Virus record (IMG/VR): IMGVR_UViG_2903506739_000001 | Location: 3,696-67,695 of that record | Reading direction: 5' to 3' (one strand) | DNA: 64,000 nucleotides | From: a virus | In this document: one piece after another, positions 1-64,000 of the stretch | Layout: each line of letters begins with the position of its first letter | Numbering within the stretch: position 1 is the stretch's first letter | Position numbers and translations under genes: made by a program | Notes under the pieces: model-generated | Told to the model about the DNA's origin: nothing | Seen by the model: the letters and a program-made list of their open reading frames with translations, nothing else | Databases searched by the model: none

Positions 1-53
1 ACATCGTCGGCGGCGCCTTCACGCTGAACGCCAAGCCGCTGACAAAGCTTGTC

Positions 54-1514
54 ATGGGCAAGGACGACCCGACCTGGGAAGGTGAATTCCAGGAAGAGGT
101 CGAGGCCAAATTCACCCTTTGGGCAGAGTCGACCGACAACTGGTCTGATGCCGCGCGCCGCATGAGCCTGACGCAAATGGTGCGCCAGGCGGTTGGTTCC
201 TACGTCGCGACAGGCGAAGTGCTCGCAGTGGCCGAATGGGCGCGCGAGGACGCCTTCATGCGTCCATTCAACACCGCTATCCGCATGATCGACCTCGATC
301 GCCTGTCGACGCCGTTCGACAAGGCAAGCGACCGTACCGTTATCGGCGGCGTGCAGGTCGACGGGCGCCACATCCCGCAGGGCTACTTCATTCGTAAAGC
401 GCACCCGACCGACTACATGTCGCCGGACGCCTACCAATGGGAGTATGTGCCGCGCACCAAGCCGTGGGGTCGCGTACAGGCGATCCACATGTACGAGCAG
501 GTCCGCCCGTATCAAACGCGCGGCATCTCGGACATCGTCGCTGGTCTCAAGGAAATTCGGCAGACCAAGGTTTTCCGCGAAACCGTGCTGCAGAACGCGG
601 TGGTCAACGCCACCTATGCCGCGTCGATCGAGTCCGATCTCGACACGAATGCGATTTTCCAGCGCCTCGGCGGCGGCAATCTCGGCGAGGACGAATTCGA
701 CGAGGCCGTTTCGAACTACATCGGCGGCTATCTCGGCGCCGTGTCCAAGTACATCGGCGCCTCGAACCAGTTCCAGATCGGCGGTGTGCGCATTCCGCAT
801 CTGCCGCCAGGCTCGAAGCTGCAAATGCGTCCGGCCGGCAAGGGCGGGCCGCTCGGCAACGAGTTCGAGCAGTCGTTGCTGCGCTATATCGCGGCCATCC
901 TCGGCATCTCCTACGAGCAGTTGTCGAAAGACGTCTCGAAGACGAACTATTCGTCGTACCGCGCCGCCATGGGCGAGACGTGGAAGTTCATGCAGTCGCG
1001 CAAGTCGCTGGTTGCCGACCGCTTCGCCACGATCATCTTTCGCCTCTGGCTCGAGGAAGCGCTGAACAAGGCGACCATTGAATCCATGCCGCGGGCGATG
1101 CGCAATCCGTCGAACATGGACTGGCTCTACAAGCCGCAGATGCTCGACGCGATCTCGCAGTGCGACTGGATTGGCGCCAGCAGAGGCCAGGTCGACGAGC
1201 TCAAGGAAACGCAGGCTGCCGTTTTGCGCGGCAAGTTCAACCTCACCACGGACGAGGATGAGCTTGGTCGGCTCGGCAAGGACTGGCGCCGGGTCTATCG
1301 CCAACGCGAACGCGAGAAGAAGCTTCGCAAGGATCTCGATATCGAGACCGCCGACGAAGCGGCTGCCAACAACATGATGAATGCCGCCTCGGGCACGCCT
1401 AAGGATAAGACCAAGGGCAACAACGACAAGAAGGCCGCCGACAACAACGCGGACGGCACCGGCACGCTCGAAAATCTGTACATGGATGCCATTGAGGAGC
1501 GTGAAGATGCCTAG
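54..1514 (+). CDS. phage portal protein (lambda gpB-like family); reading frame stays open upstream to the window edge, so it may be 5'-partial
   Basis: 486 aa ORF at the head of a portal-protease-decoration-capsid gene order. Size and composition are typical of lambda-family portals. Frame 3 has no stop between position 3 and the ATG at 54. Confidence 0.75.
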   Translation: MGKDDPTWEGEFQEEVEAKFTLWAESTDNWSDAARRMSLTQMVRQAVGSYVATGEVLAVAEWAREDAFMRPFNTAIRMIDLDRLSTPFDKASDRTVIGGVQVDGRHIPQGYFIRKAHPTDYMSPDAYQWEYVPRTKPWGRVQAIHMYEQVRPYQTRGISDIVAGLKEIRQTKVFRETVLQNAVVNATYAASIESDLDTNAIFQRLGGGNLGEDEFDEAVSNYIGGYLGAVSKYIGASNQFQIGGVRIPHLPPGSKLQMRPAGKGGPLGNEFEQSLLRYIAAILGISYEQLSKDVSKTNYSSYRAAMGETWKFMQSRKSLVADRFATIIFRLWLEEALNKATIESMPRAMRNPSNMDWLYKPQMLDAISQCDWIGASRGQVDELKETQAAVLRGKFNLTTDEDELGRLGKDWRRVYRQREREKKLRKDLDIETADEAAANNMMNAASGTPKDKTKGNNDKKAADNNADGTGTLENLYMDAIEEREDA

Positions 1515-2799
1515 CGCCCTGCTCGCCAGCCTTCACCTTCAGCAGGTGCTAGTGCGCGGTGAATCCGCCGCACTTATCGAAGCCAGCCTCGCGAAGACTG
1601 AGACCTTCATGTCACGCGTCGAGACGGCGAGCGACCAGCCGCGGATGATGGAAGGCAGCGATTTCTGGTTCTCCTCCGACGACTGGCGCTCGCGGTATCG
1701 TCCTTACAACGTTGTTGACGGCGTGTTGCAGATTCCGGTCAAGGGTGTCCTGCTGCACGATTTCCCTTGGCAGTACGGCGCGTGGGCCACGGGCTACGAA
1801 TATATCTGGCAGGCGTTCAAGCGCGGCCAGGCGGACGGCAATGTGCGCGGTATCGCGCTCGTCGAAGACACACCTGGCGGCATGGTCGCTGGCTGTTTCG
1901 ATCTGGTGGACCGGATCTACGCCACTGAGAATCGCAAGCCGCTGCGCTCGTTCGCCATGGAGTCCGCCTATTCGGCTGGCTACGCGCTTGCCTCTGTCGC
2001 AGACTCCATCACCGTCTCTCGCACTGGCGGCGTCGGCTCGATCGGCGTTGTCACCATGCATGTCGACGTCTCGAAGGCGCTCGACAAGATGGGCTTGAAA
2101 ATCACCTTCATCCACTTCGGCAAGCACAAGGTCGACGGCAACGCCTACGAGCCGCTGCCTGCTGACGTGGAGAAACGCATCCAGGCTCGCATCGACGAGC
2201 TTGGCGAAGTTTTCGTCGCCTCAGTGGCGCGAAATCGCGGCATGGACGCACAGGCAATTCGGGACACCGAGGCCCTTTGTTTCACTGCCACGGAAGCCGT
2301 GTCGAACGGGCTCGCCGATGCAATCGGTTCGCTTGACGACGCCGTGGCCGCATTCGCGGCCGACCTGTCCCTAACCGAAGAGGATGAACAAATGGCTGGA
2401 CAGAATGGAGAGTCGGCAGTCGATCAGGCTGCCATCAACGCCGCCCGCACCGAAGGCTTCAATGCCGGCAAGGCGGAAGGCAAGACCGAGGGCGTGAAGG
2501 AAGGCGCAACTGCCGAGCGCGTCCGCATCACAGCAATCATCGGCTCGGACGAAGGCAAGAAGCGTCCGAAGGCCGCGCTTTCTTTCGCGCTCAAGTCGGA
2601 CATGAACGTCGAGCAGTCGCAGGCCGTTCTCGCCGATCTGGCCGAGGAGAAGGCCGAGGCTCCGCAGGCTGGCGGCAGGTCGCAGTTCGAGCAGGCAATG
2701 GACGGCGGCAAGAACGCCGATCTCGGTACTGCCGGCGAGCAGCCGGTTGTCAGCCGCGCCAAGCGCGCCAACGCCGCCGCGGGCTTCAAGGTCAACTGA
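1507..2799 (+). CDS. prohead protease / scaffold (S49 SppA/ClpP-like peptidase N-domain, Ala/Glu-rich scaffold-like C-domain; lambda gpC-Nu3 analogue)
   Basis: Internal ATG at 1507 (M43 of track ORF 1381..2799) overlaps the portal stop by 8 nt. S49-type motifs are present (GxVRGIAL...DTPGG...SAGY). The gene sits between portal and capsid. Confidence 0.75.
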   Translation: MPSALLASLHLQQVLVRGESAALIEASLAKTETFMSRVETASDQPRMMEGSDFWFSSDDWRSRYRPYNVVDGVLQIPVKGVLLHDFPWQYGAWATGYEYIWQAFKRGQADGNVRGIALVEDTPGGMVAGCFDLVDRIYATENRKPLRSFAMESAYSAGYALASVADSITVSRTGGVGSIGVVTMHVDVSKALDKMGLKITFIHFGKHKVDGNAYEPLPADVEKRIQARIDELGEVFVASVARNRGMDAQAIRDTEALCFTATEAVSNGLADAIGSLDDAVAAFAADLSLTEEDEQMAGQNGESAVDQAAINAARTEGFNAGKAEGKTEGVKEGATAERVRITAIIGSDEGKKRPKAALSFALKSDMNVEQSQAVLADLAEEKAEAPQAGGRSQFEQAMDGGKNADLGTAGEQPVVSRAKRANAAAGFKVN

Positions 2800-2866
2800 G
2801 CCCGCGTAGCCGGCGCTGAGCCGGCAAGACCAGAAACGGAATGCCATTTAGCCAAGGAGCAAAACG

Positions 2867-3673
2867 ATGGCTGTGAACCTTCCCTACCAGTCCCAGGATG
2901 CGGGCATTCCGTATCAGTGGTCTGATTCCATCAACCCGGCCGACATCGACCTGTTTTCCGGTGATCTGCCGCCGAAAGTGACGCGCGACTATCAGTACGA
3001 GGTCAGCCAGACGATCCTGGCGCGAACCGTCGTCGGTCTCAATGCCTCGAACAAGATCGTCCCGGCGACGAACTTCTTCCAGGCGGCCAAGGCTGCGACC
3101 GGCGTGCTGACCTTCTCCGGTGTTGGCACCGCGGCCGACACGATCACCATCGGTGCGGGTACCTACACGCTGCGGGCGGCTCCAACCACCGTCGCAAACG
3201 AGGTCAAGATCGGCGCCTCCGCAGCCGAGACCGCCGCCAACCTGGCAGCGGCCATCAACCTCGGTGCCGGCGCTGGCACGCTCTATGGCTCGCTGACCAC
3301 CGAGCATCCGACCGTCATGGCCGAATCGCTCGGCGCCGGCATCGTTGGCATTACCGCCAAGACCCCCGGAACGGCGGGCAACGCGCTTGCCAGCACCGAG
3401 GCCGGCACCAACACGTCGTTCGGTGCTGCCACGCTCACGGGCGGCGAGGACCAGTTCGGCGCGAAGGCGATGGGCGTTTCCGTCATCAAGGTCGTGACCG
3501 ATGCCGACGACACGTCCGGCGCCCCGATCTACATCCAGGGCTGCATCAACCCGGATGCCCTGATCTGGCATGCCTCGTTCGACAGCGACGCCAAGAAGGC
3601 CGTAGCCTTCGACGGTGCCCCGTCTCCCACCAGCATCCTCCTGCGCAAGGTCCAGAATGGGGCGAAGCTCTAG
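2867..3673 (+). CDS. head decoration protein (gpD-like C-terminal domain with Ala/Gly/Thr-rich N-terminal extension)
   Basis: 268 aa ORF between protease/scaffold and major capsid. RBS-like AAGGAG lies upstream. Position matches lambda D; assignment by synteny and composition. Confidence 0.5.
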   Translation: MAVNLPYQSQDAGIPYQWSDSINPADIDLFSGDLPPKVTRDYQYEVSQTILARTVVGLNASNKIVPATNFFQAAKAATGVLTFSGVGTAADTITIGAGTYTLRAAPTTVANEVKIGASAAETAANLAAAINLGAGAGTLYGSLTTEHPTVMAESLGAGIVGITAKTPGTAGNALASTEAGTNTSFGAATLTGGEDQFGAKAMGVSVIKVVTDADDTSGAPIYIQGCINPDALIWHASFDSDAKKAVAFDGAPSPTSILLRKVQNGAKL

Positions 3674-3726
3674 GGCTTCGCTTCCCAACGATCAACCGCA
3701 ACAGCCATTTCGAAAGGACAAGGAAC

Positions 3727-4824
3727 ATGGCAATCGAACTCTGGACGTCCGGAGAACTCTACGAGGTTCTCGAGGATCAGCGCCGCGACCCCATCCCGAG
3801 CTTCTGGCTCGACAGCTTCTTCTCGACGCCTTTCTATTCCGGCGACCGCGAGATCAAATTCGCGGAACTGCCGGCCGCCGACCGCAAGTTGGCACCGTTC
3901 GTCCTGCCCACCGAACAGGGCAAGCCGATCATGAACTACAAGGGCGAGACGGTCACCGCCTTCATGCCCGGCTACGTCAAGGTCAAGGACCCGGTTCGCG
4001 CTGTCGACGCACGCACCATCAAGCCGTCCGAGATCCTGCGCAACGGCGGCACCCCGCCTTCGATCGAGCAGCGTTTCGATGCGCGCGTGGCCGAGGTCAC
4101 CGCCTATCACCGCCGCGCGATCCAGATGCGCAATGCCTACATGGCGGCGCAGGCAGCGATCGATGCCAAGGTAACGGTCAAGTACGACCGCGACCAGGGT
4201 TCGCAGTATCCGGAAGTCACGATCGACTACGGTCGCGATGCCAACCTCAACGTGATGCTCAGCACCACGTTCTGGGACGATGCGGCCTACGACATCATCG
4301 GCGACCTCAACGACTGGTCCAACCTGATGTACACCACCAAGTTCGGTGGCCGGCCGAACCGCATGATCATCGGCGCCGACGTCGTGCCGTGCATCCAGAA
4401 GAACAACGGCATCCGCGCCCTGCTCTCGACGCAGATCCGCGGCGGCGAAGGCACGCAGATGAAGCTCGGCCTGCTCAACGTCGACACCCCGTACTCCTAC
4501 GTTGCCACAATCGGCGGCGTTGGCCAGTCGATCGAGATCTGGACCTATCGCGACCAGGTCGAGGACCGCGACGGCACTCTGGTCGAACTGCTCGATCCGA
4601 AGGACGTGCTGCTGCTCGCCCCCGGCTATCGCGGCGTGCAGGCTTACGGCGCGATCTACAACGCCAAGGCGATGCAGGGCGGCCAGGCGGTGTCGACCGA
4701 CGTCTTCCCGTCGATGTGGCTCGAGAATGATCCGGCCGATTATGTGCTGATGCACGAGTCGGCGCCGCTGCCGGTCAACCTGACGCCCAACAAGGCGCTC
4801 AAGGCGACCGTCCTCGACGGCTAA
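3727..4824 (+). CDS. major capsid protein, lambda gpE family
   Basis: 365 aa ORF with an N-terminus and size typical of phage major capsid E proteins. It sits in the lambda E position after the decoration gene. Confidence 0.8.
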   Translation: MAIELWTSGELYEVLEDQRRDPIPSFWLDSFFSTPFYSGDREIKFAELPAADRKLAPFVLPTEQGKPIMNYKGETVTAFMPGYVKVKDPVRAVDARTIKPSEILRNGGTPPSIEQRFDARVAEVTAYHRRAIQMRNAYMAAQAAIDAKVTVKYDRDQGSQYPEVTIDYGRDANLNVMLSTTFWDDAAYDIIGDLNDWSNLMYTTKFGGRPNRMIIGADVVPCIQKNNGIRALLSTQIRGGEGTQMKLGLLNVDTPYSYVATIGGVGQSIEIWTYRDQVEDRDGTLVELLDPKDVLLLAPGYRGVQAYGAIYNAKAMQGGQAVSTDVFPSMWLENDPADYVLMHESAPLPVNLTPNKALKATVLDG

Positions 4825-4837
4825 GCCTCGGTCTTCC

Positions 4838-4877
4838 GATTCAACCGACAGGGCACGTCATGCTCTGTCGGTTGAAC
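4838..4877 (+). promoter_or_regulatory. perfect 12-13 bp inverted repeat (GATTCAACCGACAG-N13-CTGTCGGTTGAA) immediately after the capsid gene; possible attenuator or RNA-stability hairpin, or a regulator binding site
   Basis: Inverted repeat read directly from the sequence. No U-tract follows. It contains the TTCAACC motif that recurs across the genome. Confidence 0.5.
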
Positions 4878-4950
4878 GGAATTGTGGAATTCAGCCCTGA
4901 TGCAGCGCTGGCTTCCACTATTCTGTTCAACAGCACTCAGGAGATTAGGA

Positions 4951-5364
4951 ATGTCCACTGCAAGCATCGTTGCAATTGCGATCAACCGCATTCATCGCAA
5001 GGGCAAGACACCCGACGTCGTCAACGCCAAGACGGCCTTTCGCTTCGACACCGACGAATATCAGCGGCTCAAGAAGCTCAGCGCCGTCCGTGCAGCGACC
5101 GCCGACGAGATCGCCGCTTACGAAGCCGAGCAGGCGCGGCTCAACGGCGCCGACATTCTCGCGGCACAGGCGGCTCAGGCCGCAGCGGGCAACACGGAAG
5201 CCACGACCGAGAGAAAGCCGGCGAAGGTCGTCGGCAAGAAGGCCGCCAAGCCGGCCGAGCCGGCCGAGCCGGAAAAGACCGAAAAGACCGAAGAGACTGC
5301 CGGCGCTGGTGCCGATGGTGATGGGCACGCCGGGCAGGGCGGCGAGAACGCGGACGACATCTGA
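4951..5364 (+). CDS. head/DNA-packaging accessory protein (lambda FI position); Lys/Ala/Glu-rich C-terminus
   Basis: Internal ATG at 4951 (M24 of track ORF 4882..5364) is preceded by AGGAGATTAGGA. Assigned by position only. Confidence 0.4.
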   Translation: MSTASIVAIAINRIHRKGKTPDVVNAKTAFRFDTDEYQRLKKLSAVRAATADEIAAYEAEQARLNGADILAAQAAQAAAGNTEATTERKPAKVVGKKAAKPAEPAEPEKTEKTEETAGAGADGDGHAGQGGENADDI

Positions 5365-5370
5365 GGCGGC

Positions 5371-5748
5371 ATGCGTTCCCATCGGGACATTAAGCGTCAG
5401 GCGCGCCGGGACCTTCACGACAGAGCGAAGGTCCCGGCGCTCTATATCGAGTCAACGGGTGCCGATCCCGTTCCTGTCACCGTGCGCATTTTCGACAAGT
5501 TCCAGGCGCTCGGGGACATCAAGGGCACCAACCAGCAGTACGCGGAATTCGACGACAACATGCCGCGCATCATCTTCATGCGCGCCGACCTGCCATCGCC
5601 GAAGCGCGGTGCCATCTTCTCGATCGAACCCGGTGAGGCCTACCGCCTGGACAGCGCCATGGCGACAGACGATCTCACCATCACATGGCATGTCGTCAAG
5701 CTTGATGCCGAGGACGCGGACGGCCTGCCAGTGCCGGAGGCGGGCTGA
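5371..5748 (+). CDS. head-tail joining / head completion protein (FII position)
   Basis: 125 aa ORF abutting its upstream and downstream neighbours. Size and position match lambda FII-type adaptors. Confidence 0.4.
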   Translation: MRSHRDIKRQARRDLHDRAKVPALYIESTGADPVPVTVRIFDKFQALGDIKGTNQQYAEFDDNMPRIIFMRADLPSPKRGAIFSIEPGEAYRLDSAMATDDLTITWHVVKLDAEDADGLPVPEAG

Positions 5749-6338
5749 TGGCGAGCGAGATCTACGGTGTCGCCGTCGAGGGCTTGTCGAGCCTCTCGGA
5801 TTTCGATCATCTGCCCGACAACGTGCTCAAGGCCGCGCGCCTGGCCGTCAATGCGACCGCACGCCGCGGCGTGCCTGTGGCGGCGCGCTCGATGGAGCGC
5901 CAGGTCAATTTCCCGCGCGGCTATCTCACCGGCCAGGATGGACGTCTGACGATCAGCAAGTTTGCCTCTGCCAACGACCTCGAGGCCCGCATCAAGGGCC
6001 GTGACCGCCCGACGTCGCTGGTGCGCTTCGTGCGCGGCTCGGCCAAGACTGTTGGCAAGCGCTCTGGCGGCGTCACCGTCGAGGTCAAGCCCGGTCAGGC
6101 CAAGCGCATGCCCGGTGCCTTCGCGCTTCAGTTGAAAAACGGCAACATCGGTCTGGCGCTGAGGACCAAAAGCGGCAGGCCGCCGTCGATGGGCGCCAAG
6201 TTGATCGGCAAGGGTCTGTATCTGCTCTACGGCCCGTCCGTCGACCAGGTTTTCGTGAAGACCAGAGAATATGTCGGCGACGAGCTCGAAACCTACATGG
6301 AACGCGAGTTCGAGCGCCTTGTGGAGCTTGGGCTATGA
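5748..6338 (+). CDS. tail completion protein (Z position)
   Basis: 196 aa ORF whose start overlaps the upstream stop as ATGA. Assigned by synteny only. Confidence 0.35.
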   Translation: MASEIYGVAVEGLSSLSDFDHLPDNVLKAARLAVNATARRGVPVAARSMERQVNFPRGYLTGQDGRLTISKFASANDLEARIKGRDRPTSLVRFVRGSAKTVGKRSGGVTVEVKPGQAKRMPGAFALQLKNGNIGLALRTKSGRPPSMGAKLIGKGLYLLYGPSVDQVFVKTREYVGDELETYMEREFERLVELGL

Positions 6339-6895
6339 GCGATCCGATCATCTATGACGATCCCTTCCGGCTGCGGGTGCAGAAGGCCCTGGCCGCCGCC
6401 ATCGGCAGCGTCAGCATTACCGGTGGCTACCATTTCGATCTGGCCGGCAAGGTGTTTCGCGGACGCGACCTTTTCGGCGACGCGAGCGATCCACTGCCCA
6501 TGGTGTCGATCCTCGAACCCCCGTTGCCGATCGACCAGTTGCGAAGCCCGCCGCTGGCATCGGAATCAAGCGGCGATTGGGACCTGCTCCTCCAGGGTTT
6601 CGTCAAGGACGATCCCGAAAACCCAACCGACCCGGCGCATCTGCTCATGGCCGACGTCAAGCGCCGACTGGCCGTGGAGAAGGCAAGGCTCATCCCCGGC
6701 AGCGCCGGCATGAGCGACCCGTTCGGCATGGGCAGAGGGCAGATCGTCAACGGCAAGGCCGTCAACTCGATCACCGAACTTAAGATTGGCCCTGGCGTCG
6801 TGCGCCCGCCAGAGCTTGGCGTTTCCACAAAGGCGTTCTTCTGGCTCGGCCTCAGCATGAAGATTGTTGAGGACATTTCGCAACCGTTCCTGTAA
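6335..6895 (+). CDS. tail terminator-like protein (U position)
   Basis: 186 aa ORF with a 4-nt overlap to the upstream gene. Assigned by synteny only. Confidence 0.3.
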   Translation: MSDPIIYDDPFRLRVQKALAAAIGSVSITGGYHFDLAGKVFRGRDLFGDASDPLPMVSILEPPLPIDQLRSPPLASESSGDWDLLLQGFVKDDPENPTDPAHLLMADVKRRLAVEKARLIPGSAGMSDPFGMGRGQIVNGKAVNSITELKIGPGVVRPPELGVSTKAFFWLGLSMKIVEDISQPFL

Positions 6896-6940
6896 AAGGG
6901 AATTCAACCGCCTGTGGATCAGGCGTACTAGGAGTGGAAC

Positions 6941-7741
6941 ATGGGAAAGATCACCAAATATACGCTCGGCCGCGGTGAAGTGCATTTCGCGCAGTTCCTG
7001 CCGGACACGCAGACCCCTGGCGGTTACCGCTACCTCGGCAATTCGCCGGAACTCTCGTTCAACGTCGAATCGGATGCGCTGGAGCACTACAACTCCGACC
7101 GCTTCATCAACGAGATGGACGCTTCGATGACGCTCAAGACGACCCGTTCGGGTCAGATCGTCACCGACGAAATCCTCGCCGAAAACCTCGCACTGTTCCT
7201 CTTCGGCAACTCCGACACGACCAGCGTCGCTGGCGGTGCCGTGGTCGACGAAATCATTGAAGGCGTCGTGCTCGATCGCGGTTACACGCTTGGCGTCAGC
7301 GACAACGATCCGATCGGCGTGCTGAAGGTCGCCTATCCGGGCACGGGCGGAACGCTGTTCTCGGTGAAGAATTCGGCCGGCTCCACGACCTACGTTGCTG
7401 GCGACGACTATGTCTGGAACGAGACCTCCGGCCTGCTGACGCCTCTGAGCGGCGGCGACATCACCGAAGGCCAGGACATCAAGGTCGGTTACACCGAGCT
7501 TGCCTACAACTACGAGCGCATCGTCTCGGCCGGCGAGCCGATCGCGGGCGCGCTCAAGTTCATCGCCTACAACCCGGCAGGCCCGTCGCGTAACTGGCTG
7601 CTGCCGTGGGTGCAGGTCAGCCCGAACGGCGACCTGAACATGAAGGGCGACGACTGGCAGAAGCTGCCCTTCAAGTTCCAGATCCTGCGCAAGGGCGCGC
7701 TCGAAGCCATCTACGTCAACGGAACTCCGTTCACGCCCTGA
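6941..7741 (+). CDS. major tail (tube) protein
   Basis: 266 aa ORF preceded by GGAG. It lies directly upstream of the chaperone/tape-measure pair, as expected for a siphovirus major tail gene. Confidence 0.55.
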   Translation: MGKITKYTLGRGEVHFAQFLPDTQTPGGYRYLGNSPELSFNVESDALEHYNSDRFINEMDASMTLKTTRSGQIVTDEILAENLALFLFGNSDTTSVAGGAVVDEIIEGVVLDRGYTLGVSDNDPIGVLKVAYPGTGGTLFSVKNSAGSTTYVAGDDYVWNETSGLLTPLSGGDITEGQDIKVGYTELAYNYERIVSAGEPIAGALKFIAYNPAGPSRNWLLPWVQVSPNGDLNMKGDDWQKLPFKFQILRKGALEAIYVNGTPFTP

Positions 7742-7785
7742 TATTCAACTATGCCCTGACGCATTCTAATGTGAGTTGAACAAAA

Positions 7786-8256
7786 ATGGCCCTGAAGTAT
7801 ACACCACAGAACGGCAGGATCGATTTCGGGGACGACGATTTTATCGAAGTCCGCGGTCTCGACGTCGCCGACATTACCCAACTCTTCGAAGTCAACCAGG
7901 ACATGGTTGCGACGATCTACGACAAGGTCGTCGGCCGCGATCCGAAGTCCTTCACGCAGGATGACGTCACAGCCATCTATGCGGAAATCTCCGTCGCCTT
8001 TCCGGCCGTCGTCAACCACGTCATCGCCATGGCGGCAGACTCGCTCGACCAGTTCGCGATCGTGTCGAGACTGCCGCTGGACGTGAAGATCGCCGCCCTG
8101 GAGAGGATATCCATTCTCACCTTCCAGATGAGCGGTGGCCTGGGAAACTTCTTAGAGATCGTGATGCGCATCGCAGGGAGGGTCCGCGGTCTCGTCAAGA
8201 ATATAAAGGCCCCCCTGCCTTTGGAGAATGGCTCCTCGGACTCCACGGCCAGGTAA
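7786..8256 (+). CDS. tail assembly chaperone (gpG analogue)
   Basis: 156 aa acidic ORF immediately upstream of the tape measure. The -1 frame stays open across its 3' half and beyond. Confidence 0.7.
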   Translation: MALKYTPQNGRIDFGDDDFIEVRGLDVADITQLFEVNQDMVATIYDKVVGRDPKSFTQDDVTAIYAEISVAFPAVVNHVIAMAADSLDQFAIVSRLPLDVKIAALERISILTFQMSGGLGNFLEIVMRIAGRVRGLVKNIKAPLPLENGSSDSTAR

Positions 8257-8489
8257 GCCTTCTCCTCGACCACGGCCACCCTGACGCCCGTGACTACACG
8301 GTCGGAAAGATGTGGCTGGAAAGTCAACTCGTGGTGGACCGGATCAACAACCGGATCGCCACGGAGGCCACGGTGTTCAAGATGGCAATCACGACCGCTG
8401 TGGCCGCGGTCTTCAGCAAGGACGGCGGCTCCTCCGCGAACGAGGCATTCGCCGAACTGATAAGGGGATTGAGCGGCGATGAGTCGTGA
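7786..8489 (+). CDS. tail assembly chaperone GT-type fusion product via programmed -1 ribosomal frameshift (slippery heptamer G_GGA_AAC at ~8142-8148)
   Basis: The -1 frame is open from 7965 to the TGA at 8487-8489 and ends inside the tape-measure start. A canonical X_XXY_YYZ heptamer sits in the zero frame. The -1-frame extension (…DYTVGKMWLESQLVVDRINNRIATEATVFKMAITTAVAAVFSKDGG…) looks protein-like. Confidence 0.55.
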
Positions 8490-11400
8490 TGTTGAGCTCA
8501 TCATCAAGGCCAAGGACGCGGCCAGTGCCGCCATCAACGACATCAAGTCCGCGCTCAAGGAACTGACCGGCGCCCAGGACAGCGTTGGCAAGAGCGCCGA
8601 GAAGACGGACTCGCTGCTTTCCAAGCTCGGCCAGGAACTCGCCAATCTCAAGCGCGATGCCTCGAACCTGACGTCGTTCGGCCGCATCGCCTCGGAACTC
8701 GACAAGACCGAAGCCGCCGTCACCCGGCTCGAATCCGGCCTGCGCGATTCCGCCGACGCCTTCGCCAAGGTCGCCCGCGATCGGGCAGAAGCCGAGAAGG
8801 GCGTCAACCGGCTGCGCGGCACGCTCGAGGCGGAAGAAAAGGCGCTCAAGCAGAACAGCGCCGCATTCCGTGAGAGCCGCAAGGAACTCACGGAAGCGAA
8901 CCGGCTTCTGCAGCAGGCGCAGCGCAACCAGGATCGCTACAACAAGTCGATCCAGGCGACGCCAGAGGTCAAGCGCAGTCCGGCCGTGGCGTCGGCCGGC
9001 ACCTTCATCGCCGCCGATCTCGACGCCGCGCGCGTGCAGCAGGAACGCCTTGCGGCCGACGTCGCCCGCCTCAAGAACGAGGTCAACGGGTCGAAGACGG
9101 CAATCGCCGCGCTCAAGCCCGAAATCGCGGCTGCCGCATCGAACGAACGCACGCTGTCGCTCGAAACGGAAAAGGCGGTGGGCTCGCTCGATCGTCAGCG
9201 CGAGAGCCTGACAAAGGCGCGCACCGGCCTTGCCGAGGTCAAGGGCGCCGCTGGCGAGGCCAGCAAGGCGCTTGGCGGCATGGCGGTCGATCAGGACAAG
9301 GTTGCCGCCGCCGCAAGCCGCACCGCGGCCGAGCTTGCCCGCACCAAGGCGCGTATCGACGCGTTGGCGAAGACGCCGCAGACGACGGCGCCGACCACGC
9401 CCGACACGACGCGCACCTTCACCGAGCAGCGCCGGCAGTTGCTGGAACTCAAGCGCGATTGGGTCGAGGCGCAGGCCGAGGTCAAGCGCCTGGCGGTTGC
9501 CATGCGCGACGCCGAGCAGCCGACGATCGAATTGGGCACCGCCTTCGGCCAGGCGCAGGCGCGCGCGCGGCAGGCCAAGGAAGCCTATGCGCAGCAGCAG
9601 GCGGCGCTGGCACAACTGGCGGCGGCCGGCCGATCGAGCTTTTCGACCTTCAACCAGTCGGCGGCGTCGGCTGGCGGCGCGCTGCGTGCCATCAAACCGG
9701 CTGCGGACGGCGCAGGCGCGGCGATGGGCGGTGCTGCTACCGGTGCCAACGGGCTGCGTTCGGCGCTGTCCGGCGTCTACGGCGAGTCGCGCAAGTCGCT
9801 GTCGCTGCTGCAACGCCTGCGCGGCGAGGTGCTGTCGCTGACGGCTTCCTATGTCGGTCTCTACGCGGCCGGCAACCAGATCGGCGGCGTCATCAACTCG
9901 TTCAAGACACTCGAAGCGGCGCAGAGCCGTCTCGGCGCGGTGTTCAATCAGGACACCAGCAAGGTCAGTCAGGAACTCGATTTCCTGCACCGCGAAGCCG
10001 ACAGGCTCGGCATCTCGTTCGGCACCTTGGCCGACGAATACGGCAAGTTCGTCATCGCCGCCGACGCCGCGAATTTCTCGGCTGGCGCTACCAGGAAAAT
10101 CTTCCTGTCCGTCGCCGAGGCCGGCCGCGTCAACAAGCTGTCGATCGACCAGATGCAGGGCGTCTTCCTGGCGTTGACGCAGATGATCTCGAAGGGCAAG
10201 GTCTCGTCGGAAGAACTGCGCCGCCAGTTGGGCGACCGCTTGCCCGGCGCCTTCAACATCTTCGCCGACGCGATCGGCGTGTCGACGGCGCAACTCGACA
10301 AGATGATGCGGCAGGGCGAGGTTCTCGCCAACCAGTCGACACTGGTCGCCTTCGCCGATCAACTAGACAAGCGCTTCGGCTCGCAACTGCCGGCCGCGTT
10401 GCGCACGGTGACGACCGAGATCGACCGCTTCCAGAACAACCTGTTCGAGGCGCAGTTGCAGGTCGCGCAGGGCGGCTTCATCGACGGCCTGAAGAACGGT
10501 CTGATCGAACTGAACAGCTTCTTCCGCAGCCGCGAGGGCCACGATTTCTTCCTGTCGCTCGGGTCCGCGCTCGGCAAGTTCGTCAGCGTGCTCGGCCAGG
10601 TGCCGAAATATTTCGACGAGATCAAGGTTGCGATCGAGGCATTTGTCGCGTTCAAGCTGGCCGGCATTTTCAACAGTCTCATCGTGTCGCTTCGCACGAC
10701 ACAGGGATCGCTGAGCGGCGCCGCAGCGTCCTTCTTCACCTGGAACGGCAACCTCAAGGCCGCCGAAAACGCGATTATCCGTTTCAGCGCCTCGGCCAGA
10801 CCGGTTGGCGCCGTGCTGGCCGGCCTGCGGGCACAGCTTCTCGGCGCAGCGACAGCTGGCGGCATTGCCGGCGCGCGGTTTGTCGCGATGCAGGCTGGCC
10901 TGTCGGCCCTGCGCGCGCTTGCGGGGTTGGTCGCCGGCTCGTTCCGGCTGCTGTGGACGGCGATCGGTGGACTGCCGGGTCTGATCCTGACCGGCATTAG
11001 CTTCGCGCTCGGTTCCTGGCTCACCCAGGTCGACGACACCACTGCCGCGATCGACGAGCACAAGCGCATCATGGGCGAAGTGATCGCCGCCTACGAGAAG
11101 GTCAAAGGCACCGCCAAGGATTGGGGACAGGAAGTCCGCAACGTCACGCTCGACCAGGCCATCGCCAATCTGCGCAAGATGGGCGAGGTGCTCGACGAAA
11201 ACCGGCAGAAGCTGAAGGCGATCAACGCTTCAGACTTCTTCTCGTTCAACGGATTGCAGCGGGCCAATCCGGGCGACGCGGCGATTGCCGTGCAACTGCG
11301 CGACCTCAAGAAGGAGGTCGACGGCGGCAAGCTGTCACTGGCCGATTTCGTCGATCAGGTCGATGTCCTGTACAGGAAGATCAACGACGACACGCTCAAG

Positions 11401-13464
11401 CAGTGGGCAGAAACCCTGTTGGCCAGTGGTCGCGCCGCCAGGGACAGCGAAAAGGATCTCGGCAACGCAGCGCTGACGGCTCAGAAGCTCGGCGACGCAT
11501 CGAAAGAGACCGGCGACATCGTCAAGCAGACCGGTGCGTCGATCGAGAAGCTGGCTGACCAGACCGACGACGCCGCCGATTCGCTGAGCAAGGCTGCCGA
11601 CAAGGCCAAGCAGTTCGACGACATCCTGACCCAGATGAAGAAGCTCATCCCGGATGTCGGCAAGGAACTGAAGAACCTCGGCGAGATCGACGCGCTGGAA
11701 AAGCAGTATCAGGCGGCGGCGAAGCTCGCCACGACGATGAGCCAGATCAACGGGCTCAACGAGCAGTACGCGGCATCGCTGAACGGCATTATCGACAAGA
11801 CGTTCAATGCCAACAGCAACATCGTCAACACCATTGCCGGCATCGAGAGCGGCGGCAGCGCCAGTGCCAAGAATCCGAATTCGTCCGCCACCGGGCTCGG
11901 CCAGTTCATCGAGTCCACCTGGCTTCGGATGTTCAAACAGTATTTCCCCGATCGCGCGCAGTCGCTGACCGACGCAGCGATCCTCGAGCTCAGGAAGAAC
12001 GAGACCGTATCGCGCCAGATGATCGCGCTCTACGTCCAGGAGAACGCAAAGATCCTGCAAAAGGCCGGTGTCGCGGTTACCGACGCCAACCTCTATCTGG
12101 CGCATTTCCTTGGGCCGGGCGGGGCGACGAAGCTGCTCAAGGCGCCTGCGGGCACCAAGACCCAGGACGTACTCGGGCCGGCGCAGATTCAGGCCAACCA
12201 GTCGATCCTCGGCGGCAAGACCGTCGATCAGGTCATCGCCTGGGCGCAACGCAAGGTCGGACTTTCTCAGGAAGAAGTCGCCGTCAACAAAGAACTCGCC
12301 GAGATTGACAACAAGCGGGCACAGAAGGCGAAGGACTACAACACCGACCTGGAAGCCCGTCTGGCGACGATGGCCGACGAGGTCGCCAATGATGGCCAGC
12401 TTTCGCGCGAGGGTTTTGTCCAGAAGGCGCTAGCCGCCGAAATGAAGCGCGCCCGCGAGGCCGAGGTCACGCTGACCGATCAGCAGATTGCCAAGATCAA
12501 GGAACTCGCCGGCAAGGAATACGACATCAAGCAGGCCAGGCGCGAGGGCAAGGCCGATATCCAGGAAGCCAATGCCGCTTTGCAACAGGCCGTTGCCCTG
12601 TCGCAGCAGCGCGCCGTGCTTCAACAGCAGTTCAACCAGGCACAGAAGTCCGGCGATGCCAGCAAGGCGACATCGCTGGACGGACAGATCCAGAGCGTCA
12701 ACACGCAACTGCAGGAGGCGATCGACAAGGCGATTGCCATGTGGCAGGCGATCGGTGGCCCGCAGGCCGACGTCGCGCTGACCAAGCTCGATACGCTCAA
12801 GATCAAGGCGTCGTCCGCGGCGAATGGCCTGAGCTTCCTCGGCCTGTCGACGCAGCAGATCGGGCAACTTGCCAACAGTTTCGCCGATGGCTTTGTCGGC
12901 ATGTTCGACACGTTCTTCCAGGGCCTCGACGAGGGCAAGTCGAAGACCGAGGCGCTACGCGACGCGTTCCTGAAATTCGCCGCCGACTTCCTGCGCCAGA
13001 TCGCGCAGATGATCATCAAGCAGGCGATCCTGAACGCTTTGCAGAGTCTCGGCATTCCTGGCCTCGGCGGCGGCGGTGGTGGCCTTCTGTCGAGCCTCTT
13101 CCATTCCGGATCGACATCCGTTGGCAGCACGTCCGCGCAGACCCGCAGCGTGTCGCCGGCCCTGTTCGCCAATGCCGTGCGCTACCACCAGGGCGTTGGC
13201 TCCGTAGGCCTCAAACCGGGCGAGATGCCAGCGATTTTGAAGCGGGGCGAAATCGTCGATCCAGGCGACGGCTCGATTTTCGCAAAGATGTTCGGCGGCG
13301 GTGACGGCGGAAAGGCTGGCGGCGCCACCAATGTCTACAACCTGTTCGATGCAGCCAGCTACCTCTCGGAAGCCCTGAAGTCGAAGGTCGGCGAGAAGGC
13401 GCTGCTCAACTTCGTCAGCGCCAATCCGGCAGCGTTCAAAGCAGCACTGGCGGGGAACGGCTAG
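8479..13464 (+). CDS. tail tape measure protein with embedded soluble lytic transglycosylase (SLT) domain
   Basis: 1661 aa ORF, coiled-coil-rich and Ala/Gln-rich. An internal segment (about aa 1110-1260, 11.8-12.25 kb) carries SLT-like motifs (ES…ATGLGQF…Y). Position follows the G/GT chaperone. Confidence 0.85.
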   Translation: MSRDVELIIKAKDAASAAINDIKSALKELTGAQDSVGKSAEKTDSLLSKLGQELANLKRDASNLTSFGRIASELDKTEAAVTRLESGLRDSADAFAKVARDRAEAEKGVNRLRGTLEAEEKALKQNSAAFRESRKELTEANRLLQQAQRNQDRYNKSIQATPEVKRSPAVASAGTFIAADLDAARVQQERLAADVARLKNEVNGSKTAIAALKPEIAAAASNERTLSLETEKAVGSLDRQRESLTKARTGLAEVKGAAGEASKALGGMAVDQDKVAAAASRTAAELARTKARIDALAKTPQTTAPTTPDTTRTFTEQRRQLLELKRDWVEAQAEVKRLAVAMRDAEQPTIELGTAFGQAQARARQAKEAYAQQQAALAQLAAAGRSSFSTFNQSAASAGGALRAIKPAADGAGAAMGGAATGANGLRSALSGVYGESRKSLSLLQRLRGEVLSLTASYVGLYAAGNQIGGVINSFKTLEAAQSRLGAVFNQDTSKVSQELDFLHREADRLGISFGTLADEYGKFVIAADAANFSAGATRKIFLSVAEAGRVNKLSIDQMQGVFLALTQMISKGKVSSEELRRQLGDRLPGAFNIFADAIGVSTAQLDKMMRQGEVLANQSTLVAFADQLDKRFGSQLPAALRTVTTEIDRFQNNLFEAQLQVAQGGFIDGLKNGLIELNSFFRSREGHDFFLSLGSALGKFVSVLGQVPKYFDEIKVAIEAFVAFKLAGIFNSLIVSLRTTQGSLSGAAASFFTWNGNLKAAENAIIRFSASARPVGAVLAGLRAQLLGAATAGGIAGARFVAMQAGLSALRALAGLVAGSFRLLWTAIGGLPGLILTGISFALGSWLTQVDDTTAAIDEHKRIMGEVIAAYEKVKGTAKDWGQEVRNVTLDQAIANLRKMGEVLDENRQKLKAINASDFFSFNGLQRANPGDAAIAVQLRDLKKEVDGGKLSLADFVDQVDVLYRKINDDTLKQWAETLLASGRAARDSEKDLGNAALTAQKLGDASKETGDIVKQTGASIEKLADQTDDAADSLSKAADKAKQFDDILTQMKKLIPDVGKELKNLGEIDALEKQYQAAAKLATTMSQINGLNEQYAASLNGIIDKTFNANSNIVNTIAGIESGGSASAKNPNSSATGLGQFIESTWLRMFKQYFPDRAQSLTDAAILELRKNETVSRQMIALYVQENAKILQKAGVAVTDANLYLAHFLGPGGATKLLKAPAGTKTQDVLGPAQIQANQSILGGKTVDQVIAWAQRKVGLSQEEVAVNKELAEIDNKRAQKAKDYNTDLEARLATMADEVANDGQLSREGFVQKALAAEMKRAREAEVTLTDQQIAKIKELAGKEYDIKQARREGKADIQEANAALQQAVALSQQRAVLQQQFNQAQKSGDASKATSLDGQIQSVNTQLQEAIDKAIAMWQAIGGPQADVALTKLDTLKIKASSAANGLSFLGLSTQQIGQLANSFADGFVGMFDTFFQGLDEGKSKTEALRDAFLKFAADFLRQIAQMIIKQAILNALQSLGIPGLGGGGGGLLSSLFHSGSTSVGSTSAQTRSVSPALFANAVRYHQGVGSVGLKPGEMPAILKRGEIVDPGDGSIFAKMFGGGDGGKAGGATNVYNLFDAASYLSEALKSKVGEKALLNFVSANPAAFKAALAGNG

Positions 13465-14643
13465 ATGCCGCGGCTATGGAACCTGCCGGTCAATTGGCGC
13501 GAGAGCTACAGCGTCACCCTGACCTTGAAGACCGAGCCGATCACTTCGCGCAGTCGCCGTGAGCAGCGGCGCGCCTGGCGGCAGACGCCGCGCAAGCAGA
13601 TCTCGCATCTGGTGACGTGCCCGAAGGAACGCTACCTGCTTCTGGCGCAGCATATGAGCGCCGGCCAGGGTGGCGAGTTCTACGTGCCAGACATGTCGTT
13701 GGTCATCTACACGACATCGGCCGCTCCGGTTACCGGCGATCGTCTGACCGTTGAGGAAGCGCCGTTTTGGGCCGTCGCCGGTACTAAGGCGATCCTGATG
13801 ACGCCAGGTCTCTTCGTGCTGAAGACCATCTCGTCGGTTGACGGCAGCGACATCGTGTTCGAGGAGATGTTCGACGAGGCGTGGCTGCCCGGCGCGAAGA
13901 TCGTGCCCGCGCTGCTCTCGCACGTCCAGACCCAGGTCGACAGCCGCGCCATCGGATCGAGCGTCGTCGAACTAACCGTCTTGATCGACGTGGAGCCTGG
14001 CACCGAGGTCGTCGAGACCCCGGATTTGCCGACCACGGTCTTTAACGGTCGCGAGGTCTTCGAGCTCAAGCCGAATTGGGCCGAACCGCTCGGCCTAACC
14101 TTTGTCTCGGGTCGCGAGACTGTCGATTACGACATGGGTCGCACGGCGGACTTCCTGCCGAGCGCGTTCCCCGAAGAACAGATCAAGGCGGCCTATCTCG
14201 GCCGAGGCCTCGAGGAGATCAAGGCCATCCGGCATTTCTTCCTGCGCATGATGGGTCAGCAGGACGAGTTCTACATGCCGACCTGGATGCGCGACATCGT
14301 GCCAAAGAACGCACTGACGTCGGCCGGCACGACGATGACCGTCGCCGGCACGGACTTCGCCGCGGCCTACAACGATACGGTCCACAAGGCGATTGCCGTC
14401 TTCCTCAACGACGGAACGGTGCGATACCGCAAGGTGTCCTCGCTAGCCGTCGCTGGCTCCGATTCCGTCATCACCTGTGTCGGCACTTGGGGATCGAACA
14501 TTCCCCTAACCTCCATCCGCATGGTGTCGTGGATGCCGGTGTGGCGCCTTCTCTCCGATGGTCTGGTGCTCGAATTCCTGACGCAGAGCGTGGCGCAGAC
14601 GACGCTGTCGATGAAGACGCTCGAAGATCTGGCGGGGGATTGA
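13465..14643 (+). CDS. distal tail protein (GTA/siphovirus Dit-position protein)
   Basis: 392 aa ORF that begins one codon after the tape-measure stop. Assigned by synteny. Confidence 0.45.
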   Translation: MPRLWNLPVNWRESYSVTLTLKTEPITSRSRREQRRAWRQTPRKQISHLVTCPKERYLLLAQHMSAGQGGEFYVPDMSLVIYTTSAAPVTGDRLTVEEAPFWAVAGTKAILMTPGLFVLKTISSVDGSDIVFEEMFDEAWLPGAKIVPALLSHVQTQVDSRAIGSSVVELTVLIDVEPGTEVVETPDLPTTVFNGREVFELKPNWAEPLGLTFVSGRETVDYDMGRTADFLPSAFPEEQIKAAYLGRGLEEIKAIRHFFLRMMGQQDEFYMPTWMRDIVPKNALTSAGTTMTVAGTDFAAAYNDTVHKAIAVFLNDGTVRYRKVSSLAVAGSDSVITCVGTWGSNIPLTSIRMVSWMPVWRLLSDGLVLEFLTQSVAQTTLSMKTLEDLAGD

Positions 14644-14646
14644 TAA

Positions 14647-15549
14647 ATGGCGTTCACCCTTTTCGAAAAGAGCCGCCGCAAGGCCCGTCCGGCCGAACTG
14701 ATCCTGTTCGTCTACGGTGAGGCACCAGGCTCGTATTTCGCCTACACAAATGCCGAGCAGGAAATTACCCACGACAGCCTCACCGATCCGGACACGGGTG
14801 ATCCGATCGCCGTGACCTATGAACCAGTGGCCGTCACGCGCGGCTCGATCAATGCGTCCGGCAACCTCGACAAGACGGCACTGCAGTTGCGGTTCCGGCG
14901 CGACATCGAACTGGTGGAACTGTTCCGTGTCTACCCGCCGAGCCAGGTGGTCACGGTCACGATTCGCGAAGGCCACGTCAACGATCCGGACGGCGAATTC
15001 CTAGTCGTGCATGCCGGCAAGGTGCTGTCGGTCGGTCGCGAGGGCAACGAGGCTGTGATCGGCTGCGAGCCCATCACCAGTTCCATGCGCCGGCCGATGC
15101 CGATGAGAAACTACCAGCGCGGCTGCAATCTGGCCCTCTACGTGCAGGGACCGGGCATGTGCAACGCTGACAAGGCACTGGCTACCGTGGTCACAACGGT
15201 CGACTCGCTCGGCACCACATCGGTCGCGCTGCCCTCCGGCTGGAACGGACTGATCGACCCGGTCAAATACCGCAAGGGGTTGGTCGAGTGGGTCGGGCCG
15301 GCCGGCAACACCGAAATCCGCGAGATACTGTCAGTCGGAGTCGACGGCGTGACGCTGACGATTTCCGGCCTCATTCGTGGGCTCATTGTCGGCCAGGAGA
15401 TCAAGGTCTCGCGCGGCTGCACGCATCAGCAGGACGACTGCATTACGCACACCGAATCGGTGACCGGCCAACCCAACATCTGGAACTATGGCGGGTGCGA
15501 TGACATTCCGCTGAAAAACCCGATCGGCTTCGTCAACCAGTTTTATTGA
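14647..15549 (+). CDS. tail hub protein, DUF2163/BR0599-like (GTA g13-like)
   Basis: 300 aa ORF of the size and position seen in alphaproteobacterial GTA-like tail clusters. Family assignment is tentative. Confidence 0.4.
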   Translation: MAFTLFEKSRRKARPAELILFVYGEAPGSYFAYTNAEQEITHDSLTDPDTGDPIAVTYEPVAVTRGSINASGNLDKTALQLRFRRDIELVELFRVYPPSQVVTVTIREGHVNDPDGEFLVVHAGKVLSVGREGNEAVIGCEPITSSMRRPMPMRNYQRGCNLALYVQGPGMCNADKALATVVTTVDSLGTTSVALPSGWNGLIDPVKYRKGLVEWVGPAGNTEIREILSVGVDGVTLTISGLIRGLIVGQEIKVSRGCTHQQDDCITHTESVTGQPNIWNYGGCDDIPLKNPIGFVNQFY

Positions 15550-15580
15550 GCCGCTTGCGCTTGCCGGTGTATTCAACTAA

Positions 15581-15958
15581 ATGTGGATTAAATCATCCAT
15601 GGGTGGACAAGTGTTCAGGCACGGCGCGCTCCGCAAGAAACTGGCCAAGCGGGTGAACCGCCTGCTTCTTGCCGCGCACGACAATGAGACGTTTCGCGAT
15701 CTTGTTTTCCGCTTCCTAGGTGACGAGCGCGGCGCGTGGTTCCTGCTTCTGCTTATCGGTCTGGCACTCAACATCGTCGCCTATCTCATCATGCCGCGGC
15801 CGAAACAGGCCAAGCCAGAAGCGGCCAAGGATATGGACGATCCGACCGCTGACGCCGGACGCCCGATGCCGTGGTTGTTTGGCACGGTGATGATCAAGGG
15901 TCTCAACGTCCTGAAGTTCACCGACAAGAACACGCGCACCTATTCGGTGAACGCGTGA
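15581..15958 (+). CDS. small tail-associated membrane protein (one TM helix)
   Basis: 125 aa ORF with a hydrophobic core (WFLLLLIGLALNIVAYLIM). Function unknown. Confidence 0.3.
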   Translation: MWIKSSMGGQVFRHGALRKKLAKRVNRLLLAAHDNETFRDLVFRFLGDERGAWFLLLLIGLALNIVAYLIMPRPKQAKPEAAKDMDDPTADAGRPMPWLFGTVMIKGLNVLKFTDKNTRTYSVNA

Positions 15959-16155
15959 GCGACAAGGTGACCATCTCGGACATCCGCCGCGCCGGCCATT
16001 GCGTATCGGGCGCCAAGGCGTGGTTTGAGCGCCACAATCTCGATTTCCGAGACTTCATCAAGAACGGCATAGACGAAGAGACGTTTCTTGCTTCCGGCGA
16101 CGCTCTAGGTGTGGCCGTCGTCGAGCACAAGCGGAAGCTCGGCAACGATGGGTAA
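15955..16155 (+). CDS. small hypothetical protein (GTG start overlapping upstream stop)
   Basis: 66-codon ORF whose GTGA overlaps the preceding stop. It in turn overlaps the start of the next gene. Confidence 0.2.
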   Translation: MSDKVTISDIRRAGHCVSGAKAWFERHNLDFRDFIKNGIDEETFLASGDALGVAVVEHKRKLGNDG

Positions 16156-19081
16156 ATCCAAGCCGAAACAACAGGTCGCCGAATACCGCATGTCGATCCA
16201 CTTCGGCATCTGCGCAGGCGCCGTCGACTATATCTCGCGCATTGTCATCGGTGAAAAGGAAGCCTGGAAGGGACGCGTCGACTCCCTGACCGGTTTCCGC
16301 GTCAACAAGCCAGATCTGTTCGGTGGCATCAAGAAAGAAGGTGGCGTCTCAGGAACGGTCACCTATCTGCCGGGTGACGTCGATCAGGTCATGCCTGAAG
16401 CGCTTGCCGCAAAGTATGGCAAGACCGCAGCGACGATGCCCGCCTATCGTGGCCTGTCGTCGGTCTTCTTCACCGAAGGCCCATCATCGACCGGATCGGG
16501 AACATTCCTGGACCAGATCCGCGATTGGCTTGCTGGCATCTTTTCCTCGTTCGCAGGCTCGGATCGCAAGGGTTTCTACTGGACGGCGAACTCACCCTAT
16601 CTGCGCGGCGTCTGGGTGGAAGCGGCTCGCGCATCGATCGGGCTCGAGCCGGCCTATGCGCGCATTTTCCGAGATCCGACGACCGAGAATGTGGCGCTCT
16701 ATTTCGCCATCGATATCTCTTCGTCCATCGTGGGCGTGCGCATAAACGCATTGAAAAGATGCCTTCATGACGCCGTCGCCTATCTGCGCGCCCGCACTGA
16801 CCGCAGCCAGGACATCTGCTTCGTTTCCTTCTCGACTGACGTCGTCAACTCGGTGACCTTCCGAAACGCGTCATCGGCCGATTTTGATGCGCTGGACACC
16901 TTCATCGACGACCTGATCGGCGCCGGCACATCCACGGACTTCAGCAAAGGCGCCAGCCAGGCAGCGACGTTCTTTGCCGGTGCCGGCAGCAAGATCCCTG
17001 CTGTCATCTTCATTTCCGACAACGCCGATCAGAGCGGTGACCACATCATTGGTGCAAGTGCCGCAAAGAGCGCGCTCGACGACGTACCTGTGTATTGTTT
17101 CCGGGTATGGGGCGCTGGCGACACGACCATGGTGGCCAACTTCCTCGGGACGCTGGATAACACGGCTCAGGACGGCATGCCTGTTTTGATGTCGTCGACA
17201 TCGAACGGTCTGGTATCGGGGCTCAACCCCTCTCAAACGCTGATCCCGTTCGACAGCAATCCAGCTCACATGATCTACGAGCTCCTGCCCTACACCGACC
17301 GGGGCAGGTCTTCGGCAGGCACCGACAAGGCGTCGTTCGAGGCTGCCGCGCTGACGCTCTTCAACGAGCGGTTTGGCATTTCGCTGCTGTGGAACCGGCA
17401 GTCGACGGTCGAGGATTTCGTCAAGGAGATTCAGGACCACATCGAAGCGGCGATCTTCCTGAACCCGAAGACCGGCCTGCTGACGATCAAGCTGATCCGC
17501 GGCGACTACGATCCGGACACTGTGCCGGTGTTCACCGTGGACAACTGCGTCGTCACCAACTTCTCGCGCAAGCTATGGGGCGAGACGATCAACGAGATCG
17601 TGGTGACGTGGACCAACCCGGAAAACGAGGAGGAAGAGACCGTCACTCAGCAGGATCTTGCCAACATCTCGGTCCAGGATGGCAAGATCATTTCCGACAG
17701 CCGCAACTATTACGGCATCCGCAGGAGCGATCTCGCGGCCTTCACCGCGCAGCGCGACCTGCGCGTGGCGGCAGCGCCGCTCGCCTCGTGCGACCTGGAA
17801 TGCGACCGCACAGCATGGGACCTCCTGCCGGGCGACGTGATCAAGCTGGTGTCGCCAGAAGACGGCATAGCGGCGATCTTCATGCGCGTCGGCCCGATCG
17901 ACTACGGCAAGCCGGGCGATTCCAAGATCAAGGCCTCGCTCGTCGAGGACATCTTCTCGCTGCCGCTGGCAGAGTATTCCTTGCCACCGCCGCCAGCGAC
18001 GGATGATTCCTCAGAGCAGCCGGCGCCGGCTGCGTTCGCCTACATCTTCACGCTGCCCTACTATTTGGTAGTGCACGAAATTGATCCTGCCGCATCGGCG
18101 GGGATCGACTATCCGGTGGTATTCGCAGGCGTGCTTGCGGGCCAGAGTGGCAGCGACACGCATGAATTCGAACTGATCGGCAAGACCACCGACACGCTCG
18201 GCAATGTGGTGTCGGAGGATATCGGCTCGCGATCGATCGCGTCGCACGCCACGCTGTCAGCCGACCTCGCCGAGGAAGCCGAGTCGCTTATCGCCAGCTT
18301 CCCCGGCCGGACGACCGGCGACGGCCCTGTGGTCGGTGGCTTCGTGGTCATCGGAGACGGCGCGGAAAGCGAGGTCGAGTTTGGACTGGTGACCGTCGCC
18401 GACGACACTGGCTACACGATCCGCCGCGGTGTTCTGGACACGGTGCCGCAAGCCTGGCCGAGCGGCTCGCCGGTCTGGTTCCTCGGCGACGGCCTCGACT
18501 TCGTCGACAACGAGCAGCGCTCGGACGGCGAGACCGTCGACTACAAGATCCTGCCGCGCACGTCGCTCGGACTGCTCGACGAGGACGCGGCTTCATGGAT
18601 CTCGACGACGCTGACCGGCCGCCCGTGGCTGCCGTTCCGGCCAGCTGACGTACATGTAGATGGAATCGCTTTCGGCGATGTGGACGCTACGGCACTGCCG
18701 CTGATCCCGGTGACCTGGTCGGATCGCAACCGGCTGACCGAGGACAGCATCGTACTGGCCTGGGACGCGGCGACTGTGACGCCGGAAACGGGGCAGACCA
18801 CGGTCATCCATCTCACCGACAGCGCCGGCACTGTCGTTCACACCTACAGCGGGATCACCGCCACCAGTTTCGACGTCGATCCTGCCGATTTCGGCAGCCT
18901 GTCGTCAGGCTACATCGTCGTGAAAAGCGAGCGCGATGGTCTGGAATCCCTGCAGGGCGTGCGCCGCCGCGTCGTTCTCATGAGTTCGCTGTTGCTCTCG
19001 GGAGACCAGCAGGACGGCGCTGACCATATCGCGCTGTCCGGCGACCAGGCACCAGGCATCATTCTCATCTCAGGATCGTAG
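16148..19081 (+). CDS. host specificity / central tail fibre protein (gpJ or GTA g15 analogue)
   Basis: 977 aa ORF from the internal ATG at 16148 (M14 of the track ORF). It is the largest tail gene after the hub proteins. Confidence 0.6.
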   Translation: MGKSKPKQQVAEYRMSIHFGICAGAVDYISRIVIGEKEAWKGRVDSLTGFRVNKPDLFGGIKKEGGVSGTVTYLPGDVDQVMPEALAAKYGKTAATMPAYRGLSSVFFTEGPSSTGSGTFLDQIRDWLAGIFSSFAGSDRKGFYWTANSPYLRGVWVEAARASIGLEPAYARIFRDPTTENVALYFAIDISSSIVGVRINALKRCLHDAVAYLRARTDRSQDICFVSFSTDVVNSVTFRNASSADFDALDTFIDDLIGAGTSTDFSKGASQAATFFAGAGSKIPAVIFISDNADQSGDHIIGASAAKSALDDVPVYCFRVWGAGDTTMVANFLGTLDNTAQDGMPVLMSSTSNGLVSGLNPSQTLIPFDSNPAHMIYELLPYTDRGRSSAGTDKASFEAAALTLFNERFGISLLWNRQSTVEDFVKEIQDHIEAAIFLNPKTGLLTIKLIRGDYDPDTVPVFTVDNCVVTNFSRKLWGETINEIVVTWTNPENEEEETVTQQDLANISVQDGKIISDSRNYYGIRRSDLAAFTAQRDLRVAAAPLASCDLECDRTAWDLLPGDVIKLVSPEDGIAAIFMRVGPIDYGKPGDSKIKASLVEDIFSLPLAEYSLPPPPATDDSSEQPAPAAFAYIFTLPYYLVVHEIDPAASAGIDYPVVFAGVLAGQSGSDTHEFELIGKTTDTLGNVVSEDIGSRSIASHATLSADLAEEAESLIASFPGRTTGDGPVVGGFVVIGDGAESEVEFGLVTVADDTGYTIRRGVLDTVPQAWPSGSPVWFLGDGLDFVDNEQRSDGETVDYKILPRTSLGLLDEDAASWISTTLTGRPWLPFRPADVHVDGIAFGDVDATALPLIPVTWSDRNRLTEDSIVLAWDAATVTPETGQTTVIHLTDSAGTVVHTYSGITATSFDVDPADFGSLSSGYIVVKSERDGLESLQGVRRRVVLMSSLLLSGDQQDGADHIALSGDQAPGIILISGS

Positions 19082-19090
19082 GGGAAGGCA

Positions 19091-20002
19091 ATGGCTGATA
19101 AGGAAATTGGCGATCTGCCAGCGGCAAGTCTGCCACTTGCTGGCACCGAGCTTCTGGATGTCGTCCAGGCAGGCAACAGCCGCAAGGTCGCAACGGCCGA
19201 CCTGGCGCTGTTGCCGAGCATGCTCGACACGGACGGAACGCTTGCCGCCAACAGCGACAGCAAGGTTCCGACGCAAAAAGCCGTCAAGACATATGCCGAC
19301 GCTCTCATTGCCGCCAATGACGCCATGGTCTTCAAGGGCGTCATCGACTGCTCGAGCAATCCGAACTACCCGGCAGCTGACAGAGGCCACCAGTATCGCG
19401 CCAGCGTTGCCGGCAAGATCGGCGGTGCGTCCGGCGTCAACGTCGAAGTCGGCGACATGATGCTTTGCATCACGGATGGAACTGCTGCCGGCAACCAGGC
19501 GACAGTTGGATCGGCCTGGTCGATCATCCAGACCAATCTCGACGGCGCAGTCATCAACACGCGCCAGGTCATTGCAGGCGCCGGTCTGACGGGCGGCGGC
19601 GACCTGTCGTCCGACAGAACGCTGGCGCTCAACACCGATGCCCGCACCCGCAACATCTTCTATGTCATCGACGGCGGCGGCGCCGCGATCACGACGGGTA
19701 TCAAGGGCGACCTGCCCATCCCCTTCGCCTGCACCATCATCGAGGCGGATGTGCTGGCCGACCAGGTGGGCTCGATCGTCATCGACATCTGGAAGAACAC
19801 CTATGCCAACTTTCCGCCGACCGTCGCCAACACCATCACGGCTGCGGCCAAACCGACACTGGCGAGCGCCGCCAAGGCGCAGGACGCGACGCTGACGGGC
19901 TGGACCACGGCGATCGCGGCCGGCGACATCCTGCGCTTCAACGTCGACAGCGCAGCAACGCTGACGCGCGTCACGATCGCCATCAAGGTAAGGATCAACT
20001 AA
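19091..20002 (+). CDS. tail fibre protein
   Basis: 303 aa ORF. The N-terminus (DLPAASLPLAGTELLDVVQAGNSRKVATADL) resembles the conserved N-terminal motif of many phage tail fibres. The C-terminus is Ala/Gly/Thr-rich. Confidence 0.55.
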   Translation: MADKEIGDLPAASLPLAGTELLDVVQAGNSRKVATADLALLPSMLDTDGTLAANSDSKVPTQKAVKTYADALIAANDAMVFKGVIDCSSNPNYPAADRGHQYRASVAGKIGGASGVNVEVGDMMLCITDGTAAGNQATVGSAWSIIQTNLDGAVINTRQVIAGAGLTGGGDLSSDRTLALNTDARTRNIFYVIDGGGAAITTGIKGDLPIPFACTIIEADVLADQVGSIVIDIWKNTYANFPPTVANTITAAAKPTLASAAKAQDATLTGWTTAIAAGDILRFNVDSAATLTRVTIAIKVRIN

Positions 20003-21043
20003 ATGGCACTTCTCGATTTCTTCGGCTTTGATCATCTCCAGGCCAGCACGGCGCCAGACCCGGCGCTTTACCCGAATTGCAGCCAGTCAACCGCCAGCGG
20101 CTGGACCACTGGAACAGGTCTGCTTGGCGGCAAATCATTGCGATCGAATTCCGTTGCCCGAAATTTCCATTGGGACAAAGGCGTCAACTACTCGACCTTG
20201 ATCGCCGCCGTGCGATTCCAGACGAACAGCGTTGCGGCTTCGGCAGTCCAGGACATCCTAGTTTTCTACGACGGCGCCTCGATCCAGTGCGGCATCTCGA
20301 TCAACGCGGTCGGCAAGTTGATCTTCTGGCGCGGCACAAATGCCACCGTGATCGCAACCGGAACCACCACCCTCTCGCCGAATTCGTGGTATTTCCTGGA
20401 GGCAAAAGTCACTTTCCACAATACGACAGGTGCCTACGAAATCAGACTTGGCGGCACCTCGGAAATGTCCGGTTCCGGCGCCAACACCCGCAACACCGCC
20501 AACAACCAGGCATCCGGCATCCGTTGGATTTCCAACGCAGCCACAACCACGATGACCATGTTCGACATCGATGACATTTACATCGAAGACACGAGCGGCA
20601 GCGCTCCTTACGCCGATTTTCTCGGCGTCATCCGGGTCGAAACGGCCTTCGTCACCACAAACGATTCGGTGCAGTGGACGCCGCTGTCGTCGACCAATGC
20701 GAGCAATGTCGACGAAGTTCAGGTCGACGACGACACCACCTACAATTCTGATGCCACGGCAGGCCATATCGATCTGTTCAATCACGGCGCGCTGTCGTCG
20801 ACGCCCGTCACGATCTTCTCCGTGGCCATCCGAAGCCGCGCCCGCAAGGACGATGTGACGGCGCGCACGTATCGCAACAAGCTGAAGTCGAGCACCACCG
20901 TCAGCAACGGCGCCACGGCCACGCTCGACACCACCTACAAGTGGATTCGCGACCAGTTTGACACCGATCCGAACACGGCGGCGGCATGGGCCACTGCCTC
21001 AGCCGTCAACAACAGCAAGATCGGCTACGAGGTCGTTTCCTGA
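20003..21043 (+). CDS. tail fibre / receptor-binding-like protein (Thr/Ser/Asn-rich, beta-rich)
   Basis: 346 aa ORF starting 1 nt after the fibre gene stop. Composition is typical of receptor-binding domains. Confidence 0.45.
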   Translation: MALLDFFGFDHLQASTAPDPALYPNCSQSTASGWTTGTGLLGGKSLRSNSVARNFHWDKGVNYSTLIAAVRFQTNSVAASAVQDILVFYDGASIQCGISINAVGKLIFWRGTNATVIATGTTTLSPNSWYFLEAKVTFHNTTGAYEIRLGGTSEMSGSGANTRNTANNQASGIRWISNAATTTMTMFDIDDIYIEDTSGSAPYADFLGVIRVETAFVTTNDSVQWTPLSSTNASNVDEVQVDDDTTYNSDATAGHIDLFNHGALSSTPVTIFSVAIRSRARKDDVTARTYRNKLKSSTTVSNGATATLDTTYKWIRDQFDTDPNTAAAWATASAVNNSKIGYEVVS

Positions 21044-21249
21044 TGGCCGCGCAACGTTCAACTCAGGTCGTCCAGGAGACCTTGCTGTCGTATTCGAGTC
21101 TTACGACGTTACGCGCCACTCAGGTCGTCCAGGAGACGCTGCTGTCCTATTCCAGTCCGACAAATGCGCTCGTCAGTCAGGTGGTGATCGAGGTTTTGCG
21201 GTCGGTCGCCAGCACCAGCGTTTCGCCAAGCTTCGGCGGCATCATCTGA
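21043..21249 (+). CDS. small protein with tandem ~57-nt repeat (TQVVQETLLSYSS x2 plus a degenerate third copy)
   Basis: ATG at 21043 overlaps the upstream stop as TGATG. Direct repeats lie at 21061-21117 and 21118-21174. Its 3' end overlaps the convergent PAP2 gene by ~70 nt. Confidence 0.3.
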   Translation: MAAQRSTQVVQETLLSYSSLTTLRATQVVQETLLSYSSPTNALVSQVVIEVLRSVASTSVSPSFGGII

Positions 21250-22436
21250 ACCCTTGCAAGCCGTCCAGCAACCGACCAGATGATCAGCGTGCCCGCAATC
21301 GCGACATAGGCGTCAGCAGCATAGTGCCAGCCGAAGTAGACCGAGCCGAATCCGATGATGGCGAGATAGGTCCAGCCGATCACGCCAAGCCACCAGCGGC
21401 ATGACGCAAGGAACAGTGCGTTCAGGCAGGTGAACGCGACATGGAGGCTAGGCATTGCCGAAATGCCGCTTCCGAGAAGTGTCGTGTCGGTGGCGTAGGC
21501 CTGCCAGAGATAGTCGGTGATCTGCAAAGTAAGTCGACCACCAGAGTTACTCGCCAGAGCGGCATCAAGACCGGCGAATCGATCACTGTCGAAAATGCGA
21601 TCATAAAAGATCGGGCCGGCCGAGTTCCCGATCGTTCTGACGACGCCTCCAAGCAGGACGGCGATCCCGAGAAAGCTTGCGAGATACCTGTTGCGTAGCT
21701 TTGCCTGGTCCAGGAATGCGACAACCAGGAAAAGCCCGATCGTCCAGACGAACCAGAGTTGAGAATAGAGGGAGTAGTAAATCCGGTCGAACGTGGGACT
21801 ATCGAACGCCCGAAGCAATTGCCACGGGTCGCCCCCATGGAGCCCCTGGTCAAGATCGGCAAGGATCTCATCGGCGAAGAACGGCACGGCCAGTGATATT
21901 TCATGCTTGAGCGCCGTGAAGGCTGCCGCGGTAAAAACAAAAGCGATCACAATGATGGCGGCACCTGGCAGACGAGTGCGCAGCTTGCGTCTGAGGAACA
22001 TCATCGGAGCCCTCGGGCTGCGGACGATCGCGGCAGAAATCAAGCCGACAAGGAGCAGCAGTGGGATCGCAATCAGGAAGCGCCTGACGGTGTAGGCCGA
22101 GAGCGATGTCCAATAACTACCCGGAAAAACGGTTGCGATACAGATCGTATATATTAAAGCAACTGCTAATATGCTGCGACCTAGCTGATCGCGCGGTGCC
22201 AGGGATGATGCTTGCGCCACTCCTGAAGTTTCAAGCGTCTCTGCTCGTAGATCGGGACGAGCGGACCTTCTATCTGCACTTCCCTCGGTGCTTGGCGCAA
22301 CCTCGCGTCCCAAATGCCTAGCGTCAGGCACAGTGCTGCTATTGTCCATATGACTGGCTTCCCCCAATAGAACCCGGTCATCTCTATAGCCTCCAATTCG
22401 ACGATGGTTAAGCCTACCGCCAAAATCTTTCGTCAA
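21177..22436 (-). CDS. PAP2-family integral membrane phosphatase (moron, possible lysogenic-conversion gene); true start uncertain
   Basis: 419 aa multi-TM ORF on the opposite strand inside the late region. PAP2-like motifs are present (SGISAMPSLHVA … GWHYAADAYVA). A lower-GC patch lies at ~22.1-22.2 kb. Confidence 0.65.
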   Translation of the reverse strand: MTKDFGGRLNHRRIGGYRDDRVLLGEASHMDNSSTVPDARHLGREVAPSTEGSADRRSARPDLRAETLETSGVAQASSLAPRDQLGRSILAVALIYTICIATVFPGSYWTSLSAYTVRRFLIAIPLLLLVGLISAAIVRSPRAPMMFLRRKLRTRLPGAAIIVIAFVFTAAAFTALKHEISLAVPFFADEILADLDQGLHGGDPWQLLRAFDSPTFDRIYYSLYSQLWFVWTIGLFLVVAFLDQAKLRNRYLASFLGIAVLLGGVVRTIGNSAGPIFYDRIFDSDRFAGLDAALASNSGGRLTLQITDYLWQAYATDTTLLGSGISAMPSLHVAFTCLNALFLASCRWWLGVIGWTYLAIIGFGSVYFGWHYAADAYVAIAGTLIIWSVAGRLARVQMMPPKLGETLVLATDRKTSITT

Positions 22437-22510
22437 TCTTACCTAGCGTCCGACCGGTGGAATTTTCCTTTACCCGATCCGGGTGCCGTGCTACATGATT
22501 CAACTATCAG

Positions 22511-22999
22511 ATGAATAGCTTATCTGCGGGTGGATCGGCTATGAACTTCTATCGCCTTTCGGGTTGCCTGAACCGGCTCTGCGGTGGACGCGGGGACCAG
22601 ACGTTCTGCGCCCGCGTGGCCGAGCGCTACGGCAGTCAATGCCTGTTCTGCCGGCTGATGTCGCGGCTGATCGAGCCAGACCACTGCGCGCTGCAACTCG
22701 ACAAGTGGCATGCGATCAGGAACGGCTGGGCGGACCCTTCCGCGCCGCTGGCGATCACGCGTTTCGTGCCCAACTGGCGCACGGTGCTGCGGCACTCCTA
22801 TAGCCTGCACCTGAATGCCGGCTCGGTCGTCTGCTGGCTGGCGATCATGCTGGATTACGTCTGGCCGTTCACGGCCGATTACCTGCCGTTCCAGCCGATC
22901 GTTTTCGGCCTGCTCGGCGGCGCGCTCGCCATCGCGGCGATCTATGCGCGCTTCGTCCTTCAACCCCCGATTTCCGGAGCCCCCAATGCCAATCGGTAG
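22511..22999 (+). CDS. Cys-rich membrane protein (2 C-terminal TM helices); possible holin/lysis regulator
   Basis: 162 aa ORF (alternative ATG at 22541). The N-terminal half is Cys-rich and is followed by two hydrophobic helices. It lies directly upstream of the endolysin, with an overlap. Confidence 0.35.
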   Translation: MNSLSAGGSAMNFYRLSGCLNRLCGGRGDQTFCARVAERYGSQCLFCRLMSRLIEPDHCALQLDKWHAIRNGWADPSAPLAITRFVPNWRTVLRHSYSLHLNAGSVVCWLAIMLDYVWPFTADYLPFQPIVFGLLGGALAIAAIYARFVLQPPISGAPNANR

Positions 23000-23606
23000 G
23001 ATCATGGCCAGCCTGCGCGGCAGGAAGGCCGTTCTCGCGGCTGCCGCCTTCGCCGTCACCAGCGGCTGGACCGCCTACATGGCCTCCGGGCCGGACCAGA
23101 CCGTCGTCGCCATTCACCAGGCGATCGACAAAGGGCTGACCCCGCCCGCCGTCGAGCTTGCCGTCGACAAGCTGATCAAGCCCTGGGAAGGGCTGAAGCT
23201 CTACGCCTATCAGGACCAGGTCGGCGTCTGGACGATCTGCTACGGCGAGACGCTCGGCGTGCATAAGGGCATGCAAAAGACCCTCGCCGAATGCGAGGCT
23301 ATGCTGACCAGGCGCGTCATCCACGACTATTACCTGCCGCTGGTCGACGGCGTGAAGGGTTATGGCGACGCGCCGGACTCCGTGCAGGCCTCGATGCTGT
23401 CTGGCGCCTACAATTTCGGCACGGCCGGCCAGTTGGGCTCCCGCGCCGCGAAGTTCGTCACAAGGCGTCAATACCGCCAGGCCTGCGAGGCGCAGACAGC
23501 CTGGAACAAGGCCAAGCACCAAATCGTGCCCGGCCTAGTGAAGCGGCGCGAGATGGGCGATGCGCAGCGCCTCGGCGAGGCCGAGCTTTGCGTGAGCGGC
23601 CTCTGA
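22986..23606 (+). CDS. SAR endolysin, GH24 (T4/lambda R-type) lysozyme
   Basis: Internal ATG at 22986 (M58 of track ORF 22815..23606). The N-terminus has a Gly/Ala-rich weakly hydrophobic SAR segment (RKAVLAAAAFAVTSGWTAYMASG). The catalytic E-x8-D-x5-T pattern (EGLKLYAYQDQVGVWTICYGET) follows. Confidence 0.8.
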   Translation: MPIGRIMASLRGRKAVLAAAAFAVTSGWTAYMASGPDQTVVAIHQAIDKGLTPPAVELAVDKLIKPWEGLKLYAYQDQVGVWTICYGETLGVHKGMQKTLAECEAMLTRRVIHDYYLPLVDGVKGYGDAPDSVQASMLSGAYNFGTAGQLGSRAAKFVTRRQYRQACEAQTAWNKAKHQIVPGLVKRREMGDAQRLGEAELCVSGL

Positions 23607-23707
23607 TGGAAAACTTGCAGGCAGTCTTCACGCCGATCATCGCCAGTGCCCTGAAGATCGGCGCCGTCGCGGCGATCGTGCTCCTCGCATATCTGGTGCT
23701 GCGATGA
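23606..23707 (+). CDS. 33-aa single-TM peptide (possible pinholin/antiholin-type lysis component)
   Basis: Start overlaps the endolysin stop as TGATG. Sequence: MENLQAVFTPIIASALKIGAVAAIVLLAYLVLR. Confidence 0.3.
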   Translation: MENLQAVFTPIIASALKIGAVAAIVLLAYLVLR

Positions 23708-24225
23708 CCTGGTGGCTGCTTCTCGTTCTCGGCGGTGGCGGTGTTCTGGCACTGGTCGCCTCACAGCTTGGCGGCGCGGTCATCATCGGCTTCCTGCGCA
23801 CCTGGCTCCTGCCGGTCCTCACCTTCACCATTCCCCTGCCCGTCTGGGCCTTCCTCGCCGCTGGCGGCTGGCTGTGGTTCGACAGGGACTCGGCCGTCCG
23901 CACTGCGGTCAACAAGGCGGTCACGCAGATGGTGGCCGGGGCGCAGTTGGAAGCGCTGCAGGCGCAACTGATCGAGGAACGCCGCATCCGTCAGTGGAGC
24001 GACAGCCAAGCCGAGGAAAAGGCTCGCATTGCCGACGCGGAGCAGTCAGCCCGCGTCGACCTGCAAACCAAACTCACCCTCACCGACAGCAGGCGAAAGG
24101 GCCTTGCCGATGAACTGGCCGAACTCAAGGCGCGCGAAGCGAAGCGCCAACAGGACAGCAAGGGCGCCATCGCTCCTGAGTGCGCTGTTGATGATTTCCT
24201 TTTTGGGCGGTTGCGCAACAAATAA
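23704..24225 (+). CDS. membrane protein with 2-3 N-terminal TM helices and periplasmic coiled-coil (i-spanin-like, possibly fused to or doubling as holin)
   Basis: 173 aa ORF with an ATGA overlap to the upstream peptide. The C-terminal half is Ala/Glu/Gln/Arg-rich heptad-like. The o-spanin start is embedded near its 3' end. Confidence 0.5.
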   Translation: MTWWLLLVLGGGGVLALVASQLGGAVIIGFLRTWLLPVLTFTIPLPVWAFLAAGGWLWFDRDSAVRTAVNKAVTQMVAGAQLEALQAQLIEERRIRQWSDSQAEEKARIADAEQSARVDLQTKLTLTDSRRKGLADELAELKAREAKRQQDSKGAIAPECAVDDFLFGRLRNK

Positions 24226-24508
24226 GCAACTCTTCGACCAAGCCTACGTGCAGAAGGCCAAGGCCGATGCGGTGAAGATCGCACTGACTGAGGCCGAGAA
24301 ACGCGTCCAGGAGGCCCGCAGGATACCCGTCTGGCCGCCCGAGTGCCGGCTTCACCATTACAGCGGCATCCTGCTCGACGACGGGATCTACGTGTCCAAC
24401 GTCAAGGCGGACTCAGCGCTTAGCGACGCCAACGACCAGACCGACGCCTGTGCAGCGCTGTACGACAAATGGCGCGAGGCGCGCGAGCCGAAGAAGGCCG
24501 GCAAATGA
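24191..24508 (+). CDS. o-spanin (Rz1-like outer-membrane lipoprotein), overlapped architecture
   Basis: Internal ATG at 24191 (M55 of track ORF 24029..24508), in a different frame from the i-spanin. Lipobox L-G-G-C (MISFLGGC; TTG/CTG starts lie 1-2 codons upstream). Cys/Pro-containing ~100 aa protein. Confidence 0.5.
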   Translation: MISFLGGCATNKQLFDQAYVQKAKADAVKIALTEAEKRVQEARRIPVWPPECRLHHYSGILLDDGIYVSNVKADSALSDANDQTDACAALYDKWREAREPKKAGK

Positions 24509-25806
24509 AGCGTGCTGACAATGGTGAGGTTCCGGAGCGCCTGACGGAGGAGGAAATCCAGCGTCGCATCGCGATCTACGAAGAGACGAGTGGCAACATC
24601 AGCGCCACGGCGCGCCGGCTAGGCATCAAGCGCGCCTCCGTTCAGGGCTTGATCCGCCGCCTCAAGAGCCAGCAGTACGAATTCAAGTTCGACGGCGCGA
24701 AGCCGAATCCGCAACCGGAGCCGACGCCGCAGGAACGCTCCACCATTCAGGGTCTTCGCGACGAGATCGCCAGGCTCAAGAGCGAGTTGAGGGCCGCCTA
24801 TCGTGCCGGCGCGGAAGAAGATGCCATCCTGAACCTCATCGGCATCATCAGCAAGGCAGCGGTCTCGCCGCCGACCTGGCTCAACGAGATCCGCGCCAAG
24901 AACGGCAAATCGCACCCCGAGGTGCCGATTGCCAATTGGGGCGACTGGCATTGGGGAGAGGTCATCCGGCCTGGTGCCGTCAATGGCTTCAACGAGTTCA
25001 ATCGTGAGATCGCAAGGGAGCGCGTGCGACGTCTCGTCGCCAACACGATCGATCTCTGCCGCAACCATGGGCCTGGCAATTATCCCGGCATCGTCGTCAA
25101 TCTGATCGGCGACTTCATCTCGGGTGGCCTGCATCCGGAGCTCGCCAAGAGCGACGAACTGGCGCGCATTCCGGCAGCACTGGAAGTGCGCGACGTGCTG
25201 GTGTGGGCGCTCGAGCAGATTGCCGACGAGTTCGGATCGGTCTTCGTGCCTTGTGTATCCGGCAACCATGGGCGCGACACGCCCAAACCGGAGTACAAGG
25301 GCTACCTGCATCACAATTTCGATTGGCTGATCTATCAGTTGCTCAGGCGGCACTTCGAAAACGATAAGCGCCTGACCTTCCTGATCGAGCCGTCGAACGA
25401 GGCCTATTACTCGGTGTTCGGGCTCCGCACGCTGCTCGTTCACGGCGACATGCTCGGCGTCAAGGGCGGCGACGGTATCATTGGCTCGATCGGCCCGATC
25501 ATGCGCGGCGAGATCAAGACGCGCGGTCAGGCGTCGTCTCTCGGCCGACCTTTCGACATCCTGATCATGGGTCATTGGCACCAGGAACTCTGGCTGCCGC
25601 GGGCGATCGTCAACAACGCGCTCAAGGGCTTCGACGAATACGCCAAGGACAGCCTGCGCGCGGTGCCGTCCGAGCCCTCGCAATCGCTCTTCTTCGTCCA
25701 CCAGAAAGGCATGATCACCTCCCGCTGGTCGGTTCGCGTTGATGAATTGAAGGCGCGCGAGAACCATGGATGGGTGGCAGTGCCAAGTGCAAAGGAAACC
25801 CACTGA
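24505..25806 (+). CDS. HTH domain fused to calcineurin-like metallophosphoesterase
   Basis: ATG at 24505 overlaps the o-spanin stop as ATGA. N-terminal HTH (SGNISATARRLGIKRASVQGLIRRL). Metallophosphoesterase motifs follow (GDWHWGE, GDFISGG, VSGNHGRD, GHWHQE). Confidence 0.6.
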   Translation: MKRADNGEVPERLTEEEIQRRIAIYEETSGNISATARRLGIKRASVQGLIRRLKSQQYEFKFDGAKPNPQPEPTPQERSTIQGLRDEIARLKSELRAAYRAGAEEDAILNLIGIISKAAVSPPTWLNEIRAKNGKSHPEVPIANWGDWHWGEVIRPGAVNGFNEFNREIARERVRRLVANTIDLCRNHGPGNYPGIVVNLIGDFISGGLHPELAKSDELARIPAALEVRDVLVWALEQIADEFGSVFVPCVSGNHGRDTPKPEYKGYLHHNFDWLIYQLLRRHFENDKRLTFLIEPSNEAYYSVFGLRTLLVHGDMLGVKGGDGIIGSIGPIMRGEIKTRGQASSLGRPFDILIMGHWHQELWLPRAIVNNALKGFDEYAKDSLRAVPSEPSQSLFFVHQKGMITSRWSVRVDELKARENHGWVAVPSAKETH

Positions 25807-26018
25807 TGCGTAACATCTTCGCCTACACCGCGCCTGGCTGCGACATGCCGGAATTCCTTTCGATCAACGAGCACAACGGACAGGTGCAAGTCATGGCACG
25901 CAGCCGAGGCTTGTCGACGACAGTGTCCGTTCAGTTGGAGCCTGAACAGGTCAGAGCGCTCTATGCGGCCCTGAAAGCCGAGGTCTTCAAGGACGTTCTT
26001 GCCGAGACGGAAGGCTGA
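25806..26018 (+). CDS. hypothetical small protein
   Basis: 71 aa ORF from the ATG at 25806 (M13 of the track ORF), overlapping the upstream stop. Confidence 0.35.
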   Translation: MRNIFAYTAPGCDMPEFLSINEHNGQVQVMARSRGLSTTVSVQLEPEQVRALYAALKAEVFKDVLAETEG

Positions 26019-26023
26019 CCCTC

Positions 26024-26347
26024 ATGCGTCTTGTGATTTTGGAGTCGCCGTATGCGGGCGAGGTCGAGCGGAATGTCGCCTATGCCCGCCGCTGTGTCCG
26101 CGATTCGCTGCTCAGGAATGAGGCACCCGTCGCAAGTCACTTATTGTACACGCAACCGGGCATTCTGGACGACACCGTGCCAGCCGAACGGCAGCACGGC
26201 ATCGACGCTGGCCTTGCCTGGCGCAAGGTGGCTGATGCGAGCGTCGTCTATGTCGACCACGGCATTTCCAAGGGCATGGACTACGGCATTGCCGCGGCCA
26301 AGGCAGCCGGCATTCCGGTCGAATACCGCAGCCTGGAGAAGTTCTGA
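26024..26347 (+). CDS. conserved phage hypothetical protein (alpha/beta, nucleoside-deoxyribosyltransferase-like?)
   Basis: 107 aa ORF. Family assignment is weak. Confidence 0.4.
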   Translation: MRLVILESPYAGEVERNVAYARRCVRDSLLRNEAPVASHLLYTQPGILDDTVPAERQHGIDAGLAWRKVADASVVYVDHGISKGMDYGIAAAKAAGIPVEYRSLEKF

Positions 26348-26826
26348 TGGACGACGCCCGCCTGATCGAGGAGTTCCGCCAGGAACAGCAGTTCCAGAAC
26401 GTGCCCGACGCGCCGGCCGTCAAGCCTGCTAATCCCAAGCAACTCTATGGTGACCGGAAACCGCCGCTGTCCTACTTCCCGCTCTCTGCAATGCTCGCCG
26501 GGCTCGAGGCGCTCTATGACGGTGCCCTGAAATACGATCCGCACAACTGGCGCGACAATCCGGTCGAGGCCATGACCTATGTCAACGCGGCCGAACGCCA
26601 CCTGCAACTCTACAAGGTCGGCGAGGCGCTGGCCCGCGACACCAAGGTCAGTAATCTCGGCGGCGTCATCGCCTGCGCCGCCATCCTGATCGACGCGGAA
26701 GCCCACAGCATGCTGATCGACAACCGCCGTCACAGCCAGGTCGAGGCGGATCTGCTGCATGAAGCCGAAGCATGGGTCGCTCGCCTCAAGGAAAAGCAGG
26801 CCGAGCGCCTGAAGGGGACACAATGA
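26347..26826 (+). CDS. hypothetical protein (possible all-alpha NTP pyrophosphohydrolase-like)
   Basis: 159 aa ORF with an ATGA overlap. The motif pattern KPPLSYFPLSAMLAGLEALYDGALKYDPHNWRD is reminiscent of the dATP/dGTP diphosphohydrolase N-domain. Low confidence. Confidence 0.35.
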   Translation: MDDARLIEEFRQEQQFQNVPDAPAVKPANPKQLYGDRKPPLSYFPLSAMLAGLEALYDGALKYDPHNWRDNPVEAMTYVNAAERHLQLYKVGEALARDTKVSNLGGVIACAAILIDAEAHSMLIDNRRHSQVEADLLHEAEAWVARLKEKQAERLKGTQ

Positions 26827-27197
26827 TCGCCATCGACTACACCATCACGGTCGGCAACATACTGACCATCCTCGGCATGGGCGGCGGGCTGCTGGTCGGC
26901 GCCTGGCGACTGCGCGCCGCGCTCGACAAGCGCGTCAACGCAATCGAGACCGCTGCGGTGCTGAAAGCGTCGCAACGCGAGCTCGACGACGCCAAAGTCG
27001 AGATTGCCCGCAAGGCCGAGCAACGCGAGCTCGAAGGTCTCAGGCTGGAAATGGCCAGGAACTATGTCTCGGTGACGCATCTCGAGGCTGTCGAAGAGCG
27101 CATGACCGCCTCAATGAAGGTGGTCGCTGATGAAGTGCGTGGTCTGCGCTCTGACATCCTCTCCCTTTACAAGGAGCGGGCCGGCGCCGGCAGTTGA
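26823..27197 (+). CDS. membrane-anchored coiled-coil protein
   Basis: 124 aa ORF from the ATG at 26823 (M18 of the track ORF). One N-terminal TM helix is followed by a charged helical region. Confidence 0.4.
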   Translation: MIAIDYTITVGNILTILGMGGGLLVGAWRLRAALDKRVNAIETAAVLKASQRELDDAKVEIARKAEQRELEGLRLEMARNYVSVTHLEAVEERMTASMKVVADEVRGLRSDILSLYKERAGAGS

Positions 27198-27226
27198 AAG
27201 CTGCGGCGCCGGTTCTGAACCGGAAT

Positions 27227-27487
27227 TCAACCGGCGAGGGCCGCTGCGGCGAGATGGGTGAAGAACCCGCATTCGATTCCGGTGAATTTTTCGCCCTCGC
27301 CCATCGCCTTGGCGACGTGATAGAGCAAACCCGGATTGTCTGTTTCCGCCATGTGATTGAGCAGTTCGGCTGCGTATTTTCGGCCCGTGGCTGTATCGGC
27401 CGACCAGTCGCCGGATGCCTGAACATTCCACAGTTTCTTGTCATTGCCTTCCACGACAATGAAGGGTAGTGCGCCTAACTTTGTCAT
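27227..27487 (-). CDS. hypothetical protein
   Basis: 86 aa ORF with balanced composition. It is convergent with the late operon end. Confidence 0.3.
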   Translation of the reverse strand: MTKLGALPFIVVEGNDKKLWNVQASGDWSADTATGRKYAAELLNHMAETDNPGLLYHVAKAMGEGEKFTGIECGFFTHLAAAALAG

Positions 27488-27836
27488 TGCTGTCTGAGAT
27501 CCCGATTCAAGTTGTTGCCTGACATGCGAATTCTTCAGCCCGCGATGCGGCGTTCAGCCGTTCGTAGGTCAAATGCTTGGATCGGAATCCTTTTTACGCT
27601 GCAAGAATCCTGTCGGCGCGGCGGGGTTGCCACCCACATCAAACACCGCCTAGCAGGTCCAAACGCAGTTCTACTGGAAAACAAACCCCCGATCGCCAAC
27701 CCCACCCCGCCGACCTCCTTATGTGCTTCCACTGGAGAAATTCAACGGTTAGTTGACTATAACCAAAGTGCGGTCGTTATCAAGCGCGAATATATCGCGG
27801 TGTAAAATAATCGTGAGGAATGCTTGAGCGCGGTGC

Positions 27837-28094
27837 TCAAATGCCACGCGGACCTTGCTGCTTCGACATGGTTATCCACAAGCGAAGTCCTTGATTCGCA
27901 ACGCCTTCACTGGCGATCTTTAGCAGTTTCTTATCCATACCGTCATAGAACTGCTGCAACCAAATAACGGGGATGGCTAGCTGGAAGTCGCGCCGCAAAT
28001 GCTGAAGTAGCTCCGGGATCGGCATCCCCGCAAGCCAAGCTGCGGCGGCGAACACCGCACCCGATTCTATTTCGGTTTGCTTATATAGGCCCAT
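27837..28094 (-). CDS. hypothetical protein
   Basis: 85 aa ORF and last gene of the leftward region. Its start overlaps the upstream stop (ATGA style). Confidence 0.4.
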   Translation of the reverse strand: MGLYKQTEIESGAVFAAAAWLAGMPIPELLQHLRRDFQLAIPVIWLQQFYDGMDKKLLKIASEGVANQGLRLWITMSKQQGPRGI

Positions 28095-28345
28095 CAGCCG
28101 AACTGTCTCTTCTTCAGGCCATGAGACCAGCCGGAGCTCTTCTTTTGTTCCACAGGTCGAGCACTGTCACGGCAGGTCGGGCAGAAGTGTTCGTAATCGC
28201 GACCGTTCTTGCGGATCAGCCAGCCGGCGTTCTTGGCGTCGCCGACCATCTCCGTGAAATCGCCATTCTCGTATTGCCCATCCTGGTCGTCGCCGCATTC
28301 GTCGCAGCACAGCCAGCGCTCTGAGCCGATCCTGGTGATGCTCAT
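28094..28345 (-). CDS. small Cys4 zinc-finger-like protein
   Basis: Start at M25 of track ORF 28094..28417. CxxC…CxxC pattern (WLCCDECG…HFCPTC). Confidence 0.4.
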   Translation of the reverse strand: MSITRIGSERWLCCDECGDDQDGQYENGDFTEMVGDAKNAGWLIRKNGRDYEHFCPTCRDSARPVEQKKSSGWSHGLKKRQFG

Positions 28346-28668
28346 TGGCTCTTCCCGATCGAAGTTGGGGCCTCGACGTATCCGTGCTTCCTGGTGGTCT
28401 CGCGCAGCGACCTGCAAGCCCGTTCCAGGGCCAGACGCGCCGGACGCTCGTCGCTCGTGTACTTGGCGCCGTCGAGCCGTGTCAGAGCTTCGGCAACGGC
28501 GCGTGCGTCGCGCACCAGCCTGGCGTCGGCGGCGAGCGGTATCTTGACGCGCACGATCGGCGGCAGCGTCGCCGCCGCGATCTGCCTTTTGACGATCGGC
28601 TCCAACGCCCTGGCCAGTTGGACCGCCATGGAACGCTCACGGGGCGTCGACTCTTCGACCATGCTCAT
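28342..28668 (-). CDS. hypothetical protein
   Basis: 108 aa ORF. Its ATG overlaps the methyltransferase stop (ATGA). Confidence 0.45.
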   Translation of the reverse strand: MSMVEESTPRERSMAVQLARALEPIVKRQIAAATLPPIVRVKIPLAADARLVRDARAVAEALTRLDGAKYTSDERPARLALERACRSLRETTRKHGYVEAPTSIGKSQ

Positions 28669-30143
28669 CCAAGCAACTCCTCAAATAATCCACTGTCAGT
28701 TGAATTGATGTGCACGGGTACGGCATGCCTGTCGCCGTGCGGGCAGCCGCAGGGCATGCCGAGGTCGGCATCGCCGTAGAACCAGCCGCTGTTGCCGCAG
28801 TAATCGCATTCCGGCTCGCCGAGGAGGTCATCGAAATTGTCTGCCGGCGCGATCAGGCCGAGGCGGCAACGGATGTCGGCGGCATATTCGGCCTCCATTT
28901 CGATCAACACGGCTTTGCAGCCTTCATCGAGCGCGGCCTTGCCGGTGGTGCCGGTGCCGGCGAAGGGGTCGAGCACCGTGCCGCCCTTCGGCGTGATGTG
29001 GCGCACCAGCGACCTGATCAGGCCTGGCGGCTTCACTGTTGGATGAGCATCGATCGGCGCCCGCTTGCCGTCCGCACCGACGCAGCCGCAGGTTGGCCGG
29101 CCGATGAAACGCGTTCCGCAGCTGGTGCATTTGTTGATGCGGTCCTTCGACGATGCCTTGGCGTGATAGAGGATCGGCTGGCCGTCGAACGGGTAACTTT
29201 CGAAGAAGCGGGCGGCATTCGACGGAAAAAGCGCGGCAACTTCCGCTGACGCGTCGTGGGCGATGTTCGCCGGCCAGCGGCCGGGCGGATCGTAGTTGTC
29301 ACGGTCTTTGCTGAACTTGCCGTAAATCTGGTTCTGCATCGGCCCGCTGCCGAAATCCGCATGACGGTTTTTGCCCTTGGACTCGGCCTCGTCGTCGTCG
29401 TCGTGGAAGGGCACGCGGCAACCATCAATGTTCACGGCTCCGACGCCATGCTTGAGGATGTTCAGGGCACCGTTCTTCTCGGAGAATGGCTTCTGGCCGA
29501 CATAGATCGGTTCCAGCGCTGGTTTGCGCACCTGGCCGCCATAATGCCAGCCTTGCCACGCGGCGGCATCATCGGTCCCCGGCTCGTAGAGCCCCGGCTG
29601 GTATTCGCGGTTGTCGAGTTTCTCCCACGTGCCGTCCTTGTGCTGGTCGGCGCCGGGCCGAATGCGACGGACAGGATCGCCGGTCGGCACTGTCTTACCC
29701 TTGACGCCAAGCGCCTTGTCGACGGCAACAGCGGCGTTGTGGGCTTTCGGAAATCCGCTGGCGAAGCACCAGCCGATCATCGGATGGGTGATGAAGCCGG
29801 CGTCCTCGATCGCCGTCGCCATGCGGTGATAGGTGCGGCTCGAGGAGAAGGCGACGATGTAGCCGCCAGGCTTGAGCACCTGGAAAACGAGATGCCAGAA
29901 CTCGGGATCGTTCTCGATATCGGTGCCGTCCCACGTCCGGCCCATAAATCCCTTGGACTGGCGCTGGAAGGCGCCGTCGCGGCCGGGCTTGGCCGGCTTG
30001 GCATTCTCCTTGCCGAACCGCTTGACAACGCTCTTGAGGCCGTATGGCGGGTCAGAGCAGACCGAGTCGACCTGCTCCCCGCGTTCGATCATACCGTTGA
30101 GCACGGCGCGGGCGTCGCCCTCATGAAGCGTGATCGCCTTCAT
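28665..30143 (-). CDS. DNA methyltransferase, beta-class amino-MTase (N6-adenine or N4-cytosine; DPPY near N-terminus, FxGxG near C-terminus) with Cys-rich insertion; C-terminal FEELLG tail
   Basis: 492 aa ORF. Motif IV SDPPYG lies at ~aa 30. Motif I LDPFAGTGTTG lies near the C-terminus. A zinc-ribbon-like segment CTSCGTRFIGRPTCGC lies between them. Confidence 0.8.
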   Translation of the reverse strand: MKAITLHEGDARAVLNGMIERGEQVDSVCSDPPYGLKSVVKRFGKENAKPAKPGRDGAFQRQSKGFMGRTWDGTDIENDPEFWHLVFQVLKPGGYIVAFSSSRTYHRMATAIEDAGFITHPMIGWCFASGFPKAHNAAVAVDKALGVKGKTVPTGDPVRRIRPGADQHKDGTWEKLDNREYQPGLYEPGTDDAAAWQGWHYGGQVRKPALEPIYVGQKPFSEKNGALNILKHGVGAVNIDGCRVPFHDDDDEAESKGKNRHADFGSGPMQNQIYGKFSKDRDNYDPPGRWPANIAHDASAEVAALFPSNAARFFESYPFDGQPILYHAKASSKDRINKCTSCGTRFIGRPTCGCVGADGKRAPIDAHPTVKPPGLIRSLVRHITPKGGTVLDPFAGTGTTGKAALDEGCKAVLIEMEAEYAADIRCRLGLIAPADNFDDLLGEPECDYCGNSGWFYGDADLGMPCGCPHGDRHAVPVHINSTDSGLFEELLG

Positions 30144-30343
30144 CCCAACAGATCCTCGAAAACCGTGGCGCGCTGTTTCTTCGCCTCACGCTCGCCGGCC
30201 CGCCAGATGAGCAGCGCCGCCTTGCGGTCCCAACTGGCGTCCTCGATACGCAATGTCGGACTGGTGAACAGGCCGGGCTCGTGCTTGACGCTGTCGAGCA
30301 TCGCTTGGAAGTCTTGCTCGAAGAAACGTTCGAACGGTGTCAT
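30140..30343 (-). CDS. hypothetical protein with C-terminal FEDLLG tail
   Basis: 67 aa ORF with ATGA overlaps at both ends. Confidence 0.5.
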   Translation of the reverse strand: MTPFERFFEQDFQAMLDSVKHEPGLFTSPTLRIEDASWDRKAALLIWRAGEREAKKQRATVFEDLLG

Positions 30344-30660
30344 CAGAGCAGGTCCGAGAAGTCGTCCTTCGGCGCTGGCGTATCATCGTGCGGCGGTGCC
30401 GGCGTCTTGATCGCCGGATTGTCCTTGCCGATGCCCTGGAAATCGTGCTTGTCGGGCTTCAACTGGCCAGTCTCGACGTCGAAGCTCAGGCCGGTCTCAC
30501 TCGCCTTGCCGCCCGGATAGGCCTTGTCCAGTTCCTCGAGCAGCGGCGTCTTCTGCAAGTAGAAGCGGAAGGTCTTGTCGGTGCCCGGAAAGGGGTAACA
30601 GTCGAACCAGGGGTTGCCCTTGGTCTTGCGGATCGCGCCGCGCAGTTCGCCTAGTTTCAT
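30343..30660 (-). CDS. hypothetical protein ending DDFSDLL
   Basis: 105 aa ORF with a Pro-rich acidic C-terminus. Confidence 0.5.
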   Translation of the reverse strand: MKLGELRGAIRKTKGNPWFDCYPFPGTDKTFRFYLQKTPLLEELDKAYPGGKASETGLSFDVETGQLKPDKHDFQGIGKDNPAIKTPAPPHDDTPAPKDDFSDLL

Positions 30661-30670
30661 GTCAGTCGTC

Positions 30671-30898
30671 CTATCCTAGGAGATCGGCAAATTCGGTTTT
30701 CGGTATCTGAGCATGAGCCACCGGCATGGCGGCACGCAAAGCCGCTTCGGCGGTAGGTCCTTCGCCGCGGTAGGGCGATGGCATCTCGTTGCGCTTGTCG
30801 CGCAGAAAGCAGCGCCAAAGGCCGTCCACGCCTTCGTATAAATTGGACACCAGCAGCTTGCGGCGCTTGATCTCCGCGAGCAGCGAACCGGTGCTCAT
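30671..30898 (-). CDS. hypothetical protein with C-terminal EFADLLG tail
   Basis: 75 aa ORF. Confidence 0.5.
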   Translation of the reverse strand: MSTGSLLAEIKRRKLLVSNLYEGVDGLWRCFLRDKRNEMPSPYRGEGPTAEAALRAAMPVAHAQIPKTEFADLLG

Positions 30899-31002
30899 CA
30901 GAGGTCGATCCTGCTGACGACGAATTCCAGGGCAGCGGAAATCATGTCGCTGATCATCCAGCCGACAAAGGACCCGAGAACGAGCGTGCCGATGATGCTC
31001 AT
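30898..31002 (-). CDS. 34-aa hydrophobic peptide (not in ORF track)
   Basis: Reverse-strand reading gives MSIIGTLVLGSFVGWMISDMISAALEFVVSRIDL. Its stop overlaps the next ATG. Confidence 0.2.
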   Translation of the reverse strand: MSIIGTLVLGSFVGWMISDMISAALEFVVSRIDL

Positions 31003-31004
31003 CG

Positions 31005-31319
31005 TCACACCATCCCGAGCGCGGCTTTGTATAAATCGAGGATCGACTCCTCTTCCTGCCGCTCGGCCTGGTCCTTCTTGCGCAGGCGGATGATGGCGCG
31101 CATCGCCTTGACGTCGAAACCGGTCCCGCGTGCCTCCTGGAAGACCTCGCGGATGTCGTCGGAGATCGTCTTTTTCTCCTCCTCGAGCCGTTCCACCCTT
31201 TCGATGAAAGCGCGCAACTGGCCGGCCGCGACGGTTTGGCTGGTCTCGGTAATGTTGTCCTCCTTGGACACGCCGCGACCGTCGCCGCCCATCAGGTCGT
31301 CATCAACGCTCTTGCCCAT
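31005..31319 (-). CDS. GapR-like nucleoid-associated DNA-binding protein (DUF2312 family)
   Basis: Start at M30 of the track ORF. The sequence (…[70 protein letters not shown]) matches the conserved DUF2312/GapR pattern known from Caulobacter and alphaproteobacterial phages. Confidence 0.8.
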
Positions 31320-31511
31320 CGTCCTTGTCCTTTCTCGTTGCGGGGCTGCGCAGCGCGGACGTGTCGCGCCTGAACGCGACGGCGTGTCCGGTACGCTCGA
31401 CGCCAAGCATGGCCTTCAGGTCCAGGCCAGTAACCGCGTCGCTGAATGTGTAGGATCTCTCGTCCATGGTTGATCTGTTCAACAGTAAGTTGAATTTCAA
31501 GTCAAGCGGAA

Positions 31512-32393
31512 TCAGGGTCGGCCGACCTCGAGGAACGGCACCGTGCCGCTCGGCAGCATCGACGTCGGAAGCTTGCCGTCCCACCGCTCGGCCTTGGTCA
31601 GTTCGACCAGGGTGGGGTTGGAACCGAGAGCCGCGGCACGCGCCTGGATGGCTTCCGCCTGTGCCTCGCCTTCGGCCTTGACCTTATAGGCCTCGGCGTC
31701 GGCTTCCGCCTTCACGCTGTCGGCGCGGCCCTTGGCCTGAGTGACGGCAATGTCGGCCTTGATCTTCTCCTGCTGCAGGGTCTGTTCCTGCTTCTGGACC
31801 TCGACCTGTGCCGTCATGCGCGCCTCCACGGCCTGTTCGTAGGCGTCGGAGAAGTCGATATTCTCGATCTGCACGGAGTCGACGACGATCGGCCCGCGCA
31901 CCGCTTCGATTACCGCCCTGGAGACCTCGGAGTTGAACTTGTTGCGGCTCTGGATGACTGACACGGCATCGTATTGGCCGAACACGGTCTTGATGGTCTG
32001 CGGCGCGGTGCGGGCAACCGTGCGCTCCTCGAGCACTTCGAGCGAGCCGTATTGCGCATAGACGTCTTCGACCTGGTCCGGCGACACGTGGTAGGTGACG
32101 CTGACGCGCATGTCGGCGGCCTGCTGATCCTTCGAATAGGCCTGCATGACGTCGCGGGTGTCCTTGAAGCCCCAATAGGTCGTCTGCTGCTGCGTGCTGA
32201 GCTTCACGACCGACTGGAAGAACGGCGCCTTGAAATGCAGGCCGGGCTCGGCGATCGACGTGAACGCGCCGTTGGTGAGCAGCACGCCGCGCTGTCCCTG
32301 GTCGACGGTGTAGAAGCTGCCGAACAGCGTAAGCGTGCCGATGAGCCCGACGAAAGCCGCGATTCCGATGGTGATGACCCTGCCCATGTTCAT
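31512..32393 (-). CDS. SPFH/band-7 (prohibitin/stomatin/HflKC-like) membrane protein
   Basis: Start at M25 of the track ORF, preceded by AAGGAGA. N-terminal TM helix, SPFH core, Ala/Glu/Lys-rich coiled-coil C-terminus. Confidence 0.7.
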   Translation of the reverse strand: MNMGRVITIGIAAFVGLIGTLTLFGSFYTVDQGQRGVLLTNGAFTSIAEPGLHFKAPFFQSVVKLSTQQQTTYWGFKDTRDVMQAYSKDQQAADMRVSVTYHVSPDQVEDVYAQYGSLEVLEERTVARTAPQTIKTVFGQYDAVSVIQSRNKFNSEVSRAVIEAVRGPIVVDSVQIENIDFSDAYEQAVEARMTAQVEVQKQEQTLQQEKIKADIAVTQAKGRADSVKAEADAEAYKVKAEGEAQAEAIQARAAALGSNPTLVELTKAERWDGKLPTSMLPSGTVPFLEVGRP

Positions 32394-32463
32394 GGAATTT
32401 GTCTCCTTCTGCTGGTTGAAAACTGATCTTGCCAAATGCATTAGCGGGCACACATATTCAGGC

Positions 32464-32703
32464 ATGCTGTGGTTTTGGCCGCCCGTTTACGTGAGAGAAT
32501 TGTCGACCGGTCAAACGCTCGGCGTGAAGTCGGTCGAAGCGGCGATCGAGCAGATGCGGACATGGCCGAAGGTCGGCAAGAAGATGAAAGAGGCCTACCC
32601 GATCTGCTACGGCGTGATGGACGGCTCGCACACGGTCGACCAGTGCCGCGCCGCCTTCGAGGCAGCCGCGAAAGAGGCCAAGGTGGTGCGGAGCGGCGAA
32701 TGA
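32464..32703 (+). CDS. DUF982-like small protein (rhizobial family); plus-strand moron inside the leftward region
   Basis: 79 aa from M44 of track ORF 32335..32703. An AT-richer promoter-like stretch lies upstream. Family call is tentative. Confidence 0.4.
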   Translation: MLWFWPPVYVRELSTGQTLGVKSVEAAIEQMRTWPKVGKKMKEAYPICYGVMDGSHTVDQCRAAFEAAAKEAKVVRSGE

Positions 32704-32808
32704 GGCTTCTGCTTTCCGCGATGCCGGAAAAACGGTTTAAGAGGGCCTGGAAACACCCTCCCGCCCTTGTCGTCCGCTTCCAGTACGGACTATCCGGCAC
32801 CTGGGAAA

Positions 32809-32940
32809 ACAGAAGGCTCATTCGCCACCTACGGCGCGCCGTAGGGTGTCGGTAATGCCGATGGCGGTATCGCGCGGCATGTCCGGTGTGCTGACACAGC
32901 CTGCCAGGAGCAACAGGATGAGGAGCGTCAGGCGGTTCAT
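32809..32940 (-). CDS. 43-aa putative lipoprotein (LLLAGC lipobox), not in ORF track
   Basis: Reverse-strand reading gives MNRLTLLILLLLAGCVSTPDMPRDTAIGITDTLRRAVGGE. It contains the palindrome CCTACGGCGCGCCGTAGG at 32820-32837. Confidence 0.25.
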
Positions 32941-33305
32941 GGCGCGATCTCGGCAAGTGCGAGATGCCCTGCTTTGGTGATGCGCCATTCGTACCCATAG
33001 AAACCATCAGGCCCGCCGACGCATGCGATCAAGCCGCTCTTTTCTAGCGAGCGAAGACGCCGCAAGATGCGCGCTCGGGTCGGCAGGTAGCCCGCTGCAC
33101 CGTTACGCACGGCGTCGGCGTAGCGACGATAGAGGACGTCGCCAATATAGGCGCTCCTTGGTGCGCAGGCCTGCTTGACCGCCAACAGCACCTGTGCCTC
33201 GGTTAATTCCAACCCTTCCGATTTCGCAGGGGTCTTGCAAAAGTCGGGACCGCCTCGGCCGCACGCGCACGCTGGCCATTCCCGGCAGGTCTTGAAACCG
33301 CTCAT
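32937..33305 (-). CDS. hypothetical protein (Cys-rich N-terminus, winged-helix-like C-terminus)
   Basis: Start at M16 of the track ORF, with an ATGA overlap to the upstream gene. Confidence 0.4.
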   Translation of the reverse strand: MSGFKTCREWPACACGRGGPDFCKTPAKSEGLELTEAQVLLAVKQACAPRSAYIGDVLYRRYADAVRNGAAGYLPTRARILRRLRSLEKSGLIACVGGPDGFYGYEWRITKAGHLALAEIAP

Positions 33306-33721
33306 GCAGCACCCCCTTCGCGCAGGAAGGCGCAAACGTCGCTGACCCAATCGTTCATGGTGTATTCGGCCGGCATCCAGTTCGATTGCTTAGCCGCTTC
33401 CATGATCTGGTGCCAGAATGCGGCATGAAGATCGATGGTTGGGGTCGCGAGATGATGCGCGATGAGATTGTCGAACTGGCGCCGGATATCGACCGGATCG
33501 GCGTCGGGCCAGAATTCGGCGATCTGTTCGTCCGTCAGCGGGTGCGCGGCCGGCTGCGTTGGCTTCATCACGACGCTGCTCTCACCCATCGCCATCTCGC
33601 CGCGCACCCAACTTTCGCGTTGGGCCTGCCACATCGCTTCGCGTTCCTCTGGCGACATCGCGGCGACGCGCGCCTTGGCTTCCTCGAGCAGCACGGAAAG
33701 GGACTTCCTGAGCGGCTTCAT
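33302..33721 (-). CDS. hypothetical protein
   Basis: 139 aa ORF. Confidence 0.45.
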   Translation of the reverse strand: MKPLRKSLSVLLEEAKARVAAMSPEEREAMWQAQRESWVRGEMAMGESSVVMKPTQPAAHPLTDEQIAEFWPDADPVDIRRQFDNLIAHHLATPTIDLHAAFWHQIMEAAKQSNWMPAEYTMNDWVSDVCAFLREGGAA

Positions 33722-33724
33722 GGC

Positions 33725-34540
33725 TCAGAATCCAACCAGCGTACGAAGTTCGGCATAGGCGTCGGGCACCAGCACGACGACGTAGCGTCCGCTGTTGTCC
33801 TTCGCCTCGCGGATCTCGGCGGCACCGAACAGCGCCTGCAACTGCTGCTTCAGGCTGGATTTCTTCTCGCCGCCCATGTGCTTGGCCGTGGCGCGTGTCT
33901 TTCCCTCGGCCCGCGCCGTCTCGACGGCCTGGGTGAGCTTGCTCGTGGCCTCCGCTGCATCGCCAGCGCTCTGCTTGAGCGCGTTGACGGCGAGCGTTGC
34001 CGAGACAGAGCCGTCCCTGACCATTCGGGTCATCGTCTCGGGTGCCGCCTGCAGATTGAGAAGGTCGACCACCCACTGGCGCGTCAGGCCGGATTTCTGC
34101 GCGATGTCGGACTCCGTCCAGCCGAGATCGACGAGGCGCTTGAACACTTTCGCCTGCTCGATCGGCCGCAGCGGTTTGCCGGAGTTCCGCACGATCTGCG
34201 AGAAGACGCGGTCGGCCTCGCTGGCGTAACGGTCCTCGGTCTGCACCGGCAGCGACTTGATCTCGGCGCCGAGATGCTCGATCGCGTACTGCGTCGCGAA
34301 AAGGCGCCTATGACCATCCGAGACGAAGGCCTTGCCGTCGAGCCAATAGACGGTGAGATTCGCCTTGACGCCGACCTCGGCGATCGACTGCGCCAGCGCC
34401 AGGTCGTCAGGGTCGTCGGGATTGAAGTTCTCGGTGCGGCAGTTCCAGCCGTCCTTGACGTGGATGTCTGCCGGCGCAAGGCGGTAGGTGTCGGAACGGC
34501 CGACCGCGACGCCCTTTATGCCTTCCATATTCTTCGACAT
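33725..34540 (-). CDS. ParB-like nuclease domain protein with C-terminal HTH
   Basis: 271 aa ORF. ParB/Srx-type motif DGHRRLFA. Downstream helix-turn-helix segment (SDIAQKSGLTRQWV). Confidence 0.7.
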   Translation of the reverse strand: MSKNMEGIKGVAVGRSDTYRLAPADIHVKDGWNCRTENFNPDDPDDLALAQSIAEVGVKANLTVYWLDGKAFVSDGHRRLFATQYAIEHLGAEIKSLPVQTEDRYASEADRVFSQIVRNSGKPLRPIEQAKVFKRLVDLGWTESDIAQKSGLTRQWVVDLLNLQAAPETMTRMVRDGSVSATLAVNALKQSAGDAAEATSKLTQAVETARAEGKTRATAKHMGGEKKSSLKQQLQALFGAAEIREAKDNSGRYVVVLVPDAYAELRTLVGF

Positions 34541-34577
34541 ATCCGCTCCCTCCGATTCAACCGATCTATTCTCATAA

Positions 34578-34592
34578 TCAACAGTCGGTTGA
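34578..34592. promoter_or_regulatory. palindromic operator-like site TCAACAGTCGGTTGA (TCAAC-N5-GTTGA family)
   Basis: Read from the sequence. It lies between the terminator at 34609-34643 and the ParB-like gene start. Confidence 0.5.
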
Positions 34593-34608
34593 TTTTGTCA
34601 ACAGCGAT

Positions 34609-34643
34609 TCCAACAAAAAAGAAGCCCGGCACGGTGGCCGGGC
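34609..34643 (-). terminator. rho-independent terminator for leftward transcription (GCCCGGC-ACGGTG-GCCGGGC followed by a T-run on the minus strand)
   Basis: Hairpin plus TTCTTTTTTG tract in the minus-strand orientation. Confidence 0.55.
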
Positions 34644-34670
34644 AAGATGCGGTCTTGGGAGGACCGAATT

Positions 34671-34862
34671 TCAGGATTGCCGTTCCGGCAATTCCCACCA
34701 GGGCACGTGGCCGGGCTTGAGTTGGCGAATGCTCCTGCCATAGACGACGGTGCGAAATTTGCCCGTCCAGGAACAGCATTGCAGCGTCCAGCCGCCGTCG
34801 TGATCGACGTCCTGCCAGCTTCGAAAGCCGAGCCAGGTGAGTAGAGGCACTGCGTAGTTCAT
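34671..34862 (-). CDS. hypothetical small protein
   Basis: 63 aa ORF. Confidence 0.3.
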   Translation of the reverse strand: MNYAVPLLTWLGFRSWQDVDHDGGWTLQCCSWTGKFRTVVYGRSIRQLKPGHVPWWELPERQS

Positions 34863-35296
34863 CGGAGCGATGCAGCCCGCTTTGCGGCCTTGCGGGCGCG
34901 CTTCTCTTCGGCTGCAGAAAGTCGGTCAACGTTCGCCGCCACAGGCGGGTCGACGAAAGAGGGATGTGGATCGATGATCGAGGGAGCCGGATCGACACGC
35001 GTAGACTGCTTCCAATACGGCTCGACCAAGCCGCGCAGACGCCGACCGTCCTTAAGTTCGATCCAATCCTCATCGACGTCATAGGCATAGACGTTGCCCG
35101 GCATGCCGATGCCGTTGAAGCGAACGCCGACCCGCTTGCAGATGTCGCGCGTTGAATCGCTGAGCCGCAGCCGGCGCGGCGGCGCATCCGGATCGATGTT
35201 CGACGTGGCGACAGGCCTTCTCGGTGGTTCCGAAATAAGCAGGCCTGCCATGGCACCAAGAGCGGCGAGATGAAGTCCCCTTGACCCGCGCATCAA
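34859..35296 (-). CDS. secreted hypothetical protein (N-terminal signal peptide)
   Basis: 145 aa ORF beginning MMRGSRGLHLAALGAMAGLLIS. Confidence 0.45.
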   Translation of the reverse strand: MMRGSRGLHLAALGAMAGLLISEPPRRPVATSNIDPDAPPRRLRLSDSTRDICKRVGVRFNGIGMPGNVYAYDVDEDWIELKDGRRLRGLVEPYWKQSTRVDPAPSIIDPHPSFVDPPVAANVDRLSAAEEKRARKAAKRAASLR

Positions 35297-35928
35297 AATG
35301 CCTTCCCGCCTTCCTTGAGCCGGTTCTCTGGTTTGTGATCGGCCCTGGTGGCGTTGTAGGCGTCCTTCTCGACGAAGATGACGCCGGCAGGGTGTTCGTC
35401 ATTGCCCTCGCTGCCGAGGATGTCGAGACAGCGAATAATCTCGTCGATCAACTCGACGCGCCAGCCAGGTCGATGCGGCAGCTTGTCGTCGGGTTTGTCG
35501 CCCTTGCGGCGCGCCTCGAGCGCTTCCGTCAACTCGCTGTGGCAGAGGGCCATGAGTTCGCCGAAATTGCGCTTGCCGTGCAGATCCTCGCCGGTCTTAG
35601 GATCGTTCCACCAGCCACGCTCAACGTTGCCCTTGTGGACCGCATTGGCGAGATTGGTAATAAGCGATGCCTTGTCGCTGATGACGTAGAGCACGGCACC
35701 GCGGGCAAGCTCGGCAATCATGTTCTGGACGGTGCCGACGTGGATCGGCTTTTCGAGGTAAGCGAGCCGCGTGGCGAGCTCGGCGGCTTCGTCGTCGATC
35801 CACTGGTTGAGATTGGTCGGCCGCTCGCCGAGGCCAAGATCGGCCATGCTGATGCGGTCGGCTGACTCGGCACGCATGATGTCCTCGCGCACGTCATCAA
35901 TAAAATCGTCCCTGTCTCGATATCCCAT
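35293..35928 (-). CDS. MazG-like nucleoside triphosphate pyrophosphohydrolase
   Basis: 211 aa ORF. All-alpha NTP-PPase motif pattern (NFGELMALCHSELTEALEA … VELIDEIIRCLD). Confidence 0.6.
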   Translation of the reverse strand: MGYRDRDDFIDDVREDIMRAESADRISMADLGLGERPTNLNQWIDDEAAELATRLAYLEKPIHVGTVQNMIAELARGAVLYVISDKASLITNLANAVHKGNVERGWWNDPKTGEDLHGKRNFGELMALCHSELTEALEARRKGDKPDDKLPHRPGWRVELIDEIIRCLDILGSEGNDEHPAGVIFVEKDAYNATRADHKPENRLKEGGKAF

Positions 35929-35937
35929 TGTGGTTGA

Positions 35938-36645
35938 TCACCTTTCCTCACGGTTGAATCTCTGGTCACGATTGAGCAGCGATCGCAGGGCAATCACTGC
36001 TTCCGTCTGGTTCTTGGCTCCAAGCATCTCCCAGAGTCCGTCGAGCGCGACGCGCTGTACCTGTTCCGTGATGCTCTGCCTTTCACGCGGTGCCTGCGGT
36101 TCGGCGATACCTTCGCAGACGATTCCGGCTTCACGGAACATCGTCGCGGCGGCCTCCATCTCATCACCCCATTTGGCCGGATCAAGCGCGCTGCTTGCGT
36201 CATAGTAGACGGCCGAAATCCCTGCCTGGATCAGCGTGCGACAACAGGCGGCGCATGGGTGATGCGTCTGGTAGACCGCACAGCCCTTGGTGCGGATGCC
36301 CTCGCGAGCGGCAAAGGCCACGAGGTTGGCTTCGGCATGCGAGGCATAAAGGTACTTCGCCGGGCGCTCGAAGCGCTCAGGACGGTCCTGCACGCCACGC
36401 GGCGGGCCGTTATAACTGGTCAGCCTGACCTCGCCTTCCGGACCGACGAGCACTGCGCCGACCTTGGTCGTGTCCTTCGACTTGGTCGCGGCATGGCAGG
36501 CGAAATCGAGCAGATAGCGAGTCCAGCCTGATTTCGGGGCGCCTCTCTGTTTGCGACCTTCCTGTTGCTCTTTGCGGGCTTCCTGGCGATCGTTCGTCCA
36601 ACCGAACTCCGCATCCCACGCCTGTCCGTCACTGAGTCCCATCAC
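35938..36645 (-). CDS. dCMP / cytidine deaminase family protein
   Basis: 235 aa ORF. Zinc-binding motifs HAEANL … PCAACCRTLIQAGI. Confidence 0.8.
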   Translation of the reverse strand: MMGLSDGQAWDAEFGWTNDRQEARKEQQEGRKQRGAPKSGWTRYLLDFACHAATKSKDTTKVGAVLVGPEGEVRLTSYNGPPRGVQDRPERFERPAKYLYASHAEANLVAFAAREGIRTKGCAVYQTHHPCAACCRTLIQAGISAVYYDASSALDPAKWGDEMEAAATMFREAGIVCEGIAEPQAPRERQSITEQVQRVALDGLWEMLGAKNQTEAVIALRSLLNRDQRFNREER

Positions 36646-36886
36646 CTGACCTCCGTTGCATGCGCATCGACCGGAATGCCGAGGATCTCGGAAATGTCGC
36701 GGATCGCGTCCTCGAGCAGGCGATGCAGCGACGGCAACCGCCTAGCGATCCCCTTGCCGCGGATGTCCAGAAGCTCGTCCATCCATGCCGTAGCGGCTAT
36801 CGGCACGCCGTTGCGGGCGCAGCGCCGGCCCTCGCGGGCGGCCAGCCAGATCGACGTTGCGCGCTCCTGGACGAGGCTTTCGCAGA

Positions 36887-37531
36887 TCATGCAACGCGCC
36901 CCAAAATGCGGTTGTTGCGCAGCGCGGCGAAGTCCCACGCAAAGAAGCGCCTGACGTGGTCCTTGGCCTCGTCGCTTAGTTGCGGTGCCGGTGACGGCGG
37001 CGTTGAGTTGGTGCGGAACAGATCGGCAATGCCGAGCTCCTGATAGAGCGTGCCGAGCCCGCTGTAGGGATAGACCTTGGTGCCGAGATCGGGCCTGAGA
37101 TAGACGAACTGGCTCTTGCGGTTTTCCGGCAGCGAATGGCGCACCGTGTATTGCGGCCAGAAACGCCCCCTTCCCGACGAGTCGTAGGGATTGGTGAAGG
37201 GCAACTGGTTGTTCACGATCCACTCGGAGAACGGCATGTCGACGCTCTGCACGATTGCATCGACATGGGCCTGTTCCTGGTCGGAATGCTCGCCGAACTT
37301 CTCCCTGAAGCGCTGGCAGAACTTGTAGAGGCTCCAAAGCCGCTGAACCGGATCGCGCAGTACGCCGACCTTCTGCCAGCGGTCATAGCCAGCCGGCACG
37401 CCCTCCGCTTCCATGTGGCGATAGAGCAGCACCGAGCCCGGATACTTGGCGGCAATGGCGCGCCGCAGCGAACCCGAGCCGGTGCGCGGGACGAGGATGA
37501 CGACGGTCTGGATTTCGGGAACGATGATCAT
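36887..37531 (-). CDS. sulfotransferase-fold protein (PRTGSGS 5'-PSB-like and RDPVQRLWSLY 3'-PB-like motifs)
   Basis: Start at M31 of track ORF 36887..37621 (MIIVPEIQTVVILVPRTGSGSL…). Motif-level call only. Confidence 0.45.
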   Translation of the reverse strand: MIIVPEIQTVVILVPRTGSGSLRRAIAAKYPGSVLLYRHMEAEGVPAGYDRWQKVGVLRDPVQRLWSLYKFCQRFREKFGEHSDQEQAHVDAIVQSVDMPFSEWIVNNQLPFTNPYDSSGRGRFWPQYTVRHSLPENRKSQFVYLRPDLGTKVYPYSGLGTLYQELGIADLFRTNSTPPSPAPQLSDEAKDHVRRFFAWDFAALRNNRILGRVA

Positions 37532-37598
37532 GAATTCACCCAAAAACGGATTCGCGAAAAGGTTTTCGAAAAACGAAAACGGACTGCCGAGGTCCAGT

Positions 37599-37853
37599 TC
37601 ATGCGTAGCCCCGCAGAGCACGCGTAAGGGCGCTCTCGTACTGAGCCTGAACCTTGCGTGCCCAATAGGCGCTCAGACGTTCTGTCAGGCCCTCGAACAC
37701 GTCCTTGCGCAGTGGCTCGACGCGACGCATATCGGCGAGCATCTGTTCCTGGTCACCTGTGAACGGCTCGCGCAGGTGCATCAGCGGATCGACGATTTTC
37801 ACATTGTAGGTCGTCGACCGGCTTAGGCAGACCACTTCAACTGCGTGCTCCAC
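37599..37853 (-). CDS. hypothetical protein
   Basis: 84 aa ORF. Confidence 0.35.
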   Translation of the reverse strand: MEHAVEVVCLSRSTTYNVKIVDPLMHLREPFTGDQEQMLADMRRVEPLRKDVFEGLTERLSAYWARKVQAQYESALTRALRGYA

Positions 37854-37855
37854 GC

Positions 37856-38185
37856 CTATCCTCCGATCTCGGCGCGGATCGCCGACGCGATCAGCACCTG
37901 TTGCGAGCGCAGGACCTTCGCGGCGTCCGGATCGTTCTCGAAGCCTTGGACGAGGATGCCGCTGATGATGGTCTCGGCCAGGCGCTCGGCACGGCTTTCC
38001 GGCACCTTGGCGCCCTCGACCAGTTCGAGATTGCTGTTGTCGAACCAGTCGTGACCCAAGCGGCCGATCATCATGAACCCGACATAGGTCTTGTGGCCGT
38101 TCGACTGACGGACGAGACCTTCCTTGCCGGCGTACCTGCCAGCCGTGATACGCACTCGCGAATTCTCAACGAAGGCGCTTGCCAT
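37856..38185 (-). CDS. hypothetical protein
   Basis: 109 aa ORF. First gene of an operon downstream of the 38.2-38.5 kb control region. Confidence 0.4.
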   Translation of the reverse strand: MASAFVENSRVRITAGRYAGKEGLVRQSNGHKTYVGFMMIGRLGHDWFDNSNLELVEGAKVPESRAERLAETIISGILVQGFENDPDAAKVLRSQQVLIASAIRAEIGG

Positions 38186-38220
38186 GTCCGAGAGTCTCCT
38201 TGCTCGTTAGGTTGAATTAA

Positions 38221-38235
38221 TCAACGGTCAGTTGA
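38221..38235. promoter_or_regulatory. palindromic operator-like site TCAACGGTCAGTTGA
   Basis: Read from the sequence, ~40 nt upstream of the 37856..38185 start. It is flanked by the further half-site GGTTGAATTAA. Confidence 0.5.
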
Positions 38236-38510
38236 ATTGTCAAGTATCGATTTTGGAGGAAAGTTGATTTGCTGCGGCCGAAGTTGCGAAACCTTGACTC
38301 CTCGATTTTTAAGTTCCGGCTCGAGCCCACGGCCCGATTCGATTTTCCGTTTCCGAAGTTCTGGCAAACTTGATTCTCGATCACTGAAGTAGTCCGTCGA
38401 GGTCGGGCGACCCCCTCGCCGGCTTAACCCTTTCGGTCAGCTGCCGCGGCACCCGATTGAGGGTTAGCGCTGCTTGTGCTTTGATGGCGCCGGCAGGAGG
38501 GCAAGCGATC

Positions 38511-38813
38511 ATGAGCGCGAACCAGGAATCAACCGCAAGCCGGCAGGCTGCCGAGCGTCTGTTAATGGCAGTCGGCATTGCCGCGGCGCTGGCAATCGTC
38601 GCTGGTCTGGTCTGGCTGTTCGCTGGTGGCATGCCTGCCCATTGGCTAGGCTATGTCGTCGCTGTTCTGGTCGCGGCCGGCCTTGCCTCAATACGCGTTG
38701 GCGCGCTCGGCATAGGCCTTTTGCTGACGGCGCTGGCTGCCTTCGTGTTGGGCCTGCCAGGCCTGCTAGGCGGCATTGTGCTGACCATCCTGCTATTGCT
38801 GGCCAGACGCTAG
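38511..38813 (+). CDS. 4-TM small membrane protein (plus-strand moron)
   Basis: 100 aa from M19 of track ORF 38457..38813. RBS GGAGGG. Highly hydrophobic and Ala/Leu/Gly-rich. Confidence 0.45.
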   Translation: MSANQESTASRQAAERLLMAVGIAAALAIVAGLVWLFAGGMPAHWLGYVVAVLVAAGLASIRVGALGIGLLLTALAAFVLGLPGLLGGIVLTILLLLARR

Positions 38814-38816
38814 GCG

Positions 38817-38866
38817 CACAAACGAAAAGCCCGGCGCATCGGCCGGGCTGATCTCAGTTTTCAGGA
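38817..38866. terminator. bidirectional rho-independent terminator (GCCCGGC-GCATCG-GCCGGGC with A-run upstream and T-rich downstream)
   Basis: Hairpin read from the sequence. It separates the plus-strand moron from the NTPase gene end. Confidence 0.5.
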
Positions 38867-38876
38867 TTGCAGGAAA

Positions 38877-40097
38877 CTAGCGCAAGGCCGCTCTTATGCG
38901 ACCACGCAAGGCAAACCAGGCGCCGACACAGAAGGCCGCACAGACGCCTAGCCGGCCGGTCTCGATTGCCCAGACCAGGAAGGCCAGGAAAGCGACTATA
39001 AGCGCCGCGCAAATGGCGTATAACGCGATTTCGAACCATGGCGGCAGGTCGGCGCCGATCGGCCGGCTAGGCGTCTGTGCGGCCTGTGGCGGCATGAACT
39101 GGCGCCGTTCAGTTTCGGACAAGGCGCCGAGCGCGCAAGCCGGCAAGTCTGCTTTGACTGTCAGCACGCGAGTCGGCCTGCCGTTGGCGTCAATCGACTG
39201 GAAGCGCGCCACGCCAACGGGCAAGGATCGATCATGTTCAACGCGCGTTGCCAGTTGTTCCCGCACCAATGGCGGCACATCGTTGGCCGATTGCGAGACG
39301 AACCAGACGCCAACGCCTTTGGAGCGGATGAGGCGCACGGTTTGCTCTATGCGCCGCAAGAGCGGCAACGGGCAATCTTGAAAAAGCAAATGCGACTCGT
39401 CGAAAAAGAACACCAGGCGCGGCTTGTCCAAATCGCCGACCTCGGGCAGGCGTTCATAGAGCTCTGAGAGAAGCCAAAGCAGGAAAGCCGAATAGACACG
39501 CGGCGCCGTCATGAGCTTGTCGGCTGCCAAGATGGAAACCCGTTCAGGCTCTAGCAGTTGCGCCACGTCAAAGGCCGGGCTGCCGAAGAATCGCGCGCCG
39601 TCCTGGCTTTCCAGCCGCATCAGCGCGCGCTGTATCACGCCAACGGACGCGGCCGACACCTGGCCGTAGGCGATCGAGACGGACTCGCGCTCGGCAAGCG
39701 TGCGCACCAGTGCAGCGCGCAAATCCGCAAGCGTGCTGAGTGGCAAGCCACGATCTCGGACAAAGGCGAAAGCGATCTCCAGCGTGCCGGCTTGCGCGTC
39801 CGTCAATTCAAGCGCGCGCGCCAACAGGTCGGCGCCGAATCCCCTGACGCTGGCGTTCAGCGGCCGGCCGGCCTGCCCGAACAAATCGAGGATCTCGACA
39901 GGACATGAGCGGGAAAGCGCGGCAATGTCGCCTTTGACATCAGCCAGGAAAACGGGAACGCCTTGCCGGCTGAACTGCTCGGCAAGGCGCATCAGTGAAA
40001 CCGTTTTGCCCGTGCCTGTGGCGCCGGTAATCAGCCCGTGTCGATTGGCGTATCTGAGAGGGATTGAGGCGCCGCGGCCTAACGTGATTGCCGTCAT
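38877..40097 (-). CDS. P-loop NTPase (FtsK/HerA/Zot-like Walker A GATGTGKT, Walker B FFFDESH) with C-terminal membrane anchor
   Basis: 406 aa ORF. Walker motifs are present. Two hydrophobic helices lie near the C-terminus. Confidence 0.65.
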   Translation of the reverse strand: MTAITLGRGASIPLRYANRHGLITGATGTGKTVSLMRLAEQFSRQGVPVFLADVKGDIAALSRSCPVEILDLFGQAGRPLNASVRGFGADLLARALELTDAQAGTLEIAFAFVRDRGLPLSTLADLRAALVRTLAERESVSIAYGQVSAASVGVIQRALMRLESQDGARFFGSPAFDVAQLLEPERVSILAADKLMTAPRVYSAFLLWLLSELYERLPEVGDLDKPRLVFFFDESHLLFQDCPLPLLRRIEQTVRLIRSKGVGVWFVSQSANDVPPLVREQLATRVEHDRSLPVGVARFQSIDANGRPTRVLTVKADLPACALGALSETERRQFMPPQAAQTPSRPIGADLPPWFEIALYAICAALIVAFLAFLVWAIETGRLGVCAAFCVGAWFALRGRIRAALR

Positions 40098-40336
40098 ACG
40101 GCAGACTCCAAACAGCGCCGCACGATCTCGATTTCTGCCGTCATGCTGCCGACGTAGGGCAGCGGTTCAACGCTGTAGTCGAATTCGAGTCCGTGATAGT
40201 CGGCCAGAGCGTCAATGCAGCATCCGGCCAGGTAGCTTGCACGATCGAAATCAGTCCCGCCGACAAAGCGGAAAATCGGATATGCGGTGCCGTCCTTTGG
40301 CTTGCAAAGCATCGTCACTAGAAACACGTCGTTCAT
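40094..40336 (-). CDS. hypothetical protein
   Basis: 80 aa ORF with an ATGA overlap. Confidence 0.4.
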   Translation of the reverse strand: MNDVFLVTMLCKPKDGTAYPIFRFVGGTDFDRASYLAGCCIDALADYHGLEFDYSVEPLPYVGSMTAEIEIVRRCLESAV

Positions 40337-40608
40337 GAGCGCACCTGTTCACCATCAACATCAAGCCAATGATCGGGCGGAAAGCCGCAAGAAAAGCCGC
40401 TTTCGAAGTCGACGCGGATACAATCGGACGTTTCGCGCTCGATTGCCAGGACGGTTTCAAATTCGAACTGGAATTCCGGATGCTCGGAAATGGTGCTTGC
40501 ATCAAAGATCGGATCGGCGAAAATATCGCCTTCCAAGTCGCACCTATCGCCGACTCTCAGTTCGGAAATGAGCCGTTGCGCGTTGCCGTTTGTGTAGCGA
40601 TCAACCAT
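40333..40608 (-). CDS. hypothetical acidic protein
   Basis: 91 aa ORF. Confidence 0.4.
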   Translation of the reverse strand: MVDRYTNGNAQRLISELRVGDRCDLEGDIFADPIFDASTISEHPEFQFEFETVLAIERETSDCIRVDFESGFSCGFPPDHWLDVDGEQVRS

Positions 40609-41023
40609 TGTCGGACTCCTTCACAGTCAGAAAGATTCGCTTGCCGGCCGCGACGGTCACGACCTTGAACCGCTTCGCTATGGCGTCGCGTTCGGCCTGG
40701 CCAATCCAGCGCTGCCAGAGATCGGCGGAAATCGACAATTCGGCGCCTGCCAGAAAGCGGCGCGACGTCATCCATTCGACGCAAACCGCGGCGCTGGCAA
40801 ATATCGATTTGAGCGTGTCGCCATTACCCCATGTCATCTGGAATTCGGCGCCGCTGACTGGCACAGGATCAATGAGGATGAGCGACGGCGCGCCGCGCTT
40901 GCGCCACCAGCGCCGGCCGTTGATCGTCGGAACCGCGTTGCAATGACGCGAGATGCAAGCCAGGTTCTTGGACGTCCGAACCGCTTTGCCGGCGATGTCG
41001 AGAATCTGCAAAGGCGCGCTCAT
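40601..41023 (-). CDS. hypothetical protein
   Basis: 140 aa ORF. Confidence 0.4.
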   Translation of the reverse strand: MSAPLQILDIAGKAVRTSKNLACISRHCNAVPTINGRRWWRKRGAPSLILIDPVPVSGAEFQMTWGNGDTLKSIFASAAVCVEWMTSRRFLAGAELSISADLWQRWIGQAERDAIAKRFKVVTVAAGKRIFLTVKESDNG

Positions 41024-41538
41024 GCTGCCGACTCCACCTGCTTGCGGGCTTCACACTCCGCGCGGAATTCTTCGCGCCAGATATCCCAGCGCTTTTTCCG
41101 CTCGGCTGCCGTGCCGTTTTCGGCAATGTGCACTGCCTCTCGGGCAGCGTCGAAGGCGCGACCGTCGCGTGCCAGCGTCAAGCCGTATTCGACGGCAAGG
41201 CAAAGCGCCTGAAAGCCTTCGGCGATATAGGTTGCCTTGCGCCAATGATAGTTGTTCAGCGTGCCGAATCGGCCGCTAAATGCATCAGCGAAACACGCGT
41301 CCGTGTCGCCCGAGAAATGCCAGGAAAGAACATGGATGTCTGGCTGAACGGAATCGCCGTCCAAATCGATCAGTAGCTGCAGGCCGCGTGCCGCCTTGAT
41401 GTTCAGATGGATGGCACGCGGACCAGGAAACAGCGTGCCGCCTTCGACACGCTCGAATGTCGCGCCGTTGGCAACGATGAGCTTTTCCATTTCGGCAGCC
41501 ATCTGGAGACGATCGGCCTTGCGTTTTTCGGTCAGCAT
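41020..41538 (-). CDS. hypothetical protein
   Basis: 172 aa ORF preceded by the junction cassette CCGTTCAACC…AAGGAGTC. Confidence 0.45.
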   Translation of the reverse strand: MLTEKRKADRLQMAAEMEKLIVANGATFERVEGGTLFPGPRAIHLNIKAARGLQLLIDLDGDSVQPDIHVLSWHFSGDTDACFADAFSGRFGTLNNYHWRKATYIAEGFQALCLAVEYGLTLARDGRAFDAAREAVHIAENGTAAERKKRWDIWREEFRAECEARKQVESAA

Positions 41539-41570
41539 TTGGTTGACTCCTTGTCGTGTTGGTTGAACGG

Positions 41571-42023
41571 CTAAGCGTGCGAAAGGGCTTCCGCCTCGAT
41601 TGCTGCAATCGTCGCGGTTTCGATGTCGTGCGGTGTTGTCGGATCACTCAGGCCGCGGAAGTCGATCGAGCCGGCCGGCGCGTCTGGCGTGCGATCACAT
41701 AGCAACGCCATGGCGCGCAAGCGTCGCGCCTGATGGCGGTTCGCTTCAGCCTCACGGGCTGACCAGGGCTTGTTTTCCGTTGCCTTGTATGCGGCGCATT
41801 CATCGTTGCGCTCGGCACCATAGCGCAAGCTTCGCGCATATGAGGCAGCCGGCGCATTGTACCAAATCGACGGGCAAACGATGCTTTCGCCCGTCTCGGC
41901 ATTGTTCCATGTCAGTGCCGAGACGTGGCGCGGATCGTCGTTCGGCGCAAGCTTCCACGCGTCGCCACGTGGCGCGCTTTGCTGGAAATTCGGCAGATTG
42001 CAAGCGAGAATGTAAGCGCCCAT
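41571..42023 (-). CDS. hypothetical protein
   Basis: 150 aa ORF. Confidence 0.4.
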   Translation of the reverse strand: MGAYILACNLPNFQQSAPRGDAWKLAPNDDPRHVSALTWNNAETGESIVCPSIWYNAPAASYARSLRYGAERNDECAAYKATENKPWSAREAEANRHQARRLRAMALLCDRTPDAPAGSIDFRGLSDPTTPHDIETATIAAIEAEALSHA

Positions 42024-42027
42024 GGTC

Positions 42028-44001
42028 TCAGACTCCCGCGTCCAGAGTGACCAGAACCGTTGCCGTTGCGGTTCCCGACTCCTTGAATGAACCGGCCTGC
42101 AGGTCGAGCTTTTCGCCGCTCATACGGTCGAACCAATCGCGAAAGCTTGCCGCCTTGTTGTCCTGGCGGAAGAACGGACCAGGCGACATCACGGCAATAA
42201 GCTTGCCGCCTGGTCGCAACATCGAATGAGCGTGGCGCACGTGCTCGATATCCTGCCCGTTCTCAAAGGGCGGATTCATCAGCACACGGTCGAAACGTGG
42301 TCCGCGCTCGGCTTCCATGAAATCGGCGCCGGCTACCGTGTAGCCTTTCAGCGCCAGGATCTCGCGCAAACTGTTGTGCCGTTCATACGTTGTCAGCCGA
42401 GCGGCTGGAAACCGCTCCCGCACCATGTCCAGAATTGCCGCGCTGCCGCCTTCCGGTTCCAACATATCGAAGGCGCCGGCCGGCATGTCGGCAAGGTAAA
42501 TCATGCGTTCGATCACGGCGCCGGGAGTCGGGAAAAAGCCCGGAATGTTGGCGAACTGCAGCGCCTGAACCTTGCGGCGCAATTCTTCGGCCTTGCGGCT
42601 TTCGTCGCTCGGCTTGTCCAGCAAAGCCCAAATGGCGCGCGCCGCTGGCGTGTCGAGCGACGGTTTTCCCGTGTCTATGCCCGCGTCATAGTAGCCGGCG
42701 CGGGAGCGATCGATAACGGTTCCGACAAGCTCGAAAGCCGCTTTCTTGGAAGTGACGCGCGCAAGCTCTGGCGCGATGGTTCCTGCCTCATGCTGACCAG
42801 CCAAAGCCCGCAAGGCGGCTTGCGTGCGCTGCAGCCTGTAACCGTCCAGACGTGCCGAGTCTGCCTCGCGTTGCCGCTTTGGCGTGTTGGTCAGACGGTC
42901 GCGCATCTTGCCGTCAATCTCGCCTTGCATGTCGTCGGCAAGCCGCCGAAGCTTGTCCGCCATGTCGGCACGCGGCGCGGCCTGCTTGATCTCGTCAACG
43001 GCCGACTCGGCTACCGGCTGGACGGTCGAACCTGCGAACGATTCCGCCTTGTCGCGAACCTTGAAAGCAAAGCCGCCTGGCGTCCGTCCCCATGGTTTGG
43101 AATACCAGCCGCCGAGCTCTTCCGCCTTGTCGCGCAAGGCGTCGAAGGTCTCACGGTCGACACGCTCGGGCATGATGCAAATGAACATCTGAAAGCCCTT
43201 TTTCGTGTGCGTGTGTTCTTCGATCGTCATTCCAGCCGCGGCGACGGTCTGGACGGCAGCGGGCGGCACGGGAGCGGCCAAAGCCCAATCGGCCGTTGGC
43301 AGTTGTCTGACCGGTTCCGAAGAGTCCCAAAACCGTTGTTTGCGCACCTGCCATCCGCTTGAATAGCGTCCGCCGACTTTCAGGAAATAGCCGGCGCCCA
43401 TGCTCCATTTCTGGCGGTTTTCCGCCGACTCTGGCGCGTCGACCAAATGCGCGGTTTCGGGCAGGTTTGCAGCCGCCTTGCGCATCTCGGGAAACAGGTC
43501 GCGCGAATGGCTGGAAAAGCCGAGGATGACGGTTCGAACGGTTTTGCCGCCGAAATAATCCGTCATCGAGTCGCTTTCATCCTTGATCAGTTCGGCGACG
43601 ATGACGGCTTTTGCCCATGCCGGAATCTTGCCGGCCGCGTCCGCTTCGAACGCCTGGCGCGCCTGCTTTGCCGAATCCCGATCGGCTGCAGCCTTGTCAA
43701 AGGCGTCGCGTTGCGCCAGGCGTGCGGCTTGCATGCGCGCTGGTATCTCGGCAGCCGGAACAGTCGGCAGGTTCGCGCGCCGTGCCCGCTCTATGAACGG
43801 CGCCGCAATGCCGTCTGCTAGTTCGGAAATCGGCGCCGTGAGACGATCGAACACGCAAACGAATTCGTTGCGGACTTGCGCCATGCCGGCGCCGATCACG
43901 AACGATTTTGTTTCTGGTGCCTTGATCTCGGCAATGAATCCGCGATTTCCGTAGTGGTCGATAAGAGGCGTTCCGATAGAGATTTCAACGTGCTGGTTCA
44001 T
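42028..44001 (-). CDS. large protein with C-terminal N6-adenine DNA methyltransferase domain (NPPF motif)
   Basis: 657 aa ORF. C-terminal SAM-MTase motifs (LEPEGGSAAIL … VLMNPPFENGQD). The ~400 aa N-terminal region is of unknown function. Confidence 0.7.
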   Translation of the reverse strand: MNQHVEISIGTPLIDHYGNRGFIAEIKAPETKSFVIGAGMAQVRNEFVCVFDRLTAPISELADGIAAPFIERARRANLPTVPAAEIPARMQAARLAQRDAFDKAAADRDSAKQARQAFEADAAGKIPAWAKAVIVAELIKDESDSMTDYFGGKTVRTVILGFSSHSRDLFPEMRKAAANLPETAHLVDAPESAENRQKWSMGAGYFLKVGGRYSSGWQVRKQRFWDSSEPVRQLPTADWALAAPVPPAAVQTVAAAGMTIEEHTHTKKGFQMFICIMPERVDRETFDALRDKAEELGGWYSKPWGRTPGGFAFKVRDKAESFAGSTVQPVAESAVDEIKQAAPRADMADKLRRLADDMQGEIDGKMRDRLTNTPKRQREADSARLDGYRLQRTQAALRALAGQHEAGTIAPELARVTSKKAAFELVGTVIDRSRAGYYDAGIDTGKPSLDTPAARAIWALLDKPSDESRKAEELRRKVQALQFANIPGFFPTPGAVIERMIYLADMPAGAFDMLEPEGGSAAILDMVRERFPAARLTTYERHNSLREILALKGYTVAGADFMEAERGPRFDRVLMNPPFENGQDIEHVRHAHSMLRPGGKLIAVMSPGPFFRQDNKAASFRDWFDRMSGEKLDLQAGSFKESGTATATVLVTLDAGV

Positions 44002-44025
44002 GTCATGACTCCTTGATTGAGTTAG

Positions 44026-44040
44026 TCAACAATTGGTTGA
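44026..44040. promoter_or_regulatory. palindromic operator-like site TCAACAATTGGTTGA
   Basis: Read from the sequence, ~25 nt upstream of the 42028..44001 start. Confidence 0.5.
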
Positions 44041-44044
44041 ACGG

Positions 44045-44935
44045 CTAGGCGTGAATGCCGGCCGACTCGTTGAACGCGTCGACAAGCCGCTTGTCGCTGG
44101 TGTTCCAACTTGGCCAGCAATCGCCGACGAATTCGCCTTCCATGAGCTTGGCGCGCTTTTCCCTGGCGTCGGCAATGCTATGCAGGATCTCGGCAACGCG
44201 CTGCCGTATGGTCGCGCAAATGGCAGGAAAGGCCTTGCCGTCGTCGCGCGCTGCCCGTCGCTCGGCTAGAAGCTCGAGCGCTAGTTTCCGATCGGCGGCA
44301 ATCTCTTCGCCGAGCTCGGCATAGCGCACGCCAGCGCTGGACGCGGCGCGCCACTCCCGCTCATCCTCGGCATACCAGGCTGCCAGTTGATCGGCATAGC
44401 CGGCCTGTGTGCGCTTTGCATCGTCGCAATCTTCGCCGCTGGCGCCGCGTTCGATGTCGTCGAAACCGAGGCAGGCCGCACCATCGTTGAACGGATCGGC
44501 GACGCCTGCCACGAAAAGCGGTTTGCCGTGCCTCCCTGGCAGTTGATAGACGATTCCGCGTGCCGTCTCGCCATCGTTGTCATTGTCGAGAAACCAGCCT
44601 GTATGGTCGAGCCTGACAAGCTTGTCGGCATAGTCGACGACGCGCAAGCCGCATGCGGCCGGCTTTTCAATCCAGCGCATTGCCTTTGCGCCGCGCAACT
44701 TAAAGGCCGGACCATAGGCGCCGCTGGCAGCCGATTCGGCATAGCGGATTTTGTTCATGCCGACATCAGCGCGCGCCAGGTGCAACGCCTCTTTTGCGCC
44801 AAAGCCCGGCTTGCCGGTTTTGGTCACGCGCACGGCGCGCCAGTAGCGATATGCCCAGACCAGCCTTTCCGCTTCGCTCGGGTTGCCGCCGACATAGCTT
44901 TGACGGTTGAAAGCGGCTTTAAGAGACTCAGTCAT
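44045..44935 (-). CDS. hypothetical protein
   Basis: 296 aa ORF. Confidence 0.45.
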   Translation of the reverse strand: MTESLKAAFNRQSYVGGNPSEAERLVWAYRYWRAVRVTKTGKPGFGAKEALHLARADVGMNKIRYAESAASGAYGPAFKLRGAKAMRWIEKPAACGLRVVDYADKLVRLDHTGWFLDNDNDGETARGIVYQLPGRHGKPLFVAGVADPFNDGAACLGFDDIERGASGEDCDDAKRTQAGYADQLAAWYAEDEREWRAASSAGVRYAELGEEIAADRKLALELLAERRAARDDGKAFPAICATIRQRVAEILHSIADAREKRAKLMEGEFVGDCWPSWNTSDKRLVDAFNESAGIHA

Positions 44936-44966
44936 TGGTAGACTCCTTGTCGAGATGGTTGAACGA

Positions 44967-45296
44967 TTAGGCAGCCAATGCCGCTTTCACAGCCGCGCTT
45001 GCCTCTTCCGCGGTTTTCCAGGACGACTCGGCGAAATGCGTGCGCATGCGATCGGCGGTTTCCGCGTTGACCTTGTCGAACGATGCGACAAAACACGGCA
45101 GCCGCATTTCCCTTTTCCGCTCACAGCCGAAACCTGGCACGACGGTTTTAACCGTGCCGTCACGTGTCGCGCTGCCGACTGTTCCGACTCGCCACTCACG
45201 CCAACGCAATGTGCCGTCCTTAAGCGACGTCGCCGAATGATCCTCGGCATAGACTATGAGATTGCCTTTTCTGGCTTTCATGGATTCAGACATGGT
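44967..45296 (-). CDS. hypothetical protein
   Basis: Start at M38 of the track ORF (MSESMKARKG…), preceded by CAAGGAGTC. Confidence 0.4.
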   Translation of the reverse strand, partial: TMSESMKARKGNLIVYAEDHSATSLKDGTLRWREWRVGTVGSATRDGTVKTVVPGFGCERKREMRLPCFVASFDKVNAETADRMRTHFAESSWKTAEEASAAVKAALAA

Positions 45297-45315
45297 CGAC
45301 TCCTTGTCGGTTGAT

Positions 45316-45561
45316 TTAGCGAACCTGCACACAATCGAGCGTGCGCACGTCGTCGGGCAGGACGGCGCCAGACCGCGCCGCGGCACACGAGTCGCCGCTG
45401 CCTGCAACGAACAAATCGCCGCTGCCCGTCGTCGCCTGGAATTCGTAGACCGGGCTGGACTGATCGGCGAAAGCCGCTTTGCCGACCTGCCACCAGAACG
45501 CGACGGTAAAGCCGAGCGCGGCTAACGCAGGCCAGTTGATGTTTTTCAAAACCTTGATCAT
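45316..45561 (-). CDS. small secreted protein (signal peptide)
   Basis: Start at M61 of the track ORF (MIKVLKNINWPALAALGFTVAFWWQVGKAAFA). Confidence 0.35.
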   Translation of the reverse strand: MIKVLKNINWPALAALGFTVAFWWQVGKAAFADQSSPVYEFQATTGSGDLFVAGSGDSCAAARSGAVLPDDVRTLDCVQVR

Positions 45562-45788
45562 TTGCCCGACTCCCGCATGATGCTTGCGGCGACGATGTCG
45601 AGCGCTGCCCGCAAGGCCGGCCGCATCTTGTTCAGGATTTTGAAAATGAGTGACTTTGCGGCCTTGTCCTGCAGCCGATTGGCACAAGACAGCGCCTGCC
45701 GCATGTAGACGTCCGCTGTGATGGCAAAGCCGTTCAGCCATGCCGAGCGCGCCAGCGTCACGAGGGAAATTGCGTGTTCCCGTTCCAT
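45558..45788 (-). CDS. hypothetical protein
   Basis: Start at M26 of the track ORF. Confidence 0.35.
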   Translation of the reverse strand: MEREHAISLVTLARSAWLNGFAITADVYMRQALSCANRLQDKAAKSLIFKILNKMRPALRAALDIVAASIMRESGK

Positions 45789-45801
45789 GGTCCTATCCCT
45801 C

Positions 45802-45915
45802 TCAGATGAACAGGAAAGCGCGCTTTGCAGCGCACACGGCGCGACGCGTGCGGCGCCGCTCACGACCGTTCGACGACTTCGAATAAGGCTGGTTATGCTT
45901 GCGACGTGTAGGCAT
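45802..45915 (-). CDS. 38-aa highly basic peptide (not in ORF track)
   Basis: Reverse-strand reading gives MPTRRKHNQPYSKSSNGRERRRTRRAVCAAKRAFLFI, preceded by CAACCAAAGGGAGTCCGACC. Confidence 0.25.
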   Translation of the reverse strand: MPTRRKHNQPYSKSSNGRERRRTRRAVCAAKRAFLFI

Positions 45916-46090
45916 GGTCGGACTCCCTTTGGTTGATGTTGGACAACAGGCGGTAAACTGTGAGCGCGACCAGCGCGCCAACGATGATTTCAGGCACGAT
46001 CAACAGGCCGAGCGCGATTGCCGGAATGGCGAGTGCGCGCATGATCGGTTGAACATTTCCGCTGGTGGTTGAACCGCTAGGCATGATCAT
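45893..46090 (-). CDS. small membrane protein
   Basis: 65 aa ORF with a hydrophobic core. Confidence 0.35.
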   Translation of the reverse strand: MIMPSGSTTSGNVQPIMRALAIPAIALGLLIVPEIIVGALVALTVYRLLSNINQRESDHAYTSQA

Positions 46091-46374
46091 GACGCCTTAA
46101 GCTCGGCAACGGTGCAGCCTACGAACTTAGCCGCAACTGCCCAATCGCTGCCGATATAGGTGACCTCGACAATATCGAGCGTGACGGGAACACCGTCTTT
46201 CGTCTTGCCGCACACCTTGCCGAGAAAGCGGCGCTGCCCTTTGGCGTGCGCTTCGGCCATTGCCTGCAGCGGCTGGTCAAGATTGCGAACCGTGCCGTCG
46301 CTGAAAACGGACACGCAACGCCATACCTTTGGCGCGGCTGCAAGAGCGTCTAGGCGTTTGGTGATATCGGACAT
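46087..46374 (-). CDS. hypothetical protein
   Basis: 95 aa ORF. Confidence 0.4.
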   Translation of the reverse strand: MSDITKRLDALAAAPKVWRCVSVFSDGTVRNLDQPLQAMAEAHAKGQRRFLGKVCGKTKDGVPVTLDIVEVTYIGSDWAVAAKFVGCTVAELKAS

Positions 46375-46428
46375 CGCATTAGCCTTTCATCTGTTAGTTG
46401 ACACATTGGCACAACGGACATGCTTTAG

Positions 46429-46443
46429 TCAACAGTCAGTTGA
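46429..46443. promoter_or_regulatory. palindromic operator-like site TCAACAGTCAGTTGA
   Basis: Read from the sequence, ~55 nt upstream of the 46087..46374 start. It is adjacent to a GTTGACACATTGGCACAACGGAC element. Confidence 0.5.
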
Positions 46444-46448
46444 ATTGT

Positions 46449-46715
46449 TCAGCCGAGCAAATCGGCGAATTCCGCCCGAGCTTTCCGGGCAGCCCTGGCA
46501 GCGCGCTTGCGTTCCCTTTCGCGCTCGGCATTGGCTTGCGCATGTCGGCGCCGATCGGCTTTGCAGCACTCGACGCAACGTTTGTTGACGGTATAGCGGA
46601 CGGCGCGCGACTCGGCCGTGATCACGATTGCGCCGTGCTCGAGGCAAGGCCGGCCGAGATAGAAGCGCGCGCCGCTGGCTTTGGCTTCCGCCCATGGCAA
46701 GGCTAGATCCGTCAT
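46449..46715 (-). CDS. Cys-rich (zinc-ribbon-like) protein with basic region and C-terminal EFADLLG tail
   Basis: Start at M9 of the track ORF. Contains CLEHG…CVECC. Confidence 0.45.
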   Translation of the reverse strand: MTDLALPWAEAKASGARFYLGRPCLEHGAIVITAESRAVRYTVNKRCVECCKADRRRHAQANAERERERKRAARAARKARAEFADLLG

Positions 46716-46945
46716 GGCCGCTTGCCCGTGGTGGCGCACGACCTGAACAGGCGGCTAATCCGTAGCGACGTGCGCGCGCCTTGCACCAGCAAGGGGATTC
46801 GCCTGATCTCCCAATCATAGGCTTGCCCGAGCGCGGCGCGGCGCTTGATGTCCTTTGCCTGCCCGATCTCTTCGAAGGCAATGCGGCGATACTTGTTGGC
46901 GTGGTAGGTGTCTGAATTGAACGGCATTAGCGTGCCTCCAACCAT
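46712..46945 (-). CDS. hypothetical protein
   Basis: 77 aa ORF. The start could be M7. Confidence 0.3.
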   Translation of the reverse strand: MVGGTLMPFNSDTYHANKYRRIAFEEIGQAKDIKRRAALGQAYDWEIRRIPLLVQGARTSLRISRLFRSCATTGKRP

Positions 46946-47115
46946 GCCGCAGCATAGGCGCGCGCGTCGTCCGTCAAGCGGCCATAGCGGACCATCATGC
47001 GCGCCATGGCGTCGCCGCAGTCACGCTTTGCAGCGTGCTCTAGATCGGCCTTGACCTGCTCTAGCGTGCGCTCGGGAATGCCTAGGCGTTCCGCTTCCGT
47101 GTGCAAGTTGATCAT
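46927..47115 (-). CDS. hypothetical protein
   Basis: 62 aa ORF. Confidence 0.3.
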   Translation of the reverse strand: MINLHTEAERLGIPERTLEQVKADLEHAAKRDCGDAMARMMVRYGRLTDDARAYAAAWLEAR

Positions 47116-47235
47116 TGGTCGGACTCCCTTAGTGCGGCAACGGCAGGTCGAAAGCGATCGTCAAGGCGAGCACTGCAGCGGGCAGCATGGCCAGTAGGCA
47201 GAAGCGGGCAAACTCTTTCAGCATGGTTCCGACTC

Positions 47236-47454
47236 CTACCACTCGCCATAGAGCTTGCCGCACTCAGTCCAGCAATCAACCCATGCCACGCCATAGGACG
47301 GCAGGCGGACGCGCACGCTAATCATGGGCAAGCCGTCAACCGTGGTCTCACGGGCATACGTTGCCAGGCCTTGCGTGAGCGCTGCCGCGTAGGCCTTTGC
47401 GTTGGTGACTGTGAGCGGTGCATTCCAGAACATGGGCTTTCCCCTTGGTTGCAT
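47236..47454 (-). CDS. hypothetical protein; first gene left of the putative origin
   Basis: 72 aa ORF. Confidence 0.35.
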   Translation of the reverse strand: MQPRGKPMFWNAPLTVTNAKAYAAALTQGLATYARETTVDGLPMISVRVRLPSYGVAWVDCWTECGKLYGEW

Positions 47455-47459
47455 GGGTC

Positions 47460-48300
47460 ATCTGTTGGTTGACACATTGGCACAACGGACGCGGCTTAGT
47501 CAACAGATGGTTGAACGGTAAGGCACAACGGACGCTAGGCCGGCGCCAGCTGGTCGGTTTACCTGTCAACCATGTAGCTACACACAGGCACAACGGACGC
47601 AGTCCGACATCGTCTTAGGTCGTCTCACGGGTCAACCGACGGATGATCTATAGGCACAACGGACGCGCGTCGTTGATCGTCTCACACTGTCTCACGCCGT
47701 CCGAGGTCGTCGCTCCGGGTCCTTCCCGTCAACAGGGTGTTGCGCGGGGGCGCAGAGACCCAGGAATGCGAGCCTTTTGGGATTTTTTTCCTACGCAAGT
47801 CGGGATAATCGTAAACCGTGCGGAGACTTATTGCGTGCTTACGGTAAACTCTCAGGCGAATGTAAGCCCGATTTTTGAAAATTTTGATTTTTACCCTGAC
47901 CACCCTGACCAAAAACGGGTTTACCCTGACCAGTCTAAACTATTGATTCTATTATTCTTTTATAGGGTTGGTCAGGGTGGTCAGGGTGGTCAGGGTAACT
48001 TTCCCGTATACGCGCATGAACTCACCGACCTGGTAGGGTGGCCGGTTGACTGATTGGCACAACGGACAAAACTATGGCTTATCGTACGCGCGTGTCGCGT
48101 GTATGGGATTCGGAATTTTACCCTGACCACCCTGACCACCCTGACCGGAGGGCAAAAAGCGCAATGAAATCTGCCGTTTAGGCCTGGTCAGGGTAACGCG
48201 ATTTTGGTCAGGGTGGTCAGGGTAAAAAATTGAATCGCGAAATCGAGGCGTTATATTCGCCCGCGAGTTGATCGTAAGCCATGAAAATCGCCTGTCGGTT
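47460..48300. repeat. non-coding repeat block: putative phage origin of replication (iterons plus AT-rich core)
   Basis: No credible ORF lies in this block. The 12-mer GGCACAACGGAC recurs at 47479, 47521, 47586, 47652 and 48055, with a sixth copy at 46409. About 12 copies of the 9-mer ACCCTGACC / GGTCAGGGT occur in direct and inverted tandem arrays (47891-47932, 47965-47995, 48117-48145, 48183-48225). They flank an AT-rich stretch at 47935-47965. Confidence 0.55.
47499..47513. promoter_or_regulatory. palindromic operator-like site TCAACAGATGGTTGA
   Basis: Read from the sequence, ~45 nt upstream of the 47236..47454 start. Confidence 0.5.
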
Positions 48301-48309
48301 GACATGGCA

Positions 48310-48564
48310 TCAGGACCGGCGCTCGATGATCGGAATTGTCTTTGTCTCGGAATCGTAGCCGCCCGTTCTCACGTCTTCCATGATGCGGGCGCCATTACGT
48401 AGCCTGATGGTTGACCAGGCGTATTGCGTGGCGGCGGCCTCGAACGCAGCGCGAGCTACGGCGCCGTTGTTCATCTCGCCGATCTTCTCGATCACATTGC
48501 CTTCGGCGTCGACGCAAACGACCTGGAAGGAGTAGTCGTAGATAGCGAACTGCCGTGGTCCCAT
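48310..48564 (-). CDS. hypothetical protein
   Basis: Start at M14 of the track ORF. Confidence 0.35.
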   Translation of the reverse strand: MGPRQFAIYDYSFQVVCVDAEGNVIEKIGEMNNGAVARAAFEAAATQYAWSTIRLRNGARIMEDVRTGGYDSETKTIPIIERRS

Positions 48565-48646
48565 TGATCCGTGCTCCCGATCTGAAGCGACGGATGGAAA
48601 CACGTTCTTAGTTTGTTCGCAAGGAATTTATATTCCTCTTTGAACG

Positions 48647-48847
48647 TCAGGCGATTAGGACAGCGGCTTGACCCTTGGCGCTGTCAGAAACGAATTCAGG
48701 ATACTTGTCGTCAAGATCGCTCGTCCTGACTATGGTCACCTCGGTCGCTCGCGATGGGTTGTGCATGTCGCCGTTGAAAACGACAACCTCGTCTTGCGCT
48801 GGCAGCGTGCGCAGTTTTTCGATCAATTCACCAACGGTCATGGCCAT
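48647..48847 (-). CDS. hypothetical small protein
   Basis: Start at M94 of track ORF 48647..49126. The upstream part of that ORF is Arg-rich GC-frame noise. Confidence 0.3.
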   Translation of the reverse strand: MAMTVGELIEKLRTLPAQDEVVVFNGDMHNPSRATEVTIVRTSDLDDKYPEFVSDSAKGQAAVLIA

Positions 48848-49209
48848 GCCTCCGAGAGTTTGAGATAACCATCCTCGAACGAGCTCTTGCTGCCGGCACG
48901 AAGAGCATCGGCGAAGGTCTGCAAATTCTTGGCCCACGTCTCGGCCTCGGCGCGGGTTGGCCGGAAGTAGAGCACGCGGTCGCGCATGTGCAGCGGCACC
49001 CAGGCAGCGCGGAAATTGGTGAAGCGCTCTGTCGGTGCCCACTTCTGCAAAGTCCGGCCACCGCGCGACATGCCCCACCACTCGAACCGGAACCAGCCTT
49101 CGCCGCCAGTGCCGCTGCACAGCCACACCTTGGCGCCCATGCGGAAGATGCGGTCGACGCCCTCCACGTTGGCGATGAGGCCGAAACGGTCGTCCTGCTC
49201 GGTCATCAT
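48838..49209 (-). CDS. hypothetical protein
   Basis: 123 aa ORF with balanced, Trp-containing composition. Confidence 0.4.
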   Translation of the reverse strand: MMTEQDDRFGLIANVEGVDRIFRMGAKVWLCSGTGGEGWFRFEWWGMSRGGRTLQKWAPTERFTNFRAAWVPLHMRDRVLYFRPTRAEAETWAKNLQTFADALRAGSKSSFEDGYLKLSEAWP

Positions 49210-49243
49210 CTGGTCCCCAATCTCCTCATGAGCCGATGTCTCG

Positions 49244-49687
49244 TCACCTGCCGAACGTCACATTTGGCGGGTAGTGCCTGTTCAGGTCGATCAGGAAATC
49301 GTGCAATTCCGGTGAAGCGTCAGTGATGATCAGGCCGCTTCCCCGTCTGACAGCCGCAGCGACGGTCTGCTCGATCTCCACTTTTGCCTGTTCCAGCGTG
49401 CCGACATACCTCTGGCCGTCGCCAGTGACCACGAAGACCTCTGTCTTCTTGTCGACCGGCATCACGCACATCTCATTCAGGAAGGCGAGAAGCTCGCTGT
49501 AGGGCTTGCCAACAAACGGCAGCAACGTGGCGCGTGCGCGCCTTACGTCAGCACCCTCGCCCGTGTTCAGGATTTGGATATCTTCCAATTTCGAAGACGG
49601 GTCGATCTTTCCACTGAAGCCCTGCGTGGCGACAAGCGGCACCACGTTGACGCCGCATATCTGGAAGCTTGTACCCCATGCGCTCAT
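49244..49687 (-). CDS. hypothetical protein
   Basis: 147 aa ORF. Confidence 0.4.
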   Translation of the reverse strand: MSAWGTSFQICGVNVVPLVATQGFSGKIDPSSKLEDIQILNTGEGADVRRARATLLPFVGKPYSELLAFLNEMCVMPVDKKTEVFVVTGDGQRYVGTLEQAKVEIEQTVAAAVRRGSGLIITDASPELHDFLIDLNRHYPPNVTFGR

Positions 49688-50088
49688 ATTGCCTCCTCGT
49701 CCCTGTCGATCATCGGCCCGATCTCGAGGAACTGTTTGCCGCGGTCTGTGATCCAGGAGCCATAGACCGAGCCGCCATGCTCAGTGAAGTCCTCCGAGGA
49801 CAGGTAGTGCGCGATGAATTCAGCGGCGATATCGGGATGCGCCAGCAGGACCTTCTTGATGCCCTCGACACCTGGTTTCGGCCAAGCCTCGGTCTCGAAC
49901 TGGCGAAGGCATTCGATCAGGAAACCATGCACGCCGCAGGGGTTGCCACAGCCGCACGATGCCTTGAGGCTGAAATACATCGCCTCTTGCTCGGTGTCGT
50001 AGTGGCACGTGTCAGGGCCGATCAACATATCGTTGGACGGATCGCGTTTGAACTCGAAGCGGCTCTGTCGTTCCAGATAGGTGCTCAT
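49684..50088 (-). CDS. hypothetical protein (Cys cluster CGCGNPCGVHG)
   Basis: 134 aa ORF with an ATGA overlap. Confidence 0.4.
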   Translation of the reverse strand: MSTYLERQSRFEFKRDPSNDMLIGPDTCHYDTEQEAMYFSLKASCGCGNPCGVHGFLIECLRQFETEAWPKPGVEGIKKVLLAHPDIAAEFIAHYLSSEDFTEHGGSVYGSWITDRGKQFLEIGPMIDRDEEAI

Positions 50089-50098
50089 AGCGTCTCCT

Positions 50099-50467
50099 TT
50101 AGGCCAGATCGGGAGCTTTTTCGATGTCGGCCAGTATCTTGCGTGCCTCGTCGATCTTCTCTTGCAGGATCAGGGTGCTCCGTGAATGCCAGATGTCGTC
50201 GTTGAGGTCGGCAAGGAGCCTCACTAGGGCCAGCACTCTCCGATCAGGCCCGCCGCCGTAGCGCCGCAACTGGTCGAAGGTATTGTCCAGCAAGTCCTTC
50301 GTCCTCTCCGGTGCGTCGCCACCGGGTTCGAGCTCGTCAAGCAGATCAGGATTGGCCTTCACAGCCGCCCGTATGGTTGCGACGATGTCGGACGGCAGCA
50401 ACTCCTCGGGGCTCGGCGGCAAGGCGTCATACAGGTAATCTTCGAGGGTCTTTGGCTTGTCGGTCAT
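50099..50467 (-). CDS. hypothetical acidic protein
   Basis: 122 aa ORF. The operator-like site at 50520-50534 lies upstream. Confidence 0.4.
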   Translation of the reverse strand: MTDKPKTLEDYLYDALPPSPEELLPSDIVATIRAAVKANPDLLDELEPGGDAPERTKDLLDNTFDQLRRYGGGPDRRVLALVRLLADLNDDIWHSRSTLILQEKIDEARKILADIEKAPDLA

Positions 50468-50519
50468 GAAAACGGCTCCTCATTCGTTGGAGCCGTTATT
50501 CCACCGATCTCGCTTTTAG

Positions 50520-50534
50520 TCAACAGTCAGTTGA
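50520..50534. promoter_or_regulatory. palindromic operator-like site TCAACAGTCAGTTGA
   Basis: Identical 15-mer to the 46429 site. It lies between the primase stop and the next gene. Confidence 0.5.
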
Positions 50535-50538
50535 ATTG

Positions 50539-52962
50539 TTAGATGTCGAAATCGTCTTTTTCGTCTTCTTCGATCTCGACGACCGGCTCGGAATGCCAGA
50601 CGATCTCGGAGCCTAGGAAGGTCTCGAAGGCCTGGCGGCATTCCTCGAGCGGCGGGAAGGCGTACTGGTTGAGGCGCTGGCTGCCGTCGCGCGGGCGGCG
50701 CGTCTCGATCGCTGGCACCAACTGGCGCATGACCTTGCCGAAATGGACCTCGTTGAGTTGCTTGCCCTCATAGCGCCGGCTGTGCATCCACCCAACATAG
50801 GTGTCGTAGAAATCACCCTTGTCGACAACGGCTTTTTCCTTCCACCAGTCGCCCTCGGCGTCGGCGGAAATGCGCCCTGATTCGAGCATGTCGAACCACC
50901 AGTGCTCGACGTTTTTCAAGCCTTCGATCTTCTGCTCGCCGAGCGCGATCGTGTCGGGCACGGCGCGGACATTGAAGCGGCTCAGATCGTAGTTCAGCAG
51001 ATAGTGCAGAAGGCCTGCCCGACCGCCGTTGCGCATCTCGTGCCGGATGGCGGCGAAATAGGCATGGTCGCCCTTCTTCGTCGGAGGCACGTCGAGCACG
51101 AAATAGCGGCGCTCGTCCTCGGTCGCCGGCACCACCCACTTTTCGTTCGACGACATGAACAGGCGAAGCACGCTGTCGATGTGGTAGCCGTTCAGGCCCT
51201 TTGGTTCGATGAAGAGGCTTTCCGTCGTGATCAGGTGCTTAAGCACGCCTTCGGCGTTCTTGGAGCCCGCCCAAAAGCCCTCCTCGACATGCAGCAACAG
51301 GCACTTTTCCATGTGCGCGTTGAACTTGCCGGTGAGCTGATCCTGGTTGGCGATCTTGACGTGATGGTGCGGAAACAGTCCGCCGACGTAATCGGCGATC
51401 GTGTCCTTGCCGACGCCCTTCTTGCCGCGGAGCACCATGGCGACGCCGGGCTTTTCTTCTGGCCGCTGGATCATGTGCGCCCACCATCCGAACGTGTAGT
51501 TTGCAGCCCGCTCGTCGTTCGAGCAGATCACCTTTCTCAGGTGCGCCAGGATGAGGCGACAGGAGGCTTCCGGGTCGGGCTCGACGGAGAACCCGCGCCA
51601 GTGGTTATAGGCCCCCTTGACCTCGCGCCCTGGTGCGAAGACCACGCCGTTCGAATACTCACGCCTGAGCTTGTGGCGCATCCACGCCTTGGTGACCGGC
51701 TCGGTCGCCTTGTCGGTGGCAACGCGGTCGTTCTCATAAAAGTTGTGGAGATCGCCGACCGTGCCGAGCGCGACAGCGCCGTCATCCTTCTCGGTCAGGA
51801 TTGCCGTCTTGCCGTTGAGGAACACGACTGCGTGCTTGTTGTTGAGACGCTTCACCTTGGGCGGCACGTGCCCTAGCGCCGCCTCGACGTCGGCCTTCTT
51901 CAGCTTCGTCTCGCGCTTGCTCTGTTTGGGCGCCCGCCCCCCGCCGCCGAGCAGGTCGTCAAACTCGTCGGCTACTGGCTTCTCGTCGAGATCGGAATCG
52001 GTGTCGAAATCGTCGCCGTCTTCGAGGTTGTCGAATTCCTCGGACAGTCTGGCCTCTCGCACGGCATTGACGACCGTGCGCATCGTGATCAGCTTGCGTC
52101 CTTCCTTGTGTTTGAAGGACCAGAATTTGAATTTCGTCGTCTTGTCGTCGTTCTTGTCGGATGCTCGCGACCAATCCAGGAAGGCCTTGTAGAACTGCTG
52201 TCGCTCGTCCTTGCTGCGGCCTGAACTCTCGTGGCTGACGGCGGCCATGACCTCGAGCCATTGGTCGTAGTCGAGGCTCTCGTTGGGGTAGTCCTTGAGG
52301 AGGTTGCGGACCTCGTCGACCGTGAGGCCGAGCGGCTTGGCGCGCTCAGGATCTTGCTCGCCGGCATCGTCATCGCCGTCGACAACCTTTTGCAGGATCT
52401 CGGCCGGCACGAACGGCCCGTCGCCGAGCAGAAGCGAGTCGAAATCGAATTGCTTCAGCCAACGGTAGGGCTTGCCGGTGTCGGGATGGATCGACGCGGG
52501 GATGACGACCTGCTTGCCGGTGCCGTAGAGCTCGATTTCCCATCGCCAGCGCATCTTGCCATCGGCGCACACCATCTTCTCATCGCTGTGGGCAAGCTGC
52601 CGCGAGGAAAAAGGCTTGTCGCTCAACAGGTAAAAATGGCGGCTCTCGCCGCCCGAACCTGAAATGACGGTCGGCCAGTCGGCCGATTCGGGGAAGAGCA
52701 CAGCGACCTTGGCGCGCGCTTCGTCCGCTAGGGATGCGTCACGAACGTCGAGGTCGATGACGTGCATCCAGTGGTCGCCGACCTTCGACCATTTGCCAAG
52801 GCGGACGCCGACATTGTTGCCGTTGCGGTAGGTCTTCCTGAGCTTTTCGAGGGACGCGACTGGTTTGTCCTGCCAATCGTCGCCGACCGGCCGTTTCGAC
52901 TTCGGATGAAGCCAATGGATGGCAAAGCCCGCACGGGCAAGGTGCTCAATGTGGGCGAGCAT
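50539..52962 (-). CDS. bifunctional primase-polymerase (prim-pol N-domain) / D5-like SF3 helicase; acidic C-terminus EIEEDEKDDFDI
   Basis: 807 aa ORF. N-terminal prim-pol-like region. C-terminal P-loop (MVLRGKKGVGKDTIADYVGG), as in P4 alpha / D5 NTPases. Confidence 0.7.
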   Translation of the reverse strand: MLAHIEHLARAGFAIHWLHPKSKRPVGDDWQDKPVASLEKLRKTYRNGNNVGVRLGKWSKVGDHWMHVIDLDVRDASLADEARAKVAVLFPESADWPTVISGSGGESRHFYLLSDKPFSSRQLAHSDEKMVCADGKMRWRWEIELYGTGKQVVIPASIHPDTGKPYRWLKQFDFDSLLLGDGPFVPAEILQKVVDGDDDAGEQDPERAKPLGLTVDEVRNLLKDYPNESLDYDQWLEVMAAVSHESSGRSKDERQQFYKAFLDWSRASDKNDDKTTKFKFWSFKHKEGRKLITMRTVVNAVREARLSEEFDNLEDGDDFDTDSDLDEKPVADEFDDLLGGGGRAPKQSKRETKLKKADVEAALGHVPPKVKRLNNKHAVVFLNGKTAILTEKDDGAVALGTVGDLHNFYENDRVATDKATEPVTKAWMRHKLRREYSNGVVFAPGREVKGAYNHWRGFSVEPDPEASCRLILAHLRKVICSNDERAANYTFGWWAHMIQRPEEKPGVAMVLRGKKGVGKDTIADYVGGLFPHHHVKIANQDQLTGKFNAHMEKCLLLHVEEGFWAGSKNAEGVLKHLITTESLFIEPKGLNGYHIDSVLRLFMSSNEKWVVPATEDERRYFVLDVPPTKKGDHAYFAAIRHEMRNGGRAGLLHYLLNYDLSRFNVRAVPDTIALGEQKIEGLKNVEHWWFDMLESGRISADAEGDWWKEKAVVDKGDFYDTYVGWMHSRRYEGKQLNEVHFGKVMRQLVPAIETRRPRDGSQRLNQYAFPPLEECRQAFETFLGSEIVWHSEPVVEIEEDEKDDFDI

Positions 52963-53040
52963 GCCGTGGCCCTTTGTGCCCGACGCCTGGTCGAGATGGA
53001 ACGAGCGAAATCATGAACCCAAACCCCCGGATTCGGGGCT

Positions 53041-53370
53041 TCAGGAGAGGAACTGCCAGAAATCCTCGCGGGTCGCAGGCACGAATTCGCGACCCCTCTT
53101 TCGCTGATTCGCGGACAGCTTGACGATCTCCTCAACCTGCTTTGCGGGGATACGATTCGCGCGCCCTGGCTTGAACCACTTATAGACGCCCTGCCGCGTC
53201 ATATCGAGCTTCTCAGCCAGGCGGTCCAGGTCGCAGACGCCGTCTCGCGCATGCATGAAATCAGGCAAGGCCTGGGTCAGAAGATCATGCAGGGGTCCGC
53301 GGCTCGAGCGTGCCTTGCGGCGCTTCTTCGCCGGAGCCATGCCGAGCATGTCGTCAATGTCGATTGTCAC
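53041..53370 (-). CDS. HTH transcriptional regulator (Cro/CII-like early regulator)
   Basis: GTG start with AGGGAG 8 nt upstream. HTH segment LDRLAEKLDMTRQGVYKWF. First gene of the leftward operon from the divergent control region. Confidence 0.55.
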   Translation of the reverse strand: MTIDIDDMLGMAPAKKRRKARSSRGPLHDLLTQALPDFMHARDGVCDLDRLAEKLDMTRQGVYKWFKPGRANRIPAKQVEEIVKLSANQRKRGREFVPATREDFWQFLS

Positions 53371-53519
53371 TCTCGCATCTCCCTCGTTACGGACACAAAG
53401 CCTAACCGACCCCAAATTAATATTCAACTGCCAATTGACATGTTCAACTTTACGGTCAACTATTCAGCCAACGCATCGACCCGAGCGGCGGGCGTTTCAG
53501 CAACGAACCGGAGATAGAC
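53371..53519. promoter_or_regulatory. divergent early control region with multiple TTCAAC/GTCAAC half-sites and a TTGACA-N17-AACTAT promoter-like element facing right
   Basis: The sequence …TATTCAACTGCCAATTGACATGTTCAACTTTACGGTCAACTATTCAGCC… lies between divergent genes. Confidence 0.45.
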
Positions 53520-53972
53520 ATGAGCCTGGAAGAAGCCCTGAACCGTAACAACGAACTGCTTGCCGAGCATAACGACCTTCTCAAGAAGGTACTCGGCGCC
53601 GCTGCCAACAAGGCCGGCAAGACCGAGGAAACCGCCGCCGCTGGTTCCGGCAAGGGCGGCAAAGGCAAGGCCGACAAGAAGGAAGACGCTTCCGCAGAAT
53701 TCGACGCCGACGCGCTGAAGGCGGCAATCGCCAAGGCCGGCACCTGGCTCGGCGAGTTCAAGGACAACGAGGCCGATGGCGAGACCCAGGCGCGCAAGGA
53801 CAAGCTGCGGCAGGCGCTCGACAAGCTCGGCTACAAGCTCGCCAAGGACATCAACAAGGCGGAAGACGTGAAGCGTTTCGAGACCTGGGTCGAGAAGCAG
53901 ATCGCGGCCGGCCGCATCACGCCCGAGCCGGAAGAAGCCGGCGAGGAAGCCTCGAGCGAGGACGACATCTAG
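53520..53972 (+). CDS. Lys/Ala/Glu-rich hypothetical protein; acidic C-terminus
   Basis: 150 aa ORF. First rightward gene. Confidence 0.45.
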   Translation: MSLEEALNRNNELLAEHNDLLKKVLGAAANKAGKTEETAAAGSGKGGKGKADKKEDASAEFDADALKAAIAKAGTWLGEFKDNEADGETQARKDKLRQALDKLGYKLAKDINKAEDVKRFETWVEKQIAAGRITPEPEEAGEEASSEDDI

Positions 53973-54033
53973 GCGGCGACCTGACGGAGGCCTCGGCGCC
54001 CACTCTTCCAACCAAGAGGGGCGTCGGGGTTTT

Positions 54034-54100
54034 CCGGTGGGGTGGCGCGCACGGATGCAAGCCTGATCAGCGGGGGTTCGAGTCCCCATCGCCATCCTTC
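54034..54100 (+). other. tRNA-like 3' fragment (T-arm GGGGGTTCGAGTCCCC plus 7-bp acceptor-like pairing GGGTGGC/GCCATCC); not a complete tRNA
   Basis: A T-loop consensus TTCGAGT is present. Only ~58 nt fold; there is no D-arm/anticodon arm and no CCA. Confidence 0.3.
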
Positions 54101-54125
54101 CAGAAAACCCAACAAGGCTCGATCG

Positions 54126-54323
54126 ATGATCGTACCTGGTGCCAAAGACACGGACCCATTCGCCTCATGCGTCGGCAAGGAGCAGTTCGACTCGGCCGAA
54201 AAGGCGATGAAAACGGTCAAGAACCACAACAAGCGCAAACACCGCGTCGTTGTGGCCGCGTACCGCTGCCAGCATTGCGGTTCCTATCACTTGGGCACCA
54301 AGCGGTCAGGTAGCCGGCGATGA
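54126..54323 (+). CDS. small Cys-containing (zinc-finger-like) protein
   Basis: Start at M29 of the track ORF. Contains C…C…CQHC. Confidence 0.35.
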   Translation: MIVPGAKDTDPFASCVGKEQFDSAEKAMKTVKNHNKRKHRVVVAAYRCQHCGSYHLGTKRSGSRR

Positions 54324-54520
54324 GCCCGTGGCTACTCCTGTTCGTGGCCTTCGGTGGCGGCGACGAAATTTCCGGCAAGCAGGTCTTTGCCGACCGTCCC
54401 GCATGCGAAACCCGCGCGGTCGAAATGAGCATCGCCGCGGCTCCGGACAGAGTGATTTTCCAGTGTGTCGACGCCCGCACCTGGCAGCAGATCCAAGACG
54501 AATTCGGCGTCGAGTTCTGA
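54320..54520 (+). CDS. hypothetical small protein
   Basis: 66 aa ORF with an ATGA overlap. Confidence 0.35.
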   Translation: MSPWLLLFVAFGGGDEISGKQVFADRPACETRAVEMSIAAAPDRVIFQCVDARTWQQIQDEFGVEF

Positions 54521-54541
54521 ACAATCAAAGGAGGCCCTCAC

Positions 54542-55174
54542 ATGTTCAAGAACCATCTGCTGTATCGCATCGTCATCTTTAACGGCTTCATCGGCGCCTT
54601 CCTGTTGTGGGCGTGGATGCATGGCTACGTGCAGCGCATTCTTGCCGGCGAGACGACCGGCATCGGCTATGTGATGATCACGGTGTTCGTACTGGCGTTC
54701 TGCGGCCTCATGGTGCGGGTGCAGAAGGCCTCGAACGCATTCAACGAGGTCAAGGCCGGCACCTACGTCGACGTGCGCAAGCTGGCGATCAAAAGCAGTT
54801 TCGTGGCGGCGGTCGGCGTCTGGCTCGGCATGCTCGGCCTGATAGGCAACATCCTCGGCTTCAGCCAAGCGGTGGAATCGCTCAACGTCGCTGGCGGGCC
54901 GGATGCCGCGCTGCAGTCGATCGCCGGCATGACGGCGGGCATGAAGGTCGCCTTTTACACGACTCTCGTCGGCATTTCACTTGGCCTCTGGCTCGGTGTC
55001 AACAGCCACATCCTGAACACGACGATCGCACTGCTCAAGATCGACGCTGAGGCGCTTAAGGTGCCTTTCCAACAGAAGGTCACGCTCAACAACATCCTTG
55101 ACGGCAAGTCCGTGAACAAGGCGTTCGAAGCGGCGCGCGCGTCCGTGGCTGCCGAACTGGCCGTCAAGGGCTGA
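54542..55174 (+). CDS. MotA/TolQ/ExbB-family proton-channel protein
   Basis: 210 aa ORF with three TM helices. Family-typical segments WLGMLGLIGNILGF and AFYTTLVGISLGLWLGV. RBS AAAGGAGG upstream. Confidence 0.65.
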   Translation: MFKNHLLYRIVIFNGFIGAFLLWAWMHGYVQRILAGETTGIGYVMITVFVLAFCGLMVRVQKASNAFNEVKAGTYVDVRKLAIKSSFVAAVGVWLGMLGLIGNILGFSQAVESLNVAGGPDAALQSIAGMTAGMKVAFYTTLVGISLGLWLGVNSHILNTTIALLKIDAEALKVPFQQKVTLNNILDGKSVNKAFEAARASVAAELAVKG

Positions 55175-55179
55175 CCACC

Positions 55180-55776
55180 ATGAACAACGAGATGGAAGAA
55201 CTCAACGGCATCGCCTGGCGCGATGTCCTGATGAACACGGTCATCGGTTTCGTCTGCATCATCGGCGTCATGGCGCTCATGATCACCATGAAGGCCAAGG
55301 CCGAGCAGGAGGGCGCGATCCCGCCCGGCAACCTGATCGTCCACGCAGTCTGGCCGAGCGGCGACACGGATATCGATCTGTGGGTCAACGGCCCTGGCGA
55401 GCCGGTTCCGGTTGGTTATTCAAACAAGGGCGGCCTGCTCTGGAACCTGCTGCGTGATGACCTCGGCATCCAGCCGGACGCCACCGACATCAACTACGAG
55501 GACGCGGCGACCCGTGGCGTTATCGGCGGCGAGTACACCATCAACGTCCATTGCTACCGGTGTCCGACGCTGCCGCAAAAGGTCGATCTCGAGGCCTCGA
55601 TCAACACGGGCGAACCCGGCAAGGCATCGCTCAAGGTGCTCGCCACGACGCACGTCACCTTGGTCAGCGCAGGTCAGGAAGCCACCGGCATGAACTTCAT
55701 CTTGCGAGAAGACGGCACGATCGAGCCAAATTCTCTCAACCAGGTTTTCCGCCCCTTGCGGTCGGGAAAGAAATGA
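55180..55776 (+). CDS. ExbD/TolR/MotB-like bitopic membrane protein (Asp at start of TM helix)
   Basis: 198 aa ORF. The segment WRDVLMNTVIGFVCIIGVMALMI resembles the ExbD/TolR TM with its conserved Asp. A ~150 aa periplasmic domain follows, with no OmpA-type PG-binding motif. Confidence 0.4.
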   Translation: MNNEMEELNGIAWRDVLMNTVIGFVCIIGVMALMITMKAKAEQEGAIPPGNLIVHAVWPSGDTDIDLWVNGPGEPVPVGYSNKGGLLWNLLRDDLGIQPDATDINYEDAATRGVIGGEYTINVHCYRCPTLPQKVDLEASINTGEPGKASLKVLATTHVTLVSAGQEATGMNFILREDGTIEPNSLNQVFRPLRSGKK

Positions 55777-56333
55777 GGCCGACCACCATGGACAGAATCA
55801 TTCTTGCGCTGATCCCCTCCAACGGCGTCAGCATCACCGTCTGGCTCGTCCTGACGGCCATTCTCGCCGCGATGGCACTCATCGCTATATGGGCGCGCCG
55901 GCCGACAGCGGCACGCACATTGGCGGTGCTCAGCCTGCTCCTGTTCAGCCCGATCGCAGGCGCCGCCGTGTGGCTGTGTCTCGGTTGGCCGGTGCCCTAC
56001 GTCGAAGGCCTCACTGTGAAGCCGGGCAAGCACATGATCCTCGGTGTGAAGGCACTTATCGGCGACGGTATCTACGTGCTTCTGGATCTCGGCGGCGAGG
56101 CACCGCGGTATTACAAGATGCCGTGGAACGACCGCACCGCCGAGCAGATGCAAAAAGCACTCGACGAGCGTGCCGCTGGCGGTGAGGGATCGACGGCCGG
56201 TGTCGAGGTCAAGCCGTTCGAATTCTCCTGGGACACGCACCCGCCGCAATTTTGGGCGGACCCGCAGCCGAAGGTGCTTCCGGACAAGCCGCACCAGGAA
56301 GAACCGATGCATGCGCCAGGGCAGGATATCTGA
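55773..56333 (+). CDS. 2-TM membrane protein with Pro-rich C-terminus (possible third component of the stator-like module)
   Basis: 186 aa ORF with an ATGA overlap to the upstream gene. Confidence 0.35.
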   Translation: MRPTTMDRIILALIPSNGVSITVWLVLTAILAAMALIAIWARRPTAARTLAVLSLLLFSPIAGAAVWLCLGWPVPYVEGLTVKPGKHMILGVKALIGDGIYVLLDLGGEAPRYYKMPWNDRTAEQMQKALDERAAGGEGSTAGVEVKPFEFSWDTHPPQFWADPQPKVLPDKPHQEEPMHAPGQDI

Positions 56334-56335
56334 CG

Positions 56336-56599
56336 ATGAGCGGCACGCGCGAGCGGCTTTACCTTGATGCGGCACGGCGGGCAGGTCTCGCCGTGCCTGA
56401 CGACTGGCGCTCCTACCACAAGGATGCGTTCCCGCACTATCACGTGTTTGCGACGATGCAACGGGCGCGCAAAGACGCGGCGAAGAAGACGGTTTTCGCC
56501 AGCGCGCGGATCGTCGCCAAGGTCAGCGCGGAGGAGACGAAGACGCTCAGCCTCTACCATTTCATGCAACTCGGTTTCGACCTTTCTTCGAGGGAGTGA
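56336..56599 (+). CDS. hypothetical protein
   Basis: Start at M29 of the track ORF. Confidence 0.35.
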   Translation: MSGTRERLYLDAARRAGLAVPDDWRSYHKDAFPHYHVFATMQRARKDAAKKTVFASARIVAKVSAEETKTLSLYHFMQLGFDLSSRE

Positions 56600-57831
56600 T
56601 GGGCCACTCCAAACACTCGCCGTCCGGCGCATCTCTATGGATGGGTTGCGCCGGCGCGCTCAATCGCATCAAGAAGCTTGGCATAAAGGATGACCGCACC
56701 AGCATCCATGCGGCCGAAGGCACCGCGGCGCATTGGGTGCGCGAGCAGTGCCTGGAATTCGGCTTCGAGCCGCACGATTTTCTCGCTACCAAGATCCAGG
56801 CGGACGGCTTCGACTTCGTGGTCGACGACGGCATGGCGACAGCGCTGGTCGAGGGCGTCGACCGTTGCCGCGAACTGACAATGCCAGAGGCCTCGAGCGG
56901 CGTTGAACTGCGCGTTGACACGACGCCGTGGGTCGGCCCCGACGACCATGGCGAGCCGCAAGGCGGCACGGTCGACTATTACGCGATCAGTGGCCCGGAG
57001 TTCTATCTCGAGGAGTGGCTGCTGAGCGACCTCAAATTTGGCGCCGGAATCGCCGTGTCGCCAGTGCGCAACAAGCAGCAGATGATCTACGCGCTCGGGC
57101 TGCTCAACAGCTTTCCGGATTACCATCCGCCGAAGCGATTCCGCATCATCATCGACCAGCCTCGAAACTCTGCCGGTGGCGGCGAGTGGGTCGTTTCGAT
57201 CGAAACGCTCCTAGCCTTCGGCGAAGAGGTCAAGCGCGCCGCGGCGGCGACGCGTGATCCTGATGCGCCCTGCACGCCGTCCGATACCGCCTGCCAATGG
57301 TGCCCGCTGACCAAGATTGACGGCGCGTGTGTCGAGCACGAAGCGTGGAAACTCGACATGCTCGGGCTAGATTTCGACGACCTCGACGCAGACGACGAAC
57401 CTGCGCTGCCCGATATCGACGGCTTGAGTCCGCAGCGGCGCCGCTACATCAACCAGCATGCCCACCTGATCACCAAATGGTTGAAAAGGCTGCATGCCGA
57501 GGAAATCCACGACGTCATCACCAAAGGTCCGGCGAACGGCGTCAAGGCCGTATCCGGCCGCATGCCGCCGCGCAAACACAGGGATGAAAAGGCGTCAGAA
57601 GCCTGGCTGAAAAAGCGTCTTTCGCCTGACCGTCTATTCCACCAACAGTTGATTAGTGTCGCGCAACTTGATAAAGTGCTCGGCAAAGGGGTGTTCCCGA
57701 AATCCCTCGTCGACCAGGGCGATCCGAAGCCGGTTCTTGTGCCGGTGGAAGACGAAAGGCCGGCCATCATCAGAGACGACGAGTTCGATGACTTGGATGC
57801 CGAAGATGATGCTTTCGATGATGACTTCTGA
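56599..57831 (+). CDS. PD-(D/E)XK Cas4/RecB-like exonuclease (DUF2800 family); acidic C-terminus DDAFDDDF
   Basis: 410 aa ORF with a C-terminal Cys cluster (C…CQWCPL…C). It occupies the position upstream of a gp2.5-like SSB and Pol A seen in many siphophage replication modules. Confidence 0.6.
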   Translation: MGHSKHSPSGASLWMGCAGALNRIKKLGIKDDRTSIHAAEGTAAHWVREQCLEFGFEPHDFLATKIQADGFDFVVDDGMATALVEGVDRCRELTMPEASSGVELRVDTTPWVGPDDHGEPQGGTVDYYAISGPEFYLEEWLLSDLKFGAGIAVSPVRNKQQMIYALGLLNSFPDYHPPKRFRIIIDQPRNSAGGGEWVVSIETLLAFGEEVKRAAAATRDPDAPCTPSDTACQWCPLTKIDGACVEHEAWKLDMLGLDFDDLDADDEPALPDIDGLSPQRRRYINQHAHLITKWLKRLHAEEIHDVITKGPANGVKAVSGRMPPRKHRDEKASEAWLKKRLSPDRLFHQQLISVAQLDKVLGKGVFPKSLVDQGDPKPVLVPVEDERPAIIRDDEFDDLDAEDDAFDDDF

Positions 57832-57851
57832 ACCTACGAGGATTACGCACT

Positions 57852-58508
57852 ATGGCATTCAAACCATCGTTCAACGCGGAAAAGGGTACGTTTAAGGTTC
57901 TTGTGCGGCTGAGCTACTGCCGCATGGATCGCAAAACCGCATCGGTCGAGGGCGGCAAGCTCGCCTATCGCACCAACGGTCTGCTCTACAAGGAGACCGA
58001 GGAAGGCAAGGCCAGCATCGCCGTGGCGCAGCAGGCAGCGAAGCACCTTATTGGCAAGGAATGGCCTGGCAAGGACCCGGTCAAGCTGCTGCAGAGCTTC
58101 GATTCCAAGCGCCGGCCGATCCACGACGGCGACCAGTATTTCGACAGCGAGGGCAATGTACGCGAGCACTACGAGGGCACGCGCTACCTGAAGCTCACCA
58201 ATGATCGCAAGCCGAAGCTGAAGAAGCGCAACGGCGAGGACTGCGATGCCGAAGAGGCCGAAGAACTGTTCCAGTCCGGCAATTGGGCTGTGGCCTACGG
58301 TCACTACTATGCGGTGAAGGACAAGGCCAAGGGCGGCAACGGCATGTTCGCAACGCTGGATGCGCTTCAATACTACAAGAAGGACGAGCAGTTCTCTGGC
58401 GGCGGCATCGACGACGACGAGATCGACAACCTCGGCGACGACGAGGACGACTTCGACGAGAAGCCGAAGAACAAAAAAGCCTCCTCGATCGACGACGACG
58501 AAATCTGA
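57852..58508 (+). CDS. T7 gp2.5-like ssDNA-binding protein (DUF2815) with acidic C-terminal tail (…DDDEI)
   Basis: 218 aa ORF. N-terminal KVLVRLSY pattern. Asp/Glu-rich tail. RBS GAGGA upstream. Confidence 0.6.
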   Translation: MAFKPSFNAEKGTFKVLVRLSYCRMDRKTASVEGGKLAYRTNGLLYKETEEGKASIAVAQQAAKHLIGKEWPGKDPVKLLQSFDSKRRPIHDGDQYFDSEGNVREHYEGTRYLKLTNDRKPKLKKRNGEDCDAEEAEELFQSGNWAVAYGHYYAVKDKAKGGNGMFATLDALQYYKKDEQFSGGGIDDDEIDNLGDDEDDFDEKPKNKKASSIDDDEI

Positions 58509-58522
58509 TTACCCTACCACTC

Positions 58523-58552
58523 GGGCGGCGCGAATGCCGCCCTCTTTTTTTG
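58523..58552 (+). terminator. rho-independent terminator (GGGCGGC-GCGAAT-GCCGCCC followed by T8)
   Basis: Canonical GC hairpin plus U-tract immediately after the SSB gene. Confidence 0.7.
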
Positions 58553-58562
58553 CGGGTAACAG

Positions 58563-60635
58563 ATGCTCGATCTGATCGACCTCTATTTGGGTCGGCTGCC
58601 GCCGATCGCCCAGGAGCGCGATGTCAAGGACGTCGTCTTCTGCGACATCGAAACATACCACAACCTCTTCTACGTCGCCTTCAAGCGCCGCTCAGACGGC
58701 AAGCGGCTAGGCTATGAACTGAGCCACCGTTCGGCGCTCGACCGCGAGGCGATCCGGCGCATTCTGAAGCGCTATACCGTCGTCACCTTCAACGGCATGA
58801 CCTACGACATGCCGATCATCCTGCTTGCTCTGACCGGCGCCGACAACGCCGAGCTCAAGGCGGCAAGCGACCGCATCATCATGGGCGGGATGAAGTGGTG
58901 GGACTCAGAACGCGAGCTCGGGATCACCATTCCGAAGTGGCTGGATCATATCGATCTGTTCGAGCCGAATCCCTCTGTCGGGGATGGCCTCAAGACGCTC
59001 AACGGTCGCCTTCATGGTGAGCGCTTGCAGGATCTTCCCTATCCACCAGAAACTATCCTGACCGACGAGCAGATGGACGATGTTATCGACTACTGCCTGA
59101 TCAGCGACCTGGACGCGACCGAGAACCTCTACAACGCGCTGAAGGAAGCTCTGGAACTGCGCGTAGCCCTTGGTGAGCGCTACGGCATGGACCTGCGATC
59201 AAAGTCTGACGCGCAGGTCGGCGAGACCATTATCAAGAAGCGTATCGAGCAACTGACCGGCAAGAAGCCGCAGAAGAACCCGCCCAAGCCAGGCACCGCC
59301 TTCAGGTATGACGTTCCGCAGTGGATGAGCTTCGAGACCGAGCCGATGCAGCGCGTGCTTGAGGTCGTCCGGCAAACCACTTTCATTCTTCGTGACGACG
59401 GGAAAGTGCTGTTCCCGAAAGAGTTCGAGAAGTTGCAAATCCAGATCGGCGGCTCGACCTACAAGATGGGCATCGGCGGACTGCATTCGACCGAGTCGAA
59501 CCGTGCCGTCCATTCCGATGACGATACGGTGCTGATCGACGCCGACGTAGCGTCGCAATATCCCGAGATCATCATGAAGCTCGGGCTGTTCCCAAAAGCC
59601 CTTGGGAAAGATTTCCTAAAAGTCTATCGCAGCATTATCGACGAGCGCCTAGCCGCCAAGCGCCGTTCCAAGGAAATCGACACTGAACTGAAGACGGCCG
59701 GCGCCAACTACGCGCCTGTGCTGAAGGCCGAAAAGCTGCAAATGATCGTCCGCGATAAGGGCGGCAAGATCCAGTTGAACGGTGTCTACGGCAAGCTCGG
59801 GTCGCGCTTCTCCATCCTCTACGCGCCGCATTTGCTGATCGCCATCACGCTGACCGGACAATTGTCGCTGCTCATGTTGATCGAGCGCGCCGAGAAGGCT
59901 GGCATTTCCGTGATCTCCGGCAACACGGACGGCGTCGTGTTCAAATGCCCGCGGCACCTTTTCGAGGGCTTTGTCATGAAGGACGGTGCTGCGACCGACC
60001 GGCTGGCGCCGTCGCCACTGACGGAGATCACCGACTGGTGGGAAGCCGCGACCGGCTTCAAGCTCGAATTCGCCGAATACCGCTCGATCTACAATCGCGA
60101 CGTCAACTACTATGTGGCGATCAAATCCAACGGCAAGGGCAAGCGCAAGGGCAGCATCGCCAACCACTGGCATCCCGACTCGCCCGACTACGATCCGGCG
60201 CGCGAGCAGATGAAGAAGAACCCCAAGATGACGATCGTCGGGGACGCGGTGCTTGCCTTCCTGCGCGACGGCACGCCGGTCGAGAAGACGATCCGCGAGT
60301 GCAAGGACGTGCGCGGCTTCCTCACCGTCATCAAGGCGACCGGCGGCGCCACCTGGCGCGACGGCTATCTCGGTAAGGTCGTGCGCTACTATTGGTCGAC
60401 GGACGGGGATTCGATGATCAAGGTCAAGGCGCATCCCAAGACCGGCAACCGTCCGAAGGTGCCTGAGACAGAAGGTTGCCGCCCGCTCATGATGCTGCCG
60501 AAGACACTGCCGGCCGATATCGACTATCAGCGGTACATCGAAACGGCGGAAAGCATTTTGCGAGACATCGGCTATGTGGAGAAACGAACCGCACTCATGG
60601 CGGAAATCTATGGCCGCGCCTTGCAATTCCACTGA
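58563..60635 (+). CDS. family A DNA polymerase with N-terminal 3'-5' exonuclease domain
   Basis: 690 aa ORF. Exo I-like FCDIETY. Pol motifs DADVASQYPEII (A), K…NGVYGKLG (B) and GNTDGVVF (C). Confidence 0.75.
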   Translation: MLDLIDLYLGRLPPIAQERDVKDVVFCDIETYHNLFYVAFKRRSDGKRLGYELSHRSALDREAIRRILKRYTVVTFNGMTYDMPIILLALTGADNAELKAASDRIIMGGMKWWDSERELGITIPKWLDHIDLFEPNPSVGDGLKTLNGRLHGERLQDLPYPPETILTDEQMDDVIDYCLISDLDATENLYNALKEALELRVALGERYGMDLRSKSDAQVGETIIKKRIEQLTGKKPQKNPPKPGTAFRYDVPQWMSFETEPMQRVLEVVRQTTFILRDDGKVLFPKEFEKLQIQIGGSTYKMGIGGLHSTESNRAVHSDDDTVLIDADVASQYPEIIMKLGLFPKALGKDFLKVYRSIIDERLAAKRRSKEIDTELKTAGANYAPVLKAEKLQMIVRDKGGKIQLNGVYGKLGSRFSILYAPHLLIAITLTGQLSLLMLIERAEKAGISVISGNTDGVVFKCPRHLFEGFVMKDGAATDRLAPSPLTEITDWWEAATGFKLEFAEYRSIYNRDVNYYVAIKSNGKGKRKGSIANHWHPDSPDYDPAREQMKKNPKMTIVGDAVLAFLRDGTPVEKTIRECKDVRGFLTVIKATGGATWRDGYLGKVVRYYWSTDGDSMIKVKAHPKTGNRPKVPETEGCRPLMMLPKTLPADIDYQRYIETAESILRDIGYVEKRTALMAEIYGRALQFH

Positions 60636-60658
60636 CAGTTGATTTATTGTCGAGTCCG

Positions 60659-61891
60659 ATGAGCAAAGCCTATTACAACGAGATCGACAAATACGCTGCC
60701 ACATGGCTGCGTAACCTGATCACGGCAGGGCTCATCGCGCCCGGCGACGTGGACGAGAGGGACATCCGTGACGTTCGACCTTCTGACCTCAGAGGCTACA
60801 CACAAGTTCACGCATTTGCAGGCATTGGCGTCTGGTCGTATGGACTTCGACGGGGGGGCTGGCCAGACGATCGACCCGTCTGGACAGGTAGTTGCCCTTG
60901 CCAACCTTTCTCCGCGGCAGGCCGAGGAGATGGGTTTGTTGACGAGCGGCACCTTTGGCCGCATTGGCACCATCTCATCGCAGAGTGCCGACCTGATGAG
61001 GTCTTTGGAGAGCAAGTTGCGTCAAAGGACGGCCTTGCTTGGCTCGACCTTGTATTCGCTGACATGGAAGGAACGGGCTACGCCATTGGGGCGCTCGATA
61101 CCTGCTCTGCGGGCAGCGGCGCGCCGCACATCCGGCAAAGGCTCCGATTCGCAGCCTACCATCAACGACTTGCCGCAGGTCGGTTGGGCGACTGCTTGGG
61201 CCGAGGATGGCGAGAGCGCCGGCATGCGATGGAACCGGGGCATAGCGGACACGCTGACGGCGCAGGCCTCCTTGGCTGGCTGGACGACGACCACGACGAG
61301 GGATTGGAAGGATTCGGGCGCGGATATCACGCCTCGACCAGACAACGGCAAGGATCGGTTCGACCAATTGCCGAGACAGGCGAATTTGACGGGCTGGCCC
61401 ACGGCACAGAGTCGAGACGGCAGTCACGGGGGCGGACAGTCTACGAGAACAGCGGGGAACCGTCGCAACCTGGACGACTTCGCGATGTTGACTGGTTGGG
61501 GGACACCGAATGCATCGGCGCCGGGCGGCACGCCAGAACAGGCGTTGCAGCGGAAAGAGGGCACCGGAGCGGGTCTTTCGGTAACGACGCTGGATCATCA
61601 GGTGCAATTGGTCGGCCCGGCCCGACTAACGGCCACTGGCGAGACGCTGATTGGCTATTCTGCCGGGATGGCAAGTGGCGGCCAGTTGAACCCAACACAT
61701 TCCCGTTGGCTCATGGGGCTACCTCCCGAGTGGGACGGTTGCGCGCCTACGGCAACGCAGTCGACGCGGAAGCCACGCGCATCTTCATCGAAGCGTATCT
61801 CGACCGCGAGACGCTCGAACTTGAGCCCGTACGAGAGACTGCTACTGGCGGTCCTGAATTAAACGCTTCCTTTGATGATCTGCTTGGTTAG
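60659..61891 (+). pseudogene. C5-cytosine DNA methyltransferase with internal frame disruption (motifs I, IV, VI, VIII and X in one frame, the GWxTP-repeat region in the +1 frame); C-terminal FDDLLG tail
   Basis: Frame A (60659→~61150) carries [24 protein letters not shown] and RQRLRF. Frame A then degenerates into Arg/Gly noise. The overlapping frame B (track ORF 60768..61862) carries LTWKERATP / LAGWTTTT / LTGWPTAQ / LTGWGTP repeats and [12 protein letters not shown]. Frame A resumes with [10 protein letters not shown] at ~61.75 kb. Confidence 0.55.
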
Positions 61892-61922
61892 AAATTCAGC
61901 TGTCAGCTGAAGGATTCCACCC

Positions 61923-62189
61923 GTGGCCGAAATTCCTCATGTACAGACCCCGGTGACCAACTATGCCCGATCACGTGGCTGGCGGGCGCGCCGCATGCAG
62001 TACATCGGCCGCCACGCCTGTCCCGATTCCTGGTTCTTCATGGACGGCCGGGTGATCGTCGTCGAATTCAAGGATCTCGGCGAGGAGCCGGAAATCCACC
62101 AGAAGCGCGAGATCAGGCGGCTGCGGGAGAGCGGCCTAGCCGTTCACGTGATCGACAACGTCGAGGATGGCTGTGCTCTCTTCGATTGA
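61923..62189 (+). CDS. VRR-NUC domain nuclease
   Basis: 88 aa ORF. Its size, Lys/Asp/Glu pattern and position next to an SNF2 helicase are typical of VRR-NUC. Confidence 0.5.
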   Translation: MAEIPHVQTPVTNYARSRGWRARRMQYIGRHACPDSWFFMDGRVIVVEFKDLGEEPEIHQKREIRRLRESGLAVHVIDNVEDGCALFD

Positions 62190-64000
62190 AAGCCCGTACC
62201 TCGACCTCCTTGAGCGCATCGGACTCAACAGCCGGTTCGACGGACGGTTGAAAAAAGCTGATTGGGAAGTCCGTGACGTGACAGTGCCGGAAGCCCGTCC
62301 ACTGGTGGCGCAGCATCACTACGCCAAGGGGGCGTCGAAGACCGCCGTCTATCTGCACGGCCTGTTCCGCAAGGGCTCTGACGAGCTTCTCGGCGTCGCC
62401 TGGTGGCTGCCACCGACACGCGTGGCCTGTGAGAGCGTCAACAAGGAAGAGTGGACCAAGGTTCTGGCGCTCAGCCGCCTTGTGTTGCATCCGGACTGCC
62501 CGAAGAACGCGGCCTCCTTCCTGCTCGGGCGCTCGATCCGGAAGATCAGGCAGGACGCGCGCTTCGTCTCGCTGGTGACTTACGCCGACGAAAGCCAGGC
62601 GCACCGCGGCGACATCTACCGGGTCACCAACTGGACCTATGTCGGGCGCACTGGCCCCTACCCGCGCTGGATTGATCCGTCGAGTGGGCGCCAGGTGGCA
62701 GCGCTGGCAACCAAGACGCGGTCGAACGCTCAGATGCGCGAGCTCGGCCATGTGCTAGACGGGCGGTTCTTCAAGCACAAGTTCGTCATGCATCTCACGA
62801 AGCCCGTCGCCAAGGAACCGGCTTCGCCCTATCTGGCGCTGCTCGAGCAGCTTGGCCTTGTCACCGCGGCGAACGACAACGCGCCGCTGCCGGCCAACGA
62901 CAATCCCGGCTCGCTTCGTCCGCGGTCGATGATGCGCTCGTATCAGCGCTATTTGTCGGACTGCATCTACACGATGCCAGCGCTTCTCGGTGCCGCTGAC
63001 ATGGGCTTGGGCAAGACGGGGGCAACACTCGACGGCGTCAAGCGGCTCCTGGACGACGACCCCACATGGCGATGCCTGATCGTCGCTCCGCTCGAAGTCG
63101 TGAACAATACTTGGCCCACGGAGATCGGCGAGTGGGAGCATCTCAAGGGCCTCACCTACACCGTCGTTACCGGCAGCGAGGCCGAACGCAAGGCGGCTCT
63201 CAAGGTCGATGCCCAACTGACGCTGATCAATCGCGAGAACCTTCAGTGGCTCTGGAAGACGATCGGCGGCGCCATCGGCTGGCGATGGCACATTCTCGTC
63301 TACGACGAGTCCTCGCGGCTAAAGGGCTTCGTCCGTCACACGCCGGCCGTCAAATACAAGGACGGCAAGAAGATCAAGGTGAAGCCACAACTCACCGAAT
63401 TCGGTGTTCTCGCGCAGGCCCGCAAACTGATCAAACGGGTGGTCGAACTGTCTGGCACGCCGTCGCCGAACGGCGTGATCGACCTCGGCGGCCAGGCGTT
63501 CATCCTAGACATGGGCGAGCGGCTCGAGCCCACTCGGGCAGCTTTCCTCGATCGCTGGTTCGACGAGAACCAGTATTCACGCGAGATCAAGCCAAAGCCT
63601 GGCGCCGAGGTTGCGATCATGGGTCGGCTGAAGGACGTGATGATCGGCCTTCGGGCGGAAGACTACATTGATCTGCCGCCGCGGCACTTCAACATCATCA
63701 AGGTCAAACTGCCGCCAAAGATCATGCGGGAGTACCGCGATTTCGAAAAGAAGATGGTGGCTGAGCCCTACGACGTCGAGGCCCTGTCGCGCGGCGTGCT
63801 CGTCAACAAGCTGCTGCAGTTCGCCAACGGAGGGCTGTATCGCAGCGACCCTGACGTTTGGCCTGCCGTGCGCGAGACGGTGGCGGTACACGACTGCAAA
63901 CTGAAGGCGCTCGAGCGGATTGTCGAGGAAGCGGCCGGGCAGCCGGTACTCATCGCCTACAGCTTCCAGTTCGACAAGGAGCGCATCAGGAAGAAGTTCC
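62167..64000 (+). CDS. GNAT-like (possibly Mom-like DNA-modification) N-terminal domain fused to SNF2-family helicase; 3'-partial (runs off the window), absent from the ORF track
   Basis: Manual translation from the ATG at 62167 gives ≥611 codons with no stop. N-terminal region: …VAQHHYAKGASKTAVYLHGLF…LLGRSIRKI…. From ~62.93 kb: SNF2 motifs GLGKTG (Walker A) and VYDES (DExx). Confidence 0.6.
   Translation, partial: MAVLSSIESPYLDLLERIGLNSRFDGRLKKADWEVRDVTVPEARPLVAQHHYAKGASKTAVYLHGLFRKGSDELLGVAWWLPPTRVACESVNKEEWTKVLALSRLVLHPDCPKNAASFLLGRSIRKIRQDARFVSLVTYADESQAHRGDIYRVTNWTYVGRTGPYPRWIDPSSGRQVAALATKTRSNAQMRELGHVLDGRFFKHKFVMHLTKPVAKEPASPYLALLEQLGLVTAANDNAPLPANDNPGSLRPRSMMRSYQRYLSDCIYTMPALLGAADMGLGKTGATLDGVKRLLDDDPTWRCLIVAPLEVVNNTWPTEIGEWEHLKGLTYTVVTGSEAERKAALKVDAQLTLINRENLQWLWKTIGGAIGWRWHILVYDESSRLKGFVRHTPAVKYKDGKKIKVKPQLTEFGVLAQARKLIKRVVELSGTPSPNGVIDLGGQAFILDMGERLEPTRAAFLDRWFDENQYSREIKPKPGAEVAIMGRLKDVMIGLRAEDYIDLPPRHFNIIKVKLPPKIMREYRDFEKKMVAEPYDVEALSRGVLVNKLLQFANGGLYRSDPDVWPAVRETVAVHDCKLKALERIVEEAAGQPVLIAYSFQFDKERIRKKF

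Follow-up and report, generated by a model that had tools for sequence, protein, structure and literature searches.

What would lead two methyltransferases and several unrelated small proteins of one phage to end in the same six residues? This question is raised by a 64,000-nucleotide stretch of viral DNA (the window; positions 3,696 to 67,695 of IMG/VR record IMGVR_UViG_2903506739_000001). The window is a prophage of Mesorhizobium sp. B2-8-9 and a relative of Rhodobacter phage RcBigEagle (Casjensviridae); its N6 DNA methyltransferase (N6-MTase) exactly matches a record from that strain. A preliminary description of the sequence reported that five unrelated proteins share the ending F-x-[DE]-L-L-G, and suggested that this tail could tether its carriers to a common partner, with the host β-clamp or a component of the phage replisome as examples. 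All five endings are as it described them, and about 3e-4 would be expected by chance. We found no description of the motif in the searchable literature, which agrees with its view that the motif is new for phage methyltransferases.

The phages that carry the motif are temperate, Casjensviridae-like phages of Alphaproteobacteria, which are the named hosts without exception. This lineage has its own replication set: a primase-polymerase (prim-pol) helicase, a DUF2800 exonuclease, an Enc34-type SSB, and a family-B polymerase. At the level of sequence rather than fold, we detected no gp45-like (T4) or DnaN-like gene in the window or its relatives: when about 45 proteins of the window were scanned against Pfam and PHROG, no clamp family came up, and tblastn with a phage DnaN query gave no match in the window or the relatives.

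Copies of the motif in the window

Across all six reading frames of the window, the pattern [FWY]x[DE]LLG occurs seven times. All seven occurrences lie inside real genes, and all seven start with F. Five are C-terminal and two are internal (in the tail of N6-MTase and in a linker of the prim-pol/DUF5906 helicase); these last two were missed by the preliminary description. Over 93 genes, we observed 5 terminal matches to F-x-[DE]-L-L-G versus 2.8e-4 expected (Poisson P about 1e-20), and 2 internal matches versus 0.06 expected. When residues were shuffled (2000 runs), no run gave more than one terminal match.

The carriers are on the minus strand unless given as plus. The beta-class N6/N4 DNA methyltransferase (492 amino acids; 28665..30143; Pfam PF01555, E = 6.5e-24) ends in GLFEELLG. 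Its C-terminal copy, FEELLG, spans residues 487-492 (28668..28685), and its internal copy, FDDLLG (in the context NFDDLLG), spans residues 437-442 (28818..28835), directly past the catalytic domain. A Cys-rich insert (CxxC...CxC) lies between the two. Next to this gene is a 67-amino-acid protein that ends in TVFEDLLG (30140..30343; motif at 30143-30160). It has no Pfam or PHROG family, and its homologs in the relatives L008 and L198 likewise have the motif at the end. A 105-amino-acid protein (30343..30660; motif at 30346-30360) ends in DDFSDLL, as previously described, and is followed by two stop codons; its orthologues end in DDLLV (L040, L078, and L011), FDLLV (L006), or LDDLFV (RcBigEagle). 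A 75-amino-acid protein (30671..30898; motif at 30674-30691) ends in TEFADLLG, and the motif is present in its weak homologs from L012 and L176. Farther away, an 88-amino-acid protein that is Cys-rich and basic, with only weak PHROG matches, ends in AEFADLLG (46449..46715; motif at 46452-46469). The C5 cytosine DNA methyltransferase (C5-MTase; 410 amino acids; 60659..61891, plus strand; Pfam PF00145) ends in ASFDDLLG (motif at 61871-61888). The third methyltransferase-like protein of the window (42028-44001) has no copy of the motif.

The other internal copy, EFDDLLGGGG, is in a linker of the 807-amino-acid primase-polymerase/DUF5906 helicase (50539..52962; Pfam Prim-Pol, PriCT_2, and DUF5906), with the motif at residues 334-339 (51946-51963). 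Two further proteins have degenerate copies near their N-termini. The phage GapR-like DNA-binding protein (31005..31319; Pfam PF10073, E = 2e-34) has one at 31284-31307; its gene starts with an ATG at 31319, with an AAGGA ribosome-binding site upstream, and GapR homologs from the relatives have DDEDLIGGDG, NDDLIGTGDG, or PDVLGDN near the N-terminus. The YdaS-like HTH protein (53041..53427) probably has one as well: the putative copy is IDIDDMLG, at about 53341-53358, and we consider it tentative, with the position of the start codon uncertain. Homologs of this protein have VTDTDNLLGD at the start (L190) or LYDLLV at residues 18-23 (L189).

The copies are not a repeated DNA element, as the preliminary description had argued from codons that it quoted correctly. 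Codons vary among the copies: serine is written as TCA, TCG, or AGC, and the serine and leucine codons of the copies are at least two bases apart. Position 2 of the hexapeptide is A, E, D, or S. The mean pairwise nucleotide identity of the copies is about 0.69-0.72, which is the level given by the common amino acids alone, and we rejected a gene-conversion tract on the same grounds. The carriers have no similarity to each other outside of tails of 6-16 residues. Because the codons differ between copies, selection acts on the peptide.

Spread across relatives and predicted disorder

The tail is conserved on orthologues in related phages and prophages. Among homologs of prim-pol, 90/120 have the motif at the equal position of the linker, and it is kept at 46-60% identity between homologs, inside linkers that are otherwise hypervariable. 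Position 1 is F in 84 of these 90 copies, and position 2 is mostly D. About 40 of 120 N6-MTase homologs carry the motif, often in tandem (for instance, ...FEDLLGGNFADLLG); its density is 11.4 per 1000 residues in the tails of N6-MTases versus 0.17 in protein bodies. A like type of tail follows the catalytic domain in 15/120 C5-MTase homologs, including ...NSTNSGLFEDLLG. In 80 related viral loci, a relaxed form of the terminal motif gave 12 matches, versus 0-1 in scrambled controls. A search of IMG/VR as a whole found the strict terminal motif essentially in this phage lineage alone. Such confinement need not point to a phage-encoded partner, as it could be mere shared descent.

Taking the window and its relatives together, more than 10 unrelated DNA-handling proteins bear the motif, at N-termini, at C-termini, and in disordered linkers. 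Methyltransferases and small early proteins are among the carriers, as had been proposed, but this list was too short: across the lineage, the motif is also on the primase-helicase, GapR, portal, small terminase, integrase, an AlpA-like protein, an exonuclease, and many small proteins. In RcBigEagle, for instance, there are copies on TerS (MTTDLTDLF), portal (MGLTNTDLSDLLG), integrase (...TDLSDILGDTELLV), a methyltransferase (...TDLSDLFLANATTNDELLV), an exonuclease (...SDSELLI), and several small proteins. Phages of the Agrobacterium type have it on portal, a DUF1441 protein, an AlpA-like protein, and a methyltransferase. The general form is a hydrophobic residue (mostly F), any residue, [D/E], [L/I/V], and [L/I/M/F], followed by G, V, or the C-terminus. 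Judging from their sequences, the motif passes by degrees into the acidic tails at the C-termini of replisome proteins: prim-pols end in DDFDI, EEDDL, EDDLG, DDFDDLLG, or EEDDLLG, and the prim-pol of the window has the acidic tail EKDDFDI.

The motif behaves like a docking tail: it is often in tandem, and structural models support its placement in disordered tails and linkers. In the AlphaFold model of N6-MTase, confidence extends through the catalytic domain to about residue 430; pLDDT is < 50 for residues 431-492, a tail in which a short helical turn is predicted at residues 486-491. The prim-pol model is of high confidence, and its linker at residues 314-348 is predicted to be disordered (pLDDT < 50). 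Neither model (N6-MTase or the prim-pol monomer) shows confident docking of the motif in cis. Because prim-pol's own linker motif does not dock confidently, the model does not support a receptor role for the primase-helicase; it is a model of the monomer, and binding in trans inside a hexamer lies outside its scope. The earlier proposal of a terminal docking peptide stands insofar as the motif resembles a docking tail and lies in predicted disorder, but it is not obligatorily C-terminal.

Clamp-binding tails on orthologous methyltransferases and flavors of the motif

At the position of the motif, some orthologous methyltransferases have canonical clamp-binding tails instead: they end in PDQLGLF (Dinoroseobacter R4C), GQASLFDL (RcSaxon), DDLPLFGGEAA (Caulobacter DMCA), or QPADLFGVVA (RHph_X2_25). 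The identity of the PLF type as a clamp-binding tail is confirmed by the DinB of Sphingomonas, whose end is ELPIFAEAAA. Among 147 diverse methyltransferase representatives, 51% have PLF or QxxLF tails, 7% have the DLLG type, and none have both. In place of the replication set described above, the four cultured phages whose tails are canonical encode a DnaB-type helicase, a RepA-like initiator, or their own DnaN. Since orthologous methyltransferases bear canonical tails in phages with host-type replication, this swap at one position argues that the motif is the functional counterpart of a β-clamp-binding tail. Hybrid forms exist (FADLF, FVELFG, and DDLRELFG), and RcBigEagle has TDLSDLF, TDLTDLF, TDLSDLLG, and TDLSDILG in one context.

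The motif comes in flavors (LL, IL, VL, LI, or DLSDLx), and proteins of one genome tend to share a flavor: concordance within genomes is 0.69 versus 0.40 expected (P ≤ 1e-4). In Hartmannibacter, four proteins have YSSVLG, YSDVLG, YADVLG, and HSDVLG. Position 4 is I or V in 33/90 prim-pol copies, and whole genomes can be of this kind (IL in L008 and VL in L176). Flavor co-varies by genome and not by host genus; phages of Agrobacterium have VL (L189), IL (P0422), or DLSDL[ILM] (L011 type). Uniformity within a genome could arise without a phage-encoded partner, for instance from strain-specific host factors. The prim-pol/DUF2800/SSB/PolB module was present in each of the DLLG-positive genomes that allowed a check.

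Candidate docking partners

The motif is enriched, is selected at the level of the peptide, is spread over families and genomes, and co-varies within genomes. The same six-residue peptide on the ends and linkers of more than ten unrelated proteins looks like a common docking tag. From this we infer a single common partner for all of the carriers; its identity is likewise our inference. The evidence does not decide between the host β-clamp and a component of the phage replisome. We tentatively favor a shared hub that would be encoded by the phage and would lie in, or work with, its own replication machinery, and we consider this slightly more likely than the host clamp. In the proposed mechanism, the motif would tag unrelated DNA-acting proteins (the two methyltransferases, the primase-helicase, GapR, and small early proteins, along with the portal, small terminase, integrase, AlpA-like protein, and exonuclease of the relatives) for docking on one partner at the phage DNA. 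Motif and receptor would co-evolve, which would give each phage its own flavor. The polymerase, the SSB, or the assembled primase-helicase could be the receptor. We know of no direct precedent for portal, small terminase, or integrase docking on a replisome protein. The family-B polymerases themselves lack the motif: they end in RALQFH (window), ILALAA (RcBigEagle), KSTNCG (L189), or IIGSLS (L190). The one ring ATPase shared across the lineage that we examined, a HerA-like protein, does not co-distribute with the motif.

Several phage systems offer partial parallels. The earlier comparison to the gp45-binding tails of T4 was apt as an analogy. In T4 and RB69, PIP-like tails at the C-terminus of the polymerase and the N-terminus of RNase H are also acidic-hydrophobic terminal peptides in a phage with a family-B polymerase, and the pocket of gp45 is hydrophobic, with flanking basic residues that touch acidic groups of the tail (PMC3012046). 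In contrast to such a system, with a clamp and clamp loader of the phage's own, our phages have no detected clamp gene, their polymerase has no such tail, and the motif does not fit the PIP consensus (Qxxhxxaa).

The lineage has a second, T7-like feature, as a separate class of acidic tails with aromatic or hydrophobic ends is found on its SSB, DUF2800 exonuclease, prim-pol, and a 150-amino-acid protein; in the window, these ends are ...DDDF, ...DDFDI, ...DDDEI, and ...EDDI. In T7, the acidic C-terminal tails of gp4 and gp2.5, which bind the polymerase, occur at the C-terminus only and require their terminal Phe. FxDLLG, by contrast, usually ends in Gly, is also N-terminal and internal, and has carriers beyond the replisome. 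Acidic-hydrophobic peptides also gather genome-maintenance proteins on SSB and RPA: the C-terminal tail of bacterial SSB is DDDIPF, and human PrimPol and ATRIP carry acidic motifs that bind RPA70N. A primase-polymerase stands out among the carriers there, as it does in our lineage. However, the bacterial tail is on the hub rather than on its clients, and the carriers of our motif are not SSBs and do not end in D-D-D-I-P-F; the phage SSB ends in SSIDDDEI.

The serious rival is a degenerate β-clamp-binding motif that would dock on host DnaN left on replicating phage DNA; we consider it possible, if on the unlikely side. LL (or LF) would occupy subsite I, with the upstream F close to subsite II, and the clamp would act as a phage-wide "tool-belt," with methyltransferases tethered to it as DNMT1 is to PCNA. 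Clamp-binding motifs (QL[SD]LF; Q-φ-x-[L/M]-[F/L] or Q-φ-x-[L/M]-x-[F/L]) are, like ours, short linear motifs of disordered termini or exposed loops on many unrelated DNA enzymes, and our models predict such a setting for FxDLLG. The [DE]-L-[L/F] core corresponds to positions 3-5 of QL[SD]LF, where Asp is favored at position 3 and the last residue is F, L, or I, and an LF moiety by itself can bind the clamp (PMC11139829). G or GG often comes after the motif, a feature shared with PLFGG tails. The mixture of DLF and DLLG forms in one context of RcBigEagle, the hybrid forms, and the mutually exclusive tail types on orthologous methyltransferases all fit this reading, and placement at the N-terminus, at the C-terminus, or in tandem is also seen in Hda, Pol IV, and Mu MuC. 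We saw no canonical clamp motif on the real genes of the window, and FxDLLG could be the lineage's own version. In Mu, small DNA-binding phage proteins (MuC and Mor) likewise have copies at the extreme N- and/or C-terminus, sometimes two per protein, and the bare DLF core of Mor is functional (PMC12867686).

There are specific objections. Gln, the most mutation-sensitive residue of the clamp-binding motif (PMC11139829), is absent: position 1 is F in all of the window copies. This F is conserved, and so is the final G or V. The Mu motifs retain the Gln (QHDLF and QPDLF), and their binding to E. coli DnaN was shown experimentally (PMC12867686), whereas our motif is borne by more than 10 families and is known from sequence. 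Position 2 is not aliphatic, and although LL in the window fits the rule of L/M at position 4 and F/L/I at position 5, I or V at position 4 in about a third of prim-pol copies does not. The DinB tails of the hosts are canonical (QLRFEV, QLDLAL, QLALAL, and ELPIF in Mesorhizobium, Agrobacterium, Sinorhizobium, and Sphingomonas), and none are FxDLLG-like. The clamp pocket is strongly conserved among bacteria (PMC11139829), yet the flavor follows the phage genome and varies within one host genus. Finally, the lineage to which the motif is limited encodes its own polymerase.

Another host hub, specific to the Alphaproteobacteria or variable among them (host GapR, host SSB, a chaperone, or a protease adaptor), seems improbable. 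The named hosts would fit, as would carriers without an obvious role in the replisome (portal, TerS, and integrase). GapR is alphaproteobacterial and encircles DNA, and a gapR gene adjoins the carriers in every locus that we examined. But GapR is also found beside methyltransferases with canonical clamp tails (L009, L033, L038, and L041), some phage GapRs bear the motif themselves, no host hub is known to recognize a peptide of this kind, and flavor varies among phages of one host genus.

We give still less credence to action in cis, in which the acidic tail would mimic DNA and fold back over the DNA-binding surface to inhibit its own protein, or would serve as an oligomerization tag. The carriers all have DNA as ligand or substrate, the peptide is amphipathic and acidic, and the terminal copy is predicted to form a short helix. 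However, the recurrence of one exact sequence across more than ten unrelated folds favors a common receptor, the models lack confident docking in cis, and co-variation of flavor across the proteins of a genome would not be expected.

A degron, by which a host AAA+ protease would remove early proteins on schedule, is very doubtful. C-terminal tails are classic degrons; the C5-MTase orthologues of Brucella and Ochrobactrum prophages have ssrA-like ends (...AANDN...AA) at the same position, and many proteins of RHph_X2_25 end in AA. But ssrA-like degrons (...LAA) are non-polar tripeptides at the very end of the chain, where the carboxylate is free, and copies at the extreme N-terminus, in tandem, or in the linkers of essential enzymes do not fit a C-degron; nor does a structural protein (portal) as a carrier. 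To our knowledge, the signals for ClpX, ClpA, and Lon are unlike an acidic tail that ends in Gly. As for chance, or a repeated or converted DNA segment without function in the protein, only the shortness of the motif favors it, and the Poisson probability, the scrambled controls, the differing six-fold-degenerate Ser and Leu codons, and the conservation within hypervariable linkers let us practically dismiss it.

Returning to a phage-encoded hub, we speculate, with some hesitation, that this lineage has its own, so far unrecognized hub (possibly PolB, the Enc34-type SSB, or the assembled primase-helicase), with FDDLLG-type peptides as a private "address code." If so, proteins for methylation, priming, integration or excision, and packaging, as well as GapR, would be recruited to the hub, and a co-evolving peptide and receptor would perhaps insulate each phage from co-resident relatives. 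In eukaryotes, a short motif links DNMT1 to PCNA, and nascent DNA is methylated (cited in PMC9690074); the analogy is to the tethering of a DNA methyltransferase by a short motif, in another domain of life and with another motif and hub. The partners of the β-clamp in a 2024 review include no bacterial or phage methyltransferase (PMC11139829). If the proposal is correct, the phage would encode a clamp-like interaction network based on a new motif, and its DNA methyltransferases would be the first from a phage to be tethered to a replisome.

Motif copies in a Mesorhizobium prophage

The window has a G+C content of 61%, and a megablast search with 24 kb of it found no close DNA relative among GenBank phages. 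A 454-kb contig of Mesorhizobium sp. B2-8-9 encodes proteins identical to the window's N6-methyltransferase, C5-methyltransferase, and primase-helicase, so we consider the window to be a prophage. It contains a head-tail module whose lambda-type portal is truncated at the start of the window, lysis genes, an N6_N4 methyltransferase and then three small ORFs, GapR-like, SPFH, and ParB-like proteins, a HerA-like ATPase, and a replication module (prim-pol/PriCT-2/DUF5906 helicase, DUF2800 or Cas4-like exonuclease, Enc34-type SSB, and a divergent family-B polymerase, phrog_1252). This gene set is shared by RcBigEagle, a cultured Rhodobacter phage of 68 kb (Casjensviridae).

There are three methyltransferase-type genes in the prophage (28665-30143 for the N6 enzyme, 42028-44001 for a large methyltransferase-like protein, and 60659-61891 for the C5 enzyme), along with a dCMP deaminase and a MazG-like pyrophosphatase (35293-35928, 35938-36645). 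One relative (L175) encodes a thymidylate synthase and a dNMP kinase, and in another (L190) a DpdA homolog (9252-9992) adjoins the C5-methyltransferase. DNA modification and nucleotide-pool editing seem to be a major investment of the lineage. The SPFH/Band-7 and ParB-like HTH proteins (31512-32465(-) and 33725-34540(-)) flank the GapR gene, and the gene order ParB, GapR, small ORFs, methyltransferase is kept in several relatives (L176, L011, L198).

Five proteins of the window end with F-x-[DE]-L-L-G and a sixth ends with FSDLL, exactly where the preliminary description placed them and with the codons that it quoted. Motif peptides from the window include PADNFDDLLGEPE, STDSGLFEELLG, and ADEFDDLLGGGG; those from RcBigEagle include MGLTNTDLSDLLGT and MTTDLTDLFSAD. 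Across all six frames of the window, [FWY]x[DE]LLG occurs seven times, and all seven occurrences are in real genes and have F at the first position. Two of these are internal. In the N6-methyltransferase, FDDLLG lies right behind the catalytic domain, and a Cys-rich insert separates it from the terminal copy. In the primase-helicase, EFDDLLGGGG lies in the linker that joins the PriCT-2 part to the helicase part. Given the window's amino-acid composition, 2.8e-4 terminal matches and 0.06 matches in total would be expected (Poisson P about 1e-20 and 4e-13), and residue shuffles never gave more than one terminal match. The carriers are unrelated to one another outside the tail. Because copies within one genome differ in their codons (Ser TCA/TCG/AGC; Leu CTN/TTG), we rejected a repeated DNA element, as the preliminary description had argued; chance is excluded as well.

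A degenerate copy of 12 residues is found at the N-terminus of GapR, whose gene has a good ribosome-binding site, and the N-terminus of a YdaS-like HTH protein probably carries another. The small carriers could not be assigned to any family from Pfam or PHROGs. The 990-aa tail protein (16109-19081(+)), which is GTA TIM-barrel-like in RcBigEagle, contains FIDDLIGAG at about residue 266, possibly an accidental resemblance to the relaxed motif within a folded domain. The ORF at 54-1514 (+), within window positions 1-1514, aligns to the lambda-family portal of RcBigEagle only from about residue 110 on, so the N-terminus of the portal, the part that bears the motif in relatives, is encoded upstream of the window. 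The small terminase is likewise outside.

In an AlphaFold model of the N6-methyltransferase, the domain is confident to residue 430 or so, residues 431-492 have pLDDT below 50, and the last six residues form a helical turn. The model of the primase-helicase, built with a 94-sequence alignment, has a mean pLDDT of 88.7, and its motif-bearing linker (residues 314-348) is disordered. The Cys-rich segment between the two N6-methyltransferase copies (CDYCGNSGW...CGCPHG, 28686-28817(-)) has low AlphaFold confidence, is conserved in the closest homologs (such as P0003), and could be a small zinc ribbon. Directly before the terminal motif, [N/K]-S-T-[D/N/K/Q]-S-G (residues 481-486 of the window's N6 enzyme, 28686-28703(-)) is conserved in both the N6- and C5-methyltransferase families, as in ...NSTDSGLFEELLG and ...NSTNSGLFEDLLG, which suggests a longer recognition peptide or a common tail cassette.

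Conservation and breadth of carriers

The tail was expected to be conserved on orthologues in related phages and prophages, and it is. Among the 120 best homologs of the N6-methyltransferase, 14 end with the strict motif and about 40 with a relaxed form, often in two or three tandem copies (for example, ...DQFEDLLGGNFADLLG). Across 340 members of this family, the motif is about 67 times denser in post-catalytic tails than in protein bodies. In the C5-methyltransferase family, 15 of 120 homologs carry it behind the catalytic domain; one tail, ...NSTNSGLFEDLLG, has nearly the same 13-mer as the N6 enzyme, though the families are unrelated. F-D-D-[L/I/V]-L-G is at the same spot in 90/120 homologs of the primase-helicase, down to 46% identity, and the linker around it is acidic but otherwise hypervariable.

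The relaxed terminal motif had 12 matches in 80 viral loci that surround methyltransferase relatives, versus 0-1 for scrambled controls, and the matches cluster on several adjoining genes of particular phages. The carriers in RcBigEagle include the small terminase (MTTDLTDLF...), the portal (MGLTNTDLSDLLG...), the integrase (...TDLSDILGDTELLV), both methyltransferases, an exonuclease, and several small proteins. In an Agrobacterium-type group, they are the portal, a DUF1441 protein at the small-terminase position, an AlpA-like protein, a methyltransferase, and the orthologue of the window's 105-aa protein. The preliminary description, which had proposed a C-terminal peptide on methyltransferases and small early proteins, was therefore right for the five terminal copies and for those carriers, but N-terminal and linker copies show that terminal placement is not obligatory, and DNA-acting proteins in general carry the motif.

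A scan of 2.9 million viral contigs found coding matches to F-[DE]-D-L-L-G-stop essentially only in this lineage, which appears to number several hundred genomes; the two matches outside it, on a protein with an SLT domain and on an RdRP-like protein, look accidental. Tblastn with the tail peptide alone gave no match, as the query is too short; the matches of a contig scan with the methyltransferase alignment were mostly short and irrelevant, and a search with a single protein found no prim-pol loci in viral contigs. We found no prior description of the motif in the literature that we searched, including work on methyltransferase-clamp links, Casjensviridae, and short linear motifs or phage hubs. 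We conclude that it is a real, previously undescribed short linear docking motif that is used lineage-wide.

Clamp-type tails and other possible terminal signals

N6-methyltransferase orthologues without the motif very often have another short tail at the same position. A comparison of 147 diverse representatives gave [PG][LM]F or QxxLF within the final 40 residues in 51% and the DLLG type in 7%; the two never occur together. In four cultured phages, the N6-methyltransferase ends with ...PDQLGLF (Dinoroseobacter R4C), ...GQASLFDL (Rhodobacter RcSaxon), ...DDLPLFGGEAA (Caulobacter DMCA), and ...QPADLFGVVA (Rhizobium RHph_X2_25), all of which fit the clamp-binding consensus (QL[SD]LF, or Q-phi-x-[L/M]-[F/L]). 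Also, DinB from Sphingomonas, a genuine clamp client, ends with ...ELPIFAEAAA, almost identical to phage PLF...EAA(E) tails. These matches suggest a tether to the clamp in a large family of phage methyltransferases. A 2024 review of the clamp does not list such enzymes (PMC11139829). Small proteins of phage Mu are a precedent: they have N- and C-terminal clamp motifs, and experiments showed that a bare DLF core is functional (PMC12867686). Judging from these sequences, FxDLLG would be a replacement for the clamp-type tether in one lineage, a motif that works like a clamp-binding tail but fails the sequence definition of that family.

The last residues of many PLF-type tails are (E)AAE or GGAA. 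In some N6-methyltransferase homologs (examples are in L017, L021, L025, L032, L048, L064, L066, and L072, and P0282 and P0312), a PLFGG tail is followed by a conserved element, approximately GGGRST.TSP.RT.D[RW].DR.EAVT. We disregarded ORFs with QLSLF or QLALF in L025 and L048 as spurious frames, with no Pfam domain and out-of-frame composition.

Replisome proteins of the window have a second recurrent class of tail, an acidic run with a hydrophobic last residue: ...DDAFDDDF on the DUF2800 exonuclease (56596-57831(+)), ...SSIDDDEI on the Enc34-type SSB (57852-58508(+)), ...EKDDFDI on the prim-pol (50539-52962(-)), and ...SSEDDI on a 150-aa protein (53520-53972(+)). The class is also found in L170, L172, L182, L189, and L190, and these tails too have genome-specific forms: L170 has ...EDDF, ...MEDF, and ...LDDF, L172 has ...DEL three times, and L190 has ...DDGLGI and ...DDGLGV. 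They recall the acidic tails of the T7 helicase (gp4) and SSB (gp2.5), which bind T7 polymerase.

Roughly one-third of the homologs of the C5-methyltransferase, chiefly those in prophages of Brucella and Ochrobactrum (P0124, P0126, P0132, and others), end with ...AANDN(x)5-10AA, such as ...AANDNHCSVAASRCA and ...ANDNTSKEMAA. The ending is similar to the ssrA tag of alphaproteobacteria (AANDN...LAA) and, in the position of the docking motif, may act as an ssrA-mimic degron or bind SspB. In RHph_X2_25 (L173, MW960032), about 18 of 50 annotated proteins end with ...AA, and several proteins have ANDN close to one of their ends, which looks like another phage-wide terminal signal, different in kind. 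This phage encodes its own DnaN, and its helicase has an SSB-Ct-like end, ...ELEDDVPF.

Candidate partners and implications

We tentatively favor a receptor that is phage-encoded, lies within the phage's own replication machinery, and would co-evolve with the motif. RcBigEagle had been considered as a polymerase-less relative, which would exclude such a partner; we dropped this, as the prim-pol/Cas4/PolB module is in the rest of its genome. A phage-encoded clamp was not found by Pfam, PHROGs, or tblastn with phage DnaN, and the HerA-like ring ATPase does not co-distribute with the motif.

The host's beta-clamp is the next most probable partner, slightly less so than a phage-encoded receptor. 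F, L, and I do interchange at one position in an identical context within the lineage (TDLSDLF, TDLSDLLG, TDLSDILG), and there are hybrid forms. However, the motif lacks the Gln and the aliphatic second residue, a third of the prim-pol copies have I or V at position 4, and the DinB tails of Mesorhizobium, Agrobacterium, and Sinorhizobium hosts are canonical. Also, the variant of the motif core, or flavor, is uniform over unrelated proteins of one genome but differs between genomes (concordance 0.69, versus 0.40 in permutations; P<=1e-4). Hartmannibacter shows this best: four of its proteins carry YSSVLG, YSDVLG, YADVLG, and HSDVLG. Three flavors occur among phages of Agrobacterium alone, whereas the clamp's pocket is described as highly conserved (PMC11139829). 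The prim-pol/DUF2800/SSB/PolB module is present in every DLLG-positive genome that could be checked, and the strict motif is essentially confined to the lineage with this module; the cultured phages whose tails are canonical instead encode a DnaB-type helicase, a RepA-like initiator, or a DnaN of their own. Finally, there is a gradation from the motif to the acidic C-terminal tails of the replisome proteins.

Another host hub is improbable as the partner. An intramolecular role is more improbable still, as the AlphaFold models of the N6-methyltransferase and the primase-helicase show no docking of the motif onto its own protein. Least probable is a degron, which we rejected because of the N-terminal and linker copies.

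If the docking reading is right, the genome-specific flavors would amount to a natural experiment on how a short linear motif and its receptor co-evolve, and the motif would be a sequence handle for predicting interaction networks in uncharacterized prophages of rhizobia, agrobacteria, sphingomonads, and Rhodobacter. As RcBigEagle grows on R. capsulatus YW1, this reading is directly testable. It would also be the first indication of a physical coupling between replication and the methyltransferases of bacterial viruses, like that of DNMT1 in eukaryotes, either via canonical clamp-binding tails (about half of the large methyltransferase family) or via the new motif. More broadly, a single six-residue peptide would organize much of a temperate phage's DNA transactions around one platform, including the protective methylation of nascent DNA, priming, supercoil management, integration and excision, and packaging.

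Follow-up and report, generated by a model that had tools for sequence, protein, structure and literature searches.

A palindromic operator-like motif dispersed through a chi-like Mesorhizobium prophage and related temperate phages

The kind of system considered here is known from the operators of phage lambda, the inverted repeats of phiC31 and the stoperators of mycobacteriophages. Lambda-type CI/Cro systems (also P22, 434 and TP901-1 CI) share several features with the present locus, namely a phage HTH protein of the XRE type, dyad-symmetric operators (15-19 bp) whose half-sites are separated by one turn of the helix and which overlie the -35, the spacer or +1 of sigma-70 promoters, operators in the promoter of the repressor gene, and a second small Cro-like HTH at the head of an early operon. 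In the Streptomyces phage phiC31, the c repressor binds conserved inverted repeats (CIRs), palindromes of about 17 bp found between genes at many points in the early region. These sit near conserved promoters and terminators, and the early promoters are not sigma-70-like. The stoperators of cluster A mycobacteriophages are oriented relative to transcription. According to PMC9283540, each is an asymmetric sequence of about 13 bp recognised by a monomer; they are numerous and genome-wide, and they typically lie in short intergenic gaps, where the single immunity repressor (L5 gp71, Bxb1 gp69, the TipsytheTRex repressor) also halts elongation. True homologues of the two candidate regulators discussed below are gp78 (CI-like) and gp71 (YdaS-like) of the Achromobacter phage vB_AchrS_AchV4 (Casjensviridae), with 36% and 34% identity and the same gene order. 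The AchV4 paper related gp78 to lambda CI by HHpred and predicted promoters and terminators, and the words "palindrom" and "operator" are absent from it (PMC7996906). The sites of AchV4 appear to be previously undescribed, and a literature search found no published description of this particular system.

The window (the whole stretch of 64,000 nt analysed) is a chi-like (Casjensviridae-type) prophage in Mesorhizobium sp. B2-8-9. The palindrome TCAAC-N5-GTTGA was present in eight exact copies, against 0.03 expected from shuffles, and in 27 copies with at most one mismatch (8 exact and 19 one-mismatch), against 1.4 in shuffles. A 21-nt matrix trained solely on other phages found 17 sites scoring at least 13 bits, against 0.25 expected. 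The palindrome is confirmed as a real element of this prophage. All seven palindromes listed in the initial annotation were recovered as exact copies (31479, 34578, 38221, 44026, 46429, 47500 and 50520); six of its coordinates were right and 47499 should read 47500. Its two degenerate copies correspond to one-mismatch sites at 28689-28703 and 60628-60642. Sites at 27742 (the eighth exact copy), 46387, 47458, 53424, 6904, 15573, 22500, 57470 and 57638 had been missed. Copies had been said to lie always in intergenic or junction positions, which holds for 15 of the 17 matrix sites (13 intergenic, two at gene junctions), the other two lying within one gene. Distances to start codons had been given as 10-55 nt; the lower end stands and the range extends to 66 nt. 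The restriction to early genes did not survive, since gaps between late genes and the interior of one gene contain sites as well.

Among 54 sites from 15 genomes and loci, the half-sites were spaced 10 bp centre to centre, and an extended form, A-n-TCAAC-N5-GTTGA-n-T, was apparent (A at -2 and T at +2, each in 41 of 54). The half-sites were invariant and the N5 centre variable when the prophage was compared with two relatives whose prim-pol is 85% identical. The gene-proximal half read TTGAC in half of the sites, and the promoter-distal half was equally conserved. Three registers were seen in the overlap of the sites with sigma-70-like promoter elements: the site covers the -35, falls in the spacer or directly follows the -10. 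All promoters mentioned here are consensus matches, inferred from the sequence. They resemble ordinary TTGAC-N17-TAnnnT, which differs from the phiC31 case; the phage, the host and, presumably, the repressor are also unrelated to those of phiC31. Hexamers resembling a -10, 16-18 bp past the gene-proximal half, scored 0.41 on average; the opposite side scored -1.85 and background -2.65 (Wilcoxon p = 0.001). This co-directional signal may be an overestimate, since the flank nearer the gene is non-coding and has a lower G+C content than the opposite one. A generic scan found promoter-like sites to be no commoner in these regions than in shuffles.

The -35 register is seen at 46429-46443 and 50520-50534, which as previously noted are identical (TCAACAGTCAGTTGA, 30.2 bits each). 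At 46429 the gene-proximal half supplies TTGACT, followed by N18 and CAATGT. The site at 50520 lies immediately past the prim-pol stop codon, its right half giving TTGACT-N17-AATAAC, and nearly every relative has a copy at the equivalent position. A further exact copy (47500-47514, 23.9 bits) lies over a -35 TTGACT. Both 46429 and 47500 are the upstream members of similarly built pairs. Their partners, on the minus strand, are 46387-46401 (TCAACTAACAGATGA, 14.3 bits), which starts 1 nt past the -10, and 47458-47472 (TCAACCAACAGATGA, below 9 bits by the matrix), each 42 bp away centre to centre. The GATGA variant of the 46387 site is kept in L120 and L122, and 47458 shares its register with 46387 and with L120 and L122. 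In the divergent region, the halves of a one-mismatch site at 53424-53438 (16.8 bits) can be read as back-to-back -35s, with TTGACA facing right and TTGAAT, followed by N17 and TAGGCT, facing left towards the Cro-like gene; exact copies occupy the equivalent place in L127, L129 and L133.

The spacer was filled at two exact sites on minus-strand promoters. One, 34578-34592 (29.0 bits), precedes a ParB-HTH gene and lies within TTGACA-N16-GATTAT (34601-34574); the other, 38221-38235 (26.0 bits), lies 35 nt before a KOW-motif gene, between TTGACA and TTAATT/TAATTC. The -10 was abutted at 46387, in the regulator promoters of nine relatives, and at the exact site 27742-27756 (TCAACGGTTAGTTGA, 26.0 bits), where the promoter-like site is TTGATA-N16-TATAGT on the minus strand (27783-27756). 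At 31479-31493 (exact, 27.9 bits), in the gap ahead of a GapR-like gene, TTGACT/TTGAAA lies immediately upstream of the site and an ATG follows after 11 nt, with no Shine-Dalgarno between the site and that ATG. The one-mismatch site at 60628-60642 (TCCACTGACAGTTGA, 25.9 bits) has TTGCAA on one side and TTTATT on the other (plus strand); the ATG of a C5-methylase gene follows 16 nt further on, and the site is kept in L120 (3502) and L122 (2679). The one-mismatch site at 28689-28703 (minus strand TCAACTGACAGTGGA, 26.6 bits) lies within the 3' end of a methylase gene, 20 nt before the ATG at 28668. A site at 15573-15587 (TCAACTAAATGTGGA, 29.2 bits), within the tail-gene block in the gap at 15550-15580, is followed by TTAAAT and, about 11 nt further on, an ATG.

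These registers bear on the earlier suggestion of a phage-specific promoter class. The suggestion was half right. Many copies do supply a consensus -35 (TTGACt) to an ordinary promoter of the sigma-70 type; with others located at +1 or within the spacer, the promoter cannot be the palindrome itself. It is improbable that the palindrome is an intrinsic promoter element without a dedicated regulator, in which a -35 TTGAC and its mirror image would form strong or bidirectional promoters for the host RNA polymerase. The TTGAC halves followed by -10-like hexamers, the back-to-back -35s of the divergent genes at 53424 and the Rhodobacter phage RcPescado, where three promoter-like sites have a palindromic -35 of another sequence (AGTCAA-N3-TTGACT), would all suit such an element. 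However, it would explain neither the copies in the spacer of another promoter (34578, 38221) or abutting a -10 (27742, 46387, the nine regulator promoters), nor the equal conservation of the distal half. Nor would it explain copies in late gaps or within a gene (57470, 57638), or the exact copy at 44026-44040 (25.0 bits), which lies in a 43-nt gap only 24 nt before the ATG of a 657-aa gene and is too near that ATG to serve as the -35 of the gene's promoter. The positions of the registers fit a repressor. The dyad symmetry, 10-bp spacing, invariant half-sites and promoter overlap are all in keeping with a site at which an HTH regulator of the phage, in all likelihood a repressor, binds as a dimer. 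This part of the original proposal stood, whereas the Cro-like HTH that it named was not the strongest candidate binder; its interpretation as a whole was partly supported.

The strongest candidate binder, judging from the placement of sites at its gene, is a 245-aa HTH_3 (CI-like) protein. This gene adjoins the integrase about 450 bp past the window end (window-equivalent 64456-65193), and its own promoter has three motif copies. In nine of ten relatives, including AchV4 and the Klebsiella phage N133 (regulators with identities of only 36% and 33%), the regulator promoter has the layout TTGAC[AT]-N17, -10, 0-3 nt, TCAAC-N5-GTTGA. The site at the predicted transcription start of the 245-aa gene is the most conserved placement in the family, across three proteobacterial classes, a putative signature of autoregulation by its product. 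The recognition helix reads S[PH]EAV[SR]KWF[AST]G in motif-bearing phages and TSETVRKWNNG in RcPescado, which does not have the motif. In a structure model of the regulator (mean pLDDT 85), the N-terminal domain matched the DNA-binding domain of TP901-1 CI and the C-terminal domain had weak matches to restriction-endonuclease-like folds. The domain search detected no S24 self-cleavage domain, a difference from lambda-type repressors and a point against the repressor reading. The locus also differs in that the CI-like gene, beside the integrase, is 11 kb from the Cro-like gene and not divergent from the latter. Lambda has six operators in two clusters; here at least 17 sites are dispersed over the window, and the regulator gene adds three more.

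The Cro-like HTH (53041-53370, minus strand; 109 aa, GTG start) is encoded by the first gene of the leftward operon. Its match to Pfam YdaS_toxin (26.7 bits) was under the 30-bit cut-off. Homologues were found in the phages RHph_X2_30, AchV4 and N133; none was detected in the virulent phage Chi, and the match in RcPescado was marginal (E = 0.94). This protein may share the operators as a second candidate binder, and by analogy with lambda the CI-like and Cro-like proteins probably both use the sites. The two readings are not exclusive. The stronger claim, that the Cro-like protein alone binds the sites and lowers the dispersed early promoters and its own during infection, the 245-aa protein recognising something else, is unlikely. 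In its favour, the promoter of the Cro-like gene has a site over its -35 in this prophage and in L127, L129 and L133, and the genomes with clear homologues are precisely the four in which the motif is enriched. Against this, the most conserved placement is at the promoter of the 245-aa gene, and the Cro-promoter region of X2_30 and of S. meliloti has no site with at most one mismatch.

The four enriched genomes were this prophage and three sequenced phages (exact/one-mismatch copies: window 8/19, RHph_X2_30 11/21, AchV4 9/16, N133 6/17), and all have both regulators. In Chi the motif was not enriched (1 exact, 2 one-mismatch) and neither regulator was detected. In RcPescado a CI-like homologue (33% identity) is present without enrichment of the motif, which fits the Cro-like protein as binder slightly better. 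Co-occurrence alone does not distinguish between the two candidates. The same candidate operator is also found in temperate chi-like relatives from alpha-, beta- and gamma-proteobacteria, the 15-mer being enriched in phages of Mesorhizobium, Sinorhizobium, Bosea, Aquamicrobium, Stakelama, Achromobacter and Klebsiella. Enrichment across seven host genera, its lack in Chi and the tracking of phage-encoded regulators and their promoters make recognition by a host transcription factor, rather than a phage protein, very improbable; the host DNA covered was a flank of about 5 kb in L160 and gave this no direct support.

We suggest, with a probability of roughly 0.7, that the motif is the operator of a phage-encoded dimeric HTH repressor, likely the 245-aa CI-like protein, overlaying sigma-70-type promoters. 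The regulator would bind as a dimer, with one half-site per turn of the helix. Where the site lies over the -35, the gene-proximal half-site itself would provide TTGAC; elsewhere the site would fill the spacer or abut the -10 across the likely transcription start, and occupancy in any register would exclude RNA polymerase. In the lysogen a single protein would then shut down numerous independent transcription units and hold back expression of its own gene. Pairs 40-42 bp apart (four helical turns) at three promoters would permit cooperative binding.

Some sites lack any plausible promoter, which means that blocking of initiation does not account for all copies. Besides 44026, these were 22500-22514 (TCAACTATCAGATGA, 22.9 bits), in the late region with an ATG 26 nt downstream, and 6904-6918 (TCAACCGCCTGTGGA, 18.4 bits), in the gap ahead of the major tail gene, whose ATG is at 6941. 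The annotated major tail gene is also preceded by a site in AchV4 (9440) and N133 (20731), and a site at 40633 in X2_30 precedes a gene annotated merely as hypothetical. Two sites lie within the gene for a DUF2800 (Cas4-like nuclease) protein, 57470-57484 (20.2 bits), found at the same positions in L120 and L122, and 57638-57652 (26.5 bits), which encodes F-x3-L with the Leu codon TTG. Intragenic sites equivalent to the latter occur in L124 (7189), L133 (7164), X2_30 (61600), AchV4 (51263) and N133 (1486). The analogy with stoperators suggests that the late-gap and intragenic copies may act as roadblocks to read-through; they could also be extra anchoring sites. Unlike stoperators, the present sites are palindromic and presumably bound by a dimer, and the hosts are proteobacteria.

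A role at the RNA level, as a small hairpin for processing, stability or translational control of the next gene, has little probability. The proximity to starts (10-66 nt) and Shine-Dalgarno overlap at 46387, X2_30 27128 and N133 20731 would be compatible with it, but the palindrome as RNA forms five pairs (-4.2 kcal/mol), no better than shuffles (z = -1.4). The stem is fixed rather than co-varying: in 11 genomes and loci, copies with a single mismatch numbered 114 (3.8 per possible variant) and compensated doubles 17 (1.1 per variant). Many copies also lie over a -35, upstream of the predicted start, and would not be transcribed from that promoter. Terminators had been placed directly before the copies at 34578 and 38221. 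An intrinsic-terminator-like hairpin with a T-run (GCCCGGCC...GGCCGGGC, 34643-34624, minus strand) does lie just upstream of the promoter and operator at 34578. None was found directly before 38221 (fold z = 0.05), the nearest being about 600 bp upstream (38849-38828). Two perfect inverted repeats had been listed as related sites, and both are unrelated to the operator. The one after the major tail gene (7748-7785) has 7-nt arms and folds no better than shuffles (z = -0.7). The repeat after the capsid gene (4838-4877) is real and forms a strong RNA hairpin of 21 pairs (16 of them consecutive, with 5 more; -34.2 kcal/mol, z = -6.2), a different kind of element.

The palindrome TCAAC-N5-GTTGA is strongly non-random in the window and is conserved. 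Eight exact copies were found, against 0.03 in shuffled sequence, and 27 copies with at most one mismatch, against 1.4. A 21-nt matrix built from 89 sites of other phages and prophages, with the window sites left out, detected 17 window sites scoring at least 13 bits where 0.25 were expected. Thirteen of these were intergenic, two lay in the final codons of the upstream gene and two within the DUF2800 gene, which encodes a Cas4-like nuclease. All the site positions listed in the initial annotation were confirmed on recheck, one with a shift of 1 base. That list lacked the sites at 27742 (exact), 46387, 47458, 53424, 57470 and 57638, as well as three in late-region gaps (6904, 15573 and 22500), and the terminator it placed directly before 38221 was not found there. 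A scan of viral_contigs with the 15-mer returned more than 100 matches, all single and at chance level; a query of 15 nt is not long enough for this collection.

A protein of Mesorhizobium sp. B2-8-9, encoded on a 454-kb contig, matches the prim-pol/helicase (50539-52962, minus strand) with 100% identity. Sequence past the window end was taken from this contig (locus L160; L160 coordinate + 51922 = window coordinate). Late genes occupy 1-27 kb on the plus strand, small genes form a long block at 27.5-53.4 kb on the minus strand, and a replication arm extends from 53.5 kb onward on the plus strand. The arm includes a Mom/SNF2 gene (62167-64338) and ends, outside the window, in a gene for a 245-aa HTH_3 protein (64456-65193 in window-equivalent coordinates, L160 12534-13271) and, next to it, a tyrosine integrase gene; the window therefore represents a temperate phage in its integrated state. 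Among cultured phages, the closest relative was Rhizobium phage RHph_X2_30 (Casjensviridae), which shares its gene order and has a prim-pol 60% and a regulator 39% identical. The major capsid protein was 48% identical to that of Rhodobacter RcD-cluster phages and also matched chi-like phages of enterobacteria. No close DNA match was found among sequenced phages by megablast of 4.5 kb of the window, no prim-pol relatives were found in viral_contigs, and Rfam and tRNA scans of the window gave no match.

Motif copies were counted in related genomes, with about 0.05 exact and 1.3-2.5 one-mismatch copies expected per genome. The motif was enriched in the window (8 exact, 19 one-mismatch), RHph_X2_30 (11 and 21), Achromobacter phage AchV4 (9 and 16) and Klebsiella phage N133 (6 and 17). 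Rhodobacter phage RcPescado had 0 and 4 copies and the virulent phage Chi 1 and 2. All four enriched genomes possess both the 245-aa protein, which is CI-like, and a Cro-like 109-aa HTH protein (53041-53370 in the window), and neither was detected in Chi. RcPescado has a CI-like homologue and a marginal Cro-like match, and its predicted recognition helix reads TSETVRKWNNG, versus S[PH]EAV[SR]KWF[AST]G in the enriched genomes. This co-occurrence thus links the motif to the regulator pair, without separating the CI-like from the Cro-like member. The TCAAC-N5-GTTGA regulon is absent from RcPescado (L163 and L164), where two near-copies of the 15-mer flank the CI-like gene (17123 and 17299). A different palindrome, AGTCAA-N3-TTGACT, occurs there at 60169, 63041 and 65813 in a promoter-like setting (TTGACT, about 16 nt, TTAGAT or TAAACG).

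When 5+5 palindromes with spacers of 0-9 nt were ranked, TCAAC-N5-GTTGA was the commonest in related prophages of Bosea, Aquamicrobium, Stakelama, Sinorhizobium, Mesorhizobium and a Rhizobiales isolate. In several Rhizobium prophages it was rarer, yet present directly after the prim-pol stop codon. Three placements are shared over very long distances, namely 3' of the prim-pol gene, ahead of the major tail gene and within the DUF2800 gene. A site precedes the major tail gene in the window (6904), AchV4 (9440) and N133 (20731); the one at 40633 in RHph_X2_30, which carries sites in most of its late-operon gaps, precedes a gene annotated as hypothetical. The DUF2800-gene site (57470-57484 and 57638-57652 in the window) recurs in RHph_X2_30 (61600), AchV4 (51263), N133 (1486) and two loci of other relatives (L124, 7189; L133, 7164), and spans phages from three classes of proteobacteria. 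Just F-x3-L-[KI] is encoded there, with Leu always TTG, which suggests that selection acts on the DNA sequence itself. A symmetric variant, TCAGC-N5-GCTGA, lies at 61896-61910 (as TCAGCTGTCAGCTGA) in the gap 3' of the C5-methylase gene, and also in L120 (1771), L127 (7675), L133 (1520) and RHph_X2_30 (11537). This element may be an operator variant or a CAGCTG repeat with no relation to the motif.

Site anatomy was compared for 54 sites drawn from 15 genomes and loci. The symmetry takes in A(-2) and T(+2), each of them found in 41 of the 54, and 10 bp separate the centres of the half-sites. The sole consistent asymmetry is a preference for C at +1 on the gene-proximal side, making TTGAC. Between the window and two Mesorhizobium relatives with prim-pol 85% identical, the half-sites are unchanged and the middle of N5 varies. 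As RNA, the palindrome would form a marginal hairpin (5 pairs, -4.2 kcal/mol, z = -1.4 against shuffles), and the compensatory changes expected of structured RNA were not seen: 114 single-mismatch copies versus 17 compensated doubles, or 3.8 versus 1.1 per possible variant. The extended symmetry, 10-bp spacing, fixed half-sites and scarcity of compensated doubles therefore point to recognition as double-stranded DNA by a symmetric dimer, rather than to an RNA structure. An intrinsic (rho-independent) terminator was likewise rejected, the 5-pair stem having neither the G+C-rich stem nor the U-run of one; the scan made no terminator-like call on any palindrome, and the printed flanks had no T-run.

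Two inverted repeats that the initial annotation had grouped with the motif did not belong with it. The repeat at 4838-4877, just 3' of the capsid gene, has arms that start TTCAACCGACAG, but its half-sites are 27 bp apart and it forms a 21-pair RNA hairpin (a perfect run of 16 plus 5; -34.2 kcal/mol, z = -6.2) with no U-run. It is another kind of element, probably a structure that stabilises or attenuates the capsid message. The supposedly perfect repeat at 7748-7785 folded no better than shuffles. The window also has numerous DNA-modification genes, encoding an N6/N4 methylase (28665-30143), a dCMP deaminase (35938-36645), a 657-aa methyltransferase-domain protein (42028-44001), a C5 methylase (60659-61891) and a Mom-domain/SNF2 fusion (PF25680; 62167 to beyond 64000), a load that hints that the phage DNA is modified. 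With four such DNA-modification genes, the palindrome might be a methyltransferase or restriction target. We disfavour this, as such targets are not expected to cluster in gaps or at a regulator promoter.

Three registers recurred among the sites relative to putative early and regulator promoters, with overlap of the -35, the spacer or +1 of promoters that are all consensus matches. Over the -35, the sites at 46429, 47500 and 50520 read TCAAC-N5-G-TTGACT, followed by N17-18 and a -10-like hexamer (CAATGT, AATAAC); at 53424 the leftward half supplies the TTGAAT of TTGAAT-N17-TAGGCT for the Cro-like gene and the rightward half supplies TTGACA. In the spacer, 34578 lies within TTGACA-N16-GATTAT, which was found by a generic scan, 38221 between TTGACA and TTAATT, and 60628 between TTGCAA and TTTATT. 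The third register abuts the -10 and spans the likely transcription start: the site at 27742 comes after TTGATA-N16-TATAGT, and 46387 and 47458, the second sites of two pairs, each lie 42 bp from their partner (46429 and 47500). In a set of 63 exact sites, the mean score of -10-like hexamers located 16-18 bp past the gene-proximal half was 0.41, versus -1.85 on the other side and -2.65 in background (Wilcoxon p = 0.001), with the caveat that coding sequence is absent from the proximal flank but often makes up the distal one. Whichever of the three registers it occupied, a bound protein would exclude RNA polymerase, which favours a repressor over an activator. No credible promoter accompanies 44026, 6904 or 22500. 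A bound repressor may block elongation at these and the intragenic sites; if it does, stoperator logic would reach beyond actinobacteriophages.

The 245-aa CI-like protein matched Pfam HTH_3 at 27.3 bits (cut-off 23). Its model, built from 42 homologues, had a mean pLDDT of 85, with an N-terminal domain of five helices matching TP901-1 CI. The modelled alpha/beta C-terminal domain weakly matched the PD-(D/E)XK-type, restriction-endonuclease-like folds of I-Ssp6803I, EcoRV and Hjc, at E 3e-4 to 5e-2; no conserved acidic/lysine catalytic motif stood out among the invariant columns. An S24 (LexA-like) peptidase domain was not matched even at E up to 1, so RecA-driven self-cleavage is unlikely.

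Immediately 5' of the 245-aa gene lie three motif copies, two adjacent (64370 and 64385) and one exact (64425). The 64385 copy overlaps TTGACA, and N17 and TTATGG lead to the exact copy. The arrangement TTGAC[AT]-N17, -10, 0-3 nt and TCAAC-N5-GTTGA precedes the regulator gene in 9 of 10 relatives examined: Sinorhizobium, RHph_X2_30, Aquamicrobium, Stakelama, two Bradyrhizobium-group loci, AchV4, Klebsiella phage YMC16/01/N133 and this prophage itself. In the tenth, Roseibium, the site lies over the -35 of the regulator promoter instead. The homologues are 33-41% identical to the Mesorhizobium protein. A site kept at the start of the regulator's promoter across alpha-, beta- and gamma-proteobacterial phages is a classic mark of autoregulation, and because of this placement the 245-aa protein appears the more likely candidate binder. 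The proposal of a dimeric phage regulator was partly supported, with the CI-like protein in place of the Cro-like one as the strongest candidate. The simplest reading is that both would use the same sites, as in lambda.

Genes for a GapR-like protein (31005-31406), a ParB-HTH/KorB-like protein (33725-34540) and a KOW-motif, NusG-like protein (37856-38185) lie just after putative operator-bearing promoters. As binders these three were set aside for want of a conserved link to the site, their genes falling outside the stretches at hand for most relatives. In the gap ahead of the GapR-like gene an ATG occurs 11 nt after the site with no Shine-Dalgarno, and the message might be leaderless.

Taken together, we give a probability of roughly 0.7 to the motif serving as operator for repression of dispersed sigma-70-type promoters by a phage-encoded HTH protein. 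The system resembles lambda-type CI/Cro in having a phage-encoded HTH repressor candidate and dyad-symmetric sites with half-sites about 10 bp apart. Unlike in lambda, 11 kb separate the CI-like and Cro-like genes, which are not divergent, the former lying where the rightward arm ends, and both the tripartite cI-cro operator region and the C-terminal S24 domain are missing. The inverted repeats of phiC31 have a similarly dispersed distribution. Mycobacteriophage stoperators share the many sites dispersed in short gaps (17 here, 13 of them intergenic). Stoperators are oriented with transcription. Those of cluster A mycobacteriophages are asymmetric and monomer-bound (PMC9283540), whereas the present sites are palindromic. 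With no divergent cI-cro, S24 domain or stoperator asymmetry, we therefore placed the system among phage repressors with dispersed operators at large, in neither family; it looks lambda-like in mechanism and phiC31/stoperator-like in distribution.

It is possible, though we consider it rather unlikely, that this is a palindromic proteobacterial counterpart of stoperators, in which more than 20 dispersed operators, including late-gap roadblocks and the codon-constrained DUF2800 operator, would let a CI-like repressor silence the entire prophage. In this repressor a C-terminal domain of nuclease fold would stand in place of a self-cleavage domain, and an operator nearly unchanged across temperate Casjensviridae would raise the question of how immunities are kept distinct. 

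Immunity systems normally diversify. A near-identical operator despite regulators 33-40% identical is unusual, and predicts cross-immunity or shared control between distant phages.

The AchV4 paper names both regulators without operators or palindromes (PMC7996906), and the Rhodobacter phage paper likewise describes neither (PMC8601537). In the literature searched, no published description of such sites was found for the motif, Casjensviridae repressors or RHph_X2_30; the kind of system is known, and this family-wide instance is apparently undescribed. About 20 operator positions, likely promoters and two candidate regulators make up a regulatory map for temperate chi-like (Casjensviridae-type) phages and prophages of Rhizobiales, Achromobacter and Klebsiella, a widespread, unstudied group. 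Promoters and operators could be placed in hundreds of related prophages, prim-pol homologues numbering at least 445 (E up to 1e-20).

Other repeats were also identified in the window. ACCCTGACC has 12 exact copies at 47893-48223 (0.39 expected window-wide), grouped by threes into four clusters that alternate in orientation and surround an A+T-rich core (about 47935-47965). No convincing ORF was found around them (ORF-poor stretch 47455-48310). The region looks like an iteron-type replication origin, plausibly serving the prim-pol/helicase, which has a C-terminal winged-helix match. GTCCGTTGTGCC has 6 exact minus-strand copies (46408-46419, 47479-47490, 47522-47533, 47587-47598, 47653-47664 and 48056-48067), with a palindrome of the TCAAC...GTTGA type, intact or decayed, 5-10 nt beyond each copy. 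At 46.4 and 47.5 kb it fills the promoter spacer between the paired operators and reads TGc plus CAATGT or CTATAG, resembling an extended -10. The repeat is unchanged in the Mesorhizobium relatives L120 and L122, with a related CCGTTGTG in a Bosea prophage, and could be a second regulator's site or part of the origin region.

Three short gaps between genes (41539-41570, 44002-44044 and 44936-44966) share a cassette of TAG/TAA, CCGTTCAACCA, a few bases, CGACAAGGAGTC and ACCAAATG, comprising a stop codon, one half-site and a Shine-Dalgarno, with the full palindrome only in the 44-kb copy; this suggests duplication of gene-junction modules. Just past the prophage integrase (L160 15082-16531), the host contig carries SLATT and SMODS genes (CBASS-like defence) and a second integrase, and looks like a defence or mobile-element hotspot.

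Follow-up and report, generated by a model that had tools for sequence, protein, structure and literature searches.

What do three adjacent genes for small membrane proteins do in the replication module of a Mesorhizobium phage? The question is raised by positions 54542-56333 of the window analysed here (64,000 nucleotides, positions 3,696 to 67,695 of the IMG/VR record IMGVR_UViG_2903506739_000001), where the open reading frames of the proteins denoted P1, P2 and P3 follow one another on the + strand; the coordinates of all three were confirmed. The trio belongs to a same-strand gene run which extends from a divergent gap near 53430-53520 on into the replication genes. It is surrounded by small phage ORFs, with a primase gene (50539-52962, - strand) nearby and genes for a DUF2800/Cas4-like exonuclease, a gp2.5-like SSB and a DNA polymerase downstream, in agreement with the replication-module setting described in the initial annotation. 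Portal, capsid and tape-measure genes are located elsewhere in the window. A scan of 52900-57000 for sigma-70-like promoters gave none, and the terminator-like matches in it were not convincing. No riboswitch or other RNA element was found upstream of the trio in 17 cellular loci or in the window, and isolated phages yielded no close relative of 53000-57000 at the nucleotide level.

P1 (54542..55174, +) consists of 210 amino acids, and a GGAGG ribosome-binding site (54530..54534, +) can be read 7 nt 5' of its start codon. Hydropathy predicts four helices (approximately residues 5-25, 36-58, 84-107 and 135-158), an arrangement that would correspond to the MotA-type topology, with the sidedness read from the charge distribution. 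The predicted cytoplasmic loop is K/R-rich and 25 residues long, which leaves almost no cytoplasmic domain. The C-terminal extension of ~30-50 aa is missing from the seven closest homologues, and some phage versions of P1 are reduced to just the four helices (129-141 aa), the 25-residue loop being absent from them. The core of the protein (residues 79-160, 54776..55021), formed by helix 3, the periplasmic loop and helix 4, matches Pfam PF01618 (MotA_ExbB) with 24.4 bits and E 2.7e-5, which clears the gathering score of 22.9 by 1.5 bits only. The same Pfam family is matched by five of eight close relatives of P1, and precomputed, unmarked PF01618 matches are present in its relatives at cellular loci. 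The best match of the P1 family profile in the PDB is 8vvn_C (E 1.3e-6), a solved ZorA-like chain of 696 aa with a MotA/TolQ/ExbB domain, and it covers helices 3 and 4 together with the loop. The core residues conserved family-wide among 129 unique members are G99, G102, G106, G133, A137 (codon 54950..54952), T141, G144 and W150; the glycines and threonine of helices 3-4 (G99, G102, G106, G133, T141, G144) are 95-100% conserved. Judged by these profile matches, P1 is a member of the MotA/TolQ/ExbB superfamily, as had been proposed from its hallmark membrane segments. The ExbB/TolQ-like size ascribed to it at the same time proves to be a superficial resemblance, considering the four helices, the short cytoplasmic loop and the fact that ZorA models are its best sequence matches (PADLOC, E 6.6e-6; NCBIfam ZorA_2, E 1.2e-5).

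The gene of P2 (55180..55776, +; 198 aa), the putative dimeric "axle" subunit, starts 5 nt past the P1 stop. In the protein, an N-terminal trans-pore helix that includes R14-D15 is joined through a short PPGN linker to a TerD-like beta-sandwich. The only hydrophobic helix seen in the hydropathy profile covers residues ~16-38, with R14-D15 just before it, so placed that D15 (codon 55222..55224) may serve as a proton-binding Asp at the cytoplasmic helix end. All of 38 sequences share this residue, and 138 of 149 relatives have it. The 11 relatives without it comprise three truncated ORFs with no residue at this column, one alignment shift in which the Asp is kept, and seven members of one clade. 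The sandwich, predicted to be extracytoplasmic (residues ~48-176, 55321..55707), carries highly conserved motifs: W58..D64-x-D66-L-W68, PVGYSNKGG, NLLRDDLG, N105-x-E107 and E167-x-T169. Homologues of P2 fall into more than 1805 clusters, none with a Pfam domain, and all 120 homologues among the matches listed are at least 50% identical to P2, some of them in non-phage cellular contexts. Cys125 and Cys128 were considered as a disulfide or metal site; they are invariant in close relatives and are not conserved across the wider family, and thus do not constitute a defining feature of P2.

The AF2 model of P2 (pLDDT 80) places its domain, by fold search, in the TerD-type beta-sandwich fold, the best BFVD match being a tellurium-resistance-like protein. 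In sequence this relationship is hardly visible: one of 38 family members gives a weak match to Pfam TerD (PF02342, E 0.04), and no match is significant. Neither P2 nor its 38 relatives match Pfam (PF02472 included), NCBIfam or PDB sequences significantly, and the family profile finds only a chance-level match to reelin among the latter. PHROGs, PADLOC and NCBIfam contain nothing for P2 or P3. The domain adopts neither the ExbD/TolR-type alpha/beta periplasmic fold nor the C-terminal OmpA-like peptidoglycan-binding fold of the MotB/ZorB type. According to these comparisons P2 is not a member of the ExbD/TolR/MotB family to which the initial annotation had likened it, even though the single N-terminal helix and the conserved Asp on which that likeness was based are both real. 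The linker between helix and sandwich has only ~10 residues, so peptidoglycan should be out of reach, unlike in MotB and ZorB, and a stator would lack an evident anchor; this counts against a motor.

A closer connection between P1 and P2 is suggested by a natural exchange of acidic residues. At nine of nine loci of one viral clade, FRD in P2 is replaced by FR(G/A/T), and the helix 4 position corresponding to A137 of P1 is occupied by Glu. Among ~138 loci with the P2 Asp, no P1 has an acidic residue at this position. Since the Asp is lost in P2 and a Glu is gained in P1, the relocation argues for direct contact of the two proteins and for one required buried carboxylate. Only this clade shows the exchange, which probably arose once in evolution.

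The third protein, P3, probably starts at 55788 (55788..56333, +; 181 aa), because a GAGG site lies 9 nt ahead of the ATG at this position and 181 aa is also the length of the NCBI-source protein. The alternative start at 55773 (+) would give 186 aa and overlaps the P2 stop as ATGA (55773-55776). It had been taken as the start initially; the overlap itself is there, as are the two helices and the Pro-rich tail described along with it. P3 consists of two hydrophobic helices forming a hairpin, a small domain and the Pro-rich C-terminus. The hairpin (residues ~11-65, 55818..55982, +) is seen both in the hydropathy profile and in the AF2 model (helices 11-37 and 41-65), although the overall confidence of the latter is low (pLDDT 62). 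Its loop is Arg-rich (RRPTAAR) and has a conserved IW(A/S)RR..R motif, which by the positive-inside rule would put the C-terminal domain outside the cytoplasm. The tail (56190..56330, +; pLDDT <50) is disordered over ~45 residues, much shorter than the TonB/TolA linker, and contains the conserved motifs FEFSWD and PQPKxLPDKP; among 48 diverse members, P159 and K167 reach a conservation of at least 90%. The P3 family comprises 859 representative clusters; among the 150 of them listed, most are 140-200 aa long, with no sign of domain fusion. A fold search with the P3 model returned generic helical hairpins only and, at a pLDDT of 62, is uninformative. Pfam detects no TonB_C or TolA domain in P3, whose tail ends in a short motif rather than a domain, and no SHLS-type motif or His can be read in its helices.

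The initial annotation regarded a stator-like module inside a phage replication module as unusual. This has to be revised: the trio is a recurrent phage cassette and a chromosomal operon of Alphaproteobacteria, and it is not rare. Its carriers number 59 among IMG/VR contigs and 10 among isolated rhizobiophages, and it is present in at least 582 species genomes, most of them alphaproteobacterial. Phage 16-3 is a classical temperate rhizobiophage; its trio is p038/p040/p042, and a further one is found in phage RHph_X2_25. The proteins are annotated only as "hypothetical", and no description of the trio was found in the literature, the AP-16-3/16-3 paper included. The order P1-P2-P3 on one strand, mostly with abutting or overlapping genes, is kept at 135 of 150 loci in phages, prophages and chromosomes. 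The remaining loci are accounted for by contig ends, by a clade that has P3 placed upstream and by another in which the HMM misses P1 because of its divergence, although inspection shows it to be present. Thus the three genes are strictly co-conserved and occur together in essentially every complete locus. The initial annotation had been made to depend on profile searches placing P1 in the MotA/ExbB family and on co-conservation of the three genes in related phages; with P1 found in that family and the trio kept together in related and unrelated phages alike, it holds on both points. No fourth conserved gene or conserved neighbourhood was found around the trio beyond lineage-specific small ORFs. 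The cellular copies examined are free-standing operons flanked by transport, metabolic and regulatory genes and not by defence genes. Cultured species with the operon include Azospirillum isscasi, Skermanella aerolata and Virgifigura deserti. Among phages the site differs, being the early region here and in 16-3, and the interval between portal and scaffold in another clade, so that expression timing gives no clue to the role. The carriers include temperate phages and prophage-like regions as well as virulent-looking or jumbo-sized contigs, and the trio genes of some phages are separated by small ORFs or homing endonucleases.

Most likely, the trio is related to the proton-driven Ton, Tol, flagellar-stator and Zorya motors, among which it would be a very small and undescribed form. 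That P1, P2 and P3 form one ion-driven membrane machine of the "5:2 motor" kind, carried by phages as an accessory cassette, we regard as slightly better than an even chance. As P2 and P3, for all their established architecture, match no known family, their roles are assigned solely from that architecture and from position; proton coupling, topology and the role of P3 are what we infer. P1, a stripped-down MotA/ExbB-family subunit, would form the ring, and the N-terminal helix of P2 would be inserted in it with Asp15 as the proton-binding residue; a 5:2 stoichiometry of P1 and P2 is presumed by analogy. P2 would thereby take the ExbD/TolR/MotB role, its TerD-like sandwich replacing the ExbD or OmpA-like domain on the outer membrane face. 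P3 would be anchored by its hairpin, exposing the small domain and the extended Pro-rich tail on the same side as the P2 sandwich, and could act as a partner or force-transducing element, that is, a functional analogue of TonB/TolA without homology to them. Since P1 is almost devoid of a cytoplasmic domain, the output of such a machine must be in the membrane or the periplasm. The cassette would be an accessory ("moron" or AMG-like) module common to alphaproteobacterial chromosomes and their phages.

The known systems each share a part of this arrangement. As in ExbB-ExbD-TonB and TolQ-TolR-TolA, three membrane proteins are encoded together, the first being a PF01618 subunit, the second having a single N-terminal helix with an Asp of the essential type and the third predicted to expose a Pro-rich, probably extended segment outside the membrane, with the output expected in the periplasm. 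ExbB and TolQ, however, have three helices and a large cytoplasmic domain, in contrast to P1 with its four helices and almost no such domain; P2 has its TerD-like sandwich and no PF02472 match in place of the ExbD/TolR fold, and P3 has a two-helix hairpin lacking the SHLS/His motif and the TonB_C/TolA domain. With MotA-MotB and PomA-PomB the trio shares the four-helix A subunit and a B helix whose cytoplasmic end carries an Asp, whereas P1 is devoid of the cytoplasmic torque-generating domain and P2 of the OmpA-like one. GldL-GldM and PorL-PorM, the type IX secretion and gliding motor, also combine a B-type subunit with beta-sandwich domains outside the membrane, and the key carboxylate is carried there by the ring subunit GldL, as by P1 Glu137 in the variant viral clade. 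No sequence relationship of these proteins with the trio was detected, however; in addition, GldL is a two-helix protein and the long GldM comprises four periplasmic domains. TerD-family proteins resemble the P2 domain in fold; they are soluble, have no helix anchoring them to a MotA-type partner and show no significant sequence similarity to P2. Another parallel are the proposed TolQ-like genes with non-ExbD vWA partners that keep only the Asp-bearing trans-pore helix (PMC12204202). In both cases a ring of the MotA/TolQ family would be combined with a dimeric partner made of an Asp helix and an unrelated extracytoplasmic domain, but the trio has a TerD-like sandwich instead of vWA, one P2 gene instead of a heterologous pair, a dedicated third protein and frequent phage carriage.

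The nearest relative of P1 by sequence is ZorA, and ZorB likewise is a B-type partner with an Asp-bearing helix. The trio might therefore be a defence or superinfection-exclusion device, namely a tail-less Zorya-like envelope sensor which detects or blocks incoming phage at the envelope. Such a function would suit the ZorA models and 8vvn_C as best matches of P1, the moron-like behaviour of the cassette, which changes position among phage genomes and has no conserved chromosomal neighbourhood, and its presence in temperate phages and prophage-like regions. Nevertheless, P1 (210 aa vs ZorA profiles of 461-780 positions) lacks the long ZorA tail, which is needed for Zorya function (PMC11946911), and its score with NCBIfam antiphage_ZorA_2, 24.5 bits, is far below the cut-off of 100. 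P2 has no ZorB peptidoglycan-binding domain. No ZorC/ZorD, ZorE, ZorF/G-type or any effector domain was found in or beside the trio, and PADLOC gave no matches for P2, P3 and the upstream ORFs. The ordinary chromosomal contexts of the cellular copies, the occurrence on virulent-looking or jumbo-sized contigs and the conservation of P2, unusually high for an immunity gene, are also at odds with defence, which we consider rather unlikely as an account of the whole trio.

The lack of any cytoplasmic torque-generating or large scaffold domain in P1, most pronounced in the smallest phage versions, brings to mind a regulated proton leak, in which P1 and P2 would be a gated channel depolarising the membrane for lysis timing or host shutdown, with P3 as gate or regulator and no mechanical output. 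Unplugged stator complexes are known to leak protons, and preservation of the buried carboxylate by relocation is expected if ion conduction is the purpose. Still, a stable chromosomal operon of many free-living bacteria hardly fits a device for lysis or toxicity, conservation is stronger in the P2 sandwich and the P3 tail motif than in the channel, and no consistent linkage to lysis genes is observed, all of which makes a leak quite improbable. Scarcely better is the prospect of a TerD-type metal stress module, where Ca2+ or some other ion would be bound by P2 on the outer side of the membrane and be sensed or transported by the system, in analogy to ter operons. The tellurium-resistance-like BFVD match, the single weak Pfam TerD match and the invariant Asp-rich motifs (D64-x-D66, RDD, D100, N105-x-E107) point to it; the similarity, however, is at the level of fold only, no other ter genes are located near the trio, and ion binding by the sandwich would in any case be compatible with a motor and not exclude it. 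Finally, the small ORFs and homing endonucleases between the genes in some phages would fit three mere neighbours with no joint function. This is very improbable given the order and strand kept in ~150 loci of chromosomes, prophages and many viral clades while the surroundings change, the start and stop codons that abut or overlap in most of them, and the covariation of P1 and P2 residues.

If the trio is indeed a motor, its role in phages may be to supplement or alter a host envelope process during infection, an assignment we favour tentatively and hold at somewhat less than an even chance. Superinfection exclusion or defence as the task of the motor is unlikely, and equally so is some other task; control of membrane potential or lysis timing is a poor candidate. 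It is conceivable, though again short of probable, that the trio represents a separate, undescribed class of ion-driven 5:2 motors distinguished by an axle of its own kind (the Asp helix joined to the TerD-like sandwich) and by a particular partner, P3, that is not TonB. With a ring subunit of 129-210 aa, no smaller motors of this type would be known; they would be kept across many phage lineages and Alphaproteobacteria, and phages would employ them to act on the host envelope, either mechanically or through ion coupling.

Known 5:2-type motors power processes as different as flagellar rotation, nutrient uptake, outer-membrane maintenance, gliding, secretion and phage defence. The search for further members is active (PMC12204202), and the trio would contribute a minimal form in which both the axle domain and the partner are new. 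Its tiny ring subunit together with the natural Asp-to-Glu relocation would offer a convenient system for studying how proton flow is coupled to movement. If the proposed function is true, an envelope motor would add a category to the auxiliary functions of phages, and the presence of the trio in phage 16-3 should make the question of a phage envelope motor directly testable.

The window is phage or prophage DNA and encodes a portal, head protease, major head protein, tail protein, a tape measure of 1661 aa, primase, DNA polymerase and several DNA methyltransferases. Methyltransferase-like genes number at least three (28665–30143 (−), 42028–44001 (−) and 60768–61862 (+)), and the C-terminus of one 657-aa product matches very large phage methyltransferase families. 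A divergent gap near 53430–53520 is followed by a run of (+)-strand ORFs. It is formed by three small ORFs (53520–53972, 54042–54323 and 54320–54520), the candidate ring subunit P1 (54542–55174, with a strong GGAGG site), the candidate axle P2 (55180–55776, starting 5 nt past the P1 stop), the third membrane protein P3 (ending at 56333) and an 87-aa ORF (56336–56599), and continues into genes for a DUF2800/Cas4-like exonuclease, a gp2.5-like SSB and the DNA polymerase. All three proteins of the trio are identical to those of Mesorhizobium sp. B2-8-9 (454-kb contig). Two ATG codons, at 55773 and 55788, are candidate starts of P3. The ATGA overlap described in the initial annotation is present, but as the start of P3 it is less likely than the ATG at 55788, which has GAGG 9 nt upstream and agrees with the 181-aa NCBI-source protein. 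The 10-mer GACCACCATG occurs at 55173–55182 and again at 55781–55790, in each case running up to and including a start codon (that of P2, and the probable one of P3); this may represent a shared translational-coupling context or chance. As for the small ORFs, the 93-aa product of 54042–54323 has a C-terminal CxxC-containing segment (YRCQHCGSYH), and its best match among several PHROGs of unknown function has E 2.7e-4; that of 54320–54520, directly 5' of P1, has a signal-peptide-like N-terminus and two Cys. A conserved 100-aa secreted-type protein is encoded immediately 5' of P1 in the Mesorhizobium prophage-like group (collected loci L001, 9511–9813, and L004, 4979–5281).

Collection of neighbours of P1/P2 homologues, species genomes and IMG/VR contigs gave 150 loci. 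The species genomes were the best 80 of at least 582 matching, mostly Alphaproteobacteria (including Geminicoccaceae, Rhodospirillales, Kiloniellales, Hyphomicrobiales, Skermanella, Azospirillum and Virgifigura); the viral sample comprised 59 IMG/VR contigs. Iterated HMMs on ORFs found P1, P2 and P3 in the same order and strand, mostly abutting, in 135 of the 150 loci, which bears out the expected co-conservation in related phages. The remainder are contig ends and two exceptional clades, one with P3 ~1.1 kb upstream and the other with a P1 too divergent for the HMM, where P1 is nonetheless evident as a 136–152 aa four-helix protein directly 5' of P2. No other gene conserved beside the trio was found in the collected loci. 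HNH or Seg-like homing endonuclease genes lie between P2 and P3 in L004–L006 and L091 (about 6606–7106) and in phage RHph_X2_25 (L153, 5550–6092), and the small ORFs p039 and p041 are interspersed in the trio of phage 16-3; the trio tolerates interruption yet stays together.

P1 is a true, if minimal, MotA/TolQ/ExbB-superfamily protein, as follows from profile matches, four-helix hydropathy and conserved residues. Residues 79–160 match Pfam MotA_ExbB barely above the gathering score (24.4 vs 22.9 bits). Five of eight close relatives match as well, and in cellular loci PF01618 matches are found in the P1-type genes. The family profile has one match among solved structures, 8vvn_C (a 696-aa MotA/TolQ/ExbB-domain chain, E 1.3e-6), with helix 3, outer loop and helix 4 of P1 aligned. 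Residues G99, G102, G106, G133, T141, G144 and W150 are 95–100% conserved among 129 unique members. The family assignment made initially is thus upheld, but its ExbB/TolQ-like aspect holds for length alone: the topology resembles that of MotA and the sequence that of ZorA, with weak matches far under the ZorA cut-off (PADLOC, NCBIfam). By hydropathy, the cytoplasmic side is limited to a 25-residue K/R-rich loop, which reaches ~55 residues in Rhodospirillales-type cellular copies and is absent in 16-3, RHph_X2_25 and several viral contigs, giving putative ring subunits of 129–141 aa.

P2 had been read as an ExbD/TolR/MotB-type partner. The Asp-bearing helix is the sole feature it has in common with ExbD, TolR, MotB and ZorB; its outer domain, joined by a ~10-residue linker, differs in kind, and P2 with 38 relatives gave no matches in Pfam, PHROG, NCBIfam, PADLOC or PDB sequences. 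The family is large and strongly conserved (>1805 clusters; the 120 matches listed all share 50% or more identity with P2 of the window). P3 likewise has no family match in Pfam, PHROG, NCBIfam or PADLOC; an exhaustive profile search gave 859 representative clusters, and the 150 matches listed are mostly 140–200 aa with no domain fusion seen. Conserved in P3 are a two-helix hairpin whose connecting loop is Arg-rich (IW[A/S]RR..R), GIY..LD and PR.Y.LPW motifs within a small beta-rich domain, and then a helix followed by a disordered tail that ends in FE.SWD ... PQPKxLPDKP. By the positive-inside rule, domain and tail are predicted to lie outside the cytoplasm. The structural model is poor (pLDDT 62), and the fold search made from it is meaningless.

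In one viral clade (L105, L107, L110–L114, contig-end L120 and L131) FR[G/A/T] replaces FRD of P2, so that the Asp (D15, codon 55222–55224 (+)) is missing. All nine of these loci have Glu at the position of P1 A137 (codon 54950–54952 (+)), which lies in helix 4, three positions N-terminal to the conserved Thr pair; all others have Ala, and none of ~138 loci retaining the P2 Asp has an acidic residue there. The buried carboxylate thus appears to have been relocated from the P2 helix to P1 helix 4 as a compensatory change, and Asp loss and Glu gain probably were a single evolutionary event.

Among isolated phages the trio is present in ten, every one of them a rhizobiophage, with its genes annotated 'hypothetical' throughout (p038, p040 and p042 of 16-3 are P1, P2 and P3). 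Its position is variable: the early/replication region in the window, 16-3 and Mesorhizobium prophage-like regions, and between portal (DUF4055) and scaffold genes in L105, L110 and relatives. Viral P2 falls into many viral-only groups at 50% identity, and therefore the cassette is long established in phages. Since it also occurs on jumbo-sized contigs (L115, L125 and L135; IMG/VR, 196–256 kb) and in the 171-kb rhizobiophage RHph_I1_18 (MN988519), temperate siphovirus-like phages are not its sole carriers. A Trypsin_2 peptidase gene lies <200 bp upstream in 16-3 (p036, L152 4247–5146; typically periplasmic according to the record) and RHph_X2_25 (L153 3592–4239), which could be a functional link or coincidence. 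P2 relatives of 42–50% identity in MAGs assigned to CPR (labelled Saccharibacteria, Patescibacteria or Parcubacteria; L016, L036, L055) and to further non-proteobacterial phyla (L015, L029, L042, L085) more likely reflect mis-binned phage or alphaproteobacterial contigs than true hosts. The surroundings of the examined cellular copies are ordinary, neither prophages nor defence islands, with ABC and CitMHS transporters, aldehyde dehydrogenase, ketopantoate reductase, histidine kinase, LysR and Crp regulators and PhoD as flanks. In Allomesorhizobium and Ensifer (L150 6110–7309; L151 6095–7312) the cellular operon lies downstream of a 74–80 aa ORF and of a Crp/Fnr-type regulator gene in divergent orientation; with guanylate-cyclase-domain genes nearby, this arrangement hints at cyclic-nucleotide control.

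Read parsimoniously, the trio most likely encodes a 5:2-type motor driven by protons. P1 would form the ring, a P2 dimer the Asp-bearing axle with TerD-like sandwiches on the outer face, and P3 a membrane-anchored partner extending its tail into the periplasm; output would be periplasmic, as in Ton/Tol. The trio lies outside the ExbD, TonB and Zorya families because it lacks defining features of these families that were tested. TolQ-like rings with non-ExbD partners keeping just the Asp 'trans-pore helix' have published precedent (PMC12204202). Superinfection exclusion or defence, depolarisation or lysis timing, and a metal/Ca2+-linked role are possible. We favour a physiological envelope function, supplied or reinforced by phages during infection, given that the trio forms operons in cellular genomes and that its outer domains are strongly conserved. 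No prior description was found in the literature searched, and NCBI names P1 generically and P2 and P3 'hypothetical'. The trio is widespread, minimal and phage-borne, and phage 16-3 should make it testable.
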